DNA from: Chiloscyllium plagiosum
Taxonomy: Eukaryota
Length of the DNA stretch: 64,000 nucleotides
Assembly: GCF_004010195.1 (NCBI RefSeq)
Contig: NC_057719.1
Coordinates: forward strand, 25,993,641 to 26,057,640
Reading direction: 5' to 3'
In this document: positions 1 through 64,000 of the stretch, in pieces
Layout: each line of letters opens with the position of its first letter
Numbering within the stretch: the first letter of the stretch is position 1
Translations under genes and position numbers: made by a program
Notes under the pieces: model-generated
What the model saw: the letters and a program-made list of their open reading frames with translations, nothing else
Database searches by the model: none
What the model was told of the DNA's origin: nothing

Positions 1-1065
1 TCTTCCACCGGTGGTTCAGGAGCTAGAATCCCTGATATCTAGTGTAGAAGTATTTGTGTCTGATAGCCCAAGTTTTACAATGAGAGCAGTGCATACTCAT
101 TTTCTTCACATCGATCTGAAAATGCAGTGATCATAAAGTTATGCATATCTGGCCTTTGTAGTTGCTTTCCAACTCTCTGGCATCTACTTCAACAATATTT
201 CCTGCAGCAGTTATCAACTACGACTGAGAGCAAATAGAGCAGTCAAATGGGAATGCTGGAAAGAAAGGATGTCTTTGGTGGGGAGAGAACAGATGGGAAA
301 AGGGAACAGACAGTTAAAGGAATTCCTCAGCTCAATTCAACCTACATGATCATTCCATTTCCAGTACTTGGTGTAAACAGTTCCTTTTCATCCTCAATTT
401 CTCTTCTTCTTTGTAATGAACTGCTGCCAGCTGAGTAAATAATCCCTGCTTCATGGTTGTAGGCCATCTGTGAGTTCAAATCTCGTGTTCCACTGAAAAT
501 ATTTGTAAAAGTGCCAGAGAAGTTTACATACTCAATTCACAAGAAATTTAGTAATCTGTTTCACACCAAAAGTTCCTATTTCCCTCAATAACTCTTCATA
601 TTCTGAAGTCAACTCCCTTTATTCTTAATCACTGCGTGCCTATCTCAGAAGGTTATTTGAACATTGCTCTATCAATTTTGGACACTGGGAATGGTTTATC
701 CACTTATGTCTCATCCCAAGCCTCCAGGTCAATCTTATTTCTCCATTGCTTGCTTAATGCCGTATTTTTTATCCCTCTACTGTCAGTGGATTTCAACTGC
801 TTAGGTCTTATGACAGCAGAAATCTCCCTCCAAGTGTTTGAAACTTGCCACATTTCTTTCCTCCTTTGAGGTACTTCTTAGATTCTATTACTTTAACCAA
901 GCTTTGGGCCAACTGCCCTGGCCTGTGTTTGGTCAGGTTTGAAATTTCTTTGATAACACTCCTGCAAAACACCTTGGGATGTTTTATTACTTTATTGGCA
1001 TGATATTGATACAAGTAGTTCATGTAACTCATCAATTATACTGTGGGCAGAGCTCTGCATTTTTC

Positions 1066-1345
1066 TGAGGTAAAAACAATGACTGCAGATGCGGGAAACC
1101 AGATTCTGGAGTAGAGTGGTGCTGGAAAAGCACAGCAGTTCAGGCAGCATCCAAGGAGCAGGAAACTCGACGTTTCGGGCAAAAGCCCTTCATTGGAGTA
1201 AAGCTCTCTATTGGAGTAAGCAAATTATTCTGCCTAATTTATTTTGTCCAAGTGTTTTACTGTTTCAGCCTTTACAAAATCCTACACAACGGATCTCGGT
1301 TTAAAACGAACTGCTGTGCTTTTCCAGCACCACTCTACTCCAGAA
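1066..1345 (-). mobile_element. PLE-derived fold-back insertion with captured local DNA
   Basis: PLE terminal repeat 1066-1191 with a truncated hammerhead (reverse complement atgaagggcttttgcccgaaacgtcga) and an inverted partial copy at 1308-1345. Flanked by the 12-bp duplication tctgcatttttc (1054-1065, 1346-1357). Confidence 0.8.
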
Positions 1346-2589
1346 TCTGCATTTTTCCATCTTATTCTGTATGTTGCTATGTTGAGGGCCCTTACCTTCC
1401 ACTTCCAAAGCTATAATGTTTAATTTGACTCTTGGTCTCATATAACCTTTCAAAATATTGATCTATTTCCAATTTCCAATATTTTCTTCACCATACTGTT
1501 GTTAGGCCTTTAAAAATGAGTTTATCATCAAATTATTCTGCCTAATTTATTTTGTCCAAGTGTTTTACTGTTTCAGCCTTTACAAAATCCTACACAATGG
1601 ATCTCGGTTTAAAACTAATGCACGAAGTTATAATGTGATCATATACAGAATATGATGGAGGATATGGATTTCTGAATTAGTTGCATTTGGGTAAATTAAT
1701 TGGTTTGAAGATATTGCAGCATCTCCCCAGAGTGCTAATCTTGTTCTGTTTGGTAGTTTGAATAGTTTTTTCTTCAAGTTAGTTAACGTTACTTAACTCA
1801 GACATTTGGACAACAGAATGTGATGTGAAAGTCTAAATTACTGTTGCAATACAAAGAAGGACAAGAGCCAAGAATACTTATCCTACATTTGCATTCTGAA
1901 ATTGGACCGAAAACAAATGAAAGAATTGCATTTCTGAAGCCTTTAAAGGATTATATTATGAAACAATACACAATCTTTGCCTTTCAATAAGAAAATAATG
2001 AAGTCTGCAGCATGGTGTGTTATAGACTGTAAAACAGAGATATAGTCTGTGATTTAAATGACTACATGCTTACTCCAATAGAGAGCTTTACTCCAATCCT
2101 GTAATGTGTTAATACAATGTGCAACCAGTTTAAACATATTGCTTATTATATTGCTTTTCTAACTCCCATCTGAGCTATAAGCTTTTTAAACCAACATTAC
2201 TGGTTGCATAAAAACCTACACGTATCAAACAAATAAAAAGTAAATGCTTCACATATACTTTATAATACAAAAATAAATGTCAGATATTATTAGATTTTCA
2301 TCAAGGTTTTTAATAGTTGACTATTTTATGCATGTAATAAAAATTGACAGCATGACATTGTAATGAGTTGAATGACATTCCAATTGCCAAATGATGCCTA
2401 CATGCACAACTTAGATAGAAATAGTACAAAGTCAGCAATCAACCCATTTTATTAATCATATAAATATTTCAGCTTTTTAATCAGATTAGTAGGTGAAGGT
2501 CTTTATGATTATTACTTATATCACCTTTCATAACTGTTTCTTTTCTGGTTCAATTTGTTACATAACAAAAGAAAATGTTACACTAGCTG

Positions 2590-4793
2590 CATATGCCAAC
2601 TGCAAACAGTATGGGTGGAAATTAGGAACAGCAAGGGAGCAGTCACCTCTTTAGGGGTTTACTACAGGCCCCCCAATAGCAGCAGGGAGATGGAAGAAAG
2701 CTTAGGTCGACAAATTTTGGAAAAGTGTGGACGTAGTAAGGTTGTTGTAATGGGTGACTTTAACTTTCCCAATATTGATTGGAACCTCCTTCAAGCAGAA
2801 GATTGAATGGAACTGTTTTTGTAAGGTGTGTTCAGGAGGATTTCCTAACTCAGTATGTTGACAGGCCAATGAGGGGAGAGGCCATTCTAGACTCACATTC
2901 TACATAGCTATGGAGAAGGAGAGGATTAGGCAAAACGGGAGGATATTTAATTGGGGAAGAGGAAACTATGATGCGATTAGACATGAGGTACGAAGCATGG
3001 ATTGGGAGCAATTGTTCCATGGTAAAGGCACTACAGACATGTGGAGACTGTTTAAGGAACAGTTGTTGCAAGTGATGAACAAATATGTCCCTCTGAGACA
3101 GGCAAGAAGGGGTAAGATAAAGGAACCTTGGATGACAAGGAGCTTCTCGTCAAAAGGAAAAGGTAGCTTACGTAAGGTGGAGGAAGCTAGGGTCATGCTC
3201 AGCTCTACAGGATTACAGGCAGGCAAGGAAGGAGCTTTAAAATGGTCTGAGGAGAGCCAGGAGGGGGCACGAGAAAGGCTTGGCAGAACGGATTAGGGAG
3301 AACACAAAGGCATTTTACACTTATGCGAGGAATAAGAGAATGGTCAAAGAAAGAGTAGGGCCGATCAGGGATAGCATAGGGAATTTGTGTGTGGAGTCTG
3401 AGAAGGTAGGGGAAGCCCTAAATGAGTTTTTTGCTTCTGTCTTTACGAAAGAAACGAACTTTGTAGTGAATGAAACCTTTGAAGAGCAGGTGTGCATGCT
3501 GGAATGGAGAGAGATAGAGGAAGCTAATGTGCTGAAAATTTTGTCAAGCCCGGACCAGATTTGTCCTCAGCTGCTTTGGGAAACGAGAAATGCAATTGCT
3601 TCGCCACTTGCGAAGATCTTTGCATCCTCGCTCTCCACTGGAGTCGTACCTGAGGACTGAAGAGAGGCAAATGTAATTCCTCTCTTCAAGAAAGGAAATA
3701 GGGAAATCCCCAGCAATTACAGACCAGTAAGTCTCACGCCTTCCTTCTGCAAGGTGTTAGAAAGGATTCTGAGGGATAGGATTTATGACCATCTGGAAGA
3801 GCATGACTTGATTAAATGNNNNNNNNNNNNNNNNNNNNNNNNNNNNNNNNNNNNNNNNNNNNNNNNNNNNNNNNNNNNNNNNNNNNNNNNNNNNNNNNNN
3901 NNNNNNNNNNNNNNNNNNNNNNNNNNNNNNNNNNNNNNNNNNNNNNNNNNNNNNNNNNNNNNNNNNNNNNNNNNNNNNNNNNNNNNNNNNNNNNNNNNNN
4001 NNNNNNNNNNNNNNNNNNNNNNNNNNNNNNNNNNNNNNNNNNNNNNNNNNNNNNNNNNNNNNNNNNNNNNNNNNNNNNNNNNNNNNNNNNNNNNNNNNNN
4101 NNNNNNNNNNNNNNNNNNNNNNNNNNNNNNNNNNNNNNNNNNNNNNNNNNNNNNNNNNNNNNNNNNNNNNNNNNNNNNNNNNNNNNNNNNNNNNNNNNNN
4201 NNNNNNNNNNNNNNNNNNNNNNNNNNNNNNNNNNNNNNNNNNNNNNNNNNNNNNNNNNNNNNNNNNNNNNNNNNNNNNNNNNNNNNNNNNNNNNNNNNNN
4301 NNNNNNNNNNNNNNNNNNNNNNNNNNNNNNNNNNNNNNNNNNNNNNNNNNNNNNNNNNNNNNNNNNNNNNNNNNNNNNNNNNNNNNNNNNNNNNNNNNNN
4401 NNNNNNNNNNNNNNNNNNNNNNNNNNNNNNNNNNNNNNNNNNNNNNNNNNNNNNNNNNNNNNNNNNNNNNNNNNNNNNNNNNNNNNNNNNNNNNNNNNNN
4501 NNNNNNNNNNNNNNNNNNNNNNNNNNNNNNNNNNNNNNNNNNNNNNNNNNNNNNNNNNNNNNNNNNNNNNNNNNNNNNNNNNNNNNNNNNNNNNNNNNNN
4601 NNNNNNNNNNNNNNNNNNNNNNNNNNGTTGCCAGCAGCAGTTGTGGAAGCAAGGTCATTGGGGACATTTAAGAGACTACTGGACATGCATATGGTCACAG
4701 AAATTTCAGGGTGCATACATGAGGATCAGTGGTCGGCACAACATCGTGAGCTGAAGGGCTTGTTCTGTGCTGTACTGTTCTATGTTCTATGTT
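2590..4793 (+). mobile_element. CR1-clade (HER1-like) LINE, 5'-truncated, degenerate ORF2
   Basis: APE endonuclease motifs (LGVYYRPPNS, VVVMGDFNFPNIDW), linker (EALNEFFASVFTKE) and RT N-terminus (NYRPVSLT...LERILRDRIYDHLE) broken by stops, frameshifts and internal deletions. 3' tail tctatgttctatgttc. An assembly gap lies inside. Confidence 0.92.
3819..4626. other. Assembly gap (N run)
   Basis: Run of N inside a CR1 LINE. Confidence 1.
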
Positions 4794-5634
4794 CAAACAC
4801 ACTACATGTACTGCAAGCAAGTAGCCATGTATGAAAATTAAAGAGGAGCAGTCCTTATTGGATGAAGGGAACTACAGACTGTCAGGAAGTGCTGACACAA
4901 TCAGTCAAGGGGCTTGACTTACTCCAGTCTGGAGAAATGGCCATGGTTAATTAAGCACATTGTCCCACCAATTTATGGGGATCTATATCCAGAGATTGGG
5001 TCATGGTAATATCCTACATGAATTGGAAGCAGTCTGGAGATGTTAGGAAGGTTAGTCAAGGGCACTGGGAATTTGCCAGTTCTTCCCGCAATGAGACAAA
5101 TGGATGGTTGAGAATGATGGAAGTGGATGGAAGAATAGTTTATGGTGACACATGAGCGGAATGAGGTAGCTCTGGTAAGTGTGTAGAAGGTGCAAAGGGA
5201 AAATAGAGTTAGTAGCTTGGAAGAAGAAAATGGGTGACAGCCATTGTGATTTGGGGTAGTAGAGAGAAGATGATAATGTGTGCCCTTGTTGAATGTAGAA
5301 GATCATGGATCATTTTCCTGCTCTGCTGGACATGCTGCTTCACATGGGTCACAGCACTAACCTGGGCATCAATTTATGTTCAGGCTGGTGTGGGCTATTG
5401 GTGTGGCCTCCTGTGAGGATCATATGGATAATGGACTGTCACCTTCTCTACCTGCCAACAACCAGTACCTCCAGAGCCCTGTCTGTGAACTGGGCAGCTA
5501 ACTTTCCTTTCCATGCATTGAACACTGAGACTCAAGTGGCACAATATGAGGCAGAGTTACCAGCTTTCAGCAGGTGAAGGGAGAAATAACTGTACTCTAA
5601 ATGTGGAGCCACAGGCTGAAAGCTGGAAGGTCAC

Positions 5635-5983
5635 ACATTCACCATAGATAACACCTTCCAAACTCACAACCACTTCTATCTAGAAGGACAAGGGCAGCAG
5701 ATACACAGGAACACCACCATATGCAAGTTCCCCACTAAGCCACTCGCCATCTTGACTTGGAAATATATTGCTGTTACTTTACGGTCACTGTTCAAAATCC
5801 TGAAAATTTCCTGCCTCAGGGCATTGTGGGTCTGCCTGCGGCACATTGACTGCAGTGATTTAAAAAGTCAGCACCTTGACTAACCTACCTGACATCACCA
5901 CCACCTTCTCATGGACAACTAGGGACAGGCAATAAATACTGGCCAGCTAACAATACCCTAAGTCTCAGAAATGAATAAAAAAA
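5635..5983 (+). mobile_element. 3' end of a second LINE family (CR1-like)
   Basis: Same 3' sequence as 61870-62595 and 60405-60580 (caccttccaaa...tctagaaggacaagggcagcagata...caataaat...atgaataaaaaaa). Confidence 0.75.
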
Positions 5984-6702
5984 GCGGTGGGCACATTCTC
6001 TACTCAGCCATGAGATTCCCCAAGAAAGGGATCAAAGAGCTTGGTTGTATCGTGAGATAAAGAGCAGAAGATTATGTGAGAAAATCCAGTTTGAACCATG
6101 GCAGACCAAGCATGATGGACTCACTTCAGAAAGCACTTTTACTAAAAATGGAAAAGATTCTGTCCATAATTGCTATAAAATTGGCTGTGATCCAGGTGTC
6201 CTCAAGTCAAAATCTACTTTTATTTGCCTGTCCTTCGGGTTCACTCAAATACAAATGACCTATCAGCAATTAGTCAGTGTTATTTTAATGCCTTTTTCTA
6301 ACATAATCAACAATAGCAGCTTTGTTACAAATACAAGATTTTACAGGATTTTTGCATTTCTGGGCTGTCTTTAATTGAGAGTAAGTGGAGAAATGAAGGA
6401 GTTTCTGAATATTGCTGACAGCAAGCCTGTATGGCTTGTGTGTTATTAGATTAAATGGTAACCCTATGTCTCTGTCTGGGAGGAAGATGAAAGATGTTTG
6501 GGTTATAAACAGTGACCAAAGGATTTATGCTGATGATGCGTTGACATCTCCAATGTCCCAGGAAGGTGTTAGGAATGTCAGATTTTGTAAACAGTTATAT
6601 TTCATACTGTCTACTTAATTTCAGGATCGAAAGAACCTGGTAGCTTAATAGATTGCTGAATTAGCATCTCTACCTTGATACAAAGAGAGAGGTGCTGGAG
6701 GA

Positions 6703-6815
6703 GGCAATGGTTTAATGGTATTCTCATTGAAGAAGTAATCCAGAGGCACAGGTAATGTTCTGGGACTCATATTTGAGTCCAGCCAAGGCAGACTGTGGAA
6801 CTTAAATTCAATAAA
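6703..6815 (+). mobile_element. 5' fragment of tRNA-derived SINE (family of 43703-44048)
   Basis: ggcaatggtttaatggtatt...taatccagaggcacaggtaatgttctggg...attcaataaaa aligns to the head of the 43703 copy. Confidence 0.65.
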
Positions 6816-6884
6816 AGTTATAGTAGTATTTGGAGCATTTGAAGCTGTTCAGCTAAAGATTCCAGTGGAACTTGAATGGGAAAT

Positions 6885-7020
6885 TGAAATGACTTCATAT
6901 AGACCGATGTCCCGTCACCAAGTCATTCTTTATTTATAGGTGGAAACTCCTTGACACTGATCCAGCTCCCTCAGAGCCAGCTCTCAGGGTGAACAGTACC
7001 TCTGACACTCCTGCTTATAT
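6885..7020 (-). mobile_element. Partial LTR-like repeat (copy of the 7341 element end)
   Basis: Shares cccgtcaccaag...ccttgacactgatccagctccctcagagccagctctcag with 7341-7470 and about 7543-7595. Has a minus-strand AATAAA. Confidence 0.55.
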
Positions 7021-7819
7021 TTTTTTCTGCAGTAGTGCTGATATTCTTCAGCATCCACGTTTGTGTGTGTGCAGGTGCAAGATACAGTGAAAAACACCAA
7101 GTGAAAATAACTTTATTAACATTCCACCACCCATGTGGCCAACGAACCAGTGACAAGCAACGCCCAGAGCGAGCAATGCTAATGTGAAAGAGGTAAAGGG
7201 GAGGGTAGGGACTAAATCAAAACAGAGTTGGAAATAAAGCACTCCATTCCCCACAGTGTCTACCTCTCCCTAAAAAGGCTACTCCTGTTTTGTTTTTGTC
7301 AAAATTGAAGGGAGAGCCATGACAAACTACAGGGGGACATTGAAATAACTCTACAGAGGCCAGCATCCCATCACCAAGCCACCCTTTAGTTACAAGTGAA
7401 GAATCCTTGACACTGATCCAGATCCCTCAGAAACAGCTCGCAGAGTGAACAGGATGTCTGGCACTCCTTTTCTTTTAGTGTGTGTGCAGGTGTGTATACT
7501 CCTGTTTTTTTTTAGAAGAGTCCTTGTACACACACACACGCACACTGGTCCAGCTCCCTCAAGAGCCAGCTCTCAGAGTGAACAGAACCTCTGACCGTCC
7601 TTTTTTTTTCCCCCTTTTTACCCCCACACTACCACCTAACTGCGGCAGTGCTTATTTTTTCCCCAGCACCCATGGTGTGTGTGTGTAGGTGTAAGACACT
7701 GTGAAAGACACAAGGTGCACAAATTTTTATTCAATTTTCCATCACCAGGAAGAAAGAAATACCCGAGTGGCCTGTGACAAGCAGTACCCTTTACATCAAA
7801 GGGCAAACTGTCAGTCAGG

Positions 7820-8034
7820 AGAAAGTGAGGACTGCAGATGCTGGAGATCAGAGCTGAAAATGTGTTGCTGGAAAAGCGCAGCAAGTCAGGCAGCATCCAA
7901 GGTTCCTGAAGAAGGGCTCATGCCCAAAATGTCGATTCTCCTGCATTCCTGAAGAAGGGCTCATGCCCGAAACGTCGATTCTCCTGCTCCTTGGATGCTG
8001 CCTGACCTGCTGCGCTTTTCCAGCAACATATTTT
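7820..8034. mobile_element. PLE-derived fold-back insertion with tandem hammerhead motifs
   Basis: Inverted arms (about 7855-7902 vs about 7989-8035). 16-bp duplication caaactgtcagtcagg (7804-7819, 8035-8050). Confidence 0.85.
7945..7980 (+). ncRNA. Minimal hammerhead ribozyme motif (second of a tandem pair)
   Basis: attc-CTGAAGA-a-GGGC-tcat-GCCC-GAAA-CGTC-gatt. A decayed copy lies 43 nt upstream (core starts at 7906). Confidence 0.65.
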
Positions 8035-9082
8035 CAAACTGTCAGTCAGGCCTCCCTGATTCGACCAGATTAACAGCTCCAATCAAGGAGCTCATACTCT
8101 ATGAGGTCCAACCAGCTGACTTCATTACAATCACTACAGAAACCACTGTAAAATTGGACCTTTTTTACTTTAAACGTCCTTGAGCTGTCAATTACTACTT
8201 GAATTACATTGATTTCAATTGATTTGTGAGAATAATGAGTTAATGATTTTCAGAAGTAAAATATTACCTTTGTGCAAATTCTTTTCTTTTAAAAGTGATT
8301 GATTTTCATGTGGATCATAACACATGCACGGTAGTTCTCATGGATTTAATTGATCACCGACTTATTGCAGTCAGGAGATAGTTCAACAGTGCACCCTCTG
8401 GAGAAATACAGAATCTTGGACAGCACTATCTGGATTTCCATGGTATTCTGAACAGCTGGGGACTCTCAAAGTGGCTGACATGTTCAGTGGAACAATGACT
8501 GCAGAAAGTGGTAGTTTCATTACTATTATGCTAGCAATTGACTATTGAATCATCAAATTGGTCTTGAATCTACTATCTTCCAACTCAGAGGCGAGTACCA
8601 CAAAGCCATTCCAGCAATCAGATAAAAATAAACAATTTGAAGGTTTACATTGTTCCAATTCACTTACAGGAATGAGGTAGTGTCTGAAGGTTTGTCCATG
8701 TTCAAGAATATAACCATCACCATCAACTTCACTTCCTTCCCAATGTTTCTATCCTGTTTTCTTAACTAATATTGCCGAACCAAATCATTGACCATAAAGC
8801 TGACTTAGCAGCTGAGGTGTGGGTGCGAGCTGCCAATTCTCTATAAAAGTAGACAGGTTTGCGATTATAGTTTGAGATGATAAGGAGGCCTGAGTGAGAT
8901 GAGGAATGAGCTATTAACTTGGGAATATGTTGTGCAGAGGAGAAAGGAAGTGCTCATTTTATAGCTTTGGTTTCAGTAGCTCGTAAGCATTCAAAGATAT
9001 TAATTAGGTGAGCAGATAGATGAGGTTTAGCAAGTTTTAAAATTTTATCCCTCAAAATCAGAAGGACTATTACTATCAGAAT

Positions 9083-10820
9083 GTTGTGATTGCACTGGAG
9101 AGGGTGCAGAGGAGATTCACCAGGATATTGCTTAGGATGGAAAGTCCCAGTTATAAGGAGAGACTGAATAGGTTGGATTTGTTTCCCTTTGAGCAGAGAA
9201 GAATGAGGGGGAATCTGATTGAGATAAACAAATTTATGAGAGGCATAGGCAGGGTAGACAGTGAGAATCTTGCCTCCATGGCAGATATATCTAAGACCAG
9301 AGGGCATAAGGTTAAGATGAGGATTTACGGGAAATCTGAGGAGTCTAGCATGTTTCGAGAAGTTTTGTAGCTCAGATTGAAGTTCAGATGTAAGTTTGCT
9401 CGCTGAGCTGGAAGGTTCGTTTTCAAACGTCACCTGGGTAACGTAATCAGTGAGTCTCTGGTGAAGCACTGGTGTTATGAACACTTTCTATTTATGTGTT
9501 TAGGTTTCCTTGGGTTGATGATGTCATTTCCAATGGTGATGTCATTTCCTGTCCTTTTTCTCAAAGGGTGGTAAATAGGGTCCAAGTCAATGTGTTTGTT
9601 GATAGAGTTCCAGTTGAAATGCCATGCTTCTAGGAATTCTCATGTGTGTCTCATTTGGCTTGTCCTAGGATGGATGGGTTGTCCCAGTCAAAGTGGTGTC
9701 TTTCCTCATCTCTATGTAAGGATATTAGGTGATAGTGGGTCATGTCTTTTTATGGTTAGTTGATGTTCATGTATCCTGGTGGCTAGTTTTCTGCCTGTTT
9801 GTCCAATGTAGTGTTTGCTATAGTTCTTGCAAGGTATTTTGTAAATGACATTCATTTTGCTTGTTGTCTGTTTAGTGTCTTTTGAGTTTATTAGCTGTTG
9901 TTTTAGTGTGTTGGTGGGTTTGTGGGCTACCATGATGCCAAAAGGTCTGAGAAGTCTGGCAGTCATTTCTGAGATGCCTTTGATGTAGGGGAGAGTGGCT
10001 AGGGTTGCTTAATGCATTTTGTCTGCTTGTTTGGGTTTGTTGCTGAGGAATCAGTGGACTGTGGTCATTGGGTACCTGTTCTTTTCGACTACACTGCATA
10101 GGTGATTCTCCTCTGCTCTGCATTGTTCCTCTGTGCTGCAGTGTGTGGTGGCTCGTTGATAATAATGTTCTAATGCAGCTTCGTTTGTGGATGTTGGGAT
10201 GATTGCTTCTGTAGTTCAGTATGTGGTCCGTTTGTGTTGTTTTCCTGTAGACACTGGTTTGAAGTTCCCCATTGGCTGCTTGCTCTACTGTGACATCTAG
10301 GAATGGCAGTTTGTTGTTGTTTTCCTCCTCTTCAGTGAATTTTATGTGGGTAAGGATATTATTGATGGTCTTGAAGATTTTCTCTAAATTGTTACATTGA
10401 AACAGGAAATGACATCACCACAGGAAATGACATCACCAATCCAAGGAAACCTAAACAAATAAATAGAAAGCGAGTCATAACACCAGTGCTTCACTGGAGG
10501 CTCAATGATGATATTACCTAGTATGGTGGTGAAATGTCTGAAAACGAACCTTCCAGCTCAGCAAGCAAACTTACATCCAGAATGTGAGGAAATTCTTTCT
10601 GCCCAGAGGGTGGTAGAAACATGGAACATGCTGTCTGTGAGGGTGGTAGAGACAGAAACCCTCGTAACATTTAAGAAGAATCTTCATAAGCACTTAAAAT
10701 GCAAAGACATGAAAGTGTATGGACCAACTACAGGCAAATGGTGATTCATGTAGTTTGGAGTTTGTTGGTCAACACAGACATGGTGGCCTGAAGGGCCTTT
10801 TTTATGCTATATGACTCTAA
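9083..10820 (+). mobile_element. CR1 LINE 3' fragment split by a Penelope insertion
   Basis: LERVQRRFTR...YKERLNRLDLF...RRMRGNLIE at 9086-9330. The CR1 continues at 10581 (SAQRVVETWNML...TFKKNLHKHL) and ends in the tail tatgactcta. Confidence 0.85.
9350..10580 (-). mobile_element. Penelope-like retroelement fragment (GIY-YIG endonuclease) with inverted terminal repeat
   Basis: ORF 9712-9966 has NVIYKIPC...HYIGQTGRKLATRIHEH (GIY-YIG of PLEs). About 9385-9553 is an inverted repeat of about 10402-10580. A degenerate hammerhead lies at about 10501-10541. Approximate target duplication aatctgagga/aatgtgagga (9333, 10581). Confidence 0.88.
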
Positions 10821-11129
10821 ACTTCAACAATAGTTTAAACTGGCATTGGAGAGAGAGAGAAAACCATCATCTTGAAATGATAACAACAAGTAACACTACT
10901 TCAAATAACCACAGATAAATTGTGTCATTTCTACATATGAAATCTAATTAGTTATGTGTACCTAATATAGATGGCAGGGCAGGTGCAGTTTTTATGTATG
11001 AGCTGGTGGATATCAGTGTGATCTGTCGCAGTAACTGGCTGAAATCTGAGAATCTGCAAGCTTCAGACACTATGTTACGTCAGGAAGAGAGAATTGAAAC
11101 TTGTCCATGAGGCAGCCACATCTCTGAGG

Positions 11130-11820
11130 TTAAGTACTTTTGATTGGGTCTATGGTGAGGAACAGGAGGGTGTAATTGCAAGTAAGGCAGGTATGCAACC
11201 AGAAAGTAGCAGTTGTCTAATCAGTTCAAGGTTCTTGCATTTGTGTGGATAAGAGCAGGATTTATAGAATACATGATCAAATTGACCATGACACCATGTG
11301 CAGAGAGTTATTCCAGTTGACTTATCAAAAAAGAATACAATTGTAGCAGAAACAGCATGGTTATGGGGAAAGACATTTCTCTGTATTAGTCACAAAAATT
11401 GTGTTGTCTATCTGGTGCCAGGGTTAAGGGTATCTCCTTTGGGTTCAGGAGACACACTTGGACAAGACGGGAAGGGTCCAGTTGTTGTGATTCATAGGGA
11501 TAACAATGACATCGATAGGACTAAGAAAGAGCTTCATTGGAGCGAGAATAAGTGGTTAACGACTAAATTAAGAAGTGGGAGAACAAAGGTAATAATCTGT
11601 GGATTACAAACTAAACCACACTAAAAATTGGTATAGAGTAATTAAGATTATAGTTCAATCGTTGGCTGAAAGGTTGGTGTGGGAGAAATGGATTTTTATT
11701 CACTGAATACTGGGAAGGAGGGATCTGTACTGTTGTTGTGAGACCATTACATGAAACGAATTAGGAATCAGTGTCCTGGTGAGTCTTAGATTCTGGCTGT
11801 AGAGAAGGTTTTAAATTGCA
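11130..11820 (+). mobile_element. Old CR1 ORF1 (SGNH-esterase-like) relic
   Basis: Translation GPVVVIHRDNNDIDRTKKE...KLRSGRTKVIICGL resembles the CR1 ORF1 motif VVVHVGTNDIGR...KLKSRTxKVIISGL. Confidence 0.6.
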
Positions 11821-12094
11821 GGAGAGGGTGCACGAGAAGAGATATCTGAAATGTTAAAGAAAAAGATTATGGCAACAGTGTAAGGTAGAAATATGGGTCA
11901 CATTAACCTGAGAGAGATGGGAAGAGACAGAACATGTCAAACATAAGGGGTTACCAACAAATGTGGTCAGAGTTCATGTTACAAAACAGGAAGTCTCTGA
12001 CAAATTTATGTTTGAAGATGTAACTAATGAGATATGGGGAAACCAATATATCAGTACTAAGCTCTCCAGTCCTCTCACTTCCATTTCGAATGGT

Positions 12095-13090
12095 GGTTAA
12101 CAATTAAACAGTTCACTGGAGGAGTAGGCTCCACAAATATCCCCCAACTCAACTACAGGGGAGCCCTGTGCAAAAGATAGGGCTGAAGTATTTCCATCTT
12201 CAGCCAAAATGCTGAGTGGATGATCCATTGTGGGCTCCTCCTGAGATGCCCAGCAGCACAGATAGCAGTCCTCAAGCAATTTGATTCACTCCACATGATG
12301 TTAAGAGACAGCTGAAGGCATTGGATATTGCAAAGGCTATGGGCCTTCTGGAAATTTCACTTAAGATATGCTCCAGAATTAGAGATTGGCCTCTAACCAA
12401 ATTATTTCAGTAAAGCTACAACACTGGCATCTACTTGGCAATCTGAAAAGTTGTCCAGATATGTCTTGTCCACAAACACAAATCAATTTTTGAGAAGATT
12501 TGTAACCCGGGTTGAGGTTCTGGACCTCAGCGAGCAAACCTACATCTAACACAAAGCAAATCCAATCTAGCCAAATGCTGCTCTAATAACGTCCTGACAT
12601 CATCAGTGAAGTGTTAGAAGGGGTCACATCAATACTATTAACAGTACTTGCAAAGAATTAGCCTGCTTATCAATGTTCAGTTTGGATTCCACCAGGCACA
12701 GTCAGGTTCTGACCACATTACGGCCTTGGTCTAAACATGGTGATGAGAGTGCTGAACTCCAGAGGTGAGGTAACAGTGACTGCCCTTGGGAGCATGTGAC
12801 CAAGTGTGGGATCATGGAGCCACATAATACTGGAGTTAATTGAAAAAGCAACTCTCTGCTGGTTGGAGTCATACCAAGCGCAAAGGAAGATGGTTATTGG
12901 AGGCCAGTCATCTCAGCCCAAGGGCACTACTGAAGGAGTTCGTCGAGGTAGTGTCCCAGAACCAAACATTTTCAGCAGCTTCGTTAATAACTTACCCTCC
13001 ATCATAAGATCAGAAGTGGGGATGTTCACTGATGTTTGTATAATTTTCAGCAATACTGATGATTTCCCAGATACTTGAACAGTCTGGATC
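12095..13090 (+). mobile_element. Degenerate LINE RT region (second CR1-like family) with small PLE fragment at about 12488-12548
   Basis: WLESYQAQRKMV...GVRRGSVPEPNIFSSFVNNLPSIIRSEVGMFTD is a decayed RT domain. It is homologous to 24000-25330. Confidence 0.75.
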
Positions 13091-14118
13091 CAAATAAAGT
13101 TCAGGATTAGAAAGGTCATTATGAATGACAATGATCGGCTGCTTGGTTTCTTCTGCTCCTATTCTTTCCTTGTTTTGCTCTTCAATGAGGGATAATCTAT
13201 TCTCTTACAAGCTTGTTTCACTTTTATCGTGAATTGATATTCATTTTTGAGTTAGGCCAATTCAAAACCTTTCATGAACTTATATTTTCATCCACTTTAG
13301 TTTTTTTTTGCTTTTGCTGTTCTCAGAGGGGCTAATCCCTACAAGACAAATCTACAATCCTGACAAATATTCAAATATGCTAGTGACTCTATTCCTTCAT
13401 TAATTTACTTTTAGCATCAATCAGAACAGGTAATCCATAGGACAAGTGAACATCTCCTATTCTAAGAAATCTGTTTTTGCAATCATTAGCCTTTGTTTAA
13501 CACATCAACAATATCCTGTGATAGGTGATTAATTTACTTTAAATAATCACATTTTTGAATACCACTTCTAACACTGAAGCAAATGCCTAACATAAATCAG
13601 AAACCATGCAGAACAAATCAAATTTTCAAACAATACATTCACGAATTGACAAATTCCTAATTGTTCCAGTAGTTAACTAATCAATTTCCTCAGTTCTTCT
13701 CTGAACTCTATTACTGTCAACAACAGTATAAAATGTATGGGTTGGGACTTGCCCAAGTTTTTTGACCTACTTCAAGTTGATATTGATTACTGCAATTGAT
13801 TTCTCCCAAGACAGAAAAAGCTCAAAATGGCTCCCTATATTTTCTGATTCCTTTACAGAATGATTTTAATCAGGTGCAATTCTGCAGCAGCAAGTCACTG
13901 AAAACAATTCCCTCTAAAAACAAATGTTTCTTCCAAAGTAAAGTAATATTCTCATGATACTGGAGTATGGAATAATTATATCCAACCAGAAATCATTCTT
14001 AAAGCTCTGACTTTTCAAAGAGATGGAAGATTCACTATAAACTCATATATGTTCCTAAGTACTGGATCAGTGGTGCTGGAAGAGCACAGCAATTCAGGCA
14101 GCATCCGAGGACAGGCAA

Positions 14119-14154
14119 AATCGACGTTTCGGGCAAAAGCCCTTCATCAGGAAA
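14119..14154 (-). ncRNA. Minimal hammerhead ribozyme motif
   Basis: Reverse complement reads ttc-CTGATGA-a-GGGC-tttt-GCCC-GAAA-CGTC-gatt. Stem I is weak. Confidence 0.65.
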
Positions 14155-14157
14155 GGG

Positions 14158-14188
14158 CTGATGAAGGGCTTTTGCCCGAAACGTCGAT
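14158..14188 (+). ncRNA. Minimal hammerhead ribozyme core (5' strand of stem I lost at the inversion junction)
   Basis: CTGATGA-a-GGGC-tttt-GCCC-GAAA-CGTC. Confidence 0.55.
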
Positions 14189-15231
14189 TTTGCCTGTCCT
14201 CGGATGCTGCCTGAATTGCTGTGCTCTTCCAGCACCACTGATCCAGAATCTGGTTTCCAGCATCTGCAGTCATTGTTTTTACCTATGTTCCTAAGTACAT
14301 TGCTTGCACATATCGTCAAAAACACAATTTGCTTGTAACAGTTAAAATGAACTTACACACTTTAAAAGGTACATTTTGGTCAGTGAATCAGCCCTGGAAA
14401 ATTGCGCAGAATGTGATAAAATAGAGTAAAAGGTTTCTGCGTGTTGAATTGGAGGTACGGTTGGAGGTGATGGAAAGGAGGAGGGGTGTACTGAATTTTC
14501 AGAGGGGCAGCAGATCCATTAAGATCAGTGAGACCATTAAAATCAATAGCGGGGGTTCTCACTCACCTAAGTAATTAATATCAGGGGAATGCATCTTCAA
14601 ATAAGATAAACCATAAATTCTACCCGTTCTCTAACACTGCTGAAATTTCCACACCCCTAGAATGCACATCCCAGTAATAGCTATGAAGGAGAAATAAACT
14701 CTAATGTCCATATGCTTTATCTCACATGAACACACTTTTACACATCTGCAGTTTGTGCAATTGGATAGCTATTCAACCATGCCAACTACATCATAAACCA
14801 GAATCTGGCTGGGAAATCTTTTCTTACCAGGAAAGGAGGGTTGAGCTGTAATATAGAGAGATCAGTAATCCCACTGCTGGGACTAAAAGCAATACCCAAA
14901 CTTGCTTGAGAAGGCAGGAGGAAACTGGGAGTCATTTTAATTTTGACAGTTAATGAAGAGGTTGCTGCTGGAACTCCTGTCAATTTGAGAACAGTGATTC
15001 ACTTCTCAGAGATGGCAACCCATACAGACAGCTGGCTAGCTCTGCCATGGGCCTTGAGGGCCATTTTCCCAGCAGTGGTGATCCAGCTGTGGAGGACCCT
15101 CGTAAAGTTGGTGGCCCACCCAAAAGTCCCTCACAGTTACTTTGAGATTAGGTTTTCAAATACTACCCATTTCCAGAGGTATCACTGAATGAACCACCAT
15201 TCAAACAGTGCCACATCCATTGCATTCAGTC

Positions 15232-15964
15232 AAAAGTGACATGACACCAAGTTATCGTCCAACAGGTTCATTTGAAATCACAAGCTTTTGGAGCGCTGCT
15301 CCTTTATCAGGTGACTTCATAAACTCCGAAAGCTTATGATTTCAAATAAATCTGTTGAACTATAGCATGGTCTCGTGTCACTTCTGACTTTGTCCCTCCC
15401 AGTCCAACACAGCCACCTCCACATCATGGCTACCATCAACACTACAAACTGTTGGCTCAAAGTGGAGACGATCTCCAAGAAGATCACAGCCATCGACATA
15501 GACATCATGTTTCTGCAGAGATACAAGAAAGCAGACGAGATCCCTGACAGGAATACAGATCACAAATCCACTCAAGTCAATCGACAACACAGACTACGCT
15601 GAAACTCTGCTGTTGCTCTTCTCACACACTCCTCAACCATCTTGTACACCAGCTCTATAGCAGACACCTCAACCTTGAAATCAAGACAGAGTCCCTATTC
15701 TCAGTTTGCACTCAAGACATAGCAGACCAGCTACAAGACACTGCCAAGCAGACGAGGCAACGGAATTATGCCACCTACGTACACACCAAGAATGGGAAAC
15801 CTGAGAAACTTGGAAAAAAAAGACTTGGGAAAAAAAAGACTTCACCTGACAAAGGAGCAGGGATCCGAAAGCTTGTGATTTCAAATCAACCTGTTGGACT
15901 ATAATCTGGCATCGTGTGACTTCAGACTTGTTCACCCCAGTCTAACATCGGCACCTCCACATCA
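15232..15964 (+). mobile_element. PLE fragment (AGCT-hammerhead family): inverted repeat, terminal repeat, probable ORF start, second terminal repeat
   Basis: Three copies of the ...ccgaaagcttgtgatttcaaataaacctgttggactata... repeat (one inverted). The second copy runs into ATG at 15426 (MATINTTNCWLKVETISKKITAIDIDIMFLQRYKKADEIP), which I take to be the PLE ORF N-terminus. Confidence 0.7.
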
Positions 15965-17074
15965 CAGCATTCCATTCAGTAACAGTGTGCATTTCTTTTT
16001 AGTAAAACACTATCATTTTTTTTCCAAAAGAGATTACAGTGCTGCCATAATTCTTAGAAAGTGCTTAGGATTCCATCCTTTTAAACAGCACTGGAGACCA
16101 GGGATTTCAGCAAAGAATTTTACCACAGTGTATTCTAGTCTGCACTTTACTTGGGCAATTATCTGAAAGTGTGAGTTTTCTGATTACATTTGATAGCACA
16201 AATGCCTGCAGTCATCACTGGATGATTTATCACCGAAACAGAGAGTTAATATCCTATGAGAGTTAAGTCTAGAATAGACTGTCTTACCTTTCAGTGAAAG
16301 TCAAGGTATTTTAATAATTCAGGCGAAGAGGACTGAAACTCCACTGAAGGTATATTTTCCCTTTGAAACATGGAACAGGATTGCAGATTCTTTTTCCTCA
16401 GTCGTTTCTTTTCTTTTTGAGAGACAGCATGGGTACTTGAATATGTCAGTTTTTGTCAGCGCGCCAAGTGAAATATAGTTTTGATCATCTTAAAATTAGA
16501 GCTCAAACATTCAGGGGCCAAGAAAGCACTTTATCCACACACTAAGAGTAATGGAATCCTGAAAATCTCTTCCCCATAAGGCTGTGGATGGCGGGGTCTG
16601 TTGGTGTACAGATTTTTGTTCGGTTAACGATATCAAGGGACAAGGAGAAAACGCAGAGAAGTGTGGCTAAGCAGTAGACCAGCCATGGTCCAACTGAATG
16701 ACAGAGCAATCCCAATGTCCCTCCGATACCAGGTTATATTTAACAAACTTTTATTCTGACAGCAATTGCGTGATATATGATCAATAATTTAGTATGGTTA
16801 GAAAACGTAATGCAATTTGGAAATAAAGAAAATCTCCAGTAAAGTGCTTTGCTTTCAGGTTTATTGCTAATAGCTCTTATAAAGACTGCATATAACAGCA
16901 CCGTGATCGGGTCAGCATGAAGAAGATGAATTAATTTTCCTGTTAAATATGCATACAGACTGTACTACTGCAAGTGACTGCGATTGGTTTAATGCACATG
17001 ATTTACATTGTGGAACAGCCCTTTAATGGTAATAGATCCTGTTTTTACAGGGAGACTTTTAAAAAAGTAAACCC

Positions 17075-17625
17075 TGAAGTAGAGCAGAAGGAGGCCATTC
17101 AGGCCAATGAGTCGGCTCCTCCATTCAGTGAGATCATTGTTCATCTGATAATCCTCAATTCCACTTCCCTGCCTTTCCCATAACCTTCGATACTCTTGCT
17201 GATTAAAACTCTGTCAACCTCAGCCTACTGAACAACCCAGCCTCTACAGCCCTCTGTGGTAAAGGAAGCCAGATTCACAACCCTCTGAGAAAAGAAATCA
17301 ATCCTCACCCCTGTCTACCTGGTTGATCTTTTATTCTGAGATGATGCCATCTGGTCTTCAGCTCTTCCTTTAGGAGAAAGAAGCTTTCTGCATCCATCTC
17401 AAGTCTGCTAAGAATCTTGTGTGTTTCAGTAAGGTTGTCTCTTATTCGAGGAGAAAGTGAGGACTGCAGATGCTGGAGATCAGAGCTGAAAAATGTGTTG
17501 CTGGAAAAGCACAGCAGGTCAGGCAGCATCCAAGGAGCAGGAGAATCGACGTTTCGGGCATAAGCCCTTCTCTTATTCTTCAAAGCTCCAATGAGTAGAA
17601 GTCCAACCTACACAACTTCTCCTTC
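17075..17625 (-). mobile_element. CR1 3' fragment
   Basis: Minus strand RDNLTETHKILSRL...KTRWHHLRI plus a typical CR1 3' UTR. Interrupted by a PLE fragment. Confidence 0.7.
17448..17570 (-). mobile_element. Short PLE terminal-repeat insertion
   Basis: 10-bp duplication tctcttattc (17438-17447, 17569-17578). Truncated within the hammerhead core. Confidence 0.85.
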
Positions 17626-19212
17626 AGATGTGCTAAAATGCTTGATAGCCAGTGAATTTCCCTGATTGAATTGAAAAGCCCCGAAAATGGATTACAGAAT
17701 GATGGATGCCAGAACTTGCCTACTCTGCATACCTCCAGCTGTCATTAACAGAAGCTGCTACCATCTTCACCAAATTGACATCTGGCATCAGAAGTGTATG
17801 CACACACATCTATCATCATTTTGATGAATGCACAGCACCCATAGAGGCAAATAACAGACACTACTAAGCCTGATTTCATGCCTCATATATAAATTATTTG
17901 CATTACTTGTATTCTTTAAATCACTGTACACATTTTACAACCAAATAGCTTTACTGGAAAAGACACTGGAAATCGATTTGTGATCTAGTACTTTGAAGAA
18001 GTAATCTAAAAATAATGGACTGAAATGTCTCACAGCACGTCACAGCCAGGTTAGTAGCTGTCATCAGTTCATCGAAATTGACTGGTAGCAGGTACTTCTT
18101 CAGGATTGAAATCTGACCTCAGATGCACTCAGAAGGCTAATAATTATGAAATAGATGAAGGAATGGAGAAGTTCAGATGAATGTCAATCTGAACATTGGA
18201 GCTTCTATGATGTGGGCAGAAATAATAGACAGAGTCTTCAGCCTACAGTTTCTTTAAGTGAGGAGCAATTTGCTCATATGCCAAAAATGTAATTTCAGCT
18301 CAGTCTGCACATCATTCTGATCTCACAGAAGATTTAGGGAAGTAAGCACAAACTGTGCATGCAGTTAATCGGCTGCTGGTTTTTCACCATGCTTTGTCAT
18401 CTATTAGCTGAAACTCACAGGATAATATTTCAAAGTTGTTTTTGAAACCTCATTTCCTATAGCCTCACTATCACTTTTATTTTTGGCTTAAAGTAAAACT
18501 CTTGCCAATATTTTTCAAATTAATAAAGTTGATAAGAAAATAACGTTTGACAGAGTGAAAAATGAGCAGCTGCTTCACTATCAGCCCACTTCATACACGT
18601 AGTGCTGATCAGTTTCACCTTCAACATGTCAATTCAAACCGTCCTATACAGATCCTGCAATGGTCAATGCTTCAGATAGGTTTATGACTTAAGCTGGCTT
18701 TAGTTAATCTCCTCCTTATATCATTTACTTTGTTGAAGGTGGGAATTGACAATCAGCTGCTTAGAACCCAGCCTGGCCCAGTTAGACATGTGATTTTCCA
18801 GCCTTGTGAGAATCCCTCATTTTAATTACTCCACCTTCTGTGCAGACAGTGAGAGGGGTAGCAAGAAGGCAAAATGAAGGATACGTTGATTCTGGAAAAG
18901 AACTCACCCCCTTCTCACTGCTGCACTGGGTTCTGGGAGAAAAGGTCGAGAGCTGATTTCCTTGACCCAGAGGCAATTAAGGACCCTATGTGGTCACTTC
19001 CTGGCCCCAAGAGCATCAATTTGCCACCTCCCCAGTCACCTGCCTCCATGTCAGGTGAGAACGAATGGAAAACCAGAGTGACCTGCTGGGGAGCGGAAGC
19101 CTGCAACTAGAGGCAGTCGGGAACACAAAGGGGATGGAACACGCATTGGCTTCTGAAAGCTACAGCCCTCTCCTTGCCATCAGCTGCTTCTAATATTCAG
19201 GGCTCTGACAAA

Positions 19213-19790
19213 GTGATGGTCTAATGGGATTATAGTAAAGCCATTAATCCAGAGATGAAAGTGTGTTGCTGGAAAAGCGCAGCAGGTCAGGCAGCATCCA
19301 AGGAACAGGAGAATCGACGTTTCGGGCATAAGCCCTTCTTCAAGAATCTCACCACCCATTAATCCAGAGACTCAGCTAACGTTCTGGAGACCTGAGTTCA
19401 AATCCTACCTCAGCAGATGGTGGAATTTGAATTCAATAGAAAATTTAGGAGTCAGCTGATTGAGACTTTATTTTCCCTCTTCTTCCCTAACGCTTGACTT
19501 CCTGTCACTCTGTCTAACTCAGCTTTTATAAAGTTGATGACCCAGCCTCCACTACTCACTGGCAAAACAAAATTTAATCAACACTGTTGGATTGTAGGGA
19601 AAAACCCTTGTGGTTCACTAATGTCCTTTAGAAAAGGTAATCTGCTGTTCTTACCTGGTCTGATCTACATATGAGTCCAGACACACAGCAATTCGGTTGG
19701 CTCTTGATTGCCCTTTGGTTAATTAGGAGTGGGCAATAAATATTAGTCTAGCTAACAAGACCCACATCCTTTGAACAAAAATTAAGAAAA
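19213..19790 (+). mobile_element. tRNA-derived SINE (43703 family) with nested PLE fragment 19256-19350
   Basis: Aligns to 43703-44048. The PLE insert is flanked by the 15-bp duplication ccattaatccagaga (19241-19255, 19356-19370). Confidence 0.8.
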
Positions 19791-20294
19791 GAATGCCAAT
19801 GTAATTCTCCAAGAGACCCATTTGTCAGCTGTCAATGTGCTGATTGGTGGGCAATGCGGTGAATTGTTTAGACGATGTTAGTCATCAACTAACTCTCACC
19901 TGATACTTTAAGAAAACTGGGAAAATTCCATACTGTGTATTCCTTGCCTTGGTCCCTATTTAAACTCTGCCTTTGCACCTCACTTTCCACCTTTAAGATA
20001 TTCTTTAAAACCTACCACTACAATAAATATTTGGTCATGGGCACTAATATCCTTTTAATTGGCTCATTGTCATGTTTTAGTTTATAATGCCCCTGTGAAG
20101 CATCTTGGGGATATTGTAACAATAAAGGCACAATGTAAACACAAAGTGGTGTTCGAAAATCACATTGTTTGTGATCTGGGACTGGAGACAGCCAATCCAC
20201 CTTTAATCAAACAGGTCAAGATTTCAGTCAGAAATAAATTAATTTTGCTTTTACTAAGTTTCAGTTTTGCTTTCAATGGGAGTATTCTCAAACC

Positions 20295-21255
20295 CAAGTC
20301 ATGGATTCAAGTCCTAATCTAGAAAATTGAGGACATAACCCAAGCTTTCAAAATAAGAAGTCTCCCATTTAAGATATATAGTCATTAATGTTGGATTTCT
20401 CTTCCCCAATGAACAATGGAGGCTGGCCTTAAAGGCTCAGGTAAACAGATTGAACGGGAATTCAACGTTTATGGGGAACAAGAGGGAATATGGAATGAGA
20501 AACTCAATGAGATCAGCCATGATCTTATTGAATGGTGCAGCAAGCTTGAGGAGCCAAATGATGTACACCTGTTCCTATTTCTTATGTTTTGAACGTGTTC
20601 TTCATGGTCAGAGGTGCCACCATTCTGATTAGACAAGGCTTGACTGCCTTCCTCAATTGATGCAACAGCTTCCATAGCACTATTCGAAGATCACCAGTAG
20701 AATTTTCCCAGCGTACTGGTCAATATTCATCATAGGGAGAGATGTAAAACTGATTATCTTAGTTTTATCTTAACTAATGGCGGTGCCTTGCTGCGTGTAA
20801 ATTGGCTTTCACATTTTCTCCATTACGGCAGTGACTATGCTTCAAAGGTACATCATTGGCTGCAAGACTTTGTTTTATTCACTCATGAGATGAGGGCGTC
20901 GCTGGCTGGCCGGCATTTGTTGCCTGTCCCTGACTGCACTTGAACTGATTGTCTTGCTTAGGCCATTTCAGAGGGCAATTGAAAGTCAGTCACATTGCTG
21001 TCGATCTAGAGTCACAGGAAGGCCAGACCAAGTAAGGATGGCTGATTTCCTTCCCTGAAGGACATTAGTGAGCCCAATGGCTTTTTTTCCATGGTCATCA
21101 GTAGATTCTCAATTACAGGCTTCTTTAAGTTTTTATTGAATTCAAATTTCACCATCTGCTATGATAGGATTCAAAGCCAGGTCCCCAGAACATTAGCTGA
21201 GGTGCTTTAGACTATCCTGAATTCATGAAAGGCACCGTATAAATGCAAGTTCTTA
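20295..21255 (+). mobile_element. DeuSINE/AmnSINE1-like SINE interrupted by a CR1 tail (about 20340-20590) and an inverted SINE (about 20872-21200)
   Basis: gcactattcgaaga...gtactggtcaatattcatc...aaattggct...cagtgactatgcttcaaaggtacatcattggctg...gaaaggcaccgtataaatgcaagt resembles the Deu domain and tail as I recall them. Confidence 0.65.
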
Positions 21256-21532
21256 TGTAAAACTATTATACTTTCACACCTGTTTTGGATGTTTTGCATC
21301 AAAGTCTTATTTTAGAAATACCTTACTGGCTCCAAAATGCATTTTGTGCAGGAGTCATAGCAGATAGCTCTTTCTATTACTTTGTGCAGAAAACAATATC
21401 ATTTTCACGGCTGTTCAGCTTTCAAAGTCCAAAAATAAACGAAGAATCAGCTCTCCTGCAAGCCTAAATCCTCCAGTCTACATGGATATTCAGCAAATGG
21501 ATATTTGTGCACAAGAGGAAAATAAACACGAA

Positions 21533-21813
21533 GGTGACATGGTGGCTCAGTAATTAGCCAGGGACCTGAATTTGATTCCACTCTCAGGCGACTGTCACTT
21601 TGGAATTTGCACATTCTTCCTGAGTTTGTGTGGGCTTCCTCCAGGTGCTCCGGTCTCCTCCCACAGTCCAAAGATGTGCAGGCTAGGTGTGATAGCGGTA
21701 GGAAATGCAAGGTTATGGGGGAGTGGGTCTGGGAAGGATGCTGTTTGGATAGTTGGTATGGATTTGATTGGCTGAATGGCTTTCTGCCACACTGTAGGAA
21801 TTGGATTCTATGA
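21533..21813 (+). mobile_element. HE1-like V-SINE
   Basis: tRNA-like head (ggtggctcagt), V-domain (ttgcacattctt...ctcccacagtccaaagatgtgcagg) and CR1-like tail attctatga. Confidence 0.85.
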
Positions 21814-22572
21814 TACGTTGCAAGTACCATAAGCTTCCTAAGATATTGTTGACGAGGAAATCATCCAATGAAATATAATTAAGCATAGGTTTTCTGTTGT
21901 TTTGATAGGGATCATAAATGCTAGCTTATGGCATGTCGAAGCCAAAATAGTTTAGATTCATTTTACTTAAGCTATCACGATTTCATTAAAGGATTTGAAA
22001 TATAGGATATCTCACAAAGAACTATTAGATAGCTGCTATACTTCCACCTGGTAAAGAGTTGTCAGTAACTCCTTCTGTACACTTCTAATCACACGTATTT
22101 GAATCCTGGAACGAAAATTCCTCTCAAAGACCAGCTCAACACATGAATTACCTGCTGTCTGGAGAAGACATTGAGATGTTCTGGGAAACTGCAGTGCAGA
22201 TAGATAAATTACCATTTTACACAGCCAGCTTTGATCCCTTCAGTGTCATTGCTGTCAATCGAGACCACTGCCATTTCTTCTAAATTTAAATAAAACTTGC
22301 AAAGTTGTGAGGCACCCTGAACATTTTTGTTTCATTGCAGCAGCCACAGAATCCCTCCTCAGCCAAGTGATAGCATCTTCATGGAATCAAATGGCGAATA
22401 ATTGAGTGCTTGTCCATTTTCCATTCTTCAAACTACCAAAATGAACTTCCAAAGAAGAAATAAAGTATAACTTCTTAAGTATTTCTTCTCCGCTTGAATT
22501 CCGGGTACTTCAAATATTTTTAATTTAACTGAAGAACTAATTTCTTCAGTTTAGAATCAAAAACAGAATTGC

Positions 22573-23613
22573 TCCTGTTTCCCTCCTGTTTTTGCAAAGA
22601 ATGCAATGCTGTCTCTGACATCAATATCGTCAGTGGATGTATCTGAGAGTCTAACTAAGCATGAAGATACACCGTGCTACAAATCACAATGTTATGCTAA
22701 AATCATACCAGAAAAAGGAGCACATTTGCAAATTCCTTGATTAATATTCCTCCCTTTCAAGAATTTTCCAATTCCAAAACATTTAAGATTCAGAAACAGA
22801 TGTGCATTGATTGAAAGCATTAATAATACAGGTCATTCTGGTATAATGCACGTTTTGTCAATGCAAATTGACGACAAAGCGATTGACGAATTGTGGACGC
22901 TGTTTGGATAGCGCAAACATTCTACTGAACGGGTATAACGATTTTCTATAGCGATTTTTACAGTGCAAGTTTCTATAGCAATCTTCCATTACACGAACAT
23001 CTATAGTGCGAGGTTGCAGAGGAATGTAATTGTCACGTTATACCACAATGCCCAGTATCCTAACTCCTACTCTCTGCGATGTTCATCAGTACATTGTAGT
23101 TTCCACTTACTCAAGTACAAAACAGTACAGTAATTATTACAATATTACTAAGCTGGACTAAACAAAATAACTGAGAATGAAAATAATGTTCCCTCTGTCC
23201 CTACTGTTGGTTTTTATGAGAAGAGATCATTGTTCACATAAAAACCCTATGAGGGCACTAAAGTGAGGCTGCTGTCAAATAGTTAATGATACTGTGTCTT
23301 TTTTCATTATTAATTTGAAAAAATATTACACAGTAATGTGTGATTCAGTCCCCGATGATAATCACAAAAAATTATGTTTTTATGGAATTCTATACAATCA
23401 GACCAGTTTATGAAAAATGAATGATCCTGTTTCCCTTCTGTTTTTGCAAAGAATGCAATGCTGTCTCTGACATCAATATTGTCAGCGGATGTATCTGAGA
23501 GTCTAGCTATGCACGAAGATACCACTGTGCTGCAAATCACAATGTTATGCTAAAATCATACCATAAAAAGGAGCACATTTGTGAATTCCTTGATTTATAT
23601 TCCTCCCTTTCAA
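22573..23613 (+). repeat. About 188-bp direct duplication (22573-22760 and 23425-23613)
   Basis: tcctgtttccct...gcaaagaatgcaatgctgtctctgacatcaatat...aaatcacaatgttatgctaaaatcatacca...ttcctccctttcaa occurs twice with scattered substitutions. Confidence 0.9.
22829..23055. mobile_element. Tc1/mariner (Tigger/pogo-like) MITE
   Basis: TA|CAGGTCATTCTGGTATAATG ... CGTTATACCACAATGCCCAG|TA: imperfect 20-bp TIRs with a TA target duplication. Confidence 0.75.
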
Positions 23614-23999
23614 TAACTCATCAATTTCATTTTAAAAATGCCATAGTCTCTATCAAATACTTGGGAGGAAAATGTTCACAAGATCCATAAATATGTTTGG
23701 GCGTTGAAAATGTGATTAACCTGTGCCCATTTATTCTTGTGAAGACAGCAAACAGACTTCTCCTTGCCTACCCATTGTCACAATTGAACTGTGCAGCCAG
23801 CAGTATTGTTGAGTAGCTGTATACCTGATTAGGAGGTGCAAAACTTTGAGTTGCTGCTATAAATTCAAGTTGGTCTATGGTTGTTAAAACATGCTCATGC
23901 TTTTCAGGGTGGAAGTGGTGACAAGCTCTGCGGTGCAGTAAAATAACAAGCAGAAGTTAGTCAGTAGCCAAGTGCTGCACTCAAAAGCTCAGACGATTT

Positions 24000-25330
24000 T
24001 AATTCATTCATGGGATATGGGCAGTGCTGCTGGACCACCATTTATGACCCATCCCTAACAGCTCTGACATCATAGTATTGAGCTGTATTCTTGTTTCAAT
24101 CTTTGGGGTTAAGAGGCATCTGCAATATTGTTAGAAAGGGAATTCCAAGATTTGGAATCAGCAACTGTAAAGGAACAGTAATATAGTTCTCAATCAGAAT
24201 GGTTTGCAACTTGGAATGGAACTTGCAAGTGATGGTGTTCCTATGCATACGCTTCCCTTGTCCTTCTGGATTTTAGTGGTTATGCGAGAAGATGCTGATG
24301 AAGAAGCCTTGGAGTGTTATTGCAGTGCATTTTGTTAATACCACGTACTGCAGCCACTGTGTGTCGCTGGTTCAAGAAGTGAATGTTGAAGGTGGTAGTT
24401 GGGGTACAAATCAAATGGACTGCTTTGTCCTTGATGGTGTCAAGCTTACTGAGTATTGTTGAGCTGCATCCATCCAGGTAAGTAGAAAGTATTCCATTGC
24501 AGTCCTGACTTGTGCCTTGTTGATGGTGGACAGGTTTTGGGAGTCAGAAGATGAGTTACTTGCTGCAGAATTCTAAGCCTCTGACTTACTCTTGTAGCTA
24601 CAGTATTTATGTGGCAAGTTCAGTTCCACTTCTGGTCAATGGTAACCCCCAGAATGTTGATTGTGGGGCATTCAGTAATGGCAATGCCATTGAATGTCAA
24701 GAACATTGAATAGATTCTCTCATGTTGGAGGAGGTTATTTCCTGACTCTTATGTGGTGTTGCATGGCATTTGATGCTGTCCAGATCTTGCTGTTTTTGGA
24801 CATGGACTGCTTCAGTATCTGAGGAGTTGCAAATGTTGCTGAACATTGTGCCATCATTGGCAAAAATCCTCATTTCTGATTTTATGATGGGGACAGATGA
24901 ATAGCTGAAGATGGTTGGGCCCAGGACACCAGCCTGAGGAACTCGCGCAAAGAGGTTCTGGAGCACAGGTAATTGATCCATAACAATTACAACCATTTTC
25001 CTTTGTGCTAAGTATAACACGTACCAATAGAGATCTCCCTGATTCCCATTGATTGCAGGTTTGCTTGCTGTCACAGTTAGTCAAGTGCAGCTTTGATGTG
25101 AAGGGCAGTCACACTGACTGCAACCTTGGGGTTTAGCTCTTTTGTCCTGGTTTGAACCAAGGCTGCAAAGAGGTCAGGAACCCAGTGACCTTTGCAGAAC
25201 ACAAACTGAGTGTCACAGACTGGATTAACATTCTGCAAGTGATACCTGATCACACTGTCAATGACCCCTATCATCATTACGCTGATCACTGAGAGTAGAC
25301 CAATGGGATTGTAATTGGCTAGGTTGGTTT
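24000..25330 (-). mobile_element. Degenerate LINE (second CR1-like family), RT to 3' end
   Basis: Minus-strand RT remnants (YLAQRKMVV...VPQAGVLGPTIFS...MRIFANDGT; TALHIKAALD). The 3' tail ...atatcccatgaatgaattaaaa is shared with the 43703 SINE. Confidence 0.8.
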
Positions 25331-27054
25331 GAGAATGCTGAATTAAAAGCAGTCACAGAGCAACCATCGTGTCAAGTAGGCCCTGTGATAGATAGCTGCA
25401 GAGAAAGATAAGGAGCTGGATTTTACACTCAAGTCAGGGAGGAGTTTGAAGGTGGCAGCTTCATAAAATCCAGCGACTTCACTGCTCACTGGCCACCTGC
25501 CCATCCCAGACCTAGTTTTTAAAAAAATTTAAAATGAAAGAGTTAACATTGACACAAAAATACAAGGTTTGTTTCACAAATACAAATGCAAGCATATTTT
25601 CTGCTTAAATTGGAAATTTTAAGCTGGCCAGGGGAGGGGAACTTCTTCCGGTCCATCTCATGGCGAAAGTAGTTGATGTTCCCTTAAGCGGCATTGGTTC
25701 AGGGGTTGGGTGCTAGTCTTTGGGGTGGGGCGAAGGGGTTGGATGGGTTGGCACCGGTCTTCCTACTGCTGAACACATGTTCAATGTTTAGGTTAAAGAA
25801 AAGCAATAGCTGAAGTATGGCAAGATGGCGCAATAGGCATTAAATCAAATGTTACTTGCTGACAGATGGAACTAACTGCTTACTTTGTATACATGCAGCG
25901 CATGTTGCTGTTATTTACCAAAATGGTGCCCAGTGCAAGGCTCAGAGCTGTGTGTCTATGCAGTACATATGCCACTTAACACTCAAAACAGCATTAAAAA
26001 TACAGAACCAAATTCTCCAACCACTCAATAATATTCCTGCATGAAACCATCTTTTTTTGGATGCCTTTTTTGTTCTTGTAGTGCAAATTCCTATGACCAT
26101 GTTCCTTTCAAATAAATTGAACTGAAGGAGATAATCATCTGCTGTTTAGCTTCTCAAAATCTTTCATAATTTTGACAACTCAGACAGGTTTCCCATATTC
26201 TACATTGTTGCACTGAAAAAGCCCAAAGCTTACAGACAGGGTGAGATTTATGGTTAGAGTTACACTTAGCAAATAAATATATTATTCTAAGTATCGGGAA
26301 TTCAAATCTTGGAAGGAAAGTCCAGGAAGTTGGATTTTATTTCATCTTTGGCAAAGAAGAAATGTATAGGTGACCTAATAAATATTATCTGTCATCGCTG
26401 TTATTATTCCAGTGACTCTTTACTACGCCCTTGCTATAACTGTGACATCCCTCCTATAATTAGATACCCAGAACGATACGGAACTGGGACAGCCACTTCT
26501 GCTGCATCAGCTCCCAATGTGTTTTGGGAGCACGCATCAAGAGGTTATACACTCTAAATCTGTAATTCTGTTTATTGATGGTAAAGGAGCTGGCATAGTG
26601 TCAGCTTTATCCCAGTAATCTAACTGCAGTCTCGCCGATGCCTTGGAGAAATTCACTCCCTTGCTTTTATATTCAATGCTCCTACAGACAAGATCCAGAA
26701 TCCCATTTATGATATCATGCTTCTGAATTCCTGCTTATTTAGTCTGAGAACACTAAAGTATAATGTGGTTTTCATATGAAATCATATTCAGGATTTTAAA
26801 GGTTAACTCACAAGGATCCAATGTCCTTCCCTGTGATTCTAAACGAGTAAGCCTGAAGAAACTGAGTAAACAGAGGATGTTGAAATGAATTGAAATGTTC
26901 TCCCAAAGATGCCACATTTCTGAAATTTTTCCCACACCAGATTAAAATAAAACGTAAGGAAACTCTACCAACAACTAGATGTAATTTCCCACCTTTGATT
27001 CAAGTATGATTATGAGAATATGAAATGCTTTAACATCTTGAGACATTTTAAAAT

Positions 27055-27447
27055 TAGAAGAATGAGAGGTAATCTCATTGAAACATTAAGATTCCTAAGG
27101 GACTTGACAGGGTAAATGCTGAGAGGATGTTTCCCCTCATGGGACAGTGTAGGACCAGAGGGCATAGTCTCAGAATAAAGGGGCGCCAATTTAAGACTGA
27201 GCTGAGGAACAATTTATTTTCTCAGAAGGTTGACAGTCTTGGAACTCTTTGTCACAGAGAGCTGTGCAAGCAGATCCTTAAGCATATTTAAGGCTGAGAC
27301 AGATAGATTCTTGATCAGTAGGGTGACCAAGGGTAATGGGGACAACACAGGGAAAAAGACATGAGAAATGTCCGATGAGCCATGATCCCATTGAATGGAG
27401 CAGTCTGAAAGGGCTGAACAGTCTACTCCTGTTCCTATCTGTTATGG
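27055..27447 (+). mobile_element. CR1 3' fragment
   Basis: agaagaatgagaggtaatctcattgaaaca...aggaccagagggcatagtctcagaata...ctactcctgttcctat. Confidence 0.8.
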
Positions 27448-29494
27448 TCTTATTATCTTTATGCCGAAGCCACTGCAGGATTCCGCTCAGGAGATGTCCT
27501 TGGTCTCTTCGTGTTTACCTATGTGCTGCAACATTATTAATAACGAGGTCAGCTTCCACTTGAACATTGATGGTTACTCAGCTCCACCTCCAGTACTTCC
27601 CTTGAATTATGAAATGGCTGTAAACTCTCAGGCTGCTTGTCTGAATAGGAAGAACAAGGCCATTGACTTTGATCAATACCACAAGGCATGTTGCCTTGTC
27701 ACTTATTTCATCTTTCTCCCTGATTCTTGGTCTCAGGTTACAGCAGGCTGTTAGACTCAGAGTTGAGCTTCTGACACTGTGGGGAAGAACCTGGTCGGTC
27801 AACAGCAGGGGCTCTCCATCTAAGCAGGTCTTGGGTAGGCTATGGAGAGTCCTGGGAGTCAGAAGTAGTATGCTGGGATAGAGGAGGGACTGGAATTATG
27901 AGGGGAAATTCAAACTATAAGGGGAGAGGTGGAAGCACCCGTACATGAGTTACTGCAGGAGTGGGGCTCATGGACAGTATTGAACACCCTGGCCTCGATG
28001 GAGTGCCTCGATACTTTAGTATGGTCGGCATGACTAAGCTGTAGGGCAGGTGCTCATGGTGTAATGCTGAGAGCTGAAGATGTAATTCAAAGAGGTGTGT
28101 GGGGAACATTGGAAAGCTCTGTCTTGATGGTGTAAACATAGAATGCAAGGAAGAAAGGAACATGGTGGTGCTCTTCATTACAGGCTGAGCCTGTGACACA
28201 CTGTGCCAAGTGCAATGTGTTTACCCTCATGCAACTTGTAAATGCAAAATGGAAATGAAACATGGTTACAACCACACCCAGACTGGGCGGAGTAAGTGTT
28301 CCTTTTCTGTGTGAACACACGGACTTTACTTGTGAGTGCTGAGAGGTCCATCAAGGGGCAATTACATTCATCAGGCAATTACACAGTACAGGTTAAAGAC
28401 AATTGTAATCGCAGCATCTTGCTTGAAAAATGCATGCAGTGTTCAACTGCGTGGGTTCAGATTCTGGGGACTATCAATCTTCACCATATCACTGGTCATT
28501 ACAGATTGAATATAGTCTTCTGTGAAGCAGACCTAATCACAGCAGCATTAAAACTTTCACCAGTGACCACAAATAACAAAGATTATGCAAGATCCTAATT
28601 TCATGTGACCTTGAACTGTAAGTATTCACCAATCTGCTTTCAAATGCAATGCTGCCTTTCTTGTGTGATTTGGTGGAGGGAATACAAGGTACCAGTAATC
28701 AGATAGCACTTACAATTTCCAACTGCATATACAGACCTGGCTTATGCTGTATTCATTGGAACAAGATCCCTATATTAGAATTTCATGGAGTGGCATTGCA
28801 TGACCCTTCTTGTTGCAGTACTCATTCCCCCTTCTACGGAGGTGTTTGTGAACCACTAATTATTGGATTCCTCACAATGATCTTTACTCGGAGAAAAAGT
28901 TACTCTTTGCAACCACGACTGTGGACTGCATCACAGTAGAAACAGAATCATAGTGGAGTAGACAACCAATCTGCTGAAATGACGTTCCTGATGCTTGCAT
29001 CAGTGTCGGGAGTGAACCTTGCAAGGGGAGTAAGCCCCAAAAAAGTGCACTATATAAATATTGCATTCTGTGCTCTGTACAAGTGAAACTGGCAAAGAAG
29101 GGATATGATGGATGCTGAGGAGCTGGGGGAGCAGCAGTAGCCTTCTGAGGACTAAAGGAAGGATATTGTGCAAGAGGAACATCACCTTCTGTATGATAGA
29201 GGGCTGCAGCATGAGGTACAACAAGCCAATTTAACTTTTACTTAATGACGCCCAGTTCAAATAAATGTGAGCTGAGTCTGTGATCACCCGGAGATTGTAA
29301 ATTGGTTACTGCTCGAAAAGCAAATGGTCTCTTTGTTTTAAGAAGCAAAGTGAATTGATTCTGCTTTTGTTCACTGTTGTCATTGCTGAATAAAAATGAT
29401 GGTCTTCAGCTGTTTGAAGGCTTTCCAGCATGCAGTGGTTCTACCTTAAACAATGAGAAAATGTTAGGCTAAATGTTAGGCAAGCTAGATGTTA

Positions 29495-29843
29495 GGGCAG
29501 CACGGTGGCTCAGTGGTCAGCACATGTCTCACAGCACCAGGGGCCCAGGTTCAATTCCAGCCTCAGGCGACTGTCTGTGTGGAGTTTGCACGTTCTCCCC
29601 ATGTCTGCGTGGGTTTCCTCAGGTGCTCTGACTGCCTCCCACAAAGCAAAAGATTTTCAGGTTAGGTGAATTGATCATGCTAAATTGCCAAAATAGTGTT
29701 CAGGGATGTGTAGGTTAGGTGCATAGTCAAGAGCAAATGTAGAGTAATAGGAGAATGAGTCTGGGTGGGATACTGTTCAAAGGGTTGATAAGAATTTGTT
29801 GGGCCAAATGGCCTGTTTCCACACTGTAGGGATTCTATGATCT
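29495..29843 (+). mobile_element. HE1-like V-SINE (full length)
   Basis: gggcagcacggtggctcagtgg (A box), ggttcaattcc (B box), V-domain, tail ggcctgtttccacactgtagggattctatga. Confidence 0.9.
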
Positions 29844-30149
29844 ATTCTTTGATCTAAGCTGGGCATTGGGAAAGGGTTCTAAGATGGGTAATCTGGATGG
29901 CTTTGCCCTTAAATAGCAACAGAATTATGAATGTGTGCTTGGATTTGTAATGAAATATTAGCCATGCCACTTATGTGCACTCAAATATACTCATTTTTTG
30001 TTCTCATCTCACTATATGCATGGTGAAGCACAACTCCTGGTTGGCAGCATTTGACCTGTTGCACAACTGAGCTTTAATAATGCACTAGGGCGCGGCATCT
30101 AGGGAAATCCTAGCAGTGGTAAGTACTTTGCCTTTGGTGAGAGTATGGC

Positions 30150-31194
30150 ACATTGACAGATATACCTTCAGCAGTCTATGTTAGGGAGAAAGGATTGGAT
30201 ATGCACACATGGCTAGGGAACTGGATTTGTAAGTCATGGAGATGGAATGGTCAGTTAGTAACGGGATTAAACCTGAGTCTAAGAAAATTAAATTGAAGGT
30301 TTGGTGATCAGGAGCTAATGTAGGACATCATGGTCTTGAAGTGGGACAGGATGCAGGAAACAGAGGTTTGAATTGACCGTGAGAATGGGAGGTAAAACCA
30401 ATGACTGCAGATTCTGGATTAGAGTGGTGCTGGAAAAGCACAGCAGTTCAGACAGCAACTGAGGAGCAGGAAAATCGACGTTTGGGCAAAAGTCCTTCAT
30501 CAGGAATAGAGGCAGAGTGTCTTCAGGGCAAGGCATCATAGAGATGAATAAGGCGTGATGGTAATAAGTTGAGTTTTGGTGAATATTGTTAATCATCTTG
30601 TAAACCCTCATAGAGAGAAATAATCCATGAAACTCACTAAAATTCACACTTAGCTAAAAAACTGTAAAATTCGGTCCCATATGATATCCATCCACTACCT
30701 ATTTCTATAACATTGACCATTCCTACCCTTATTTTGGCCCACCTGCAGCAAAAGTGTTGACTCAATTAGTCAAAAGCTGACCTGATTGGTCTCCCATTCT
30801 CTCCACCCTGCAGGCACTCTGCCTCTATTCCTGATGAAGGGCTTTTGCCCGAAATGTCGATTTTCCTGCTACTCGGTTGCTGCCTGAAATGCTGTGCTTT
30901 TCCAGCACCACTCTAATCCAGAATCTGGTTTCCAGCATCTGCAGTCATTGTTTTTACCTCCCATTCTCACGGTCAATTCAAACCTCTGTTTCCTGCATCC
31001 TGTCCCACTTCAAGACCATGATGACCTACATTAGTTCCTGATCACCAAACCCTTCAATTTAATATTCTTCGACTCAGGTTTAATCCCGTTACTAACTGAC
31101 CATTCCATCTCCATGGAATCCAGTTCCCTAGCCATGTGTGCATACCCAATCCTTTCTCCCTAACATTGACAGATATACCTTCAGCAGTCTATGT
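30150..31194. mobile_element. About 1-kb composite palindromic PLE insertion carrying flanking DNA
   Basis: Inverted arms 30181-30528 and 30806-31164. Outer 32-bp direct repeat at 30150-30181 and 31163-31194. Inner 11-bp repeat ctcccattctc at 30791-30801 and 30958-30968. Confidence 0.85.
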
Positions 31195-31968
31195 GCCACA
31201 CTGTAGAGTTCTTTCCCTAACTCCAACTGCATCCTTGCCCTCCCTAAGAACCTCTTTAAAATCCTTTTTTCCCCCATTATTAAAGGACCTAGTGTCACTT
31301 AAGAACATTGCATTAGTCAGAGTCCACCTAACCAGTGGGAACTTTGAGATAATGACAGCTATTGGGATGGCATTAAGGGGTAGGCATATATCTAGCAGAG
31401 GTGGAACAGGATGTCTAACTCCTTTGGGACAGAACCTGAAAACATTCTTTCTGCTCCAGTAGAGGTAAAATCTCTCACTCACAGATTCTCAAACTTTAGG
31501 TAGATGCACAGAGTGGCTTGGCCCCCTATTTTCTCTAACTATTAAATTTAATCTGTGCCCTGTCTCTCGCACACGCAAGCTCTCTGCTTGTTTATTCCAA
31601 TAATGTTACATGAGTGCAAAAATCATAACGCAATCAATGTTCATCATGTGAAACTTTCTGTTACAAATAAACTGCCTAAGGAAGACCATATGGTGTTTTC
31701 TTACATGAAAAACAAATTACATGCATGACCAAACTACAGCTACTATACTCATAATCTTAAAGGTTATAGTAAAAGAAGTGTGTGTGGCATTGACCTTCCT
31801 ATTGTTATTATGTCAGCTGTGTAGGTAGTCCTCTCACCTCTGAATCAGATACATGAGAGTTCAGAGACCTAAGCACAAAACTCAGGCTAACATTCAAGTG
31901 CACTGTCAAAAGTACAGACACTATGTCTCAGGTGCACATACAAACTCCCCTGGCACTATTCCAGACAA

Positions 31969-32896
31969 GAGCTGAAAATGTGTTGCTGGAAAAGTGCAGC
32001 AGGTCAGGCAGCATCCAAGGAACAGGAGAATCGACGTTTCGGGCATAAGCCCTTCTTCAGGAATGAGGAAACCACTTTCCTCATTCCTGAAGAAGGGCTT
32101 ATGCCCGAAANNNNNNNNNNNNNNNNNNNNNNNNNNNNNNNNNNNNNNNNNNNNNNNNNNNNNNNNNNNNNNNNNNNNNNNNNNNNNNNNNNNNNNNNNN
32201 NNNNNNNNNNNNNNNNNNNNNNNNNNNNNNNNNNNNNNNNNNNNNNNNNNNNNNNNNNNNNNNNNNNNNNNNNNNNNNNNNNNNNNNNNNNNNNNNNNNN
32301 NNNNNNNNNNNNNNNNNNNNNNNNNNNNNNNNNNNNNNNNNNNNNNNNNNNNNNNNNNNNNNNNNNNNNNNNNNNNNNNNNNNNNNNNNNNNNNNNNNNN
32401 NNNNNNNNNNNNNNNNNNNNNNNNNNNNNNNNNNNNNNNNNNNNNNNNNNNNNNNNNNNNNNNNNNNNNNNNNNNNNNNNNNNNNNNNNNNNNNNNNNNN
32501 NNNNNNNNNNNNNNNNNNNNNNNNNNNNNNNNNNNNNNNNNNNNNNNNNNNNNNNNNNNNNNNNNNNNNNNNNNNNNNNNNNNNNNNNNNNNNNNNNNNN
32601 NNNNNNNNNNNNNNNNNNNNNNNNNNNNNNNNNNNNNNNNNNNNNNNNNNNNNNNNNNNNNNNNNNNNNNNNNNNNNNNNNNNNNNNNNNNNNNNNNNNN
32701 NNNNNNNNNNNNNNNNNNNNNNNNNNNNNNNNNNNNNNNNNNNNNNNNNNNNNNNNNNNNNNNNNNNNNNNNNNNNNNNNNNNNNNNNNNNNNNNNNNNN
32801 CGGTCCTTGAAGAAGGAGGCCATCTGTGTTGTACGGTTTTGGAACTGGTCCTCCTGGGAGCAGATGCAGCAGAGACGAAGGAATTAGGAATATGGG
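31969..32896. mobile_element. PLE insertion with head-to-head hammerheads and ORF fragment; spans a gap
   Basis: Palindromic ...cccttcttcaggaatgagg...cctcattcctgaagaagggc... Positions 32801-32896 on the minus strand encode PYS*FLRLCCICSQEDQFQNRTTQMASFFKD (PLE RT C-terminal motif). 14-bp duplication actattccagacaa (31955-31968, 32897-32910). Confidence 0.85.
32111..32800. other. Assembly gap (N run)
   Basis: Run of N inside a PLE insertion. Confidence 1.
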
Positions 32897-35800
32897 ACTA
32901 TTCCAGACAATGTAGGGAAATTACCCCTGAAGTCCTGGCCAACATTTATCTCCCTGTGAATCACTGGGACATATTACGTGGTCATTATGAAATTGCTGCT
33001 TGTTAGGGCTTACTGTGTACCAGCTGACTGCTACATTTCCTAAAATAATAGCTGTTGTGTATCTTGGCTCAGAGCTGCACAGATCTGACTCAAACCTAGT
33101 CGCATGCATGCATAAATGCTTTATCAAAAATGCCTTTAAAAGGGTCTGCAGCCATAAACTTACTGCATCTCCCAGGTTTGCCTCTCAGCACACAGCACAG
33201 TCAGCAGTCAACAAATACACACAATCATACACCAAGTAATTGAACACAACAGTCATTACACATTAACACGATTGCATTGGCTGTAAAGCTCTTAGAGATG
33301 CCTTAAGATCATGAACGGCACTGCCTAAATCCAAGTCTTTTTCTTTTAATACTTGATGTCAGAAGGTAACCTTGAATATTTTTTTCATTGCTTTTATGTT
33401 TCATTTCATCATATAAGAAAGTTTACATATAGATCTTCATCTCAACTGTACTAATAGACACAGGAAGAATAATTGTGAATTGACCAAAAAATGAATGAGG
33501 CTGGAGGAGGTTACAGAGATATAGAAGCGTAAGGTCAAAGAGAAACTTTAAACAGGGGTGAAATTCCAAATTTGTGATGTGTTTCTGGGAGTAGTCGAGA
33601 GTGGGGTGCTGGAAAAGAACAGCAGGTCAGGCAGTAACCAAGGAGCAGAAACACAAAGATCTTGTAGTTAGAACGGAGGCAGGAATTGAGGCAAGGGTGG
33701 AGGTTGTTTATTGAGGAGTGAGTATTGGAAGTTTAAAAGAAAAAGGGGCAGTGCACAAGAAGGGAGAATCATCAACAAAAACACCTAACGAGGGGGTGAG
33801 GAGGAAGGTTGGGTGGTCAGTTGTGTCGTAGGTATAGATCCAAGAGAACAGCAGGTCAGTCTTATGGTCAATATGAGCTCAGACAGGGTATGACGGAGAT
33901 AGACTTGAGAAAGATTGCTAGCACAGGGAGTTTAGTCTGTTGGGTTAGTGAACTTGAGGGAAGCAGCAGATGATCCTTGTGACAGTGAATTCCATGAGGG
34001 ACGTGGGGGGAGGGCTTTAAGAAGACAAAGTACAGTAAAGAGTCTAGGATTTCCTTACATTTTTAAATGGAGCAGGTCTGCAGTTTTTAGCAGGAGTATT
34101 TTATAAATACTGCATAGTATTTATGTTGTCCACACAGACCTAACACCAGATGGTGAAACCAGTTGTCTGTTCATGCTTGTATCCCTTGGTCTTAAAAGGA
34201 GAACGGCTGGGTTGAGAGATGGTAATGATCTTATTGGAAACCAGGGCATCAAAGTTGGAGGTGAGAGTGCAGTTTGAGAAAATCAATAGCTGCAGAAATG
34301 TTACAGTGAATGGAGGGCCAGAAATTAGCCGGTTGGGATGAGAAAGCACAGTTATAAGTAAATTGAATAAATGGATTTAACCCTATTACATGATGTTGCT
34401 GACAGATATTCACTCTGTGAGCTTCAGGGGTATCACCATTGCCAGATCTTCCACCCACAGTGTCTTTGATGAAAACTTTAACTATGGCAACCCTATGAGT
34501 CAACTCGAATAGTTATTGTTATCTCCAAATTTCCTCCCACCAAATGTCATGGCATATAGTTCATTGCCTTTTCACAGAATACTGAGATTTAGCCTTCCTC
34601 TTATCACTGCCATCCTTCATTTTGCCACACTTGAAACATCTCATTCACCTACAATTTCTAGCTTCAGAGAAATCCAGCTTGAACCATTAGGCAATATCTA
34701 TGCCTTTAAAGATACGTGTTTTGCCACATATCCTTGGTGCCATATTGATCAAGTGTTATCCTGACGTCAAAGACTGGTCTTCTCACTTATCTCTCGCACT
34801 AAGCTCATGATTGCATACCTGAGATCATAATTGCAATGCGATTTGGAGCCTAATGGTTCTGATGGAGCTAAAATTACAAGTTGGTTTGATACTTATTGCT
34901 GACATTGATGACTTCTTTCATCATTTTTTGATGATTGGAAGGCTGATGAATAACATTGTACTTCACTGGATTTGATTTAGCTTTTTCTTTATAGATCCAC
35001 CACAATGTTAGACAAATACTGCTGTCACAGCTTGCATGGGAACAGCTAGCTTCAGCATACAGATCTTCAGCGTGATTTCCAGAATTTGTCAGGACCCATA
35101 ACTATTGCTTTTATTTGATCCGTATTACTTCTTAATACATTGAGATAAATTTGATGGATACCAGTATCTGTAATAATGGGGACTTGATGAAACAGTTACA
35201 TTTGGTCATGCATTAGGCACTTTTAGCTGAAGATAACTGCAAAACTATCAAATATCTGACTCTGACACACTGAGATTCCAATTTTGGGAATGGAGATGTT
35301 CATAAAGCTTCCTCCAAGTTGGCTGGATGGTCATCACCATTCTTGACACAATGTGGTAGGGATGCAGGGCTCTGACTCATTGGCTATGGAATCATTAAGG
35401 TTTTTCTGTAGCCTGACATTTTCAGTGTTTAGCAGTGTAACCATTTCCTCACACTGATACCTCATTCTAAGATTTAACTGGTATTGCTCCTGTTTCTTCT
35501 ACAAAACCCACTGAACCAGGTTGGCTTCCTGACAAGTAGGCATTGAAGTAATCCTGTGTGCTGTTGAGTCCCAAAGCCTGCTCAAACAAAACTACATTTT
35601 TCGGTCTGCAGCATCTTCAACAGAGGTAGTTCCTTGCCTCTGGGCAGCCACAAATTAATGGGGGAGAAACCATACCTGAGGGGAGTTTTAGTGTCATGCC
35701 ACTATTGCCTCATTTGTATTTCAGTGCTGTCATCAGTAAGTTAAAAGACAACTGCAGCCAACAGAAATGTTCACACTGCAAGCTTGAAATAGAAAACTAT

Positions 35801-36770
35801 CTAAAACTGATTGATCCTTTAATTATACTGGGAGATAATCTTTTGTCTTTCTTGCTTGAGGCTTCACATTTCATGTCTGTCACAGCTGACTGTAGACAAA
35901 GAGATGAATCTCAAAGCACTCCGCTAGATAATAGTTCCTTTGCCTCCCTGAGCACTGACCTTTTCACACAGTCATTCATATAAACATTACATATATATAT
36001 GAAAGAATCTTACAAAACCACCCTGGTCTAAAAAACTGTGTGTCAGTTTGAAGCTAAGAATTGTTCAAAGCTTTCATTTTTTATTTAAGAGGTGCCATCT
36101 GCCGTGATTTTCTGTGATTAATTAACCAAAGTGCCACAGCATGGTAGGATGATTTTCCCACATGTGGGCGCATGGATATTGATGGAAAGCTATAGACCAA
36201 AAATAGATTTCCCTCTGGACCTGTTGAAGAAAGATCAGCGAGAAAAATTCCCTCCAGAAAGATTTGAACAAACGTCAGTGTGTCCAGTTGCAGAGCAGTA
36301 ATGGCAAAGGTGTGAGACATTCAATAAATGTGACTAATTTTAACAAAAACAACAGAGAAACTTTGCAATAGCTTTGCATAGAAAATTGATTAGATTTGCG
36401 ACACTACATTTTGAAATGTCATCAGCTAGGCCTGCATTTATTAGCCATCTCTTAAAGGGTTGCAGAAGGTGAGCTGTCTTATTCTATACCTCTCCCAAGT
36501 ATTCATCTCATCCTGAATGTTGCTGCTTTCTGTCATTAACGTGCTTACATTTTCCCATCACCAATATGTCTACATTTCTATTCACCAACCTGGATCTCAC
36601 TCTCCTTTTGGCTACACTTCAACATCAGTCATGAGCACAGCTTCCCTGGGGGATGGGTAGGACTGTTTTGGATAAGTAGGCATGAGGTGGAGGATGTATG
36701 TTTCCTTCTTAGGAATGAAGACAAACATTGGTCATTCCATTTTCTTCAAGCAAGTCCCCTAGAATGTAAT

Positions 36771-36896
36771 TTCCTGAAGAAGGGCTTATGCCCGAAACGC
36801 CGATTCTCCTGTTCCCTGGATGCTGCCTGACCTGCTGCGCTTCTCCAGCAACACATTTTCAGCTCTGATCTCCAGCATCTGCAGACCTCACTTTCT
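36771..36896 (+). mobile_element. Short PLE terminal-repeat insertion beginning at the hammerhead
   Basis: ttc-CTGAAGA-a-GGGC-ttat-GCCC-GAAA-CGCC (cleavage triplet mutated). 15-bp duplication cccctagaatgtaat (36756-36770, 36897-36911). Confidence 0.88.
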
Positions 36897-37019
36897 CCCC
36901 TAGAATGTAATGTACTGCTTTTGCTGGTGTGGGGACTATTTGCCATTGTTCAGCAGAACCTCACAGGTGATGATAATAATTAAGCCCAAGTAAATTGGCA
37001 GAAGGCAAATAAGATTAAT

Positions 37020-38400
37020 CAATGTGTGGCACAAAGATTGGTTAAAAGTGAATTCTGGCTTTCTGGGCACTGGCAATCATATTGGGTAAAGTGGGTTGTA
37101 CCACTAATTATACCTGAACTATGCTGGAACCAGAGTTCTGTCACATACTGGAGCAATAAAGTACTGGTACTAAATTCCAGAGGAAGTACTGAGAGCACAG
37201 GGTCAAATTTGGGAAGATGTAGTAAATCAAAGAGTAGAGGCAGGAAAGAGAGAAAAAAACAAATAGACAAATACATTAATATTAGAAATGATAAATAGAC
37301 CATAAATGGAAAACGATATTGAGTATAAATCTGAATCAGCAGATAATGATCGAGGTGCCAAAGGTAATAAAAGGACAAAACTAAAGGTTCTATATCTGAA
37401 TGCATTTAAGTATTCAAAACAAATCACAGAACTCAAATAGAAATAAATAAGCATGAACTGATAGCTATTACAGAGACAAGGCTATAGGATGTCATAAGTT
37501 GGGACCGGAATATTGAAGGGCACAGACAAGAAGCTCAGAAAAAGTAGAGGATGGCTCTGTTAATTAATGCTGGTTAAAGAGGAATGGGAAACCACAATTT
37601 CGAAGCAGTTTAGGTAGAGATGGGAAATGATAAAACCAAGAATTTGCCTGTGGGAGTGCTTTTCAGGATCCATAACGGTAACCACACAGTAGGACAGAGT
37701 ATAAAGGAAGAAATAATAGATTAATTTACCGGGAAAAACTTGAGGATGAGAGCACCACATCTTAGGAAGAAGATATGTCCTCTGAGAGAATATAATGTAG
37801 ATTTACAAGAATTATACTTGAATTTGCCTGTGGGAGTGCTTTTCAGGATCCATAACAGTAACCACACAGTAGGACAGAGTATAAAGGAAGAAATAATAGA
37901 TTAATATACCGGGAAAAACTTGAGGATGAGAGCACCACATCTTAGGAAGAAGATATGTCCTCTGAGAGAATATAATGTAGATTTACAAGAATTATACTTG
38001 GACTTCAGGGGTTAAGGTATGAGGCTTTTTCTCCACAACTTAGAAGGTTAAGGGGTGATTTGATCAAAGACTTCAAGATATTAACAGGAAAACACAAGGT
38101 AAGTAAAGATAAACTATTTTGACTGATTGGAGATTCTAGAATTAGGGGCATAGTTTAAAAATTAGGACCATACTGTTCAGAAGAGATGATTGGGAGCACT
38201 TCCACACATAAAGAGTGGTAGAGATTTGGAGATGATGCTCCTTCAGTTGTTTATTTTAAATCTGCAAGAGATTATTTTTATTCTGTAAAGATAATAAGGT
38301 ATATGGGCCAAAGACAGGTATATGGAGTTAGGACACTGATCAGCCATGCTGGAACAGGCTCGAGGGGCTGAATGGCCTACTCCTGCTCCTGTGTTGCTAT
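37020..38400 (+). mobile_element. Old internally deleted CR1 (ORF1 end, ORF2 start, 3' end)
   Basis: GHWQSYW (ORF1-like), aaggttctatatctgaatgca (ORF2 start motif LYLNA), gatagctattacagagac (IAITET), and the CR1 3' UTR at 38320-38400. Confidence 0.65.
37640..37999 (+). repeat. Tandem duplication, 2 x 180 bp
   Basis: 37640-37819 and 37820-37999 differ at two positions that I can see. Confidence 0.95.
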
Positions 38401-38799
38401 GAGAGCAAGCTTGCTAAAACATAAATAAAACCAAACATAAAAACTGTAAGAATTTCTATCAATACATAAAAATTGACTGAACAATGTGAGCATTGATCTT
38501 TTACTAAGTGAGTCTGGGAGATTAATAATGAAAATTAAGAAAATGGCAGAACAATTGAACAGATCATTTGCACTTGTCTCCCAAACAGAGGTCACAAACA
38601 ATTTCCAGGAAATAGCTGTAAATCAGGAAATGGAAGGGATGAAGAAAGGAATTTGAAGAAGTTACAATAACCAGGGAAATGTAATTGAACGATCTGTAGA
38701 TGTTGTTTGATGGCTAACTCTTCAGCTCTTGCTGAACTTCGACAATCTCACAAGACGTGTGTAAGAACCTGGGATAATGTGTTAATTTTACATTTCCAA

Positions 38800-39238
38800 A
38801 ATCCATGAGGTGACCCTGGTGGGGACCTGCATCTCAGAGATGGAAGCTTCTTGTTGCAGCAGACCAAGTGGAAGTGGCCTTTTCTCCTGCAGGCTGGCAG
38901 TCTGCACTGTTGGCAGGGTGTACTTCACACCAATGGGCTCTTCTGGTGCCACATCTGGTACATGATGCATAGAAGTCTTGGTGCCCTCTTCTGGGCATGG
39001 CTGGGTATTGTTGGGCATATTGAACATTTAATGAACTGTACAAACTCCACAAAAAGGTCAAATGAATCTCGTTTCCCTCTAACTCTAGCTTTCACCACTT
39101 GTAATTGAGCTACATACATTATGTACCGGACAGAGAGCGATCCCTGCATGATTGTATTGGAGCAAGCCCTTCTACTCATGACCTGATATCACTTCCTTTG
39201 ATGATATCATCTATTGGTAGCTCCTGCTTTGTACAACA
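38800..39238 (-). mobile_element. Gypsy-type LTR retrotransposon relic: short 5' LTR, PBS, decayed gag
   Basis: Minus strand: TGTTGTAC...ACA (39238-39100), then ag-TGGTGA (PBS-like), then GKRDSFDLFVEFVQFIK (gag N-terminus-like). A decayed double zinc knuckle follows (CTRCGTRRAH...PANSADCQ-CRRK-HFHLVC across frameshifts). Confidence 0.6.
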
Positions 39239-39249
39239 ATGATATAAAT

Positions 39250-39400
39250 TATAAGGAGACACTGGATAGGCTGGGACACTTTTCCCTGGAGTATAGGAGG
39301 TTGAGAGTGCAGACAGGTGAGACTAGTTTGGGATTATGTTCGGAATGACTTGTTGGACCAAAGGATCTATTTCTGTGCCTTATGATTGTGACTCTATGAT
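39250..39400 (+). mobile_element. Short CR1 3' fragment
   Basis: tataaggagacactggataggctgggac...tatgattgtgactctatga. Confidence 0.6.
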
Positions 39401-40210
39401 AAGCATATGTTATGCATGTAAGTGCACAGTAGGACTGATTTATGATATGAAGTTCAGAAGTTTGAACTATGTCTTTCTTTATATTGAAAGGGTGTTTGGA
39501 AGTCAGTAACTAACCGCAGATGATCTTTCTATGCCTCCTTGCTAAAATGTTGCCTCCTTAAGTAAGTTTCTTCTGGTATATCTCAGAATTGGTCAGGAAG
39601 GAGAGTTCCTCTTCTTCTCGTTTAGTGTAACTTTGTCCTGTATGCATCTCTCATGTCTTCGCCTCACTGCATTAGATTTGTCTGTATCATAAGGATAAAT
39701 GTGAATGGTCATATTGAAGGACATGGTAGGTCTCCATAGCAGGGGCAGACAGTTAGCAACTGTAAAGATGGAAGATAACCTGTGCTTCACTGACACTGGA
39801 GATGACACAAAGTATCTGCTCCATAAAAAAGAGAATCGCAGACATTATAAACTGACCTAATTATACAACTCTAAAATGCCCTGAGTTGTTATCAAGAAGG
39901 AAGTTGATATATCTTTTGTGTTTAAAGCAACTAAGGTGTATGGGGGATGGGAGGTTGAGGATATTGAGCTTGATGGTAATGGTGACGCAACTGTAATGGG
40001 TTGAATGGCGTGCTCCTGCTCATATCTTCGATGTTTCTGTGTACAGAAAAATATTCCTTTGCTTGAAACTGTTGACAGGCAGTTTGCAGAAACCTTTCTA
40101 AATAGCACAGCTGAGAGAAGGACTTATAATGACTCCAGTCAACATTAATATTTCATACAAAGTTTGTCAATTATGTTACTGCTCCTTGGTTTGACAAGCT
40201 GGTGCTCCAT

Positions 40211-40504
40211 GGACAGCACGGTGGCACAGTGGTTAGCACTGCTGCCTCACACCGCCAGAGACCTGGGTTCAATTCCCACTTCAAGCAACTGTCTGTGTGG
40301 AGTTTGCACATTCTCCCCGTGTCTGCGTGGGTTTGCTCCGGTTTCCTCCCACAGTCCAAAAATGTGCAGGTTAGGTGAATTGGCCATGCTAAATTGCCCA
40401 TAGTGTTAGATGTAGGGGAATGGGTCTGGGTGGGTTGCTCTTCGGAGGGTCAGTGTGGGCTGAAGGGCCTGTTTCCACACTGTAAGTAATGTAATCTAAT
40501 CTAT
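40211..40504 (+). mobile_element. HE1-like V-SINE
   Basis: ggacagcacggtggcacagtggttagcactgctgcctcac, V-domain, tail ccacactgtaagtaatgtaatctaatct. Confidence 0.9.
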
Positions 40505-42305
40505 CTTCTTTCACCATGTTAGGTTAATTCAGGTGCAAGTCAGATAAAAATGCTCGAAGGTCTTGGACAGCAAGCTTTGCCCTTCCAACTCACCAAATCC
40601 TGTCCTTCCGATGTAGGACAGCATAATATTTGCTCCAAAAGGATCAAAGGATTTCAGCCTAGAATAGACTAGACTTTTCAAAATGAATACAAAATCTCAA
40701 GGTTCAGTACTGTGTTTGAAATTTGCAAAGAAAACCATTTCATGCATCAAGGAAGTGCAGCCTAGTTTGTGCATTTTGGATAATTTACTTCAGTAAATGA
40801 AGATTCTTATATTGTACCTGCGTCTTTGCTTCCTGATAAAATGTCTACTTTTTTTTTAGTGTAAAAGTACTGTTCTATAGCTGCCTTCCTGCCTAATGTA
40901 TCAAATCACCCGTGGGACTGGGCAGAGTGGAATGCAGAAACACTTCAGGCTCCTTCTCAGCTACATAATCAGTGCTACTGTTAGTCTTACGGTCCGAATG
41001 TCAGTATATCTTTAATGAAATGCTCATGGTATCATCACGATTTCACAGCATGAGCTCGGTGGGTATAAAGATCTCACACTCTATTTTATCTGGGATCTCT
41101 TGAAGAATGACACTACTGGAAGCATGCTGCTTAATGCTGTTTTATTGTAATATAATAGCTTAATATCAACTGATACATAGGTACCTGAGAAAGGTAATGC
41201 TTGAGTATAACAGCTGGCTGTAATAAACATGTTTATTACATGTTCCATGATATCCACGCCGAGTTTCTTATGGTACGAGAGATGGCATAAGCATTGCCAT
41301 GTCAGGTAAAATAGCCAGCTGGAGGCAAAAACCATATTTGCTACCAGCTCACGTTATAAAACATTTTCTGAGTATAACCCCAAGTCCTCTAGCTGTGCTC
41401 TTGGTCTTTGGCCAAAAGCAATTCCACATAGGCCACCTTAATGTATGTACAGAAGTCTTGTCATAAGTGTATGTTCAATTTAAATGAAAAGTGTTGAGCA
41501 CACTGAAGGTCCTAAGAGGCTCAAGACAGCTTCCTTGCTAACTCCGAGAACGTCTGTCACAGATTTCTTTCCAAATCTGTGCAATTGTGATGCACAATGC
41601 CTCTTCATCTCCTCACTCCAGCATTCTCCTATACCAAGTAAAGAATGCCTCATCTTTCAGTCCAAAATACCATGGAGTGAAGGAACAGTAAACCCATCTT
41701 TTGGTGAGGGGGGGGGACGGGGGGGGGACGGGGGGGTGGTGGTGAGTTCAAAGGACATTTGGCTTAATAAATATTAATTGCTGTCTTGGAACTTCCTCTT
41801 TAGTCTCTCCCTACCTCTTGGAATGAGCCTCAATAACCCATTCATTTACATCATTAAAACCAGAGGGAACAAAAAGAAACCTAATTCCCTGTCTAAACTG
41901 GAAACCAGGTGACAACAGTTGGGAAAAGTAAATGCAATATTTATGTACAGTGTATGCTAACTTTTAGATCACGAATGCAAAGGCATAGCTTAATAATTTT
42001 CAGTTGCAACAATTAACCTGAAATGTAAGATTTATAGTTGATCTCCCCTGCAGGAAAGGTCTCCTATTTTGCTCAGTAACAGCTTCTGCTTTCTCATCAG
42101 TTGTAGCGCTGAGGTGGTACTGTCCTATTTGAGTAATTATAGCTTATATCAGGGGACTGAGGATGGGTAACTGAAGATGGACAAGTCAATTAAATGGCAA
42201 ACCCAACAATTAAATGGCAAATTCTCAAACATTGAGTAAACAGGAGTCTCTTACCACAGTAATTACTGTCTGCTAGTTTCTCCAACTAGCTTTTAAAAAT
42301 CCTTG

Positions 42306-43109
42306 TGTGACAATGTACCCTTCAGAATTATAATAACTGTTTATGGATTCAAAAAATCAACAAAGATAAACTGTTACATACGGATTCAAAGGAGCTGCAA
42401 TAACTCTTTTTGAAATAAACTGTTTCTTATGATGAAAGGAACAGCGAGAAACTGTCATGAAAAGAGTTACAGCAACATGTGAATTCACCGTGCCTGAGAA
42501 GAAGGAGTTAACAGCCACTTCCTGGGAGAGAGGAATAAACCACTGCTTGATAATCTGCTGCATCATGACAAATAAGCAATTAGACCTGTCTGAAGAAGTA
42601 ATGTTCTGAGTAAAAGGGTTAATTGCAGGAAAAAGGCTGTGCTTTAAACAGACAGCTAACCCCAACTGTGGGAAAGGAACAAAGGAGTTGTTTCTGATGA
42701 GAGTGCAAGTTGCAGACTTGAGCTCTCCGAAAATATTGGGGATGAAAGAATCTAAAAGTTATCAATAATATCAAATTATGTACAAATTTGAAAGAGAGAA
42801 AACTGTATTAGAATCTAACACCAGAACAACTCAACAACAGAACTTCAAAGAACAAAACTGTGCAAGGACTGAACACTGGAGACTGTCCCCCAGAAGCAGA
42901 CTATCGTTGGTTGACATCCTGGCCAGATTTCACCTTTAATCTGGCAATAGCTAAATTAGGTCGCAGGCTTATAATTGTTTATTTGAGGGGTTTCAATAAA
43001 GCTTAAACCATTGTTTCAGTACTTGATTGTCTGTGGGAATTTTTTATAATCTAATCTAATCTAATAAGTAGCCGAATGAAAGGTAACGAGTGGTGATTTC
43101 ACCATAACA
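42306..43109 (+). mobile_element. Solo LTR
   Basis: TGTGACA...CCATAACA termini, AATAAA at about 42995, flanks cttg/ctta (4-bp target duplication, one mismatch). Confidence 0.65.
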
Positions 43110-43702
43110 CTTACCTATCAAAGATAATCGGTTTCAACATAATTGGTGACCAAAGGACAGGGCAAAAAAAACAAATTTAAACAGGATTGATGATTAAATG
43201 AGCAACGGAAACCAACATTTTAATTACATGATACAACAATTAGGTTCCTTCACTTCATGTTAAGTCATAGAATCAGGCAGCACAGAAGGCAGCCAAATGG
43301 TCCATCTGACTTGTGACAGTTCATTTAAAGAGTTATCAAATTAGTCCCAATCCCACTGCACCTTACCTCCCCCAGCCCAACTTCTTCCTTGTGCCAAGAA
43401 TGGCTCTGGCTCTAAAAAAAACCCTCCATTTAATGGTGCAACACCAGAGAGCATCTTTTCACTAGTACTGCTGATACATCTCTAATAGTGAAATTCACTT
43501 AGAATCATAGAATTGTACGGCACTTAGTGTCACATCCACATCATCTCCCTGCAGACCTGAACATTCTTCCTTTTCAGATAATAATCAAACTCTCTCTTAA
43601 ATGCCTCAACTGAAAATGTCTCCACCACATTCTCAGGCAGTGCATTCTGTGACTTCTGACGTGGAAGTTTAAATTTAGTTCTTGAGTTCAACTCAAGGAG
43701 AG

Positions 43703-44048
43703 ATGATGGCTTAGTGGTATTATCACTGGACTGTTAATCCAGAGACCCAGGTAATGTTCTTGGGAGCTGGGTTTGAATCCCACCATGGCAGATGGTGGAA
43801 TTCGAATTCAATAAAAATCTGGAATTAAATGCCCAGAGTCTAATGATGACCATGTGTTGATTGTCAATAAAAATCCATCTAGTTCACTAATGTCCTTTAG
43901 GGAAGGAAACAGCCACCCTTACCTGCTCTGGCCTACATGTGAGTCCAGAGCCATGTGGTTGACTCTTAACTGCCTTCTGGGCAATTAAGGATGGGCAATA
44001 AATTCTGGCCTCACCAGCGATGCCCTAATCCTGTGAATGAATAAAAAA
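43703..44048 (+). mobile_element. tRNA-derived SINE, full length
   Basis: A box-like tggcttagtgg, B box-like ggtttgaatccc, and a tail gggcaataaat...ccagcgatgccc...gaatgaataaaaaa shared with LINE 3' ends in the window. Confidence 0.85.
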
Positions 44049-44304
44049 GGTTTGTGGTCAACTGCAGATCAGCGACGAAACAGAATGTTCATTATCATTC
44101 AAACTGGTGTCTGATCAGCAACATGATTGTGTTAAGAGCCAAATATTAAATGCAGACATTTTATTGCCACATAAAGCTGCAGGAAGTCCTTGTGAATCAT
44201 TTGCGGGCTCATCCATTCCAGTCGAGCTTTGTCTAGCCATCTGTAGGTGATGCAGGAGCTCCAGCTCCAGGTTAGTGGCAAGCATTAGCACAGAAAGAAC
44301 ATCG

Positions 44305-44770
44305 AGTCATACAGTCATACAGCATGGAAACACACCCGCCAATCCAACTCACCCGTGCCAACCAGACAATCTAAACTGATCTAGTCCCAATTGTCTGCTT
44401 CATGCCCATATCTCTCTAAACCCTTCCTTTTCATATACCCATCCAGATGTCTTTTAAATGTCGTAATTGTACCCGCCTCCAATACCTCCTCTGGAATCTC
44501 GTTCCCTACATGCAGCACCCTCTGGTCCATTTTAAATCTTTCCCCTTTCTCCTTAAATCTATGTCATCTAGTTTTGGACTTCCCCACCCTAGGAAAAAGA
44601 CATTAGCTGTTCACCCAATCCTTGCCCTTCATGATTTAAAAACCTTTATAAGGTTGGCCCTTAGGTTCCAAGGCTCCAGGGAAAAAGGCCTCAGCCTATT
44701 CAGCCTCTCCCTATAACTCAAACTCTCCAGTCCCTGCAATATCCTTGTAAATCATTTCTGCACCTTCTCA
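44305..44770 (-). mobile_element. CR1 3' fragment
   Basis: Reverse complement of the CR1 3' end seen at 50270-50726 (gagtcatacagtcatac tail). Confidence 0.85.
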
Positions 44771-45439
44771 AAATGAACAACATTCATTGTTTCCTTTGTC
44801 AACAAGGAAACCAGCTGAGTACATCAGCCAATATCATCGAGTACCAATATTAACATTTCTGTAATTTATCTAATTTAACTAATTTTAGAATACATCTTGC
44901 AAGTACACCTTTAGATTTAACTGTAAGAACAGAAGGCTTATCTCTGTACGTGTGTCTGCCCAGCTTACAGTCACAATCTTGCCTGTTTTTAGGAATCCCG
45001 ATTGGATTCTCCTCAGCTGCACATCCATTGGTGGAATTGTGACAAAGTGGGACAGCTGGCGTCCAACCACAAGAGCACGAACACCACACCACCATACATC
45101 TGCAGCTTCACTCAATTTCGCGTATTGTGGGCAGGTTTAGTCAATGGAAAAGTGTTCATGCAGAGAGCTCACTGGAGAATGGTAAATACTGCACCACTCT
45201 GAAGTTTAAGTATCAGCAGCAACTAATGAGCTTGGCAATTTTGGTGGTTGGCTCACCCCTGATGTCAACATGACCATGGACCTGAAAAAGTCCAAAGTCA
45301 GGTGGACAGCACTTTTTGGCACTGACATACACAAGACTCCATAGAGAAGAGTGACAATATTGCAGATGATGATCTCTTTCTGGACAGCAATATGATCTAA
45401 AACAGCTGATGTTAAATGGAATACATACTTCAGAGCCAG

Positions 45440-45640
45440 TTTCCACCAGAGGACATGGGTTCAAGTCCCACTTGCTCCGGAGATGTGTCACGACAAGTCT
45501 GAACAGGTTGGATCAGTTTCTGAGCCAGTTTTGGAGCCAGTTCTAGGGACCATTGCAGTCCAGTGGCAATGTCCCTCCATCTGGGACAGGAGACACAGGT
45601 TCAAGTGCCACTGGCTCCTGATATGTGTCATAATCAATCT
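45440..45640 (+). mobile_element. Two short tRNA-derived SINE-like fragments (third copy inverted at about 46693-46780)
   Basis: ggttcaagt[c/g]ccact...gatgtgtca[c/t] occurs twice, and a reverse-complement copy lies at 46693-46780. Confidence 0.5.
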
Positions 45641-46145
45641 ATTACAGAGATGTTAAAATCAATCTAGAACCAGTTTCTCGTGTGCAGTTATAGCCATGCC
45701 TGGATGCCCGTGAAGACGGAGTATAGAGTGTCCTTAAAACACATTGGGGTAGGTGGACATGAGGACTGAGATGCAGCAACATCACCACCAATACCATTTT
45801 GGTTTAGATATCCCAGCCTTCTGTGTTCTCCCTTTTAATATTATTGTTAGTTTCTGAGACACGCCCTGGTGGGCATTATTTGAGGTTTGAAGTAGGGTTA
45901 TTGATATTTTTAAGAAAAGGTTTCCTGCCAGCTGTTAACTTGGTTAGGGGTGTTATTCTCCCTTTGTAATAAGTGAGTGTGCAAGAGTTCCCAAGTTCAA
46001 ATCCTGGTTGAGCTCTCACATGAAGTCTGTTGTCACACTGACTCTGGTGGGCAGTACTTGCTACTTGTTATGTTTATTCAACAAAAAAGAAAATAACTAG
46101 CTTCCCCTGGAGTAGAGGAACTGTTCAGTAGAAGAATAAAACAGT

Positions 46146-46465
46146 GGGTAGCATGGTGGCTTAGTGGTTAGCACTGCAACCTCACAGTGTCAGGGAAACG
46201 GGTTCGAAACCAGCCTCGGGTGACTGTCTGTGTGAAGTTTGCACATTCTCCCTGTGTCTGCGTGGGTTTCCTCCGGGTGCTCTGGTTTCCTCCCACAGTC
46301 CAAAGGTATGCAGGTCAGGTGGATTGGCCATACTAAATTACCCATAATGTTAGGTGCATTGGTCAGAGGGAACTGGGTCTGGGTGGGTTACTCTTCGGAG
46401 GGTCAGTGTGCACTTGTTAGGCTAAATGGCCTGTTTCCACACTGTAAGGAATCTAATCTAGTCTA
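46146..46465 (+). mobile_element. HE1-like V-SINE
   Basis: Same head, V-domain and tail as the other HE1-like copies. Confidence 0.9.
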
Positions 46466-46592
46466 CAGAGCAAGCTTGATTATCCAAACGAGACAGGCAG
46501 GAAGTATTTTGCTCAGATAATCGATCTGATCGTAAACAAAGGAAGCATTTACGGGACCTTGAGCTCTTCTTCGGATAACCGAGGTTGTTCTG
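46466..46592. mobile_element. Tc1/mariner (Tigger/pogo-like) MITE, 127 bp
   Basis: TA|CAGAGCAAGCTTGATTATCCAAA ... TTCGGATAACCGAGGTTGTTCTG|TA: imperfect 23-bp TIRs with a TA duplication. Confidence 0.75.
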
Positions 46593-49189
46593 TACATTAT
46601 GTGGTAGGCTGTGAAGAAAGAGCTACGGTAGACAGACTGGGTCCTGCTTCCTAGTTTACTGGTGGGGATATTTTCAAATGATCTCATTCAGTGATGTTAT
46701 CACACATCTCTGGAGTCAATGGGACTTGAACGCAGACCTTCTGGCTCAGAGGTTTGGACACTGACATTGCACAACAAGTGCTCCCAAAGAAGCTGCATTT
46801 ACATTATCCCCAAAAGCCTACTGAATTGATATGCCCAGGCAGTCTCCCAGCCAAGTGCTGTACTAATCAGGCTATAGTCTGCTTAGTTGTTGAGATCAAA
46901 CATGATTGGGCATTTTTAGACTAGCATGGCTGATGGTACTTTACTCAGTGAACACTTACCAGCCTAACAAACAACAGTTGAGAAGTAAAGAGAGGTTTTG
47001 GAGGCTGCTAGTTCCAATTCCAGTAAATGCCACAAAGCATTTAATGACTATCGGACTGGGCAAGGAAAAGGGGTTCGTAGCAATTTCCAAGAATGCTTTT
47101 TATGAACTGTATATGTCATTCACAACCGTCTCTTTCTATGTGAAAGATATCTGAAGAGTTTATGGAGTATCCTCCACAACTCTACTTCCACAAGCAAGTG
47201 TTCCTTCACTAACATCCTTGTATCTATTGTGTCTGCTAATGGATTTATATACAGTGTTATTGTTTGTGATATGTGCCTGTCAGTTCCATTATTGGCTGAA
47301 ACCAATCACTTGGGCTTTACTGCATCTCTGACTGAAACTAATTCATCCAGTCTACGAGGCTGGATTTCAAAATAGTAACTGGATGAGACCCCAAACCTCC
47401 TCACAAGTATCAAGCAAGGTTTGGCAAACTTGGCGAATGAAGCAACAGAACCTCATAAAGGTGACAGCTGAATGAGAAGTGCTAGCTATGGGCTTCTGAC
47501 CAAACCTGTCTCTTGTTGTTTCGTACTCTATACTGTCCATCAGCAAACTTTCTCAAGAAACTTTACTATCACTCAATTGACTAAAAGTCATGAGGATCTC
47601 AACAACACATATTAACTTTTCTCTTCCTTTGGGAGGTGGTCTTGATTATTATTCTTATGAGTCTAGCTCCTCTCAATACATTAGTGCACATGCCCTTAGC
47701 CATGTTTTGCACCTGAACACCAAGCCCAGAGCCGCAATGACTGAGCCAGAGAAAAGGGATGCTCAGTAACATACAAAGCACGGATGGATAGGGGGAGCAT
47801 GAAACATGGGCAAGGCAAGATACATAGCTGAAGAATTTTCAATTGAGAGGCAAGGTCCATACTTCATGGCTGAAGTAGACAATACTTCATGGATCCTGCT
47901 GCTAAAAAGGATAATTGCAGAGCATTAAGAACTTTTGAATTACGTGCAGGAGTGGTCACTGCCAGATCAATTGGAAAAGTCCACTATTCACATCTGAGAC
48001 ATAGTGAAAAATCATAGTGAAGAATGTATTAAGAAATTATATATAAGCTTCATTGATGTGTGTAACAGTTAACCAGGCCAAGATGCTCCGCATAACTTCC
48101 CAAAAATCATTATAACATTCGTGATGGTAAAGAAAATCATGGAAGAGATTGTGGTTTGGTGCTGTAAGATATACTGCTGTAGAAATCAAGGTGACCAAAT
48201 ACTAGTGTGACAATTTTTAACTCCTACCTGAAGGCATATAGATAGGGCCTAAGATGCCCAGTAAATTGTTTGGCCTTTAGCTGAAGTAATCTTTATCTTC
48301 TGCACCCCATCTGCTCAGTGCTAGTCAGTTGACCAATTGATGGACAACAGAGGGTTTTCAATGACAGATGGTAGTGTCTGAAGACTCAGTGAACTCCTTC
48401 GCATTCTTCTCAGGAAAGCATTGGGAGCAGGAGTCTGAGGTCACTATGGTTGGAAGAAAGAAGCCACTGACAAGAGGAAGGGAAGCAGTGTCGGTCCAAT
48501 TTCCCTTGTTATTTTCAGTTCCTGGTCCTGAATCACCATGGGCCAAAACTAAGCCAAATAAAACTCAATTTTTTGGGGGCCATTCAGAAACAAAGATTTT
48601 AACTGAGCCTTAGGCAAAATACATTTTACATTTCACACTTTTGACAAATAACTTAAGCAGCTGAAAGATTTTTAGTTATTGATATGATAAAGAAAAGAAT
48701 ACACTGACCTGGATAAACATTGGGACATTAAAAATTGTATCAGCGATTTGTTTTGACATTGAAAGTTTTTTTTTTGGTCACATAATTGATGGTTGGTTCC
48801 CTTCACAAATTATTTAAAAAGGAACCTTGTGCTTATCCATTGCAGTAAAGGGCAGCATTTTGCCTCAAACACAATCAATCAAAATAAATACTGAACTGCT
48901 GTGGAAATACAAACTAGGAATTTCAAAGAAAAATGCAAAGCAAGCAAAATATTTAGGTTAAACTATCCCGCTGAGTCTTAATTAAGCAGCCTTTGTCCAT
49001 ATCTGCCATTAGATGTTAATTTTCTGTTTATTACGGTTATATTCGACAGTTTCTACGCTTGAATATTATTTTGTTTCAATAAATAAATAGCAATGTTACA
49101 AAGGAATATATGTAAAGCATTTGTGATAGATTTAAGAGCTAGTGCAAGATCATGAGGAAGTGCAGTAGATAAATCACTATCTTAGGCAA

Positions 49190-49480
49190 TCCTTTAGCAT
49201 CAGGATGACTTGCTTCTACGCCAGTGCAATGGCTGATACATCCAGTGTGTGCTCTGCAGACTGCCACATGTGAGACAAGTGCTTGCAGGGAATAGTTTGC
49301 TGGCTTATAGTCACAGCCACACCCCTGTATGTTCCCTCGAACTGTCTCAATGTGCTCAGTGCCTTCCTTCTGGTATGAACCTTCCCTATTTGTATCAGTT
49401 CCCAGGTAGGGATACCCATGAATCAATAGAGATGTTTGATTTCTACAGGGATGCTTTTGGGGGCATCCCTGAAATGTTTT
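49190..49480 (-). mobile_element. RTE-clade LINE 3' relic
   Basis: Minus strand translates with indels to KHFRDAPKASL*KSNISIDSW..., resembling the RTE C-terminal motif RFKDTLKASLK...W. Confidence 0.5.
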
Positions 49481-49668
49481 CTTATCTGTCAGTATCTAGA
49501 ACAGATTCACTCGAACTTGAATTGCGGCTACCTGGATTGACCTGGGGAAGATGCAGCCTGAAAATTATGTTGAGTCACTTATTAATCCTTTTAGACTGGT
49601 GCTCCAACAGCCATCATCTGAATCAAGGCTGTTAAATGGTCAATGGAACAGACTATTTCAGGTAGGAG

Positions 49669-49866
49669 CTGAAAATGTGTTGCTGGAAAAGCGTAGCAGG
49701 TCAGGCAGCATCCAAGGAGCAGGAGAAAATTCGGGCATAAGCACTTCTTCACGCTTATGCCCGAAACGTCGATTCTCCTGTTCCTTGGATGCTGCCTGAC
49801 CTGCTGCGCTTTTCCAGCAACACATTTTCAGCTCTGATCTCCAGCATCTGCAGTCCTCACTTTCTC
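49669..49866. mobile_element. PLE-derived fold-back insertion
   Basis: Inverted arms meet within the hammerhead region. 12-bp duplication ttcaggtaggag (49657-49668, 49875-49886). Confidence 0.85.
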
Positions 49867-50043
49867 TCAAATACTTCAGGTAGGAGACCAGTATTGACGT
49901 CCTGTAGAATATGCAAAAACGGTTTGTTATGGGCCAGAACAAAACCCCTCAAAATATATTAAGAAGCTTGACTAACCTATTCTTATTTTAAAGGTAAATG
50001 TAAATGGTCGCAGTCCAGATGCAATTCAATTGGTCAAACTACT

Positions 50044-50726
50044 CACAGGAGTCGCAGGTAGCTAGGATAGTGAAGAAGGCGTTTGGTATGCTTTCCTTTA
50101 TTGGTCAGAGTTGTGAGTACAGGAGTTGGGAGGTTATGTTGCAGCTGTACAGGACATTGGTTAGGCCACTGTTGGAATATTGTGTGCAATTCTGGTCTCC
50201 TTTCTAATGGAAAGATGTTGTGAAATTTGAAAAGAGTTCAGAAAAGATTTACAAGGATGTTGCCAGGGTTGGAGGATTTGAGCTATAGGAAGAGGCTGAA
50301 TAGGCTGGGGCTGTTTTCCCTGGAGCGCCAAGGCTGAGGGGTGACCTTATAGAGGTTTACAAAATTATGAGGGGCATGGATAGGATAAATAGACAAAGTC
50401 TTTTCCCTGGGGTTGGGGAGTCCAGAACTAGAGGGCATAGGTTTAGGGTGAGAGGGGAAAGATATAAAAGAGACCTAAGGGGCAACTTTTTCATGCAGAG
50501 GATGGTATGTGTATGGAATGAGCTGCCAGAGGAAGTGATGGAGGCTGGTACAATTGCAACATTTAAGAGGCATTTGGATGGGTTTATGAATAGGAAGGGT
50601 TTGGAGGGATATGGGCCGGGTGTTGGCGGGTGGGACTAGATCGGGTTGGGATATCTGGTCAGCATGGACGGGTTGGACCGAAGAGTCTGTTTCCATGCTG
50701 TACATCTCTATGACTCTATGACTCTA
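50044..50726 (+). mobile_element. Young 5'-truncated CR1/HER1-type LINE
   Basis: YRSWEVMLQLYRTLVRPLLEYCVQFWSP and RTRGHRFRVRG...VWNELPEEV...FKRHLD; tail (ctatgact)n. Confidence 0.95.
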
Positions 50727-51170
50727 ATCAAAGACAAGCAAAATACAATTTATTCATACACTATAGTTAAAATACAACAACAAAAAAAGAAAAGAAAGGA
50801 ATTGGCTTAGCTGTAACTCTATTGCAAAGCTTAACAGAATAATAGATTAGCTAGCTGCTAAACAGTAAATGTTCGAATGTAGTAACATCCCATAAACACA
50901 CCCTTGGCAAAAGGTGAATTTAGAAAAAATTGCCTCACATGCAACTCCAGCAGTCCAGGAGGGAAAAATATCACAAGAACTCAGAGAGTGTAACAAGAAG
51001 TGATGTACTAAAGCAATCGAACCAGCAGCAACAGTTACTGAAAATTAAAATCCTGCTTCGTTGGGAGCATGACCACACCCATTCAGGCTGCCTCTATTGT
51101 TCCAACTCCAAAAAAAGCCCCAAGGCCTTACAAGCTTTATGAGCTTTCAATAGACATCTTTGCACCTCTG

Positions 51171-51931
51171 CAGAAAGTGAGGACTGCAGATGCTAGAGAG
51201 TCAGAGTCAAAAAGTATAGCACTGGAAAAACACGGCAGGTCAGGCAGTATCCGAGGAGCAGAAGAGTCGATATTTTGGGCATAGGCCTTTCATCAGGAAG
51301 GGGGCTGAGAGACAAATACAAGGGTGAGGGTGGGGCTGGGGGTAAGACAGCTGGGATGGCGATAGGAGAATGCAGATGAGATAGGTCAGTGGGGAGGGTG
51401 ATTTGATGGGGTGGGGGGTGTACCTAATGAGGGAGTCACAGAGGGAATAGTCTCTGCGGAATGCAGATGGAGATGGGGAGGGAAATATATCTCTGACCGT
51501 ACACTTCCCTCCTCACCTCCATCCAAAGCCCCAAAGGATGTTTTTACAGCCGGAAGAGCTTTTCATGCACATCCACTCACCTCAACTGTCATGTCCATTG
51601 CTCTCGATGTGGTCTCCCCTACATTGGGGAGACAGGACGTCAACTTGTGGAGTGTTTCAGGGAACATCTCTAGGATACATGCAGCAAATGACCTCACTGC
51701 CCTGTGCCTGATCACTTCAAATCCCCCTCCCAGTCCACCACGAACCTCCTCCACCGCCAAATCCAGGCCACCCAACATCTGGCAGAAGAACATCTCATCT
51801 TCTGCCTTGGGACCTTTCAACCACACAGCATCAATGTCAACCTCAGCAGTTTCCAAATCTTCCCTTCCCCACTTCATCCCAGCCTCGGATACTGCCTGAC
51901 CTGCTGTGCTTTTCCAACACCACACTCTTCA
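51171..51931. mobile_element. PLE insertion: inverted 3' end plus forward GIY-YIG fragment
   Basis: Plus-strand HCSRCGLPYIGETGRQLVECFREHL at about 51595-51670. Inverted terminal repeat at 51171-51300. 15-bp duplication with one mismatch (51156-51170, 51932-51946). Confidence 0.85.
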
Positions 51932-53491
51932 ATCTTGGCACCTCTGTCTTAAACCCTTTCTTTAAAGAGACAGGACAAAATAAACCTCTTAACGCCACAC
52001 TATCGTCACAAGTGACTGTAGTTTTCAGAAAAAAAGTGGATGAAATGCAAGACAACCCATGCCTGGTCATTCAAAATGGCATAGAGAGGAATAAACATCA
52101 GAAACTGTTCAAAAATTTAAAGAAGCAGAGAAAAGGATTTCATATATTCATATGTTAGTACCACACACCACGATTCCAGTTCGTGAGGGCAGACAATTCA
52201 TTCTTGACCACTTTACGCCATCATCTACACTCAAAATTACCCTCAATGTTTACTGTTATAAAGTGGAATCTTACAGACAAATTACAACACTACAGTAGGT
52301 CTGAATGTCCAACTGAGCCTCTGAAATCTAAATGAGGCCGCAGTTTGTGCATGGGCAGTTATCGGTTAGATTTTAGTGCCCCCACCGTGAATGTTTTCGT
52401 CATGTCAGAGGCACTTAAATAGATTGGGTAGCTTCACCACCTTCGCAAGTACCCTCAAGCTGCCCCGATAATACAGGGGCACTGAAATCAGCCTGCTGCT
52501 TTTAAATAAATAATTAATGGTAACTTAGGCTGGTCAACAAGTTTGTGTAACAAGCTGCACATGCCAAAATACTTGGCACAGTCAACTTGTTTAAGAACTT
52601 GTATAAGAAAAGGCCAGAAATGAAGTGGGAGGTGGGGGGGTGATGGTGGGAGCACACCATTTCAGGAGCGTCATTTGTGCATTGGTGCAACCCTCCAGCA
52701 AGCTCAAGACTGCTGCCATCCCAACACAACACCATTCACCACCTTCCTTTTCATGCCATCTACCCACCAGAAGTCAATCCCCATCCTCCTCCCTCTCCCA
52801 TTTCCCTCTGCACCAAAGATGCAGTCAACCTTGGGATTCAGCAATCTGGGAAGGCCATGATCCCCTTTAAGCTCCTTTCTGGCAGTGCCCACTTCTGACG
52901 TCTGGCACTGCCAAGAGTGATGGAACTACCAGCTAATCAGATAGGTCAGCAATTCCCATTGGGCAGCCCTCCTGCTGAGTCGGCTGGCTGCAGCATGTTG
53001 TGGCTACAGTATGGTTTGTATGGAGACAAACTGGCTACTGGCTGATTGGCCAATACCCATCTGTCCAAAACAAATGGGTTGAATTCAGATCACTGAACTT
53101 CTGAGATATTATAGATCTATTTTCATTTCAAGCAATTCTGTGGCAGATATTAATTAAATGCGAGAAAATCTGCAAGGATGAATTAACATATTACTGCATA
53201 ATCACCCAGAGATTCTTGTTAGAAAACCTGGGTCTGTAATGCAGCTATAAAAACTTACAAATGTAAAATAAAGTCATTTACGAAGCCACTTTCTTTCTGT
53301 GCAGAAAGTATTAAATGACAATATTCAAATAAATGCTTTTACTAATTGGTTTGCAATGGACATTCTGTTTTTGATCAAGAACTAGCACATAAATGGTAGT
53401 AGAGGTAGCAACTTCAATTTGCTTTCATTTTTCATTAATGAATGGGTCTCTTGCCTTGTTTCCTTTCAGAGCTCTTTTACCTGTATTAAGA

Positions 53492-53826
53492 GGGGTGGCA
53501 TGGTGGCTCACTGGTAAGCACTGCTGCCTCACAATGTCAGGGACCCGGGTTGATTCCACCCTCCAGCGACTGCCTGTGTGGAGTTTCCATATCTGCCTGG
53601 GTTTCCTTCAGGTGCTCTGGTTTCTTCCCACAGTCCAAAGATGTGCAGGTTAGGTGGATTGGCCATGCTAAATTGCCATAGTGTTCAGGGATGTGCAGGC
53701 TAGGTGGGTTAGCCACGGGGAATTATAGGGTAGGGGCATGGATCTGGATGGGATGCTCTTTGGAAGGTTGGTGTGGACTAGTTGGGCCAAATGGCCTGTT
53801 TGCACATTGTTAGGATTCTATGATTC
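53492..53826 (+). mobile_element. HE1-like V-SINE
   Basis: Head ggtggcatggtggctcactgg, V-domain, tail ggattctatgattc. Confidence 0.85.
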
Positions 53827-55081
53827 TCGTACGAATAGCTTCTGTATATAAGCATTCGGAAATTATTCAATTTCTTCACCCTTTTCTGCTATAAGCCTGT
53901 GAATTTTTGCCTGCCTTCAAAAGGAAACACCTAACTTCCTCTGGAGACTTCAGCAGATGCTGCAGCTGAGCCCAGCGGCTCAGTCTGTGGGCGATTCAGA
54001 TGTGAACATGTGCTCTCTCGCTCCACAGCCCAGGAATAGACAGCCAGTGGACCTCTTCATCCTGACAGCTTCTTCCAGCCGAGTGCTCAGGCCATGTGTT
54101 TTCAAATCATCTGCTTTCTCTACTGGTTTCTTATTTATATTGTTCAATTTTTGAATAGCTTCACCTCACCCAAATCTCTGAGTGATTATGCATGAGAATG
54201 CTAATTAATCCTTCCAGTCTTTCCCTCATTTTCTTGATGCCCCTCTTTGTCACAGTACTGCTTGAAGTGGAAAATGACATGGAGTATCTTGGAAGGTGCA
54301 CTGCTCTGAAATTCCTCAATTTCTATTCTACAGAAGCAAGATGCTATAATTACAAGGGGTGGAGTGCGGGGTTGGGATATGGACTGCTTGCTCCATTGGA
54401 GGGGACATCAACCAGTTTTAATTCCCACATGCAATGTTACAGAAGATTGACTTGAATTTATTTGGGAATTAAAATTGACAAAGGTGTACAGTAGGCTGCT
54501 GATGGCACCTTGCCCAATTTATAATATCAGAAATTGAGATTAGCCCTCTTAATCCTAATAATTTGTCTAGTCTCCATGCTGTTACATTTTGTCTTATACT
54601 AAACAATTGAAATTTTGTTTACAAAACCTCCTGTGACATTGAATTTGATGAAAACAATCTGCATCCCCTTTACCTATTCAATTAGTTGCATCTTCAAACA
54701 CAGAAATGTTTGACAAATATGACTTGCCTTTAAAAAAGTCAGCCCTCATGATCCTTGATTGTTCAACTGAACATTCAGTAAATTGAAAGCACACACAAAC
54801 AATAATCTGTACACTAGCAAATATGTCACTAAAGAACCAAGCATGTCATCATTTAGAGACAGGAAAACAAAAACAATAAAAGGATGGAAAAGTAATTGAA
54901 ATTATTATCAATACATTCCCTCCATTTTCAATGGGCAACAAACCTTTACCATTCAATTGGCCTTTCATTTGGTAAACGTTTGAATAGTAAGGGCAAAACT
55001 AATGAGCAGAGCCCTGTTGAAGTGCTTGGGTAGGGGTGAGCAGAGACTCCCAGCCACATCAGCAATACCGTTAGATAGTAT

Positions 55082-55300
55082 CCATGATTTGGAGATGCCG
55101 GTGTTGGACTGGGGTGTACAAAGTTGAAAATCACACAGCACCAGATCATAGTCCAACAAGTTTAATTGGAAGCACACTAGCTTTCGGAGCGACGCTCCTT
55201 CATCAGGTGATATCACCTGATGAAGGAGCATCACTCTGAAAGCTAGCGTGCTTCCAATTAAACCTGTTGGACTATAACCTGGTGCTGTGTGATTTTTAAT
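55082..55300. mobile_element. PLE-derived head-to-head element (AGCT-hammerhead family)
   Basis: Inverted arms centred on ggtgatatcacc. 12-bp duplication gttagatagtat (55070-55081, 55301-55312). Confidence 0.88.
55175..55209 (-). ncRNA. Minimal type I hammerhead ribozyme, best-preserved copy
   Basis: CAC-CTGATGA-a-GGAGC-gtc-GCTCC-GAAA-GCTA-GTG: stem I CAC/GTG, stem II GGAGC/GCTCC, palindromic stem III AGCT, predicted cleavage after CUA. Confidence 0.75.
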
Positions 55301-55655
55301 GTTAGATAGTATAACTGGTGATGCACTCTGCCATTGATCTTAGACAGGAAATGGTTGAAGCATCTCAGTAACACTGAAATGAAGAGGAGATCTGGAGTGG
55401 TGTACAGAAAGGTTTGACTGCGATAGAATGAACAACTAGTTTGTAAATGTCTGGAAAATTAAAGCCTTCCATTGCACATCTTGTAGAACTTCACAACAAT
55501 GTTGATGTGTTCACAAGATCATTATTAATTTCACATTGGCTTGTCTATGAATATTCAGAATAATTTTTTTTCTACTTCTGCTTTAAAATCTATTTCTTGC
55601 CCTTTCTCCACTCAAAGTTTAGCTCCAACATGGAGTGCAATTGTGACAATTTCTT

Positions 55656-55741
55656 TGAAGGGCTTTTGCCCGAAACGTCGATTTTCCTGCTCCTTGGATG
55701 CTGCCTGACCTGCTGTGCTTTTCCAGCACCACTCTAATCTA
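55656..55741 (+). mobile_element. Short PLE terminal-repeat fragment
   Basis: tgaagggcttttgcccgaaacgtcgattttcctgctcc...ccagcaccactctaatct. Confidence 0.8.
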
Positions 55742-56106
55742 AACATGGGGTGGAACTGCATAAATGCCGAAAATCATATAGCTTATGAGCAAAATAGGCA
55801 TTGCAGAGTACTCATACGCGAACTGTGGACATCAACAGGTTATTTTGTATTGTTTTTGGAAGGAGTGAGGAATGTGAAGTGAGTGGTGCTTCACAGTCAA
55901 ATGTAATCTGGCCTTCTCATGTTGTTCATGCGCATCAAATTCCACTAGGATCTCTGGATGACATTTGGAATGATATCCCTGACTGAATCATTGTGTCATT
56001 GTGGGTTCAACAGGAAAGCTGTAAATGTAACTGAAAGGTTTGGACTAAGACACTTGATTAAATGCATGCGAAATGTGAACAACATTTTTTTTTATTTTCA
56101 CATAAT

Positions 56107-56491
56107 TTATCCAAAACAATAATATCCATCATCAAAGTCATCTTTGGATTCTTTATTCATAGATTCACTGTTAAGTGAATCTGTTGTTACACATTCGTCT
56201 GAGAAGGGATCTAGGTCGGAAGGTGTGCAGTCACCTGGCAAGTCGTCAGCCAGCGTGTCCAGGTAACTTCCCACTGAGATTTCATCAAGCCCATCACTGC
56301 CATCTTGCAGGCTATTCCAGCTGCCTTGGAGTGAAATGCTCTGGCTTTCTGCCAAGCTATAGAGACTGCTCGTCAAGCTGCTCCCCCTGCTCGCCATGTT
56401 GCCTTTCTCCTCTATTATCCACTTGATCGACTCAATACCTTCATTGATGGACAACAACTGATGTATCAATTGCCCTGAGGCGAGCCGTAAT
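56107..56491 (-). CDS. LURAP1L: Last coding exon of leucine rich adaptor protein 1-like (LURAP1L); 5' end apparently frameshifted; first exon not found in window
   Basis: Minus-strand ORF reads LIHQLLSINEGIESIKWIIEEKGNMASRGSSLTSSLYSLAESQSISLQGSWNSLQDGSDGLDEISVGSYLDTLADDLPGDCTPSDLDPFSD...DDGYYCFG*. This matches my recollection of the LURAP1L C-terminus (RQLLVINESIESIKWMIEEK...DGSDGLDGISVGSYLDTLADD...YYCFG). The expected upstream motif (ARLRAID) lies in another frame at 56485-56465. The ORF-finder start at 56550 is probably intronic. Confidence 0.88.
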
Positions 56492-56882
56492 CTGAACAGT
56501 GCAACGGCACCTTTTTTCTCTCTCACTGTTCCTTTTCCTTCCACCCTCATTGCTCAATCCAGGGACACTTTCACTCAAGAGCTCCTACACCCAGACAGAG
56601 AGATGTTAGACCAGCATTGAACCTTGGATCTTCTTGGTCAGCCTGTCTCAGCTACACACTGAATAAATGTACAGATTCCTGAAGAGAACCCAAGCATCCA
56701 CAATGAAATACACAGCTGCCATGTTCCAGAAGCAATTTTTAATTTTAATTTTGTTGCAATCCTGTTGGGGTAATGCTATTTTCTTTACCCCAGTTACATT
56801 TATATAGGCTATAAAAGAACCAAACAATGACAATATGCACCGGTAAACACTTTAATGAAATTTTTGGTTTCTACAAATAAGT

Positions 56883-57270
56883 AGAGTCATACAATGATAC
56901 AGCACAGAAACAGGCCTTTCGGCCCAAATCGTCCATGCTGATCAGGCTAGTCCCTCTAAACCCTTCCTATTCATATATCCATCCAGATGCCTTTTAAATA
57001 CTGTAATTGTACCAGCCCCACCACTACCTCTGGAATTCCATACAAACACCACCCTCTGCGTGAAAAAAAAATTGCCCCTTAAGTGTCTTTTAATTCTTTC
57101 CCCTCTCACTTTAAATCTAAGCCCTCTAGTTTTGGACTTCCCTATCCTGTGGAAAAGACCTTGGCTATTTATGCCCCTCATGATTTTATAAATCTCTATA
57201 AAGGTCACCCATCAGCCTCCTATGCTTCAGGGAAAGAAGTCCCTGACTATCGGGCCTCTCCTAATAACTC
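56883..57270 (-). mobile_element. CR1 3' fragment (intronic to LURAP1L)
   Basis: IEIYKIMRG...SKTRGLRFKVRG...FKRHLDGYMNRKGLEG. Confidence 0.9.
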
Positions 57271-57734
57271 AAAGCTTCCAGTCAAATGCTATTTCAGCAA
57301 ATATCTGTAAAACCCCTGGCTATCAAATCCACCCACAACCCAGCTTGGCATGCACATTTGCAGATATCAAGTGAAGACAGACTTGCCTTCAAGGCTCTCA
57401 TTATGGAAAGGTTTCCCGAATCTATAGAGCTGTGCCATAGGAAGGTCCAGATCATCTGTCATTGTTTCAAATATGTTATCATTTCATGAGATTCAGGCAA
57501 TAAAAAGGATCTGAATCTTTGTGTCATTGTGGGTATAACAGGATAACTGATGATGTAACAGAAGGGTTTGGACTAAGACACTTGATTAGGTGCATGTGAA
57601 ATGTGAACTACAGTGATTAATTTCCAGGTTCCAATTCATGGGTAGTCTTCTCTAAACCAATCAAAGCTTTTGGAGCTGCAAAACTTTTGCTCACTAAAAA
57701 TATATTTGAGTGGATTTTTTCTGAAACAGCCATA

Positions 57735-58080
57735 AAGTGAGAAATCATACAACACCAGGTTATAGTCCAACAGGTTTATTTGAAATTAGAAACTTACGGA
57801 ATGTAGCCCCTTCATCAGGTGAAGTGAGAGGGAAGCACACAGAACACAGAATTTATGGGCAGAGAGAGCAAGGGCAGAGAGATCAAAAGATCATACAAAT
57901 GGTGTCAGTGTTGAATAATAAATCTCTGCAGGTGACCAGGAATGTTAGTGTGTGTGAGTGTCAACAGCTGAATAACAAGTGAAGGGGTGACCTATAATCC
58001 AATTAAATGAGGCAGAGAGATAATTACGAAAAATTAAAAGTACGGTGGTGCCGACGACAGACCACATGACTGGAAAAACA
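57735..58080 (-). mobile_element. PLE 3' fragment (AGCT family)
   Basis: aacaccaggttatagtccaacaggtttatttgaaat...ccttcatcaggtga matches the repeats at 15240 and 55130. Confidence 0.7.
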
Positions 58081-59519
58081 TGGAACATAAACAGAAGCTT
58101 CTGGAAAAGCCCGGCAGGTCACAAAATGGACATTGAAAGTGCAAATTGATTGGAGATAAACAAATTATCATCATTCTAAATAACTCTGGGGTTGCTTATG
58201 TTGGATGTTTAAATAGCTTTAGCACAAAGGTAGATACAGACAGGATTCCATACATGTCAAATTTGGGTTTGGGAAATTTTGAGGATCTACAACCCACTCA
58301 CTGTTAACCACCAGTTTCTCAGATACTTCCCCGCTCTCCCCCCCCCTCCCACACACACACACACACACACCCCTCCCCACTCCAAACCTTTTCCAGCATA
58401 ATCTTTGCTATGTTTATAAAGCTACAATTGAATTAGACATCTTGCAGAAATCCAGCTCAGTACATACTGAGCAAAAATCAAGAATCTGATTGCATCCTGG
58501 CATGAGCTGCCCATCAGGGCTACATGCTAATGCCAGAGTGAATTCAGTGGCAGAACACTGTAAATGGAGCACAGGTTCCCCTTAGATCTGTTGCTATAGC
58601 AATGACATTTGCAGACACCTCCTCACTTCTCATGTGCTGAGCATGTGCAGAGAGCCAAATGTGGCACTTCAGCTTCAGAATATCCATCCCATAATGATGA
58701 AATGGTAACTGTTGCTCAGTAAGTGTATTTTGTGAGAACGGCCACACATAACATGGAATAAATGTACTGTATATTTTCACATAATCTTTCAAAATGTAAC
58801 TGTACTAAAAATAGATATAGCCCCCTCTGCATATTCCAATGGTCAGTGGACTTCAGTCTTGCCATCAGTTCTTCCATGAGGGAAATTACACACCTTGTTT
58901 GAAGCTCCTTGAAAATCAAGAGGCATTTTTGCATTCACTGTGGCCTAGTTAAACGTACGCAGTAGTATAATCCTTGGGGAGGAAGCAGATCCAACTGCTT
59001 CTAGTATGGAGGTATCAGGCACAACTGAGGTGAAGGGTAGCAACAGCAGTAGCAGTTCTGTGTTTCAGTTGGATTGTAATATTGTGTTGGTGTGTGACAA
59101 AGATTTACAAACATACTCTTTCCAAAAACTGCTTCTTTAGCACTTAACACCAACTTTTCCATTTGACAAACACAATTCATTTCTGTCCTCCAATCTTTCT
59201 GTCCAGATTTTAGAAGGAGAATATGTGCAATAGTGTGGCAAATGATGGCAGTCCAGAACCAATTAGTTTCCAATGAGTTTTTATGAAATAAATATACTTT
59301 ACAGAAGGAAAATATCTTAAAAATGCCCATGGCAGGAGGTAATGTACCTGCTGTTCCATACAGAATCTAACAGACAACATGCATGTGTGTGTTATGGACA
59401 TGGGTTGAGTCAGAGTGACTGCTTTGCCAGCCAACATGCCAAAAGGAAATCACCACCATGCCCTGGTGAATTATAATTTTGAGAGTGGGGCCCTCTGCCC
59501 CTCAGTGAGAGGAAGTGTA

Positions 59520-59960
59520 GAACCATAAAAAATGACACAGCACAGAAGCAGGCCATTTGGCCCATCGTGTCCATGCCAGCCCAAAGAAACCTAGATGCCC
59601 TTCAATCCCATCTTCCTGCACATAAACCCTGCTGAGAAACTGCAGGAAGGAAAGGGCTTATGCCCGAAACGTCGATTCTCCTGTTCCCTGGATGCTGTCT
59701 GACCTGCTGCGCTTTTCCAGCAACACATTTCCAGCTCTGATCTCCAGCATCTGCAGACCTCACTTTCTCCTCCAGGAGCCTTCTCTGTTCCAAGAAAAAC
59801 AACCTCAACTTCCCCAATTTCTCCTCATGGCAGGAATTCTCCAGCCCTGGCAACATTTTAGTAAATCATCTCTGCACTCTCTCCAGAGCAATTATGTCCT
59901 TTAATGTGGTGACCAATACTGCACACAACACTCCAGTTATAATCTCACCAGTGGCCTATA
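59520..59960 (-). mobile_element. CR1 3' fragment with nested PLE terminal repeat (about 59649-59771, +)
   Basis: MLPGLENSCHEEKLGKLRLFFLEQRRL on the minus strand. The insert reads aagggcttatgcccgaaacgtcg...cactttctcct. Confidence 0.8.
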
Positions 59961-60404
59961 CAGGAAGTACCACCCTCGAGAACTGGCAGGCCATCAAACT
60001 GAGTGCCAGCTCAGGCAGTCCCTGAGCTCAGTAGTGGGCATTGCTGGGGTTGAAATAAAAGAGCACAGTGAAGATGAATGGCTACAAAAGTGTGAGAATT
60101 TCCAGGGCTTGGAGTAGAAAGGTATCTGAGATCATTGGGAAGTGGGCTCAGAGGCCTGCATCAGGCTGGCTTTGAAAGGCAGGTGGCACAAAAGGTTTGC
60201 AGGGGGTGGGGATGTTGATATGTTGGGGTGGTGCCAATGAGGCACACAAAGTAGGGCGCTCCATTTCCTTCCTACAATTTCTCAGCTGGATCACAAAGAT
60301 CACCTGTCTGCCTGCCCATGCCATCCAGGACAGTGTGACATGTTACTCTTAGTGAAGGATTTGCCCAACTAATCAACTGTCCATTTTAATTGCCTTCACT
60401 GTCG

Positions 60405-60580
60405 CAAGGTCAAAATCCCAGAATTCACTCCCTCAGGGCATTGTGGGTCAACCTACAGCACATGGACTGCAGCAGTTCAAGAAAGCAGCTCACCACCACC
60501 TTCTCAAGGGCAACTAGGGATGGGCAATAAATGACTACCCAGCCAGTGATACCCAAATACCATGAATGAATAAACAAAAA
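60405..60580 (+). mobile_element. Short LINE 3' end (second family)
   Basis: ggtcaaaatcc...ggcattgtgggt...caccaccaccttctcaagggcaactagggatgggcaataaatg...atgaatgaataa. Confidence 0.8.
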
Positions 60581-61399
60581 ATGGCAGGAGGGTTTGCAAT
60601 CAGCCCATAGGCTAGCTAATCACATGTATATGTGTGATATACACCGCATGCCCTCACTGACAAAAATACACCAATTTGTAAGGGGGAGCAGTCTGAGGAC
60701 TTTTTAAAGTAGGCTATTGCTTGGAATTATTTCAAAATAACAATCATTTACAAATTCACCTCTGTCATAATAAGAATTAAAATTGAACTTCAACTAAATC
60801 CTACAAGATGGAAAGCAAAGAAAAACATGCAACAGCATTGTGGTCAGGTTGTGACGATGTTATGTTTGGAGGTGTGGGGCAATGAGCATGTGCAAATAGT
60901 GTCCTCAACTTCATAGGAGAAGAAACCTGCCAGTCAATGAGCAGTCTCCAGCAGTCCATTGTAGCACACTATCAACCTGGTAAAAAATGATTGGAGCATG
61001 TCCACTGCATGGTCTGGCTAGTTTATCACTAGTTTTTCCAAAGTAGTTGAGTGGATAGTTAGGTTGCAGATCAGCCATGATTTCCCGAATGCCAGAACAG
61101 GTTCGAGTCTCAAGACTCTATTTCTGCTCCTTTGTTAATAATCTTGAAACAGAGCCTTCTTCTCACATTTATCAATCCACACCTTGCTTTTCAGTTTCTG
61201 TCAAGGATTCCTAAATAAAAAGGACATTGTCAGTGCTTCAGCATAGCTCTGATAAAGAATTTAGTCTCCAGGAATATTTGCACCAATTTTTTGTGCATAA
61301 GGCATATCATTTCTACTCTGCTAACTCTTCTGCATCTATATTCAAGTTCAGGAAAGAATTTTCTCTCTTCAAAACTTCCTTCCTTCAGACTGAGTTTTT

Positions 61400-61672
61400 T
61401 TTTATTTACAGAATGAAAGCATTCCTAATTGCCCAGAGGGCAGTTAAGAGTCTGGTGTCACATGTAGGACAGACCAGTTTCCTTCCTAGAACTACATTAG
61501 TAATCTAAATGGGATTTTCTGTCAATCAACAATGGATTCATGGTCATTATTCCAGATCTTTATCAAATTCAAATTCCACCATCTGTCATGACAGGATTTG
61601 AATCTGGATCACTGGAACATCAGTTGGTTTCCTGGATTAACAGTCCAGTGACAACACTTGGCTACTGCCACC
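61400..61672 (-). mobile_element. tRNA-derived SINE (43703 family), inverted
   Basis: Reverse complement matches 43703-44048 (ttcaaattccaccatctg...ctggattaacagtccagtga). Confidence 0.75.
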
Positions 61673-61869
61673 CCATTTGAGAAACTGCCTTTTGGAATTC
61701 CAGTATCACTTCATATTTTTTTTGCTTCACTGCCAAAGTTTGAAAGTTTTTCCTACTGTCCACCACAGATTCTCTAGATGACCACAATAATTTACATCGA
61801 TATACTAGGCTAATAATTTAGGTCTCCAAAATACAAAGACAAATTAATGAATTATTTCTTATTTTGTCT

Positions 61870-62595
61870 TCGAGCAGGAACATTCATGTCATACAAGTGC
61901 CAGGCAATAACCATCTAATCACTGCTCCTTGACATTCAATTTAGTTACCATCACTGAATCCCCCACTAATAACATCTTTGGGGTCACTACTGACCAGAAA
62001 CTCAACTGAACTCACCACAGACACAGTGGCTACAAGAGCAGATCACCTGTTAGGAATACTGTGTTGAGTAACTCACCTCCTGACTCCCAAAACCTGACCA
62101 CCAGCTACAAGGCATAAATCAGGAGCATGGTGGAATACTCCTGGATGGGTGCAACTTCAACAATACTCAAGAAGCTTGGCACCAGCAAGGCCAAAACAGC
62201 CCGCTTGATTGGCATTATATCCACAAGCATCCACTCCCTCCACCACTAGCGCCCAGTAGCAGAAGTGAAAGATGTACTGCAGAAATTCATCAAAGATCCT
62301 TGGACAACACCTTCCAAATCCACGACCACTTCCATCTAGATTGATGAGGGCAGCAGATACATGGGAACACCACCACATGCAAATTCTAAGCCACATACCA
62401 TCCTAACTTGGAAATATATCACTGTTCCTTTACTGCCAGTGGTTTAAAATCCTACCATTGTGGGTCAACCTTCAGCATGTGAATTGCAACAGTTCAAGAA
62501 GGCAGCTCACCACCAGCTTCTCAAAAGCAACTTCTAACGGGCAATAAATGTTGACCAGCCAGCGATGCCCACATCCCATGAGTAAATTTTTTTAA
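61870..62595 (+). mobile_element. LINE 3' region (second family)
   Basis: RT C-terminal remnants (tacaaggcataaatcaggagcatggtggaatactc) followed by the same 3' UTR as 5635-5983. Confidence 0.8.
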
Positions 62596-63844
62596 AAACC
62601 CAACTTTTGCCATAATGTATTGATTACGCTTTGTCTGGATGCAACTCCTCCACACTCCACAAAGCCACCCCTGGCCCTAATTAACTACCTTGCCTCAGGC
62701 AAGGAAAGTGACTGCTTTTCCAACAGGAAAACAAGAGCGGACTACCTTCTGGGTGGAGGTGGGAAAGGGCCTCCACTTACCCCCATCTGGTAGCTTTCAG
62801 CTACACCCCTTCCCTTGCATAAAACCACCCCCTCACCCCATAACCCCATCCCAAGATCTTTTAAAACAAGCTCACTCACGTTCTCAGCTTCCTAGCTGTG
62901 CAGGCCAGGCCTCCGGTGACAATCTCCAGTTCTCAGGGACTCATGATACACTGGAGAAGGCTGTCAGTCAGCCTTCTTACTGGTGGGGACAGGGAGTTAG
63001 TCACTTCTAAAGACACCCAGCACCACAACATCCAGAGCACTAAGTGAGGGCTATTGTTTGACCAGAGCTTGAAAATCAAGAACTATGACTCAGTCCAACA
63101 AAAGTCCCTTGCTGGTGCTTTCAATTCACCATTAAGTTCAGAATGTAAAGGTGCAAGAAAGGATCCTGAACTCATTCACTCTATATTTCTTGCAATCGCT
63201 ACATACATGACGAGCATGTGGATATGTCTAAAGGAAAGAGATGGAAATGATCTTAGCCAAATTATAAACAGACATGAGAGGTAGCTCTTGCTCAGCTTGT
63301 TTTTGACAGCAATACATTTTAGAGAATTAGTTCAATTTGAGCAGGACAAGGATTTTGTTCCATCTGAAAAAGAATGAATTCTGAATGAATAAGGAACAAT
63401 TGGATGAAAGAGACATTTCATTTTCAGCAGGAGAGGACTCATCCTTCCCAACAAAGAGGTTATGTTACAAAGGAGCTGGCTGTTTCACAGCTGAGAGCTT
63501 GTTAATTTATTCTACACTAGATTGTTGGCCTGTGGTGTGGTAGTCATCTCAAGAAGGTCTCATACCTTTAGAGAACTCAATCGTCTTCTGAATCTTTGCT
63601 CCAGGTTTGGGTGGAAACCACTGCATCAGCAAAACAAAAACTTGCTGCATAAATACAACCTGAGGTCATTGAAAAAAAACATTTTGGACAGACTTATGGT
63701 CATGAGTCCCTGAGACAGGGGGCTTAACCTAACAAAAATCTTTCAAAGTGGATCCATTTAATAGCGTCAAATAAGTTTGCAACTGAACATAAAATATTCC
63801 TTATTAACTTGTTTTTCTGAGTTGATATTAGACACAACCATGGT

Positions 63845-63965
63845 GAGGTAAAAACAATGACTGCAGATGCTGGAAACCAGATTCTGGATTAGTGGTGCTG
63901 GAAGAGCACAGCAGTTCAGGCAGCATCCAAGGAGCTTCGAAATCGACGTTTCAGGCAAAAGCCCT
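63845..63965 (-). mobile_element. Short PLE terminal-repeat insertion
   Basis: 12-bp duplication cacaaccatggt (63833-63844, 63966-63977). Truncated at hammerhead stem II. Confidence 0.85.
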
Positions 63966-64000
63966 CACAACCATGGTAATACAGGACTGGAGTTACACAT

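Follow-up and report, generated by a model that had tools for sequence, protein, structure and literature searches.

What are the short repeats that lie scattered, many of them as head-to-head inverted copies carrying a hammerhead motif, through a 64,000-nt stretch of the shark Chiloscyllium plagiosum (hereafter the window; NC_057719.1:25,993,641-26,057,640, forward strand, GCF_004010195.1)? A preliminary description had read them as non-autonomous units related to Penelope-like elements (PLEs). We asked where they come from, how their ends are set and whether they move in their own right.

Results

Insertion events in the window

By aligning genome-derived references we found 18 insertion events, belonging to family A (subfamilies A1, A2 and A3), family B and family C, and a more sensitive scan added a 19th that had been missed earlier, a 60-bp family C fold-back. 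This agrees with the preliminary count of about 18 insertions from three families, and each of the ten head-to-head structures named there is present. Target duplications (TSDs) of 10-16 bp had been ascribed to most insertions; requiring at least 10 bp with at most one mismatch, we found them in 13 of the 18 events, with event 9350 borderline and none convincing at 33600, 55656, 57734 and 59652. An intact hammerhead core was present, by alignment, in 7 of 28 window termini, and on both strands only in events 14062 and 55081. In the list below, offsets are counted from the hammerhead cleavage position (0), and breakpoints are uncertain by a few nt owing to alignment error.

1066..1345: A2 head-to-head; long-tail arm on minus strand (to about 1193), short arm on plus strand (from 1308); filler drawn from host DNA close by (2067-2097 inverted, 1529-1618 direct); 12-bp TSD
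7819..8036: A1 head-to-head; long-tail arm on minus strand (+13 to +96); plus arm with a 43-bp partial tandem and an intact core at 7949-7976; 16-bp TSD
9350..10582: family C (Poseidon-like), inverted; minus arm with RT thumb and GIY-YIG remnant (9730-9918), plus arm at 10405-10582; cores decayed; weak TSD
12490..12550 (approximate): family C micro fold-back; minus arm tail only (+38 to +70), plus arm +19 to about +44; pieces abut at the short-tail site
14062..14284: A2 fold-back with perfectly matching arms of 89 nt (100% complementary); cores at 14158-14185 (plus, without the stem I 5′ strand) and 14150-14123 (minus); 15-bp TSD
15228..15964: family B partial tandem with short inverted arm (15228-15314); hammerhead remnant, tail and ORF N-terminus at 15324-15840, then a second terminus at 15842-15964; 13-bp TSD, one mismatch
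17449..17571: A1 solo stub (-23 to +96), minus strand; 10-bp TSD
19250..19347: A1 solo stub (-31 to +66), minus strand; TSD of about 15-17 bp
30182..31164: A2 head-to-head; 269-bp filler; near-intact core at 30831-30858 (plus); both arms continue about 200-230 bp beyond the tail into DNA found only there; 31-32-bp TSD
31968..32897: A1, inverted across an N gap in the assembly; minus arm with intact core at 32060-32033, plus arm truncated at the gap; C-terminal RT piece at 32801-32897 (minus); TSD of about 14-18 bp
33600..33650: A3 tail fragment, minus strand; no hammerhead, no TSD
36771..36897: A1 solo stub (-30 to +96), plus strand; core mutated at U16.1; 14-18-bp TSD
49666..49866: A1 head-to-head; short arm -26 to +64, long arm -17 to +96; cores incomplete; 12-15-bp TSD
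51172..51929: A3, inverted, also carrying 3′ UTR, part of the linker and a GIY-YIG remnant (about 51513-51882, plus); 15-bp TSD, one mismatch
55081..55299: family B fold-back; intact cores at 55206-55178 (minus) and 55217-55245 (plus); 12-bp TSD
55656..55741: A2 solo stub (-23 to +63), plus strand; TSD not found
57734..58080: family B terminus with 300 bp of 3′ UTR, minus strand; TSD not found
59652..59769: A1 solo stub (-21 to +96), plus strand; weak TSD
63846..63965: A2 solo stub (-20 to +98), minus strand; 12-14-bp TSD

The window is not special, as an arbitrary 1.15 Mb of the same genome (309 termini) holds about 200 comparable events per Mb. The density emphasised in the preliminary description is real to the extent that the window has 288 events per Mb against 202, or about 1.4 times the genome sample, but 7.6% of random six-locus groups reach that value.

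The repeats as ends of autonomous PLEs

We are in little doubt that the repeats are the cut-off ends of ordinary autonomous PLEs. Elsewhere in the genome, ORFs with 674-754 open codons that encode RT and GIY-YIG finish in the A1 terminus at 90-97% identity; at two such loci, L134 and L135, RVT_1 scored above gathering and GIY-YIG at E 2.5-2.9e-4, followed by the A1 tail. The family B terminus lies 3′ of GIY-YIG-type coding DNA (by translation only), and that of family C 3′ of GIY-YIG coding DNA at E 3e-4 to 3e-3. The PLE origin proposed earlier is thus correct, the termini being common to these near-complete ORFs, and all three coding remnants reported in the window were recovered: 9730-9918 (minus) as GIY-YIG by Pfam (E 2.9e-4, slightly below the gathering score), about 51560-51840 by its GIY-YIG-type translation, with DNA 77-80% identical to other copies and no Pfam match for a 38-aa piece of it, and the RT C-terminal piece at 32801-32897 by 92% identity to the A1 ORF.

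Termini also occur 5′ of the ORF start, as a pLTR or partial tandem, as at 15324-15964 in the window. The ORF begins at or beyond the end of the long tail, at about +95 in B and +135 in A1, whereas in the Poseidon element PAc of Anolis it begins inside stem II (PMC11167929). A CX2-5CxxC linker finger, which PMC8557442 gives as present in Neptune and Nematis and absent in Penelope and Poseidon, was by eye seen in A, degenerate in B and not seen in C; judged in this way A and B may be of Neptune/Nematis type, unlike PAc, and C of Penelope/Poseidon type. This gapped assembly, in which N gaps lie inside many long copies, yielded no full-length copy flanked by both pLTRs.

The hammerhead motif

A strict minimal-hammerhead descriptor, which required stem II and the 15.2-16.2 pair and left stem I pairs free, gave 6 matches in the window and none in any of 30 shuffles, and 59 in the 1.15 Mb against 0-1 in 3 shuffles, so that the motif claimed for these repeats is far above shuffled expectation. 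An Rfam scan of the window returned no hammerhead family, even at E<=10, and only sub-gathering, hairpin-driven miRNA look-alikes. All 59 matches have the extra base before stem II and G10.1, whose partner was by eye C in 46 and U in 13, and their palindromic 15.2-16.2 pair is CG (43) or GC (16). Stem I covaries between families: the first pair is C-G in A and B and A-U in C, the second U-A (A), A-U (B) or C-G (C), and the third U-U (A1, A2), U-A (A1b, C) or C-G (B). These pairs were counted from anchored columns, a MAFFT alignment of 20 hammerheads having put the families out of register.

The core, the extra base, G10.1, the palindromic 15.2-16.2 pair, the short stem I and the lack of stem III are common to the minimal type I hammerheads of metazoan PLEs, for which thousands of scattered solo motifs, as well as pairs on opposite strands separated by 100-700 bp, were already described (PMC4209133). 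Unlike those hammerheads, the A1/A2 motif, a putative ribozyme, has a stem I of only 2 bp plus a U-U mismatch. Within A1, variation is lower at non-CpG core sites than in the tail (2.6% versus 6.5%). Selection on single copies was considered and rejected: the lower core variation is confounded by differences between masters, and the core CpG site, G12, decays as other CpG sites do (17-31%).

3′ ends and the origin of fold-backs

In the 1.15-Mb sample, the 3′ ends of family A form two groups, at about +48 to +71 and +87 to +100, and 40 of 47 A pairs combine one long tail with one short. Pairs are head-to-head far more often than tail-to-tail (70 vs 4), and a TSD of at least 11 bp flanks 26 of 39 young A pairs compared with 0 of 222 control positions. 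Most events are short: 57 of 77 pairs are 300 bp or less (median pair 211 bp), and 100 of 155 solo events 150 bp or less. Among solo termini only 10 of 72 have a TSD of at least 10 bp; since most have none detectable, some are parts of larger unresolved events.

These counts suggest that the fold-backs are quite probably of two-primer origin. In vitro, the PAc protein likewise yields 3′ ends of two classes, both downstream of the hammerhead and some 35 nt from each other, primes on both strands and leaves ends away from the cleavage site, which fits an uncleaved RNA (PMC11167929). The arms could instead arise by self-priming, in which the cDNA or an antisense template folds back and endonuclease resolution sets the one-sided tail, as proposed for rotifer Penelope (PMC3846280, PMC8557442). 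The two arms share a subfamily in 45 of 58 pairs, where 35% would be expected, and are often near-identical, as self-priming would have it, although comparing arm with arm did not separate the two models; moreover, DNA-templated steps are indicated by event 30182, which doubles unique DNA in both arms, and by event 1066, whose filler comes from nearby DNA. Clean hairpins, however, are the minority among the 67 fold-back junctions (16 overlap, 4 are blunt, 31 carry 1-20 additional nt and 16 carry more), the arm reaching further 5′ can be either one (37 vs 27 of 67), and in 4 of 67, as at 12490-12550, a long arm consisting of tail only abuts the short site. Together with the extension of both nicked strands from two internal sites by the PAc protein (PMC11167929), these observations make self-priming unlikely.

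Whatever their origin, fold-backs had been expected to place a ribozyme on either strand. Folding contradicts this, the fold-back hairpin being predicted to bury the motif (favoured by 45-49 kcal/mol over the hammerhead-open form; stem II probability 0); the long dsRNA hairpins also envisaged are themselves predicted by folding.

A 5′-end cluster downstream of a TATA-like box

As claimed, copy length is not random: 35 of 96 young A1/A2 5′ ends fall within 9 nt, from -36 to -28, a density of 3.9 per nt against 0.16-0.55 on the flanking sides. The cluster coincides with an initiator-like site directly 5′ of the hammerhead, about 30 nt after a TATA-like box, and follows this box rather than the ribozyme, with a family-specific offset. 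In family A the box lies at -60 to -66 and the 5′-end mode at -32 to -30; in B1, TATAA is mostly at -66 to -68 and the mode at -36/-35 (9 of 33 ends); in family C, CATAAA is at -81/-82 and 2 of 26 ends are at -53, although this family barely tests the model because most of its copies are long (17 of 26 ends lie beyond -180). The A1/A2 box, TTTAT, is a weak TATA match, the pattern is absent in one A2 reference and in the B2 reference, and a downstream promoter element was by eye a poor match. A splice acceptor was also considered, an intron of D. virilis ending at helix I (PMC4209133), and was rejected as no AG lies ahead of the cluster in the A or B references.

Of 29 distinct A1 ORF-start loci, taken as the top matches to a single query rather than at random, 12 extend to the hammerhead edge; all 12 stop at -37 to -28, compared with 35 3′ termini that stop and 24 that pass (Fisher p=0.006). 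Second, downstream pieces of these loci begin at -35 to -30 in 12 of 21 cases. Immediately 5′ of the junction, G was found in 13 of 34 non-fold-back cases versus 7.2 expected (p=0.017, post hoc), consistent with a copied cap. Family B1, set as a test beforehand and covering 20 of 40 matches, gave a mixed result that bore out the prediction only by half: of 20 ORF-start loci 6 reach the edge, where 2 stop at the predicted -37/-36 and 4 continue into 3′ UTR. Older family B loci were mixed too.

From these positions we consider it probable that the cluster represents the RNA 5′ end. Were the RT instead copying a longer read-through RNA and stalled or released at the hammerhead 5′ edge, by structure or a bound protein, the stubs would be hotspot 5′ truncations. 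The family A cluster does sit at the stem I 5′ strand, and the point is passed in about 40% of 3′ termini and in those four of six informative B1 copies. A stall at the hammerhead is nevertheless improbable, as the distance from stop to core varies (4 nt in A, about 8 nt in B1, possibly 20 nt in C) while each stop is about 30 nt past the box, an RT would be expected to halt at the 3′ foot of a structure rather than after copying it, and all 12 A1 ORF-start copies stop.

No run recorded as RNA contains the window. In one polyA single-cell run, an A1 locus had 2245 reads on the tails, on both strands, and 0-10x over the ORF start, with neither read starts nor read ends piling up, and the sister run gave no reads there; this library type cannot reveal a start or cleavage site, and mismatches are indistinguishable from copy variation.

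A proposed role of short copies as mobile units

The preliminary description held that the 100-250 bp terminus behaves as a retrozyme- or SINE-like unit, transcribed, self-cleaving and mobilised in trans from short masters. The stubs do resemble animal non-LTR retrozymes, which are short, non-coding, hammerhead-bearing and derived from PLE pLTRs (PMC7761336; bioRxiv 10.64898/2026.07.22.740005); the copy number of the stubs is very high and their length near-uniform, and Chlamydomonas is given as having non-autonomous PLE derivatives in PMC8557442. Retrozymes, though, are head-to-tail tandems processed between two ribozymes into circles, whereas the shark stubs are solo or head-to-head: the window holds only a 43-bp partial duplication, and 9 same-strand neighbours among the 309 sample termini include no array. 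Stub ends bear no relation to the cleavage site, with 6 of 201 family A 5′ ends at -2 to +3, and no distinct short subfamily emerged, as no column separated 33 short from 14 long A1 copies at p<0.05 in this small sample. The short copies begin downstream of the TATA-like box and so do not contain it, minimal hammerheads require a tandem partner (PMC4209133), G12 decays like any CpG site and fold-backs bury the motif. We therefore regard a retrozyme-like unit as very improbable.

That the palindromes are artefacts of a gapped short-read assembly is scarcely credible despite the N gaps and the contigs of four other DNA runs that break at the repeats (they span the flanks, and no empty allele was found among the contig joints listed), given arms unequal in sequence and length and the TSD and orientation counts above.

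Discussion

The elements described here are ordinary PLE debris, and their inverted arm, one-sided tail and scattered minimal hammerheads are published PLE features. In the Pen2a unit of Adineta vaga (PMC3846280; general scheme in PMC8557442), an inverted 5′-truncated pLTR, a one-sided 30-40 bp tail and a TSD are described. Like this EN+ PLE unit, the shark events have head-to-head inverted termini with the tail on one arm, a TSD, captured spacers and TATA-/Inr-like motifs in the pLTR. They differ in being mostly the terminus alone, at about 200 per Mb, in a TSD mode of about 15 bp rather than 8-10, and in the sharp family-specific 5′ cluster, which the consulted parts of these papers do not describe.

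On balance, we favour the view that many stubs are "strong-stop" cDNAs of the first 90-130 nt of the element RNA. The RT would begin internally, at either of two sites that lie about 60 and 96 nt beyond the cleavage position, on an uncleaved RNA primed close to its 5′ end, and would run off at the predicted Pol II start just 5′ of the hammerhead. Two primers, one per nicked target strand and per start site, would give head-to-head pairs, and a jump of the RT from the RNA 5′ end to a downstream position could give partial tandems as well as the 3′ UTR plus ORF of longer copies. The stubs, which lack the TATA box, are predicted to be dead on arrival, and their hammerheads would be passengers. 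The model predicts that transcripts start at the A of the initiator-like site, at -31 in A1/A2, -36 in B1 and about -52 in C, and that run-off yields products close to 95 and 127 nt long.

Minus-strand strong-stop DNA of LTR elements also arises by priming near the RNA 5′ end, run-off and a jump, and in L1 twin priming two primers on opposite target strands produce inversions. Unlike either, the strong-stop model for the shark would use nicked target DNA priming at internal RNA sites, and its run-off product would itself integrate. Run-off at the RNA 5′ end and template jumps are not discussed for PAc (PMC11167929), and our literature search, outside which most subscription papers lay, found no paper stating the run-off model.

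The predicted long hairpins, where they lie in introns, could supply dsRNA. How pseudo-LTRs, partial tandems and inverted ends come about is treated as open in PMC8557442 and PMC11167929, and the PLE insertion intermediates of this genome, together with its young subfamilies and its near-complete ORFs, form a natural sample of very large size on which to study it. If the proposal is true, strong-stop stubs would hint at how PLEs rebuild their end repeats.

Insertions in the window and across the genome

Alignment to references cut from longer genomic copies confirmed the 18 insertions of three families, ten of them head-to-head, listed in the preliminary description. These families, A (subfamilies A1, A2, A3, A1b), B (B1, B2) and C, are Penelope-like element (PLE) termini carrying a minimal hammerhead. 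The named head-to-head structures (fold-backs) were recovered by reading the window and by an inverted-repeat scan, and a more sensitive scan of the window added one more fold-back, 60 bp long and of family C, near 12490. Target duplications (TSDs), described for most insertions, measured at least 10 bp at 13 of the 18 events, and the three reported PLE coding remnants proved real. A fourth coding remnant and one host exon were also located:

about 15425-15840, family B ORF N-terminus
56170-56499, minus strand, LURAP-family coding exon (Pfam PF14854, E 2.3e-38)

The window probably lies in or beside a LURAP-family gene, and some insertions may be intronic in it. It also holds a 180-bp tandem duplication (37640-38000, 98-99% identical) within a LINE remnant, a 218-bp direct duplication (22560-22776 and 23413-23629, 89% identical) in otherwise unique DNA, numerous LINE remnants (2650-3818, 50050-50700), which we take to be CR1-type, and, in several copies, a SINE-like repeat of about 300 bp (29500-29840, 40210-40490, 46150-46450, 53500-53820), presumably a tRNA-derived shark SINE.

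We sampled the 3.56-Gb genome at 120 arbitrary 10-kb stretches, all from large scaffolds and totalling 1.149 Mb once N positions are excluded. The 309 termini found there resolved into 232 events, including 77 inverted pairs, with head-to-head orientation far outnumbering tail-to-tail (70 vs. 4). Event density was 202 per Mb in the sample vs. 288 per Mb in the window, a value matched by 7.6% of random six-locus groups from the sample; the window is typical of the genome. Extrapolated from large scaffolds only, the genome would hold several hundred thousand events.

The layout of these insertions is already published. In the PLEs described in the available text of PMC8557442 and PMC3846280, a 5′-truncated copy is inverted, the arms join head-to-head, one arm carries a 30-40 bp tail, and a TSD is present. 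The available text of PMC4209133 reports that vertebrates have minimal hammerheads dispersed in their thousands, with opposite-strand pairs 100-700 bp apart. In our sample, family A 3′ ends fell into two groups (about +48 to +71 and +87 to +100, counted in ORF sense from the predicted hammerhead cleavage nucleotide, 0), and 40 of 47 family A pairs had one end of each. TSDs of at least 11 bp flanked 26 of 39 young A pairs vs. 0 of 222 control positions; at least 10 bp was seen in only 10 of 72 single termini.

Origin of the termini and state of the hammerhead

Querying the genome with an A1 coding piece returned open frames of up to 893 codons, and the A1 ORF had its nearest named protein relatives in sharks and rays. 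At three loci (L134, L135, L138), RT and GIY-YIG domains were followed by an A1 terminus at 90-97% identity; GIY-YIG-type DNA also preceded B and C termini. The terminus that ends the element in A1 and B was found leading into the ORF start as well, the pseudo-LTR (pLTR) arrangement. On these sequence grounds, we identify the termini as ends of autonomous PLEs. None of the copies found had both pLTRs intact in this assembly, where gaps interrupt many long ones. By eye, a linker finger was seen in A, in degenerate form in B and not in C, which, by the criterion in the available part of PMC8557442, tentatively suggests Neptune/Nematis type for A and B and Penelope/Poseidon type for C.

Several other loci were observed. 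The 893-codon frame (L131:2883-5561, minus strand) has an N-terminal part built from tandem repeats of a short stretch of the ORF, perhaps through local duplication or as an assembly artefact. Additional termini, hammerhead-bearing or related, belong to other PLE-like families and occur in the family B 3′ UTR at L172 and L194, and at L247:9508-9548 and L057:61-124; one of them is nested, inverted, inside a family B 3′ UTR. PLE termini often sit within those of a different family, forming nests (L057:2097-3305, L146:4023-5211, L139).

A descriptor for the strict minimal type I hammerhead matched six times in the window and never in 30 shuffles, and 59 times in the sample vs. 0-1 in three shuffles; no Rfam model reached the window motifs. 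By alignment, 7 of 28 window termini retained an intact core, and the features of the minimal hammerhead listed in the available text of PMC4209133, which gives its activity as low and requiring dimers, were found here too. The weak stem I noted earlier holds for A1/A2, while stem I spans 4 bp in A1b and 3-5 bp in B. Stem I covaries between families although its pairing was no descriptor requirement, which points to selection in active lineages. The CpG at G12 had decayed in 17-31% of single copies. Stem II was predicted to form in single arms; in fold-backs, folding predicted a long hairpin, favoured by 45-49 kcal/mol, with no stem II.

The proposal that the termini behave as a retrozyme-like unit was not supported. 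Retrozymes, as far as the available text of PMC7761336 and bioRxiv 10.64898/2026.07.22.740005 describes them, consist of tandem units with cleavage between two ribozymes, whereas here the window held only a 43-bp partial duplication, the sample held no tandem array (nine same-strand neighbours), and family A 5′ ends lay at the cleavage site in just 6 of 201 cases. No short-specific variants appeared: the 33 short A1 copies carried the same variants as the 14 long ones, a comparison of low power.

Formation of fold-backs

Both tails of a fold-back point toward target DNA, junctions were diverse, and either arm could reach further 5′ (37 vs. 27 of 67 pairs). Tail-only long arms abutted the short site in 4 of 67 pairs, and also in the fold-back at 12490. 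From these four features, an origin from two primers on opposite target strands, each using one of two start sites, would fit better than a single strand folding back. In vitro, according to the available text of PMC11167929, a PLE protein with uncleaved RNA extended both target strands from two internal, tail-defining sites. Self-priming, the scheme in the accessible part of PMC3846280, could account for DNA-templated filler or duplication in two window events, but either-arm extension, diverse junctions and tail-only arms at the short site suit it less than two primers, and we regard it as unlikely.

Two window fold-backs have unusual sequence content. The inter-arm filler at 1192-1310 consists of copies of nearby host DNA (2067-2097, inverted, 100%; 1529-1618, direct, 98%). 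In the fold-back at 30182-31164 (TSD 31-32 bp), both arms run 200-230 bp beyond the tail into DNA present at only these two places in the genome, which could stem from DNA-templated fold-back synthesis or from 3′ transduction out of a source since lost.

Clustered 5′ ends and a predicted RNA start

Leaving out 13 that adjoined gaps or locus edges, 35 of 96 young A1/A2 termini had 5′ ends within −36 to −28. An exact walk over 93 intact A1 cores, a set including targeted loci, placed 50 at −36 to −28, six at −60 to −37 and 37 beyond. The A1 site, TCATTCC, resembles the initiator consensus, and lies ~30 nt downstream of a TATA-like box. In B1 the box, a clear TATAAAT, lies at −66 to −68, with 5′ ends most frequent at −36/−35; C has its box at −81/−82, with 5′ ends at −53 in 2 of 26. 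The cluster offset varies with family when counted from the ribozyme and is constant from the box. TATA and Inr-like motifs are described for the A. vaga pLTR in the available text of PMC3846280; Drosophila virilis Penelope differs in that, according to the available part of PMC2377424, its promoter is internal and TATA-less and transcription begins well upstream of the ribozyme.

At 29 distinct A1 ORF-start loci, all 12 copies reaching the hammerhead edge stopped at −37 to −28 (p = 0.006 vs. 3′ termini), and 12 of 21 second downstream pieces began at −35 to −30. This pattern looks like repeated run-off, in which RT would run off the RNA end, jump downstream and run off a second time. G preceded the junction in 27 of 64 cases vs. 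16.8 expected (13 of 34 vs. 7.2 with fold-back junctions removed), which hints weakly, and post hoc, at a copied cap. For B1, a prediction fixed in advance was right in position and wrong in frequency, with two stops vs. four passes (six informative of 20 loci). The RT stop at the cluster is thus not absolute, and the passes imply that true tandems with an upstream 3′ UTR exist, as promoter-bearing masters must.

Overall, the insertions are real and abundant and belong to a known kind. What deserves to be kept is the strong-stop reading, not found in print among the open-access papers searched: we lean toward the 5′ cluster being the predicted RNA 5′ end, at which cDNA primed nearby would run off just before the hammerhead.

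What the first reader, a model, noticed from the sequence alone, without database searches (positions are those of the whole stretch)
30150..31194. Target duplication within a target duplication: apparent PLE-mediated transduction of a whole donor locus
Seen: an outer 32-bp direct repeat (30150-30181, 31163-31194). Inside it is a forward unit made of about 260 bp of non-PLE DNA (30529-30790), an 11-bp repeat, a PLE mini-element with hammerhead, the same 11-bp repeat, and about 200 bp more non-PLE DNA. An inverted copy of the PLE plus the 200-bp segment (30181-30528) precedes it. Inference: a mini-element first inserted elsewhere (11-bp duplication), then a read-through RNA with both flanks was re-mobilised and inserted here in fold-back form. 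This would mean these elements shuffle host DNA and that the element's own 3' end need not be the priming end.
Basis: partly seen in the sequence, partly recalled or inferred. Interest (0 to 1): 0.75.

Follow-up and report, generated by a model that had tools for sequence, protein, structure and literature searches.

The report
Penelope fold-back insert in palindromic site
A 1-kb fold-back structure holds a short Penelope-like retroelement end plus about 460 bases of unrelated DNA between two identical 32-base repeats; it likely arose when that element carried its neighbouring DNA into a break at a small palindrome, but no source locus was found and a local copying error remains a serious alternative.

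Summary
The anatomy is real: an exact 32-bp outer repeat, an exact 11-bp inner repeat round a ~155-bp Penelope-like (PLE) end, and an inverted copy of PLE plus 194-bp flank (15 substitutions in 341 columns). The flanks have no other copy in the window and are not the PLE tail. Best reading (0.45): both overhangs of a symmetric break at the palindrome primed on one read-through PLE template. Main rival (0.30): the flanks are native and a template-switching polymerase made the inverted arm; a 4-bp junction repeat and the one-sided indels fit this. The deciding test (donor locus, empty site) could not be run: no genome is held and no reads were listed. PLE capture of host DNA is published; flank outside the element's 3' end would be a variant.

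The parts
30140..30149 (.). Left outer palindrome arm (a): 8 of 10 bases complementary to 31195-31204
30150..30181 (+). Outer 32-bp repeat T, left copy; its own ends are an 8-of-10 inverted repeat round a 12-nt loop
30182..30380 (-). Inverted copy of flank F2; carries 7 nt where the right arm has 1, and 11 nt across that indel match 29940-29950
30381..30391 (-). Third, inverted copy of the 11-bp inner repeat
30392..30528 (-). Inverted copy of the PLE end, from forward position 30806 on; 14-nt deletion between ATCTG repeats and 1-nt deletion in the ribozyme core
30529..30790 (+). Flank F1, 262 bp, no other copy in the window, no protein family match
30791..30801 (+). Inner 11-bp repeat, left copy (inferred target duplication of the first PLE insertion)
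30802..30957 (+). 5'-truncated PLE end; at least 18 related arms elsewhere in the window; damaged minimal hammerhead motif starting at 30831
30958..30968 (+). Inner 11-bp repeat, right copy; first 3 nt shared with the family's 3' end
30969..31162 (+). Flank F2, 194 bp, not the family tail, no poly(A) signal on this strand, no poly(A) tail
31163..31194 (+). Outer 32-bp repeat T, right copy
31195..31204 (.). Right outer palindrome arm (b)

Best explanation
A young Penelope-like end and the DNA on both sides of it were likely copied from another, unfound locus into a break at a small palindrome, where both broken ends would have primed copying at the same base and so left a head-to-head fold-back between two 32-bp repeats. 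Shown: the repeats, the arms, the palindrome centred on the repeat, the identical start of both arms. Inferred steps: (1) a truncated PLE end inserted at a donor locus and duplicated 8-11 bp; (2) soon after, a read-through RNA F1-PLE-F2 was bound by PLE protein; (3) the target was cut at mirror-image positions of its palindrome, by the PLE endonuclease or by a host nuclease acting on a hairpin, leaving two 32-nt 3' overhangs that both end in ATGT; (4) each overhang primed at the same template position 200 nt past the element's end; (5) one copy ran 630 nt, the other 350 nt, and they were joined 5' to 5'.
For: Exact direct repeat round the whole unit. Head-to-head pairs inside a target repeat are usual here: 6 of 13 other PLE loci examined. 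With the insert removed the site pairs at 16 of 20 symmetric positions, 8 of 10 inside and 8 of 10 outside the repeat, as one old palindrome would; 5 of 127,840 centres in the window and 1 of 374,532 in shuffles reach 16; none of the 13 other sites or the inner site shows such symmetry. Both primer ends read ATGT and are followed by the same template bases, whereas in 5 of 5 ordinary pairs with both arms measurable the arms begin at different places. The PLE end was young when duplicated: 1 shared against 7 private substitutions in the part that can be polarised. A lizard PLE protein cuts and extends both strands, does not need ribozyme cleavage, and gives a minor product probably primed off the 3' end of longer RNAs (PMC11167929). 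PLE repeats are reported to move host DNA, with an empty allelic site (PMC3846280).
Against: No donor or empty site was seen. 32 bp is outside the 9-16 bp of the 10 credible repeats among 13 other loci. A 16-of-20 stem with a 12-nt loop folds at only -10.2 kcal/mol and is a weak cruciform; if it played no part, hitting it has odds near 4e-5. The two junctions that would be neighbours under the local model share GGCA (chance 2-9% by register slack) and a 6-bp stem (6%). Both indels that can be polarised lie in the left arm, and a third looks templated from the left flank, which fits one old and one new arm better than two new ones. The short arm stops 25 nt before the ribozyme core, outside the zone (9 nt before it at most) of the 18 other arms. 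No poly(A) signal or tail marks an RNA end.
Confidence: 0.45

Rival explanations
1. Local inverted duplication. F1-PLE-F2-T-right flank is native. A polymerase leaving the left flank paired with arm b, crossed the T hairpin twice (which writes T in direct orientation), copied F2 and the PLE end backwards and returned at the start of F1. The 32-bp repeat only mimics a target duplication and no RNA is involved.
For: The left side is an inverted copy of PLE-F2-T-b except that T is flipped (alignment). Arm a as microhomology is cheap (2 sites at 8/10 in 2.4 kb) and an 8/10 hairpin ends at 1.6% of positions. GGCA at both junctions. Indels fall on the left arm, one matching 29940-29950. Local templated copies occur in this window: the filler of the pair at 1066-1351 comes from 1529-1618 (98%) and 2067-2097 (100%). 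Template switching that inverts spacers of short inverted repeats is described (PMC8604942).
Against: Needs four switches, two within the outer 4 bases of T. Arm a differs from b at 2 of 10 where 4.4% is expected if copied (p 0.07). The arm includes a young PLE end and stops within 4-8 nt of its 5' boundary, a coincidence for a DNA copy. Great-ape short-range switches had median 12 and maximum 128 nt (PMC7954356; their search range was limited), against 347 here.
Confidence: 0.3
2. The unit F1-PLE-F2, or F1-F2 with a nested PLE end, is one copy of a low-copy mobile family; the insertion mechanics are as in the best explanation but the cargo is a repeat, not a one-off donor.
For: Absence from 64 kb excludes only very abundant families. 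An earlier AI note (e1-7858329; unchecked) describes a 200-300-copy PLE-spread host-derived repeat in this genome.
Against: No match to any repeat or translated repeat in the rest of the window, no Pfam or protein match for the flank frames tried, no second ribozyme core in the flanks.
Confidence: 0.13
3. Same break and duplication of T, but the segment was copied from distant DNA by repair synthesis or a polymerase jump, with no read-through RNA; the PLE end is a passenger.
For: DNA-templated fillers exist at a PLE pair in this window; no RNA hallmark at the ends; templated genomic insertions accompany L1 events (PMC11702581).
Against: Those fillers come from within 1 kb; here no source lies within about 30 kb either side apart from N gaps. 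A random 630-bp piece would seldom be centred on a young PLE end.
Confidence: 0.09
4. Assembly error in a gapped short-read assembly.
For: The window has two N gaps, one 0.9 kb away; 32 is a common assembly word length (recalled).
Against: The arms differ by 15 substitutions and 4 indels, so they are not one molecule read twice; both T-F2 junctions would still need to exist in reads.
Confidence: 0.03

Closest known systems
PLE-mediated mobilisation of host DNA in Adineta vaga (Arkhipova et al. 2013, PMC3846280; passages read; review PMC6431247, passages)
   Same: Host sequence plus PLE terminal repeat inside a target duplication, with an adjacent inverted repeat copy.
   Different: There the cargo lies between pLTRs, the pLTR forms the ends, the duplication is 8 bp and an empty allele was shown. 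Here host DNA forms both outer ends, the repeat is 32 bp at a palindrome, and no empty site is shown.
Standard PLE insertion unit with adjacent inverted 5'-truncated copy and 30-40 bp tail (PMC8557442, passages; PMC11167929, parts 1-2 of 4 read)
   Same: Head-to-head arms, 5' truncation, hammerhead motif near the end, both strands primed.
   Different: The extension beyond the element end is 200 bp, absent from other copies and present in both arms; both arms start at one base.
L1 3' transduction and twin priming (PMC12016303, passages; PMC11702581, passages)
   Same: Flank carried by read-through; second primer anneals by microhomology; two cDNAs in opposite orientation inside a target duplication.
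   Different: No poly(A) tail, no L1 sequence, and the two cDNAs overlap by 347 nt from the same start instead of abutting (overlap median 12 bp in PMC12016303).
Template switching at short inverted repeats and palindrome-mediated breaks (PMC8604942, PMC7954356, PMC7999016; passages)
   Same: Short imperfect palindrome at the junctions, flipped centre, inverted copy of neighbouring DNA.
   Different: The copied stretch is longer than in those surveys and contains a young retroelement end.

Membership tests
Endonuclease-bearing PLE insertion (inner element) | Sequence identity to a dispersed family linked to a GIY-YIG/CCHH-type frame | tested here: met
   18 related arms; the copy at 51500-51900 reads CSRCGLPYIGETGR..H in front of the same end (motif label recalled, no Pfam test of that frame: one search tested another frame and found nothing)
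Endonuclease-bearing PLE insertion (inner element) | Short target duplication and 5' truncation | tested here: met
   11 bp, 8 unambiguous
Endonuclease-bearing PLE insertion (inner element) | Intact minimal hammerhead ribozyme | tested here: not met
   Core motif present but altered in both arms; no ribozyme-like fold; no Rfam match
Retrotransposon-mediated transduction | Donor locus holding element plus the same flanks | not testable with these tools
   No genome held; no run listed; absent from the window
Retrotransposon-mediated transduction | Empty site with one copy of the duplicated target | not testable with these tools
   Same; only a virtual site could be examined
Retrotransposon-mediated transduction | Target duplication of the family's usual length | tested here: not met
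   32 bp against 9-16 bp in 10 of 13 other loci
Retrotransposon-mediated transduction | Flank is not part of the element consensus | tested here: met
   3 of 3 same-subfamily copies reaching the 3' end lack F2; window only
Retrotransposon-mediated transduction | RNA hallmark (poly(A), splicing) | tested here: inconclusive
   None, but ordinary copies of this family have no poly(A) either
Local template-switch inverted duplication | Microhomology at each switch | tested here: inconclusive
   8/10, 4 nt, 4-8 nt and 2-4 nt can be assigned, but after the fact
Local template-switch inverted duplication | Flanks native at the orthologous position | not testable with these tools

The most novel reading that the evidence does not exclude
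Shark Penelope-like elements carry out 3' and 5' transduction of neighbouring DNA by priming 200 nt beyond their own end, and hairpin-forming palindromes are cut symmetrically so that both overhangs prime on the same template base, leaving long duplications and fold-backs of host DNA. Long-duplication PLE insertions would then map to palindromic targets genome-wide.
Probability: 0.25. Interest if true: 0.62.

Novelty: new variant of a known kind. Interest (0 to 1): 0.38.

Why it matters
How PLEs make their inverted arms and where they can start copying is still open (PMC8557442, PMC11167929). A verified case would be genomic evidence that both target ends prime independently on one template by microhomology, that priming can lie far outside the element, and that this very dense repeat family (about 19 arms in 64 kb besides this one's forward copy) can shuffle host DNA as L1 does. 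If the local model is right it is one complex template-switch event and a warning that an exact flanking repeat need not be a target duplication. Either way it is one old, non-coding event about 25 kb past the stop of a LURAP-domain exon, with no sign of function.

Tried and rejected
Whole-genome search: no genome is held. Public runs: one search, 29850-31950, DNA, restricted to PacBio libraries; none was listed, which is no evidence; my library filter may have cost the result, and no reads were laid. Metagenome scans with a 28-nt F2 pattern and a 21-nt PLE pattern: 0 and 0; as the abundant PLE itself was not found, the F2 blank says nothing. Look-ups of earlier findings by sequence for F1, F2 and the region: 0, but the positive control with the PLE end also gave 0, so these are uninformative. 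Protein searches with chance reading frames across the junctions: nothing; the profile-free full scan gave 1 hit, a threonine/serine-rich repeat protein at 41% over 29 residues, rejected as compositional. Pfam: 1 of 11 frames matched (LURAP). Old repeats spanning any candidate native junction: none. A 38-column likeness between F1 and the F2-T junction had p 0.017 in 1 of 16 comparisons; not significant after correction. Bacterial promoter scan irrelevant. Literature: 8 searches showed no paper describing flank outside a PLE end in both arms or a palindromic long-duplication PLE target; only listings were seen for most, subscription papers are missing, and no supplements were read (the figures S1-S2 of PMC11167929 and S9-S10 of PMC11702581 may bear on this).

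Full report
Observation. The described structure is in the sequence. Reading left to right: 32-bp repeat T (30150-30181); an inverted arm (30182-30528); flank F1 (30529-30790); an 11-bp repeat; a PLE end (30802-30957); the 11-bp repeat again; flank F2 (30969-31162); T again (31163-31194). T is 32 of 32 identical. The arm matches 30806-31162 with 15 substitutions in 341 columns and four indels; at 4.4% divergence an unchanged 32-mer has probability 0.24, so arms and repeat can be of one age.

Context. The DNA is vertebrate: a LURAP-domain exon lies on the minus strand at 56107-56553 (Pfam E 1e-38), so the finding is about 25 kb past its stop. 'Shark' comes from earlier AI notes and from my recall of the repeats; I did not test it. 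The PLE end has 18 other arms in 13 loci of the window. One locus has a broken frame with a CxxC-YIGET motif in front of the same end, the endonuclease signature of PLEs as I recall it and as PMC8557442 describes it. Ten of the 13 loci have exact flanking repeats of 9-16 bp, three only 5-7 bp. Six of 13 are head-to-head pairs. In 5 of 5 pairs with both arms measurable the two arms end at different places, one 26-50 nt inside the element (the figures for the second subfamily are approximate because it diverges from the query near its end).

Are the flanks PLE? Not as far as the window shows. The three other copies of this subfamily that reach the 3' end pass directly into their own target repeat. 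F1 and F2 match nothing else in the window as DNA or in translation. This excludes only very common families. Both arms share one substitution that 8 of 8 other aligned copies lack, against 7 private ones, so the arm was copied from this PLE end early in its life. The hammerhead motif is damaged in both arms, in different ways, so the template may have had it whole.

Joining 30181 to 31195 gives a palindrome centred on T: 8 of 10 pairs inside T and 8 of 10 outside, round a 12-nt loop. Five of 127,840 centres in the window reach 16 of 20, three of them PLE fold-backs; 1 of 374,532 in shuffles. None of the other 14 sites tested is symmetric. As a result both strand ends that would prime copying read ATGT, and both are followed by the same F2 bases. 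The palindrome is therefore part of the cause under any model.

Reading 1, insertion (0.45). The palindrome was cut at mirror-image positions, leaving two 32-nt 3' overhangs. Cutting a cruciform at its base gives this geometry (PMC7999016, passages), and a lizard PLE protein, predicted to be a dimer, cuts and extends both strands (PMC11167929). Two near-identical primer ends found the same place on one template, 200 nt past the element's end. That paper reports internal initiation as the main path, a weak product probably primed off the 3' end of longer RNAs, and no need for ribozyme cleavage. This explains the direct repeat, its unusual length, the common start and the head-to-head form with one cause. 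It needs a donor that I could not look for and a palindrome that is weak as a cruciform.

Reading 2, local copy (0.30). The left side is also an inverted copy of PLE-F2-T-b with only T flipped. If F1 to the right flank is native, a polymerase that left the left flank, paired with b, crossed the hairpin twice and copied backwards would write exactly this. In its favour: GGCA at the two junctions that would have been neighbours (2-9% by chance); a 6-bp stem across them (6%); both polarisable indels in the left arm and a third with an 11-nt match 280 bp upstream; DNA-templated local fillers at the pair 1066-1351. Against it: four switches, 2 of 10 mismatches in arm a (p 0.07), and an arm that happens to stop within 4-8 nt of the PLE's 5' boundary. 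All these small probabilities were computed after seeing the sequence and are not independent.

Other readings: a copy of a low-copy composite family (0.13), distant DNA-templated capture (0.09), assembly error (0.03). The confidences are judgement, not computed.

What could not be done. No genome is held. The one search for public runs, which I restricted to PacBio libraries, listed none, so no reads were laid. Collection scans and look-ups were blank, with failed positive controls. Donor and empty site, the two defining features of a transduction, are thus untested.

Comparison. PLE capture of host DNA between terminal repeats, with an empty allele, is published (PMC3846280, passages), as are inverted adjacent copies (PMC8557442, passages) and, for L1, transduction, twin priming and templated insertions (PMC12016303, PMC11702581, passages). 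The preprint 10.64898/2026.07.22.740005 (two passages) added nothing. In eight searches I saw no report of host flank forming both outer ends of a PLE unit or of a palindromic long-duplication target; most hits were seen as listings only.

Verdict. Real structure, plausible but unproven transduction, one event, no sign of function. A new variant of a known kind if reading 1 holds. Interest 0.38.

Noticed in passing
window 1054-1357: Head-to-head PLE pair with a 12-bp target repeat whose centre is filler copied from nearby DNA: 31 nt inverted from 2067-2097 (100%) and 90 nt from 1529-1618 (98%).
   Followed up: partly
window 56107-56553 (-): Exon with a LURAP domain (PF14854, E 1e-38), likely LURAP1-like by recall.
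   Followed up: partly
window 51162-51946: Head-to-head PLE unit holding a broken endonuclease-type frame (CxxC, YIGET) and a 9-bp repeat; its forward end lacks the ribozyme part.
   Followed up: partly
window 31955-32910: PLE unit with a 14-bp repeat spanning an N gap; the far end is an inverted piece of PLE coding sequence.
   Followed up: no
whole window: 12 of the 18 other PLE arms begin within 10 nt of the ribozyme core and none more than 9 nt upstream (one search lists 13 between -9 and +10 if the +10 arm is counted).
   Followed up: partly
window 55162-55261 and 15253-15364: Fold-back pairs of two other repeat families, also with CTGATGA-type or GAAA-type centres (alignments).
   Followed up: no
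window 30698-30717 and 31151-31170: F1 holds a 10-bp exact match to the F2-T junction; p 0.017 in 1 of 16 comparisons, probably chance.
   Followed up: yes
window 9872-10414 (-): Frame that looks like the reverse-transcriptase end of another PLE family (by recall); no Pfam match.
   Followed up: partly
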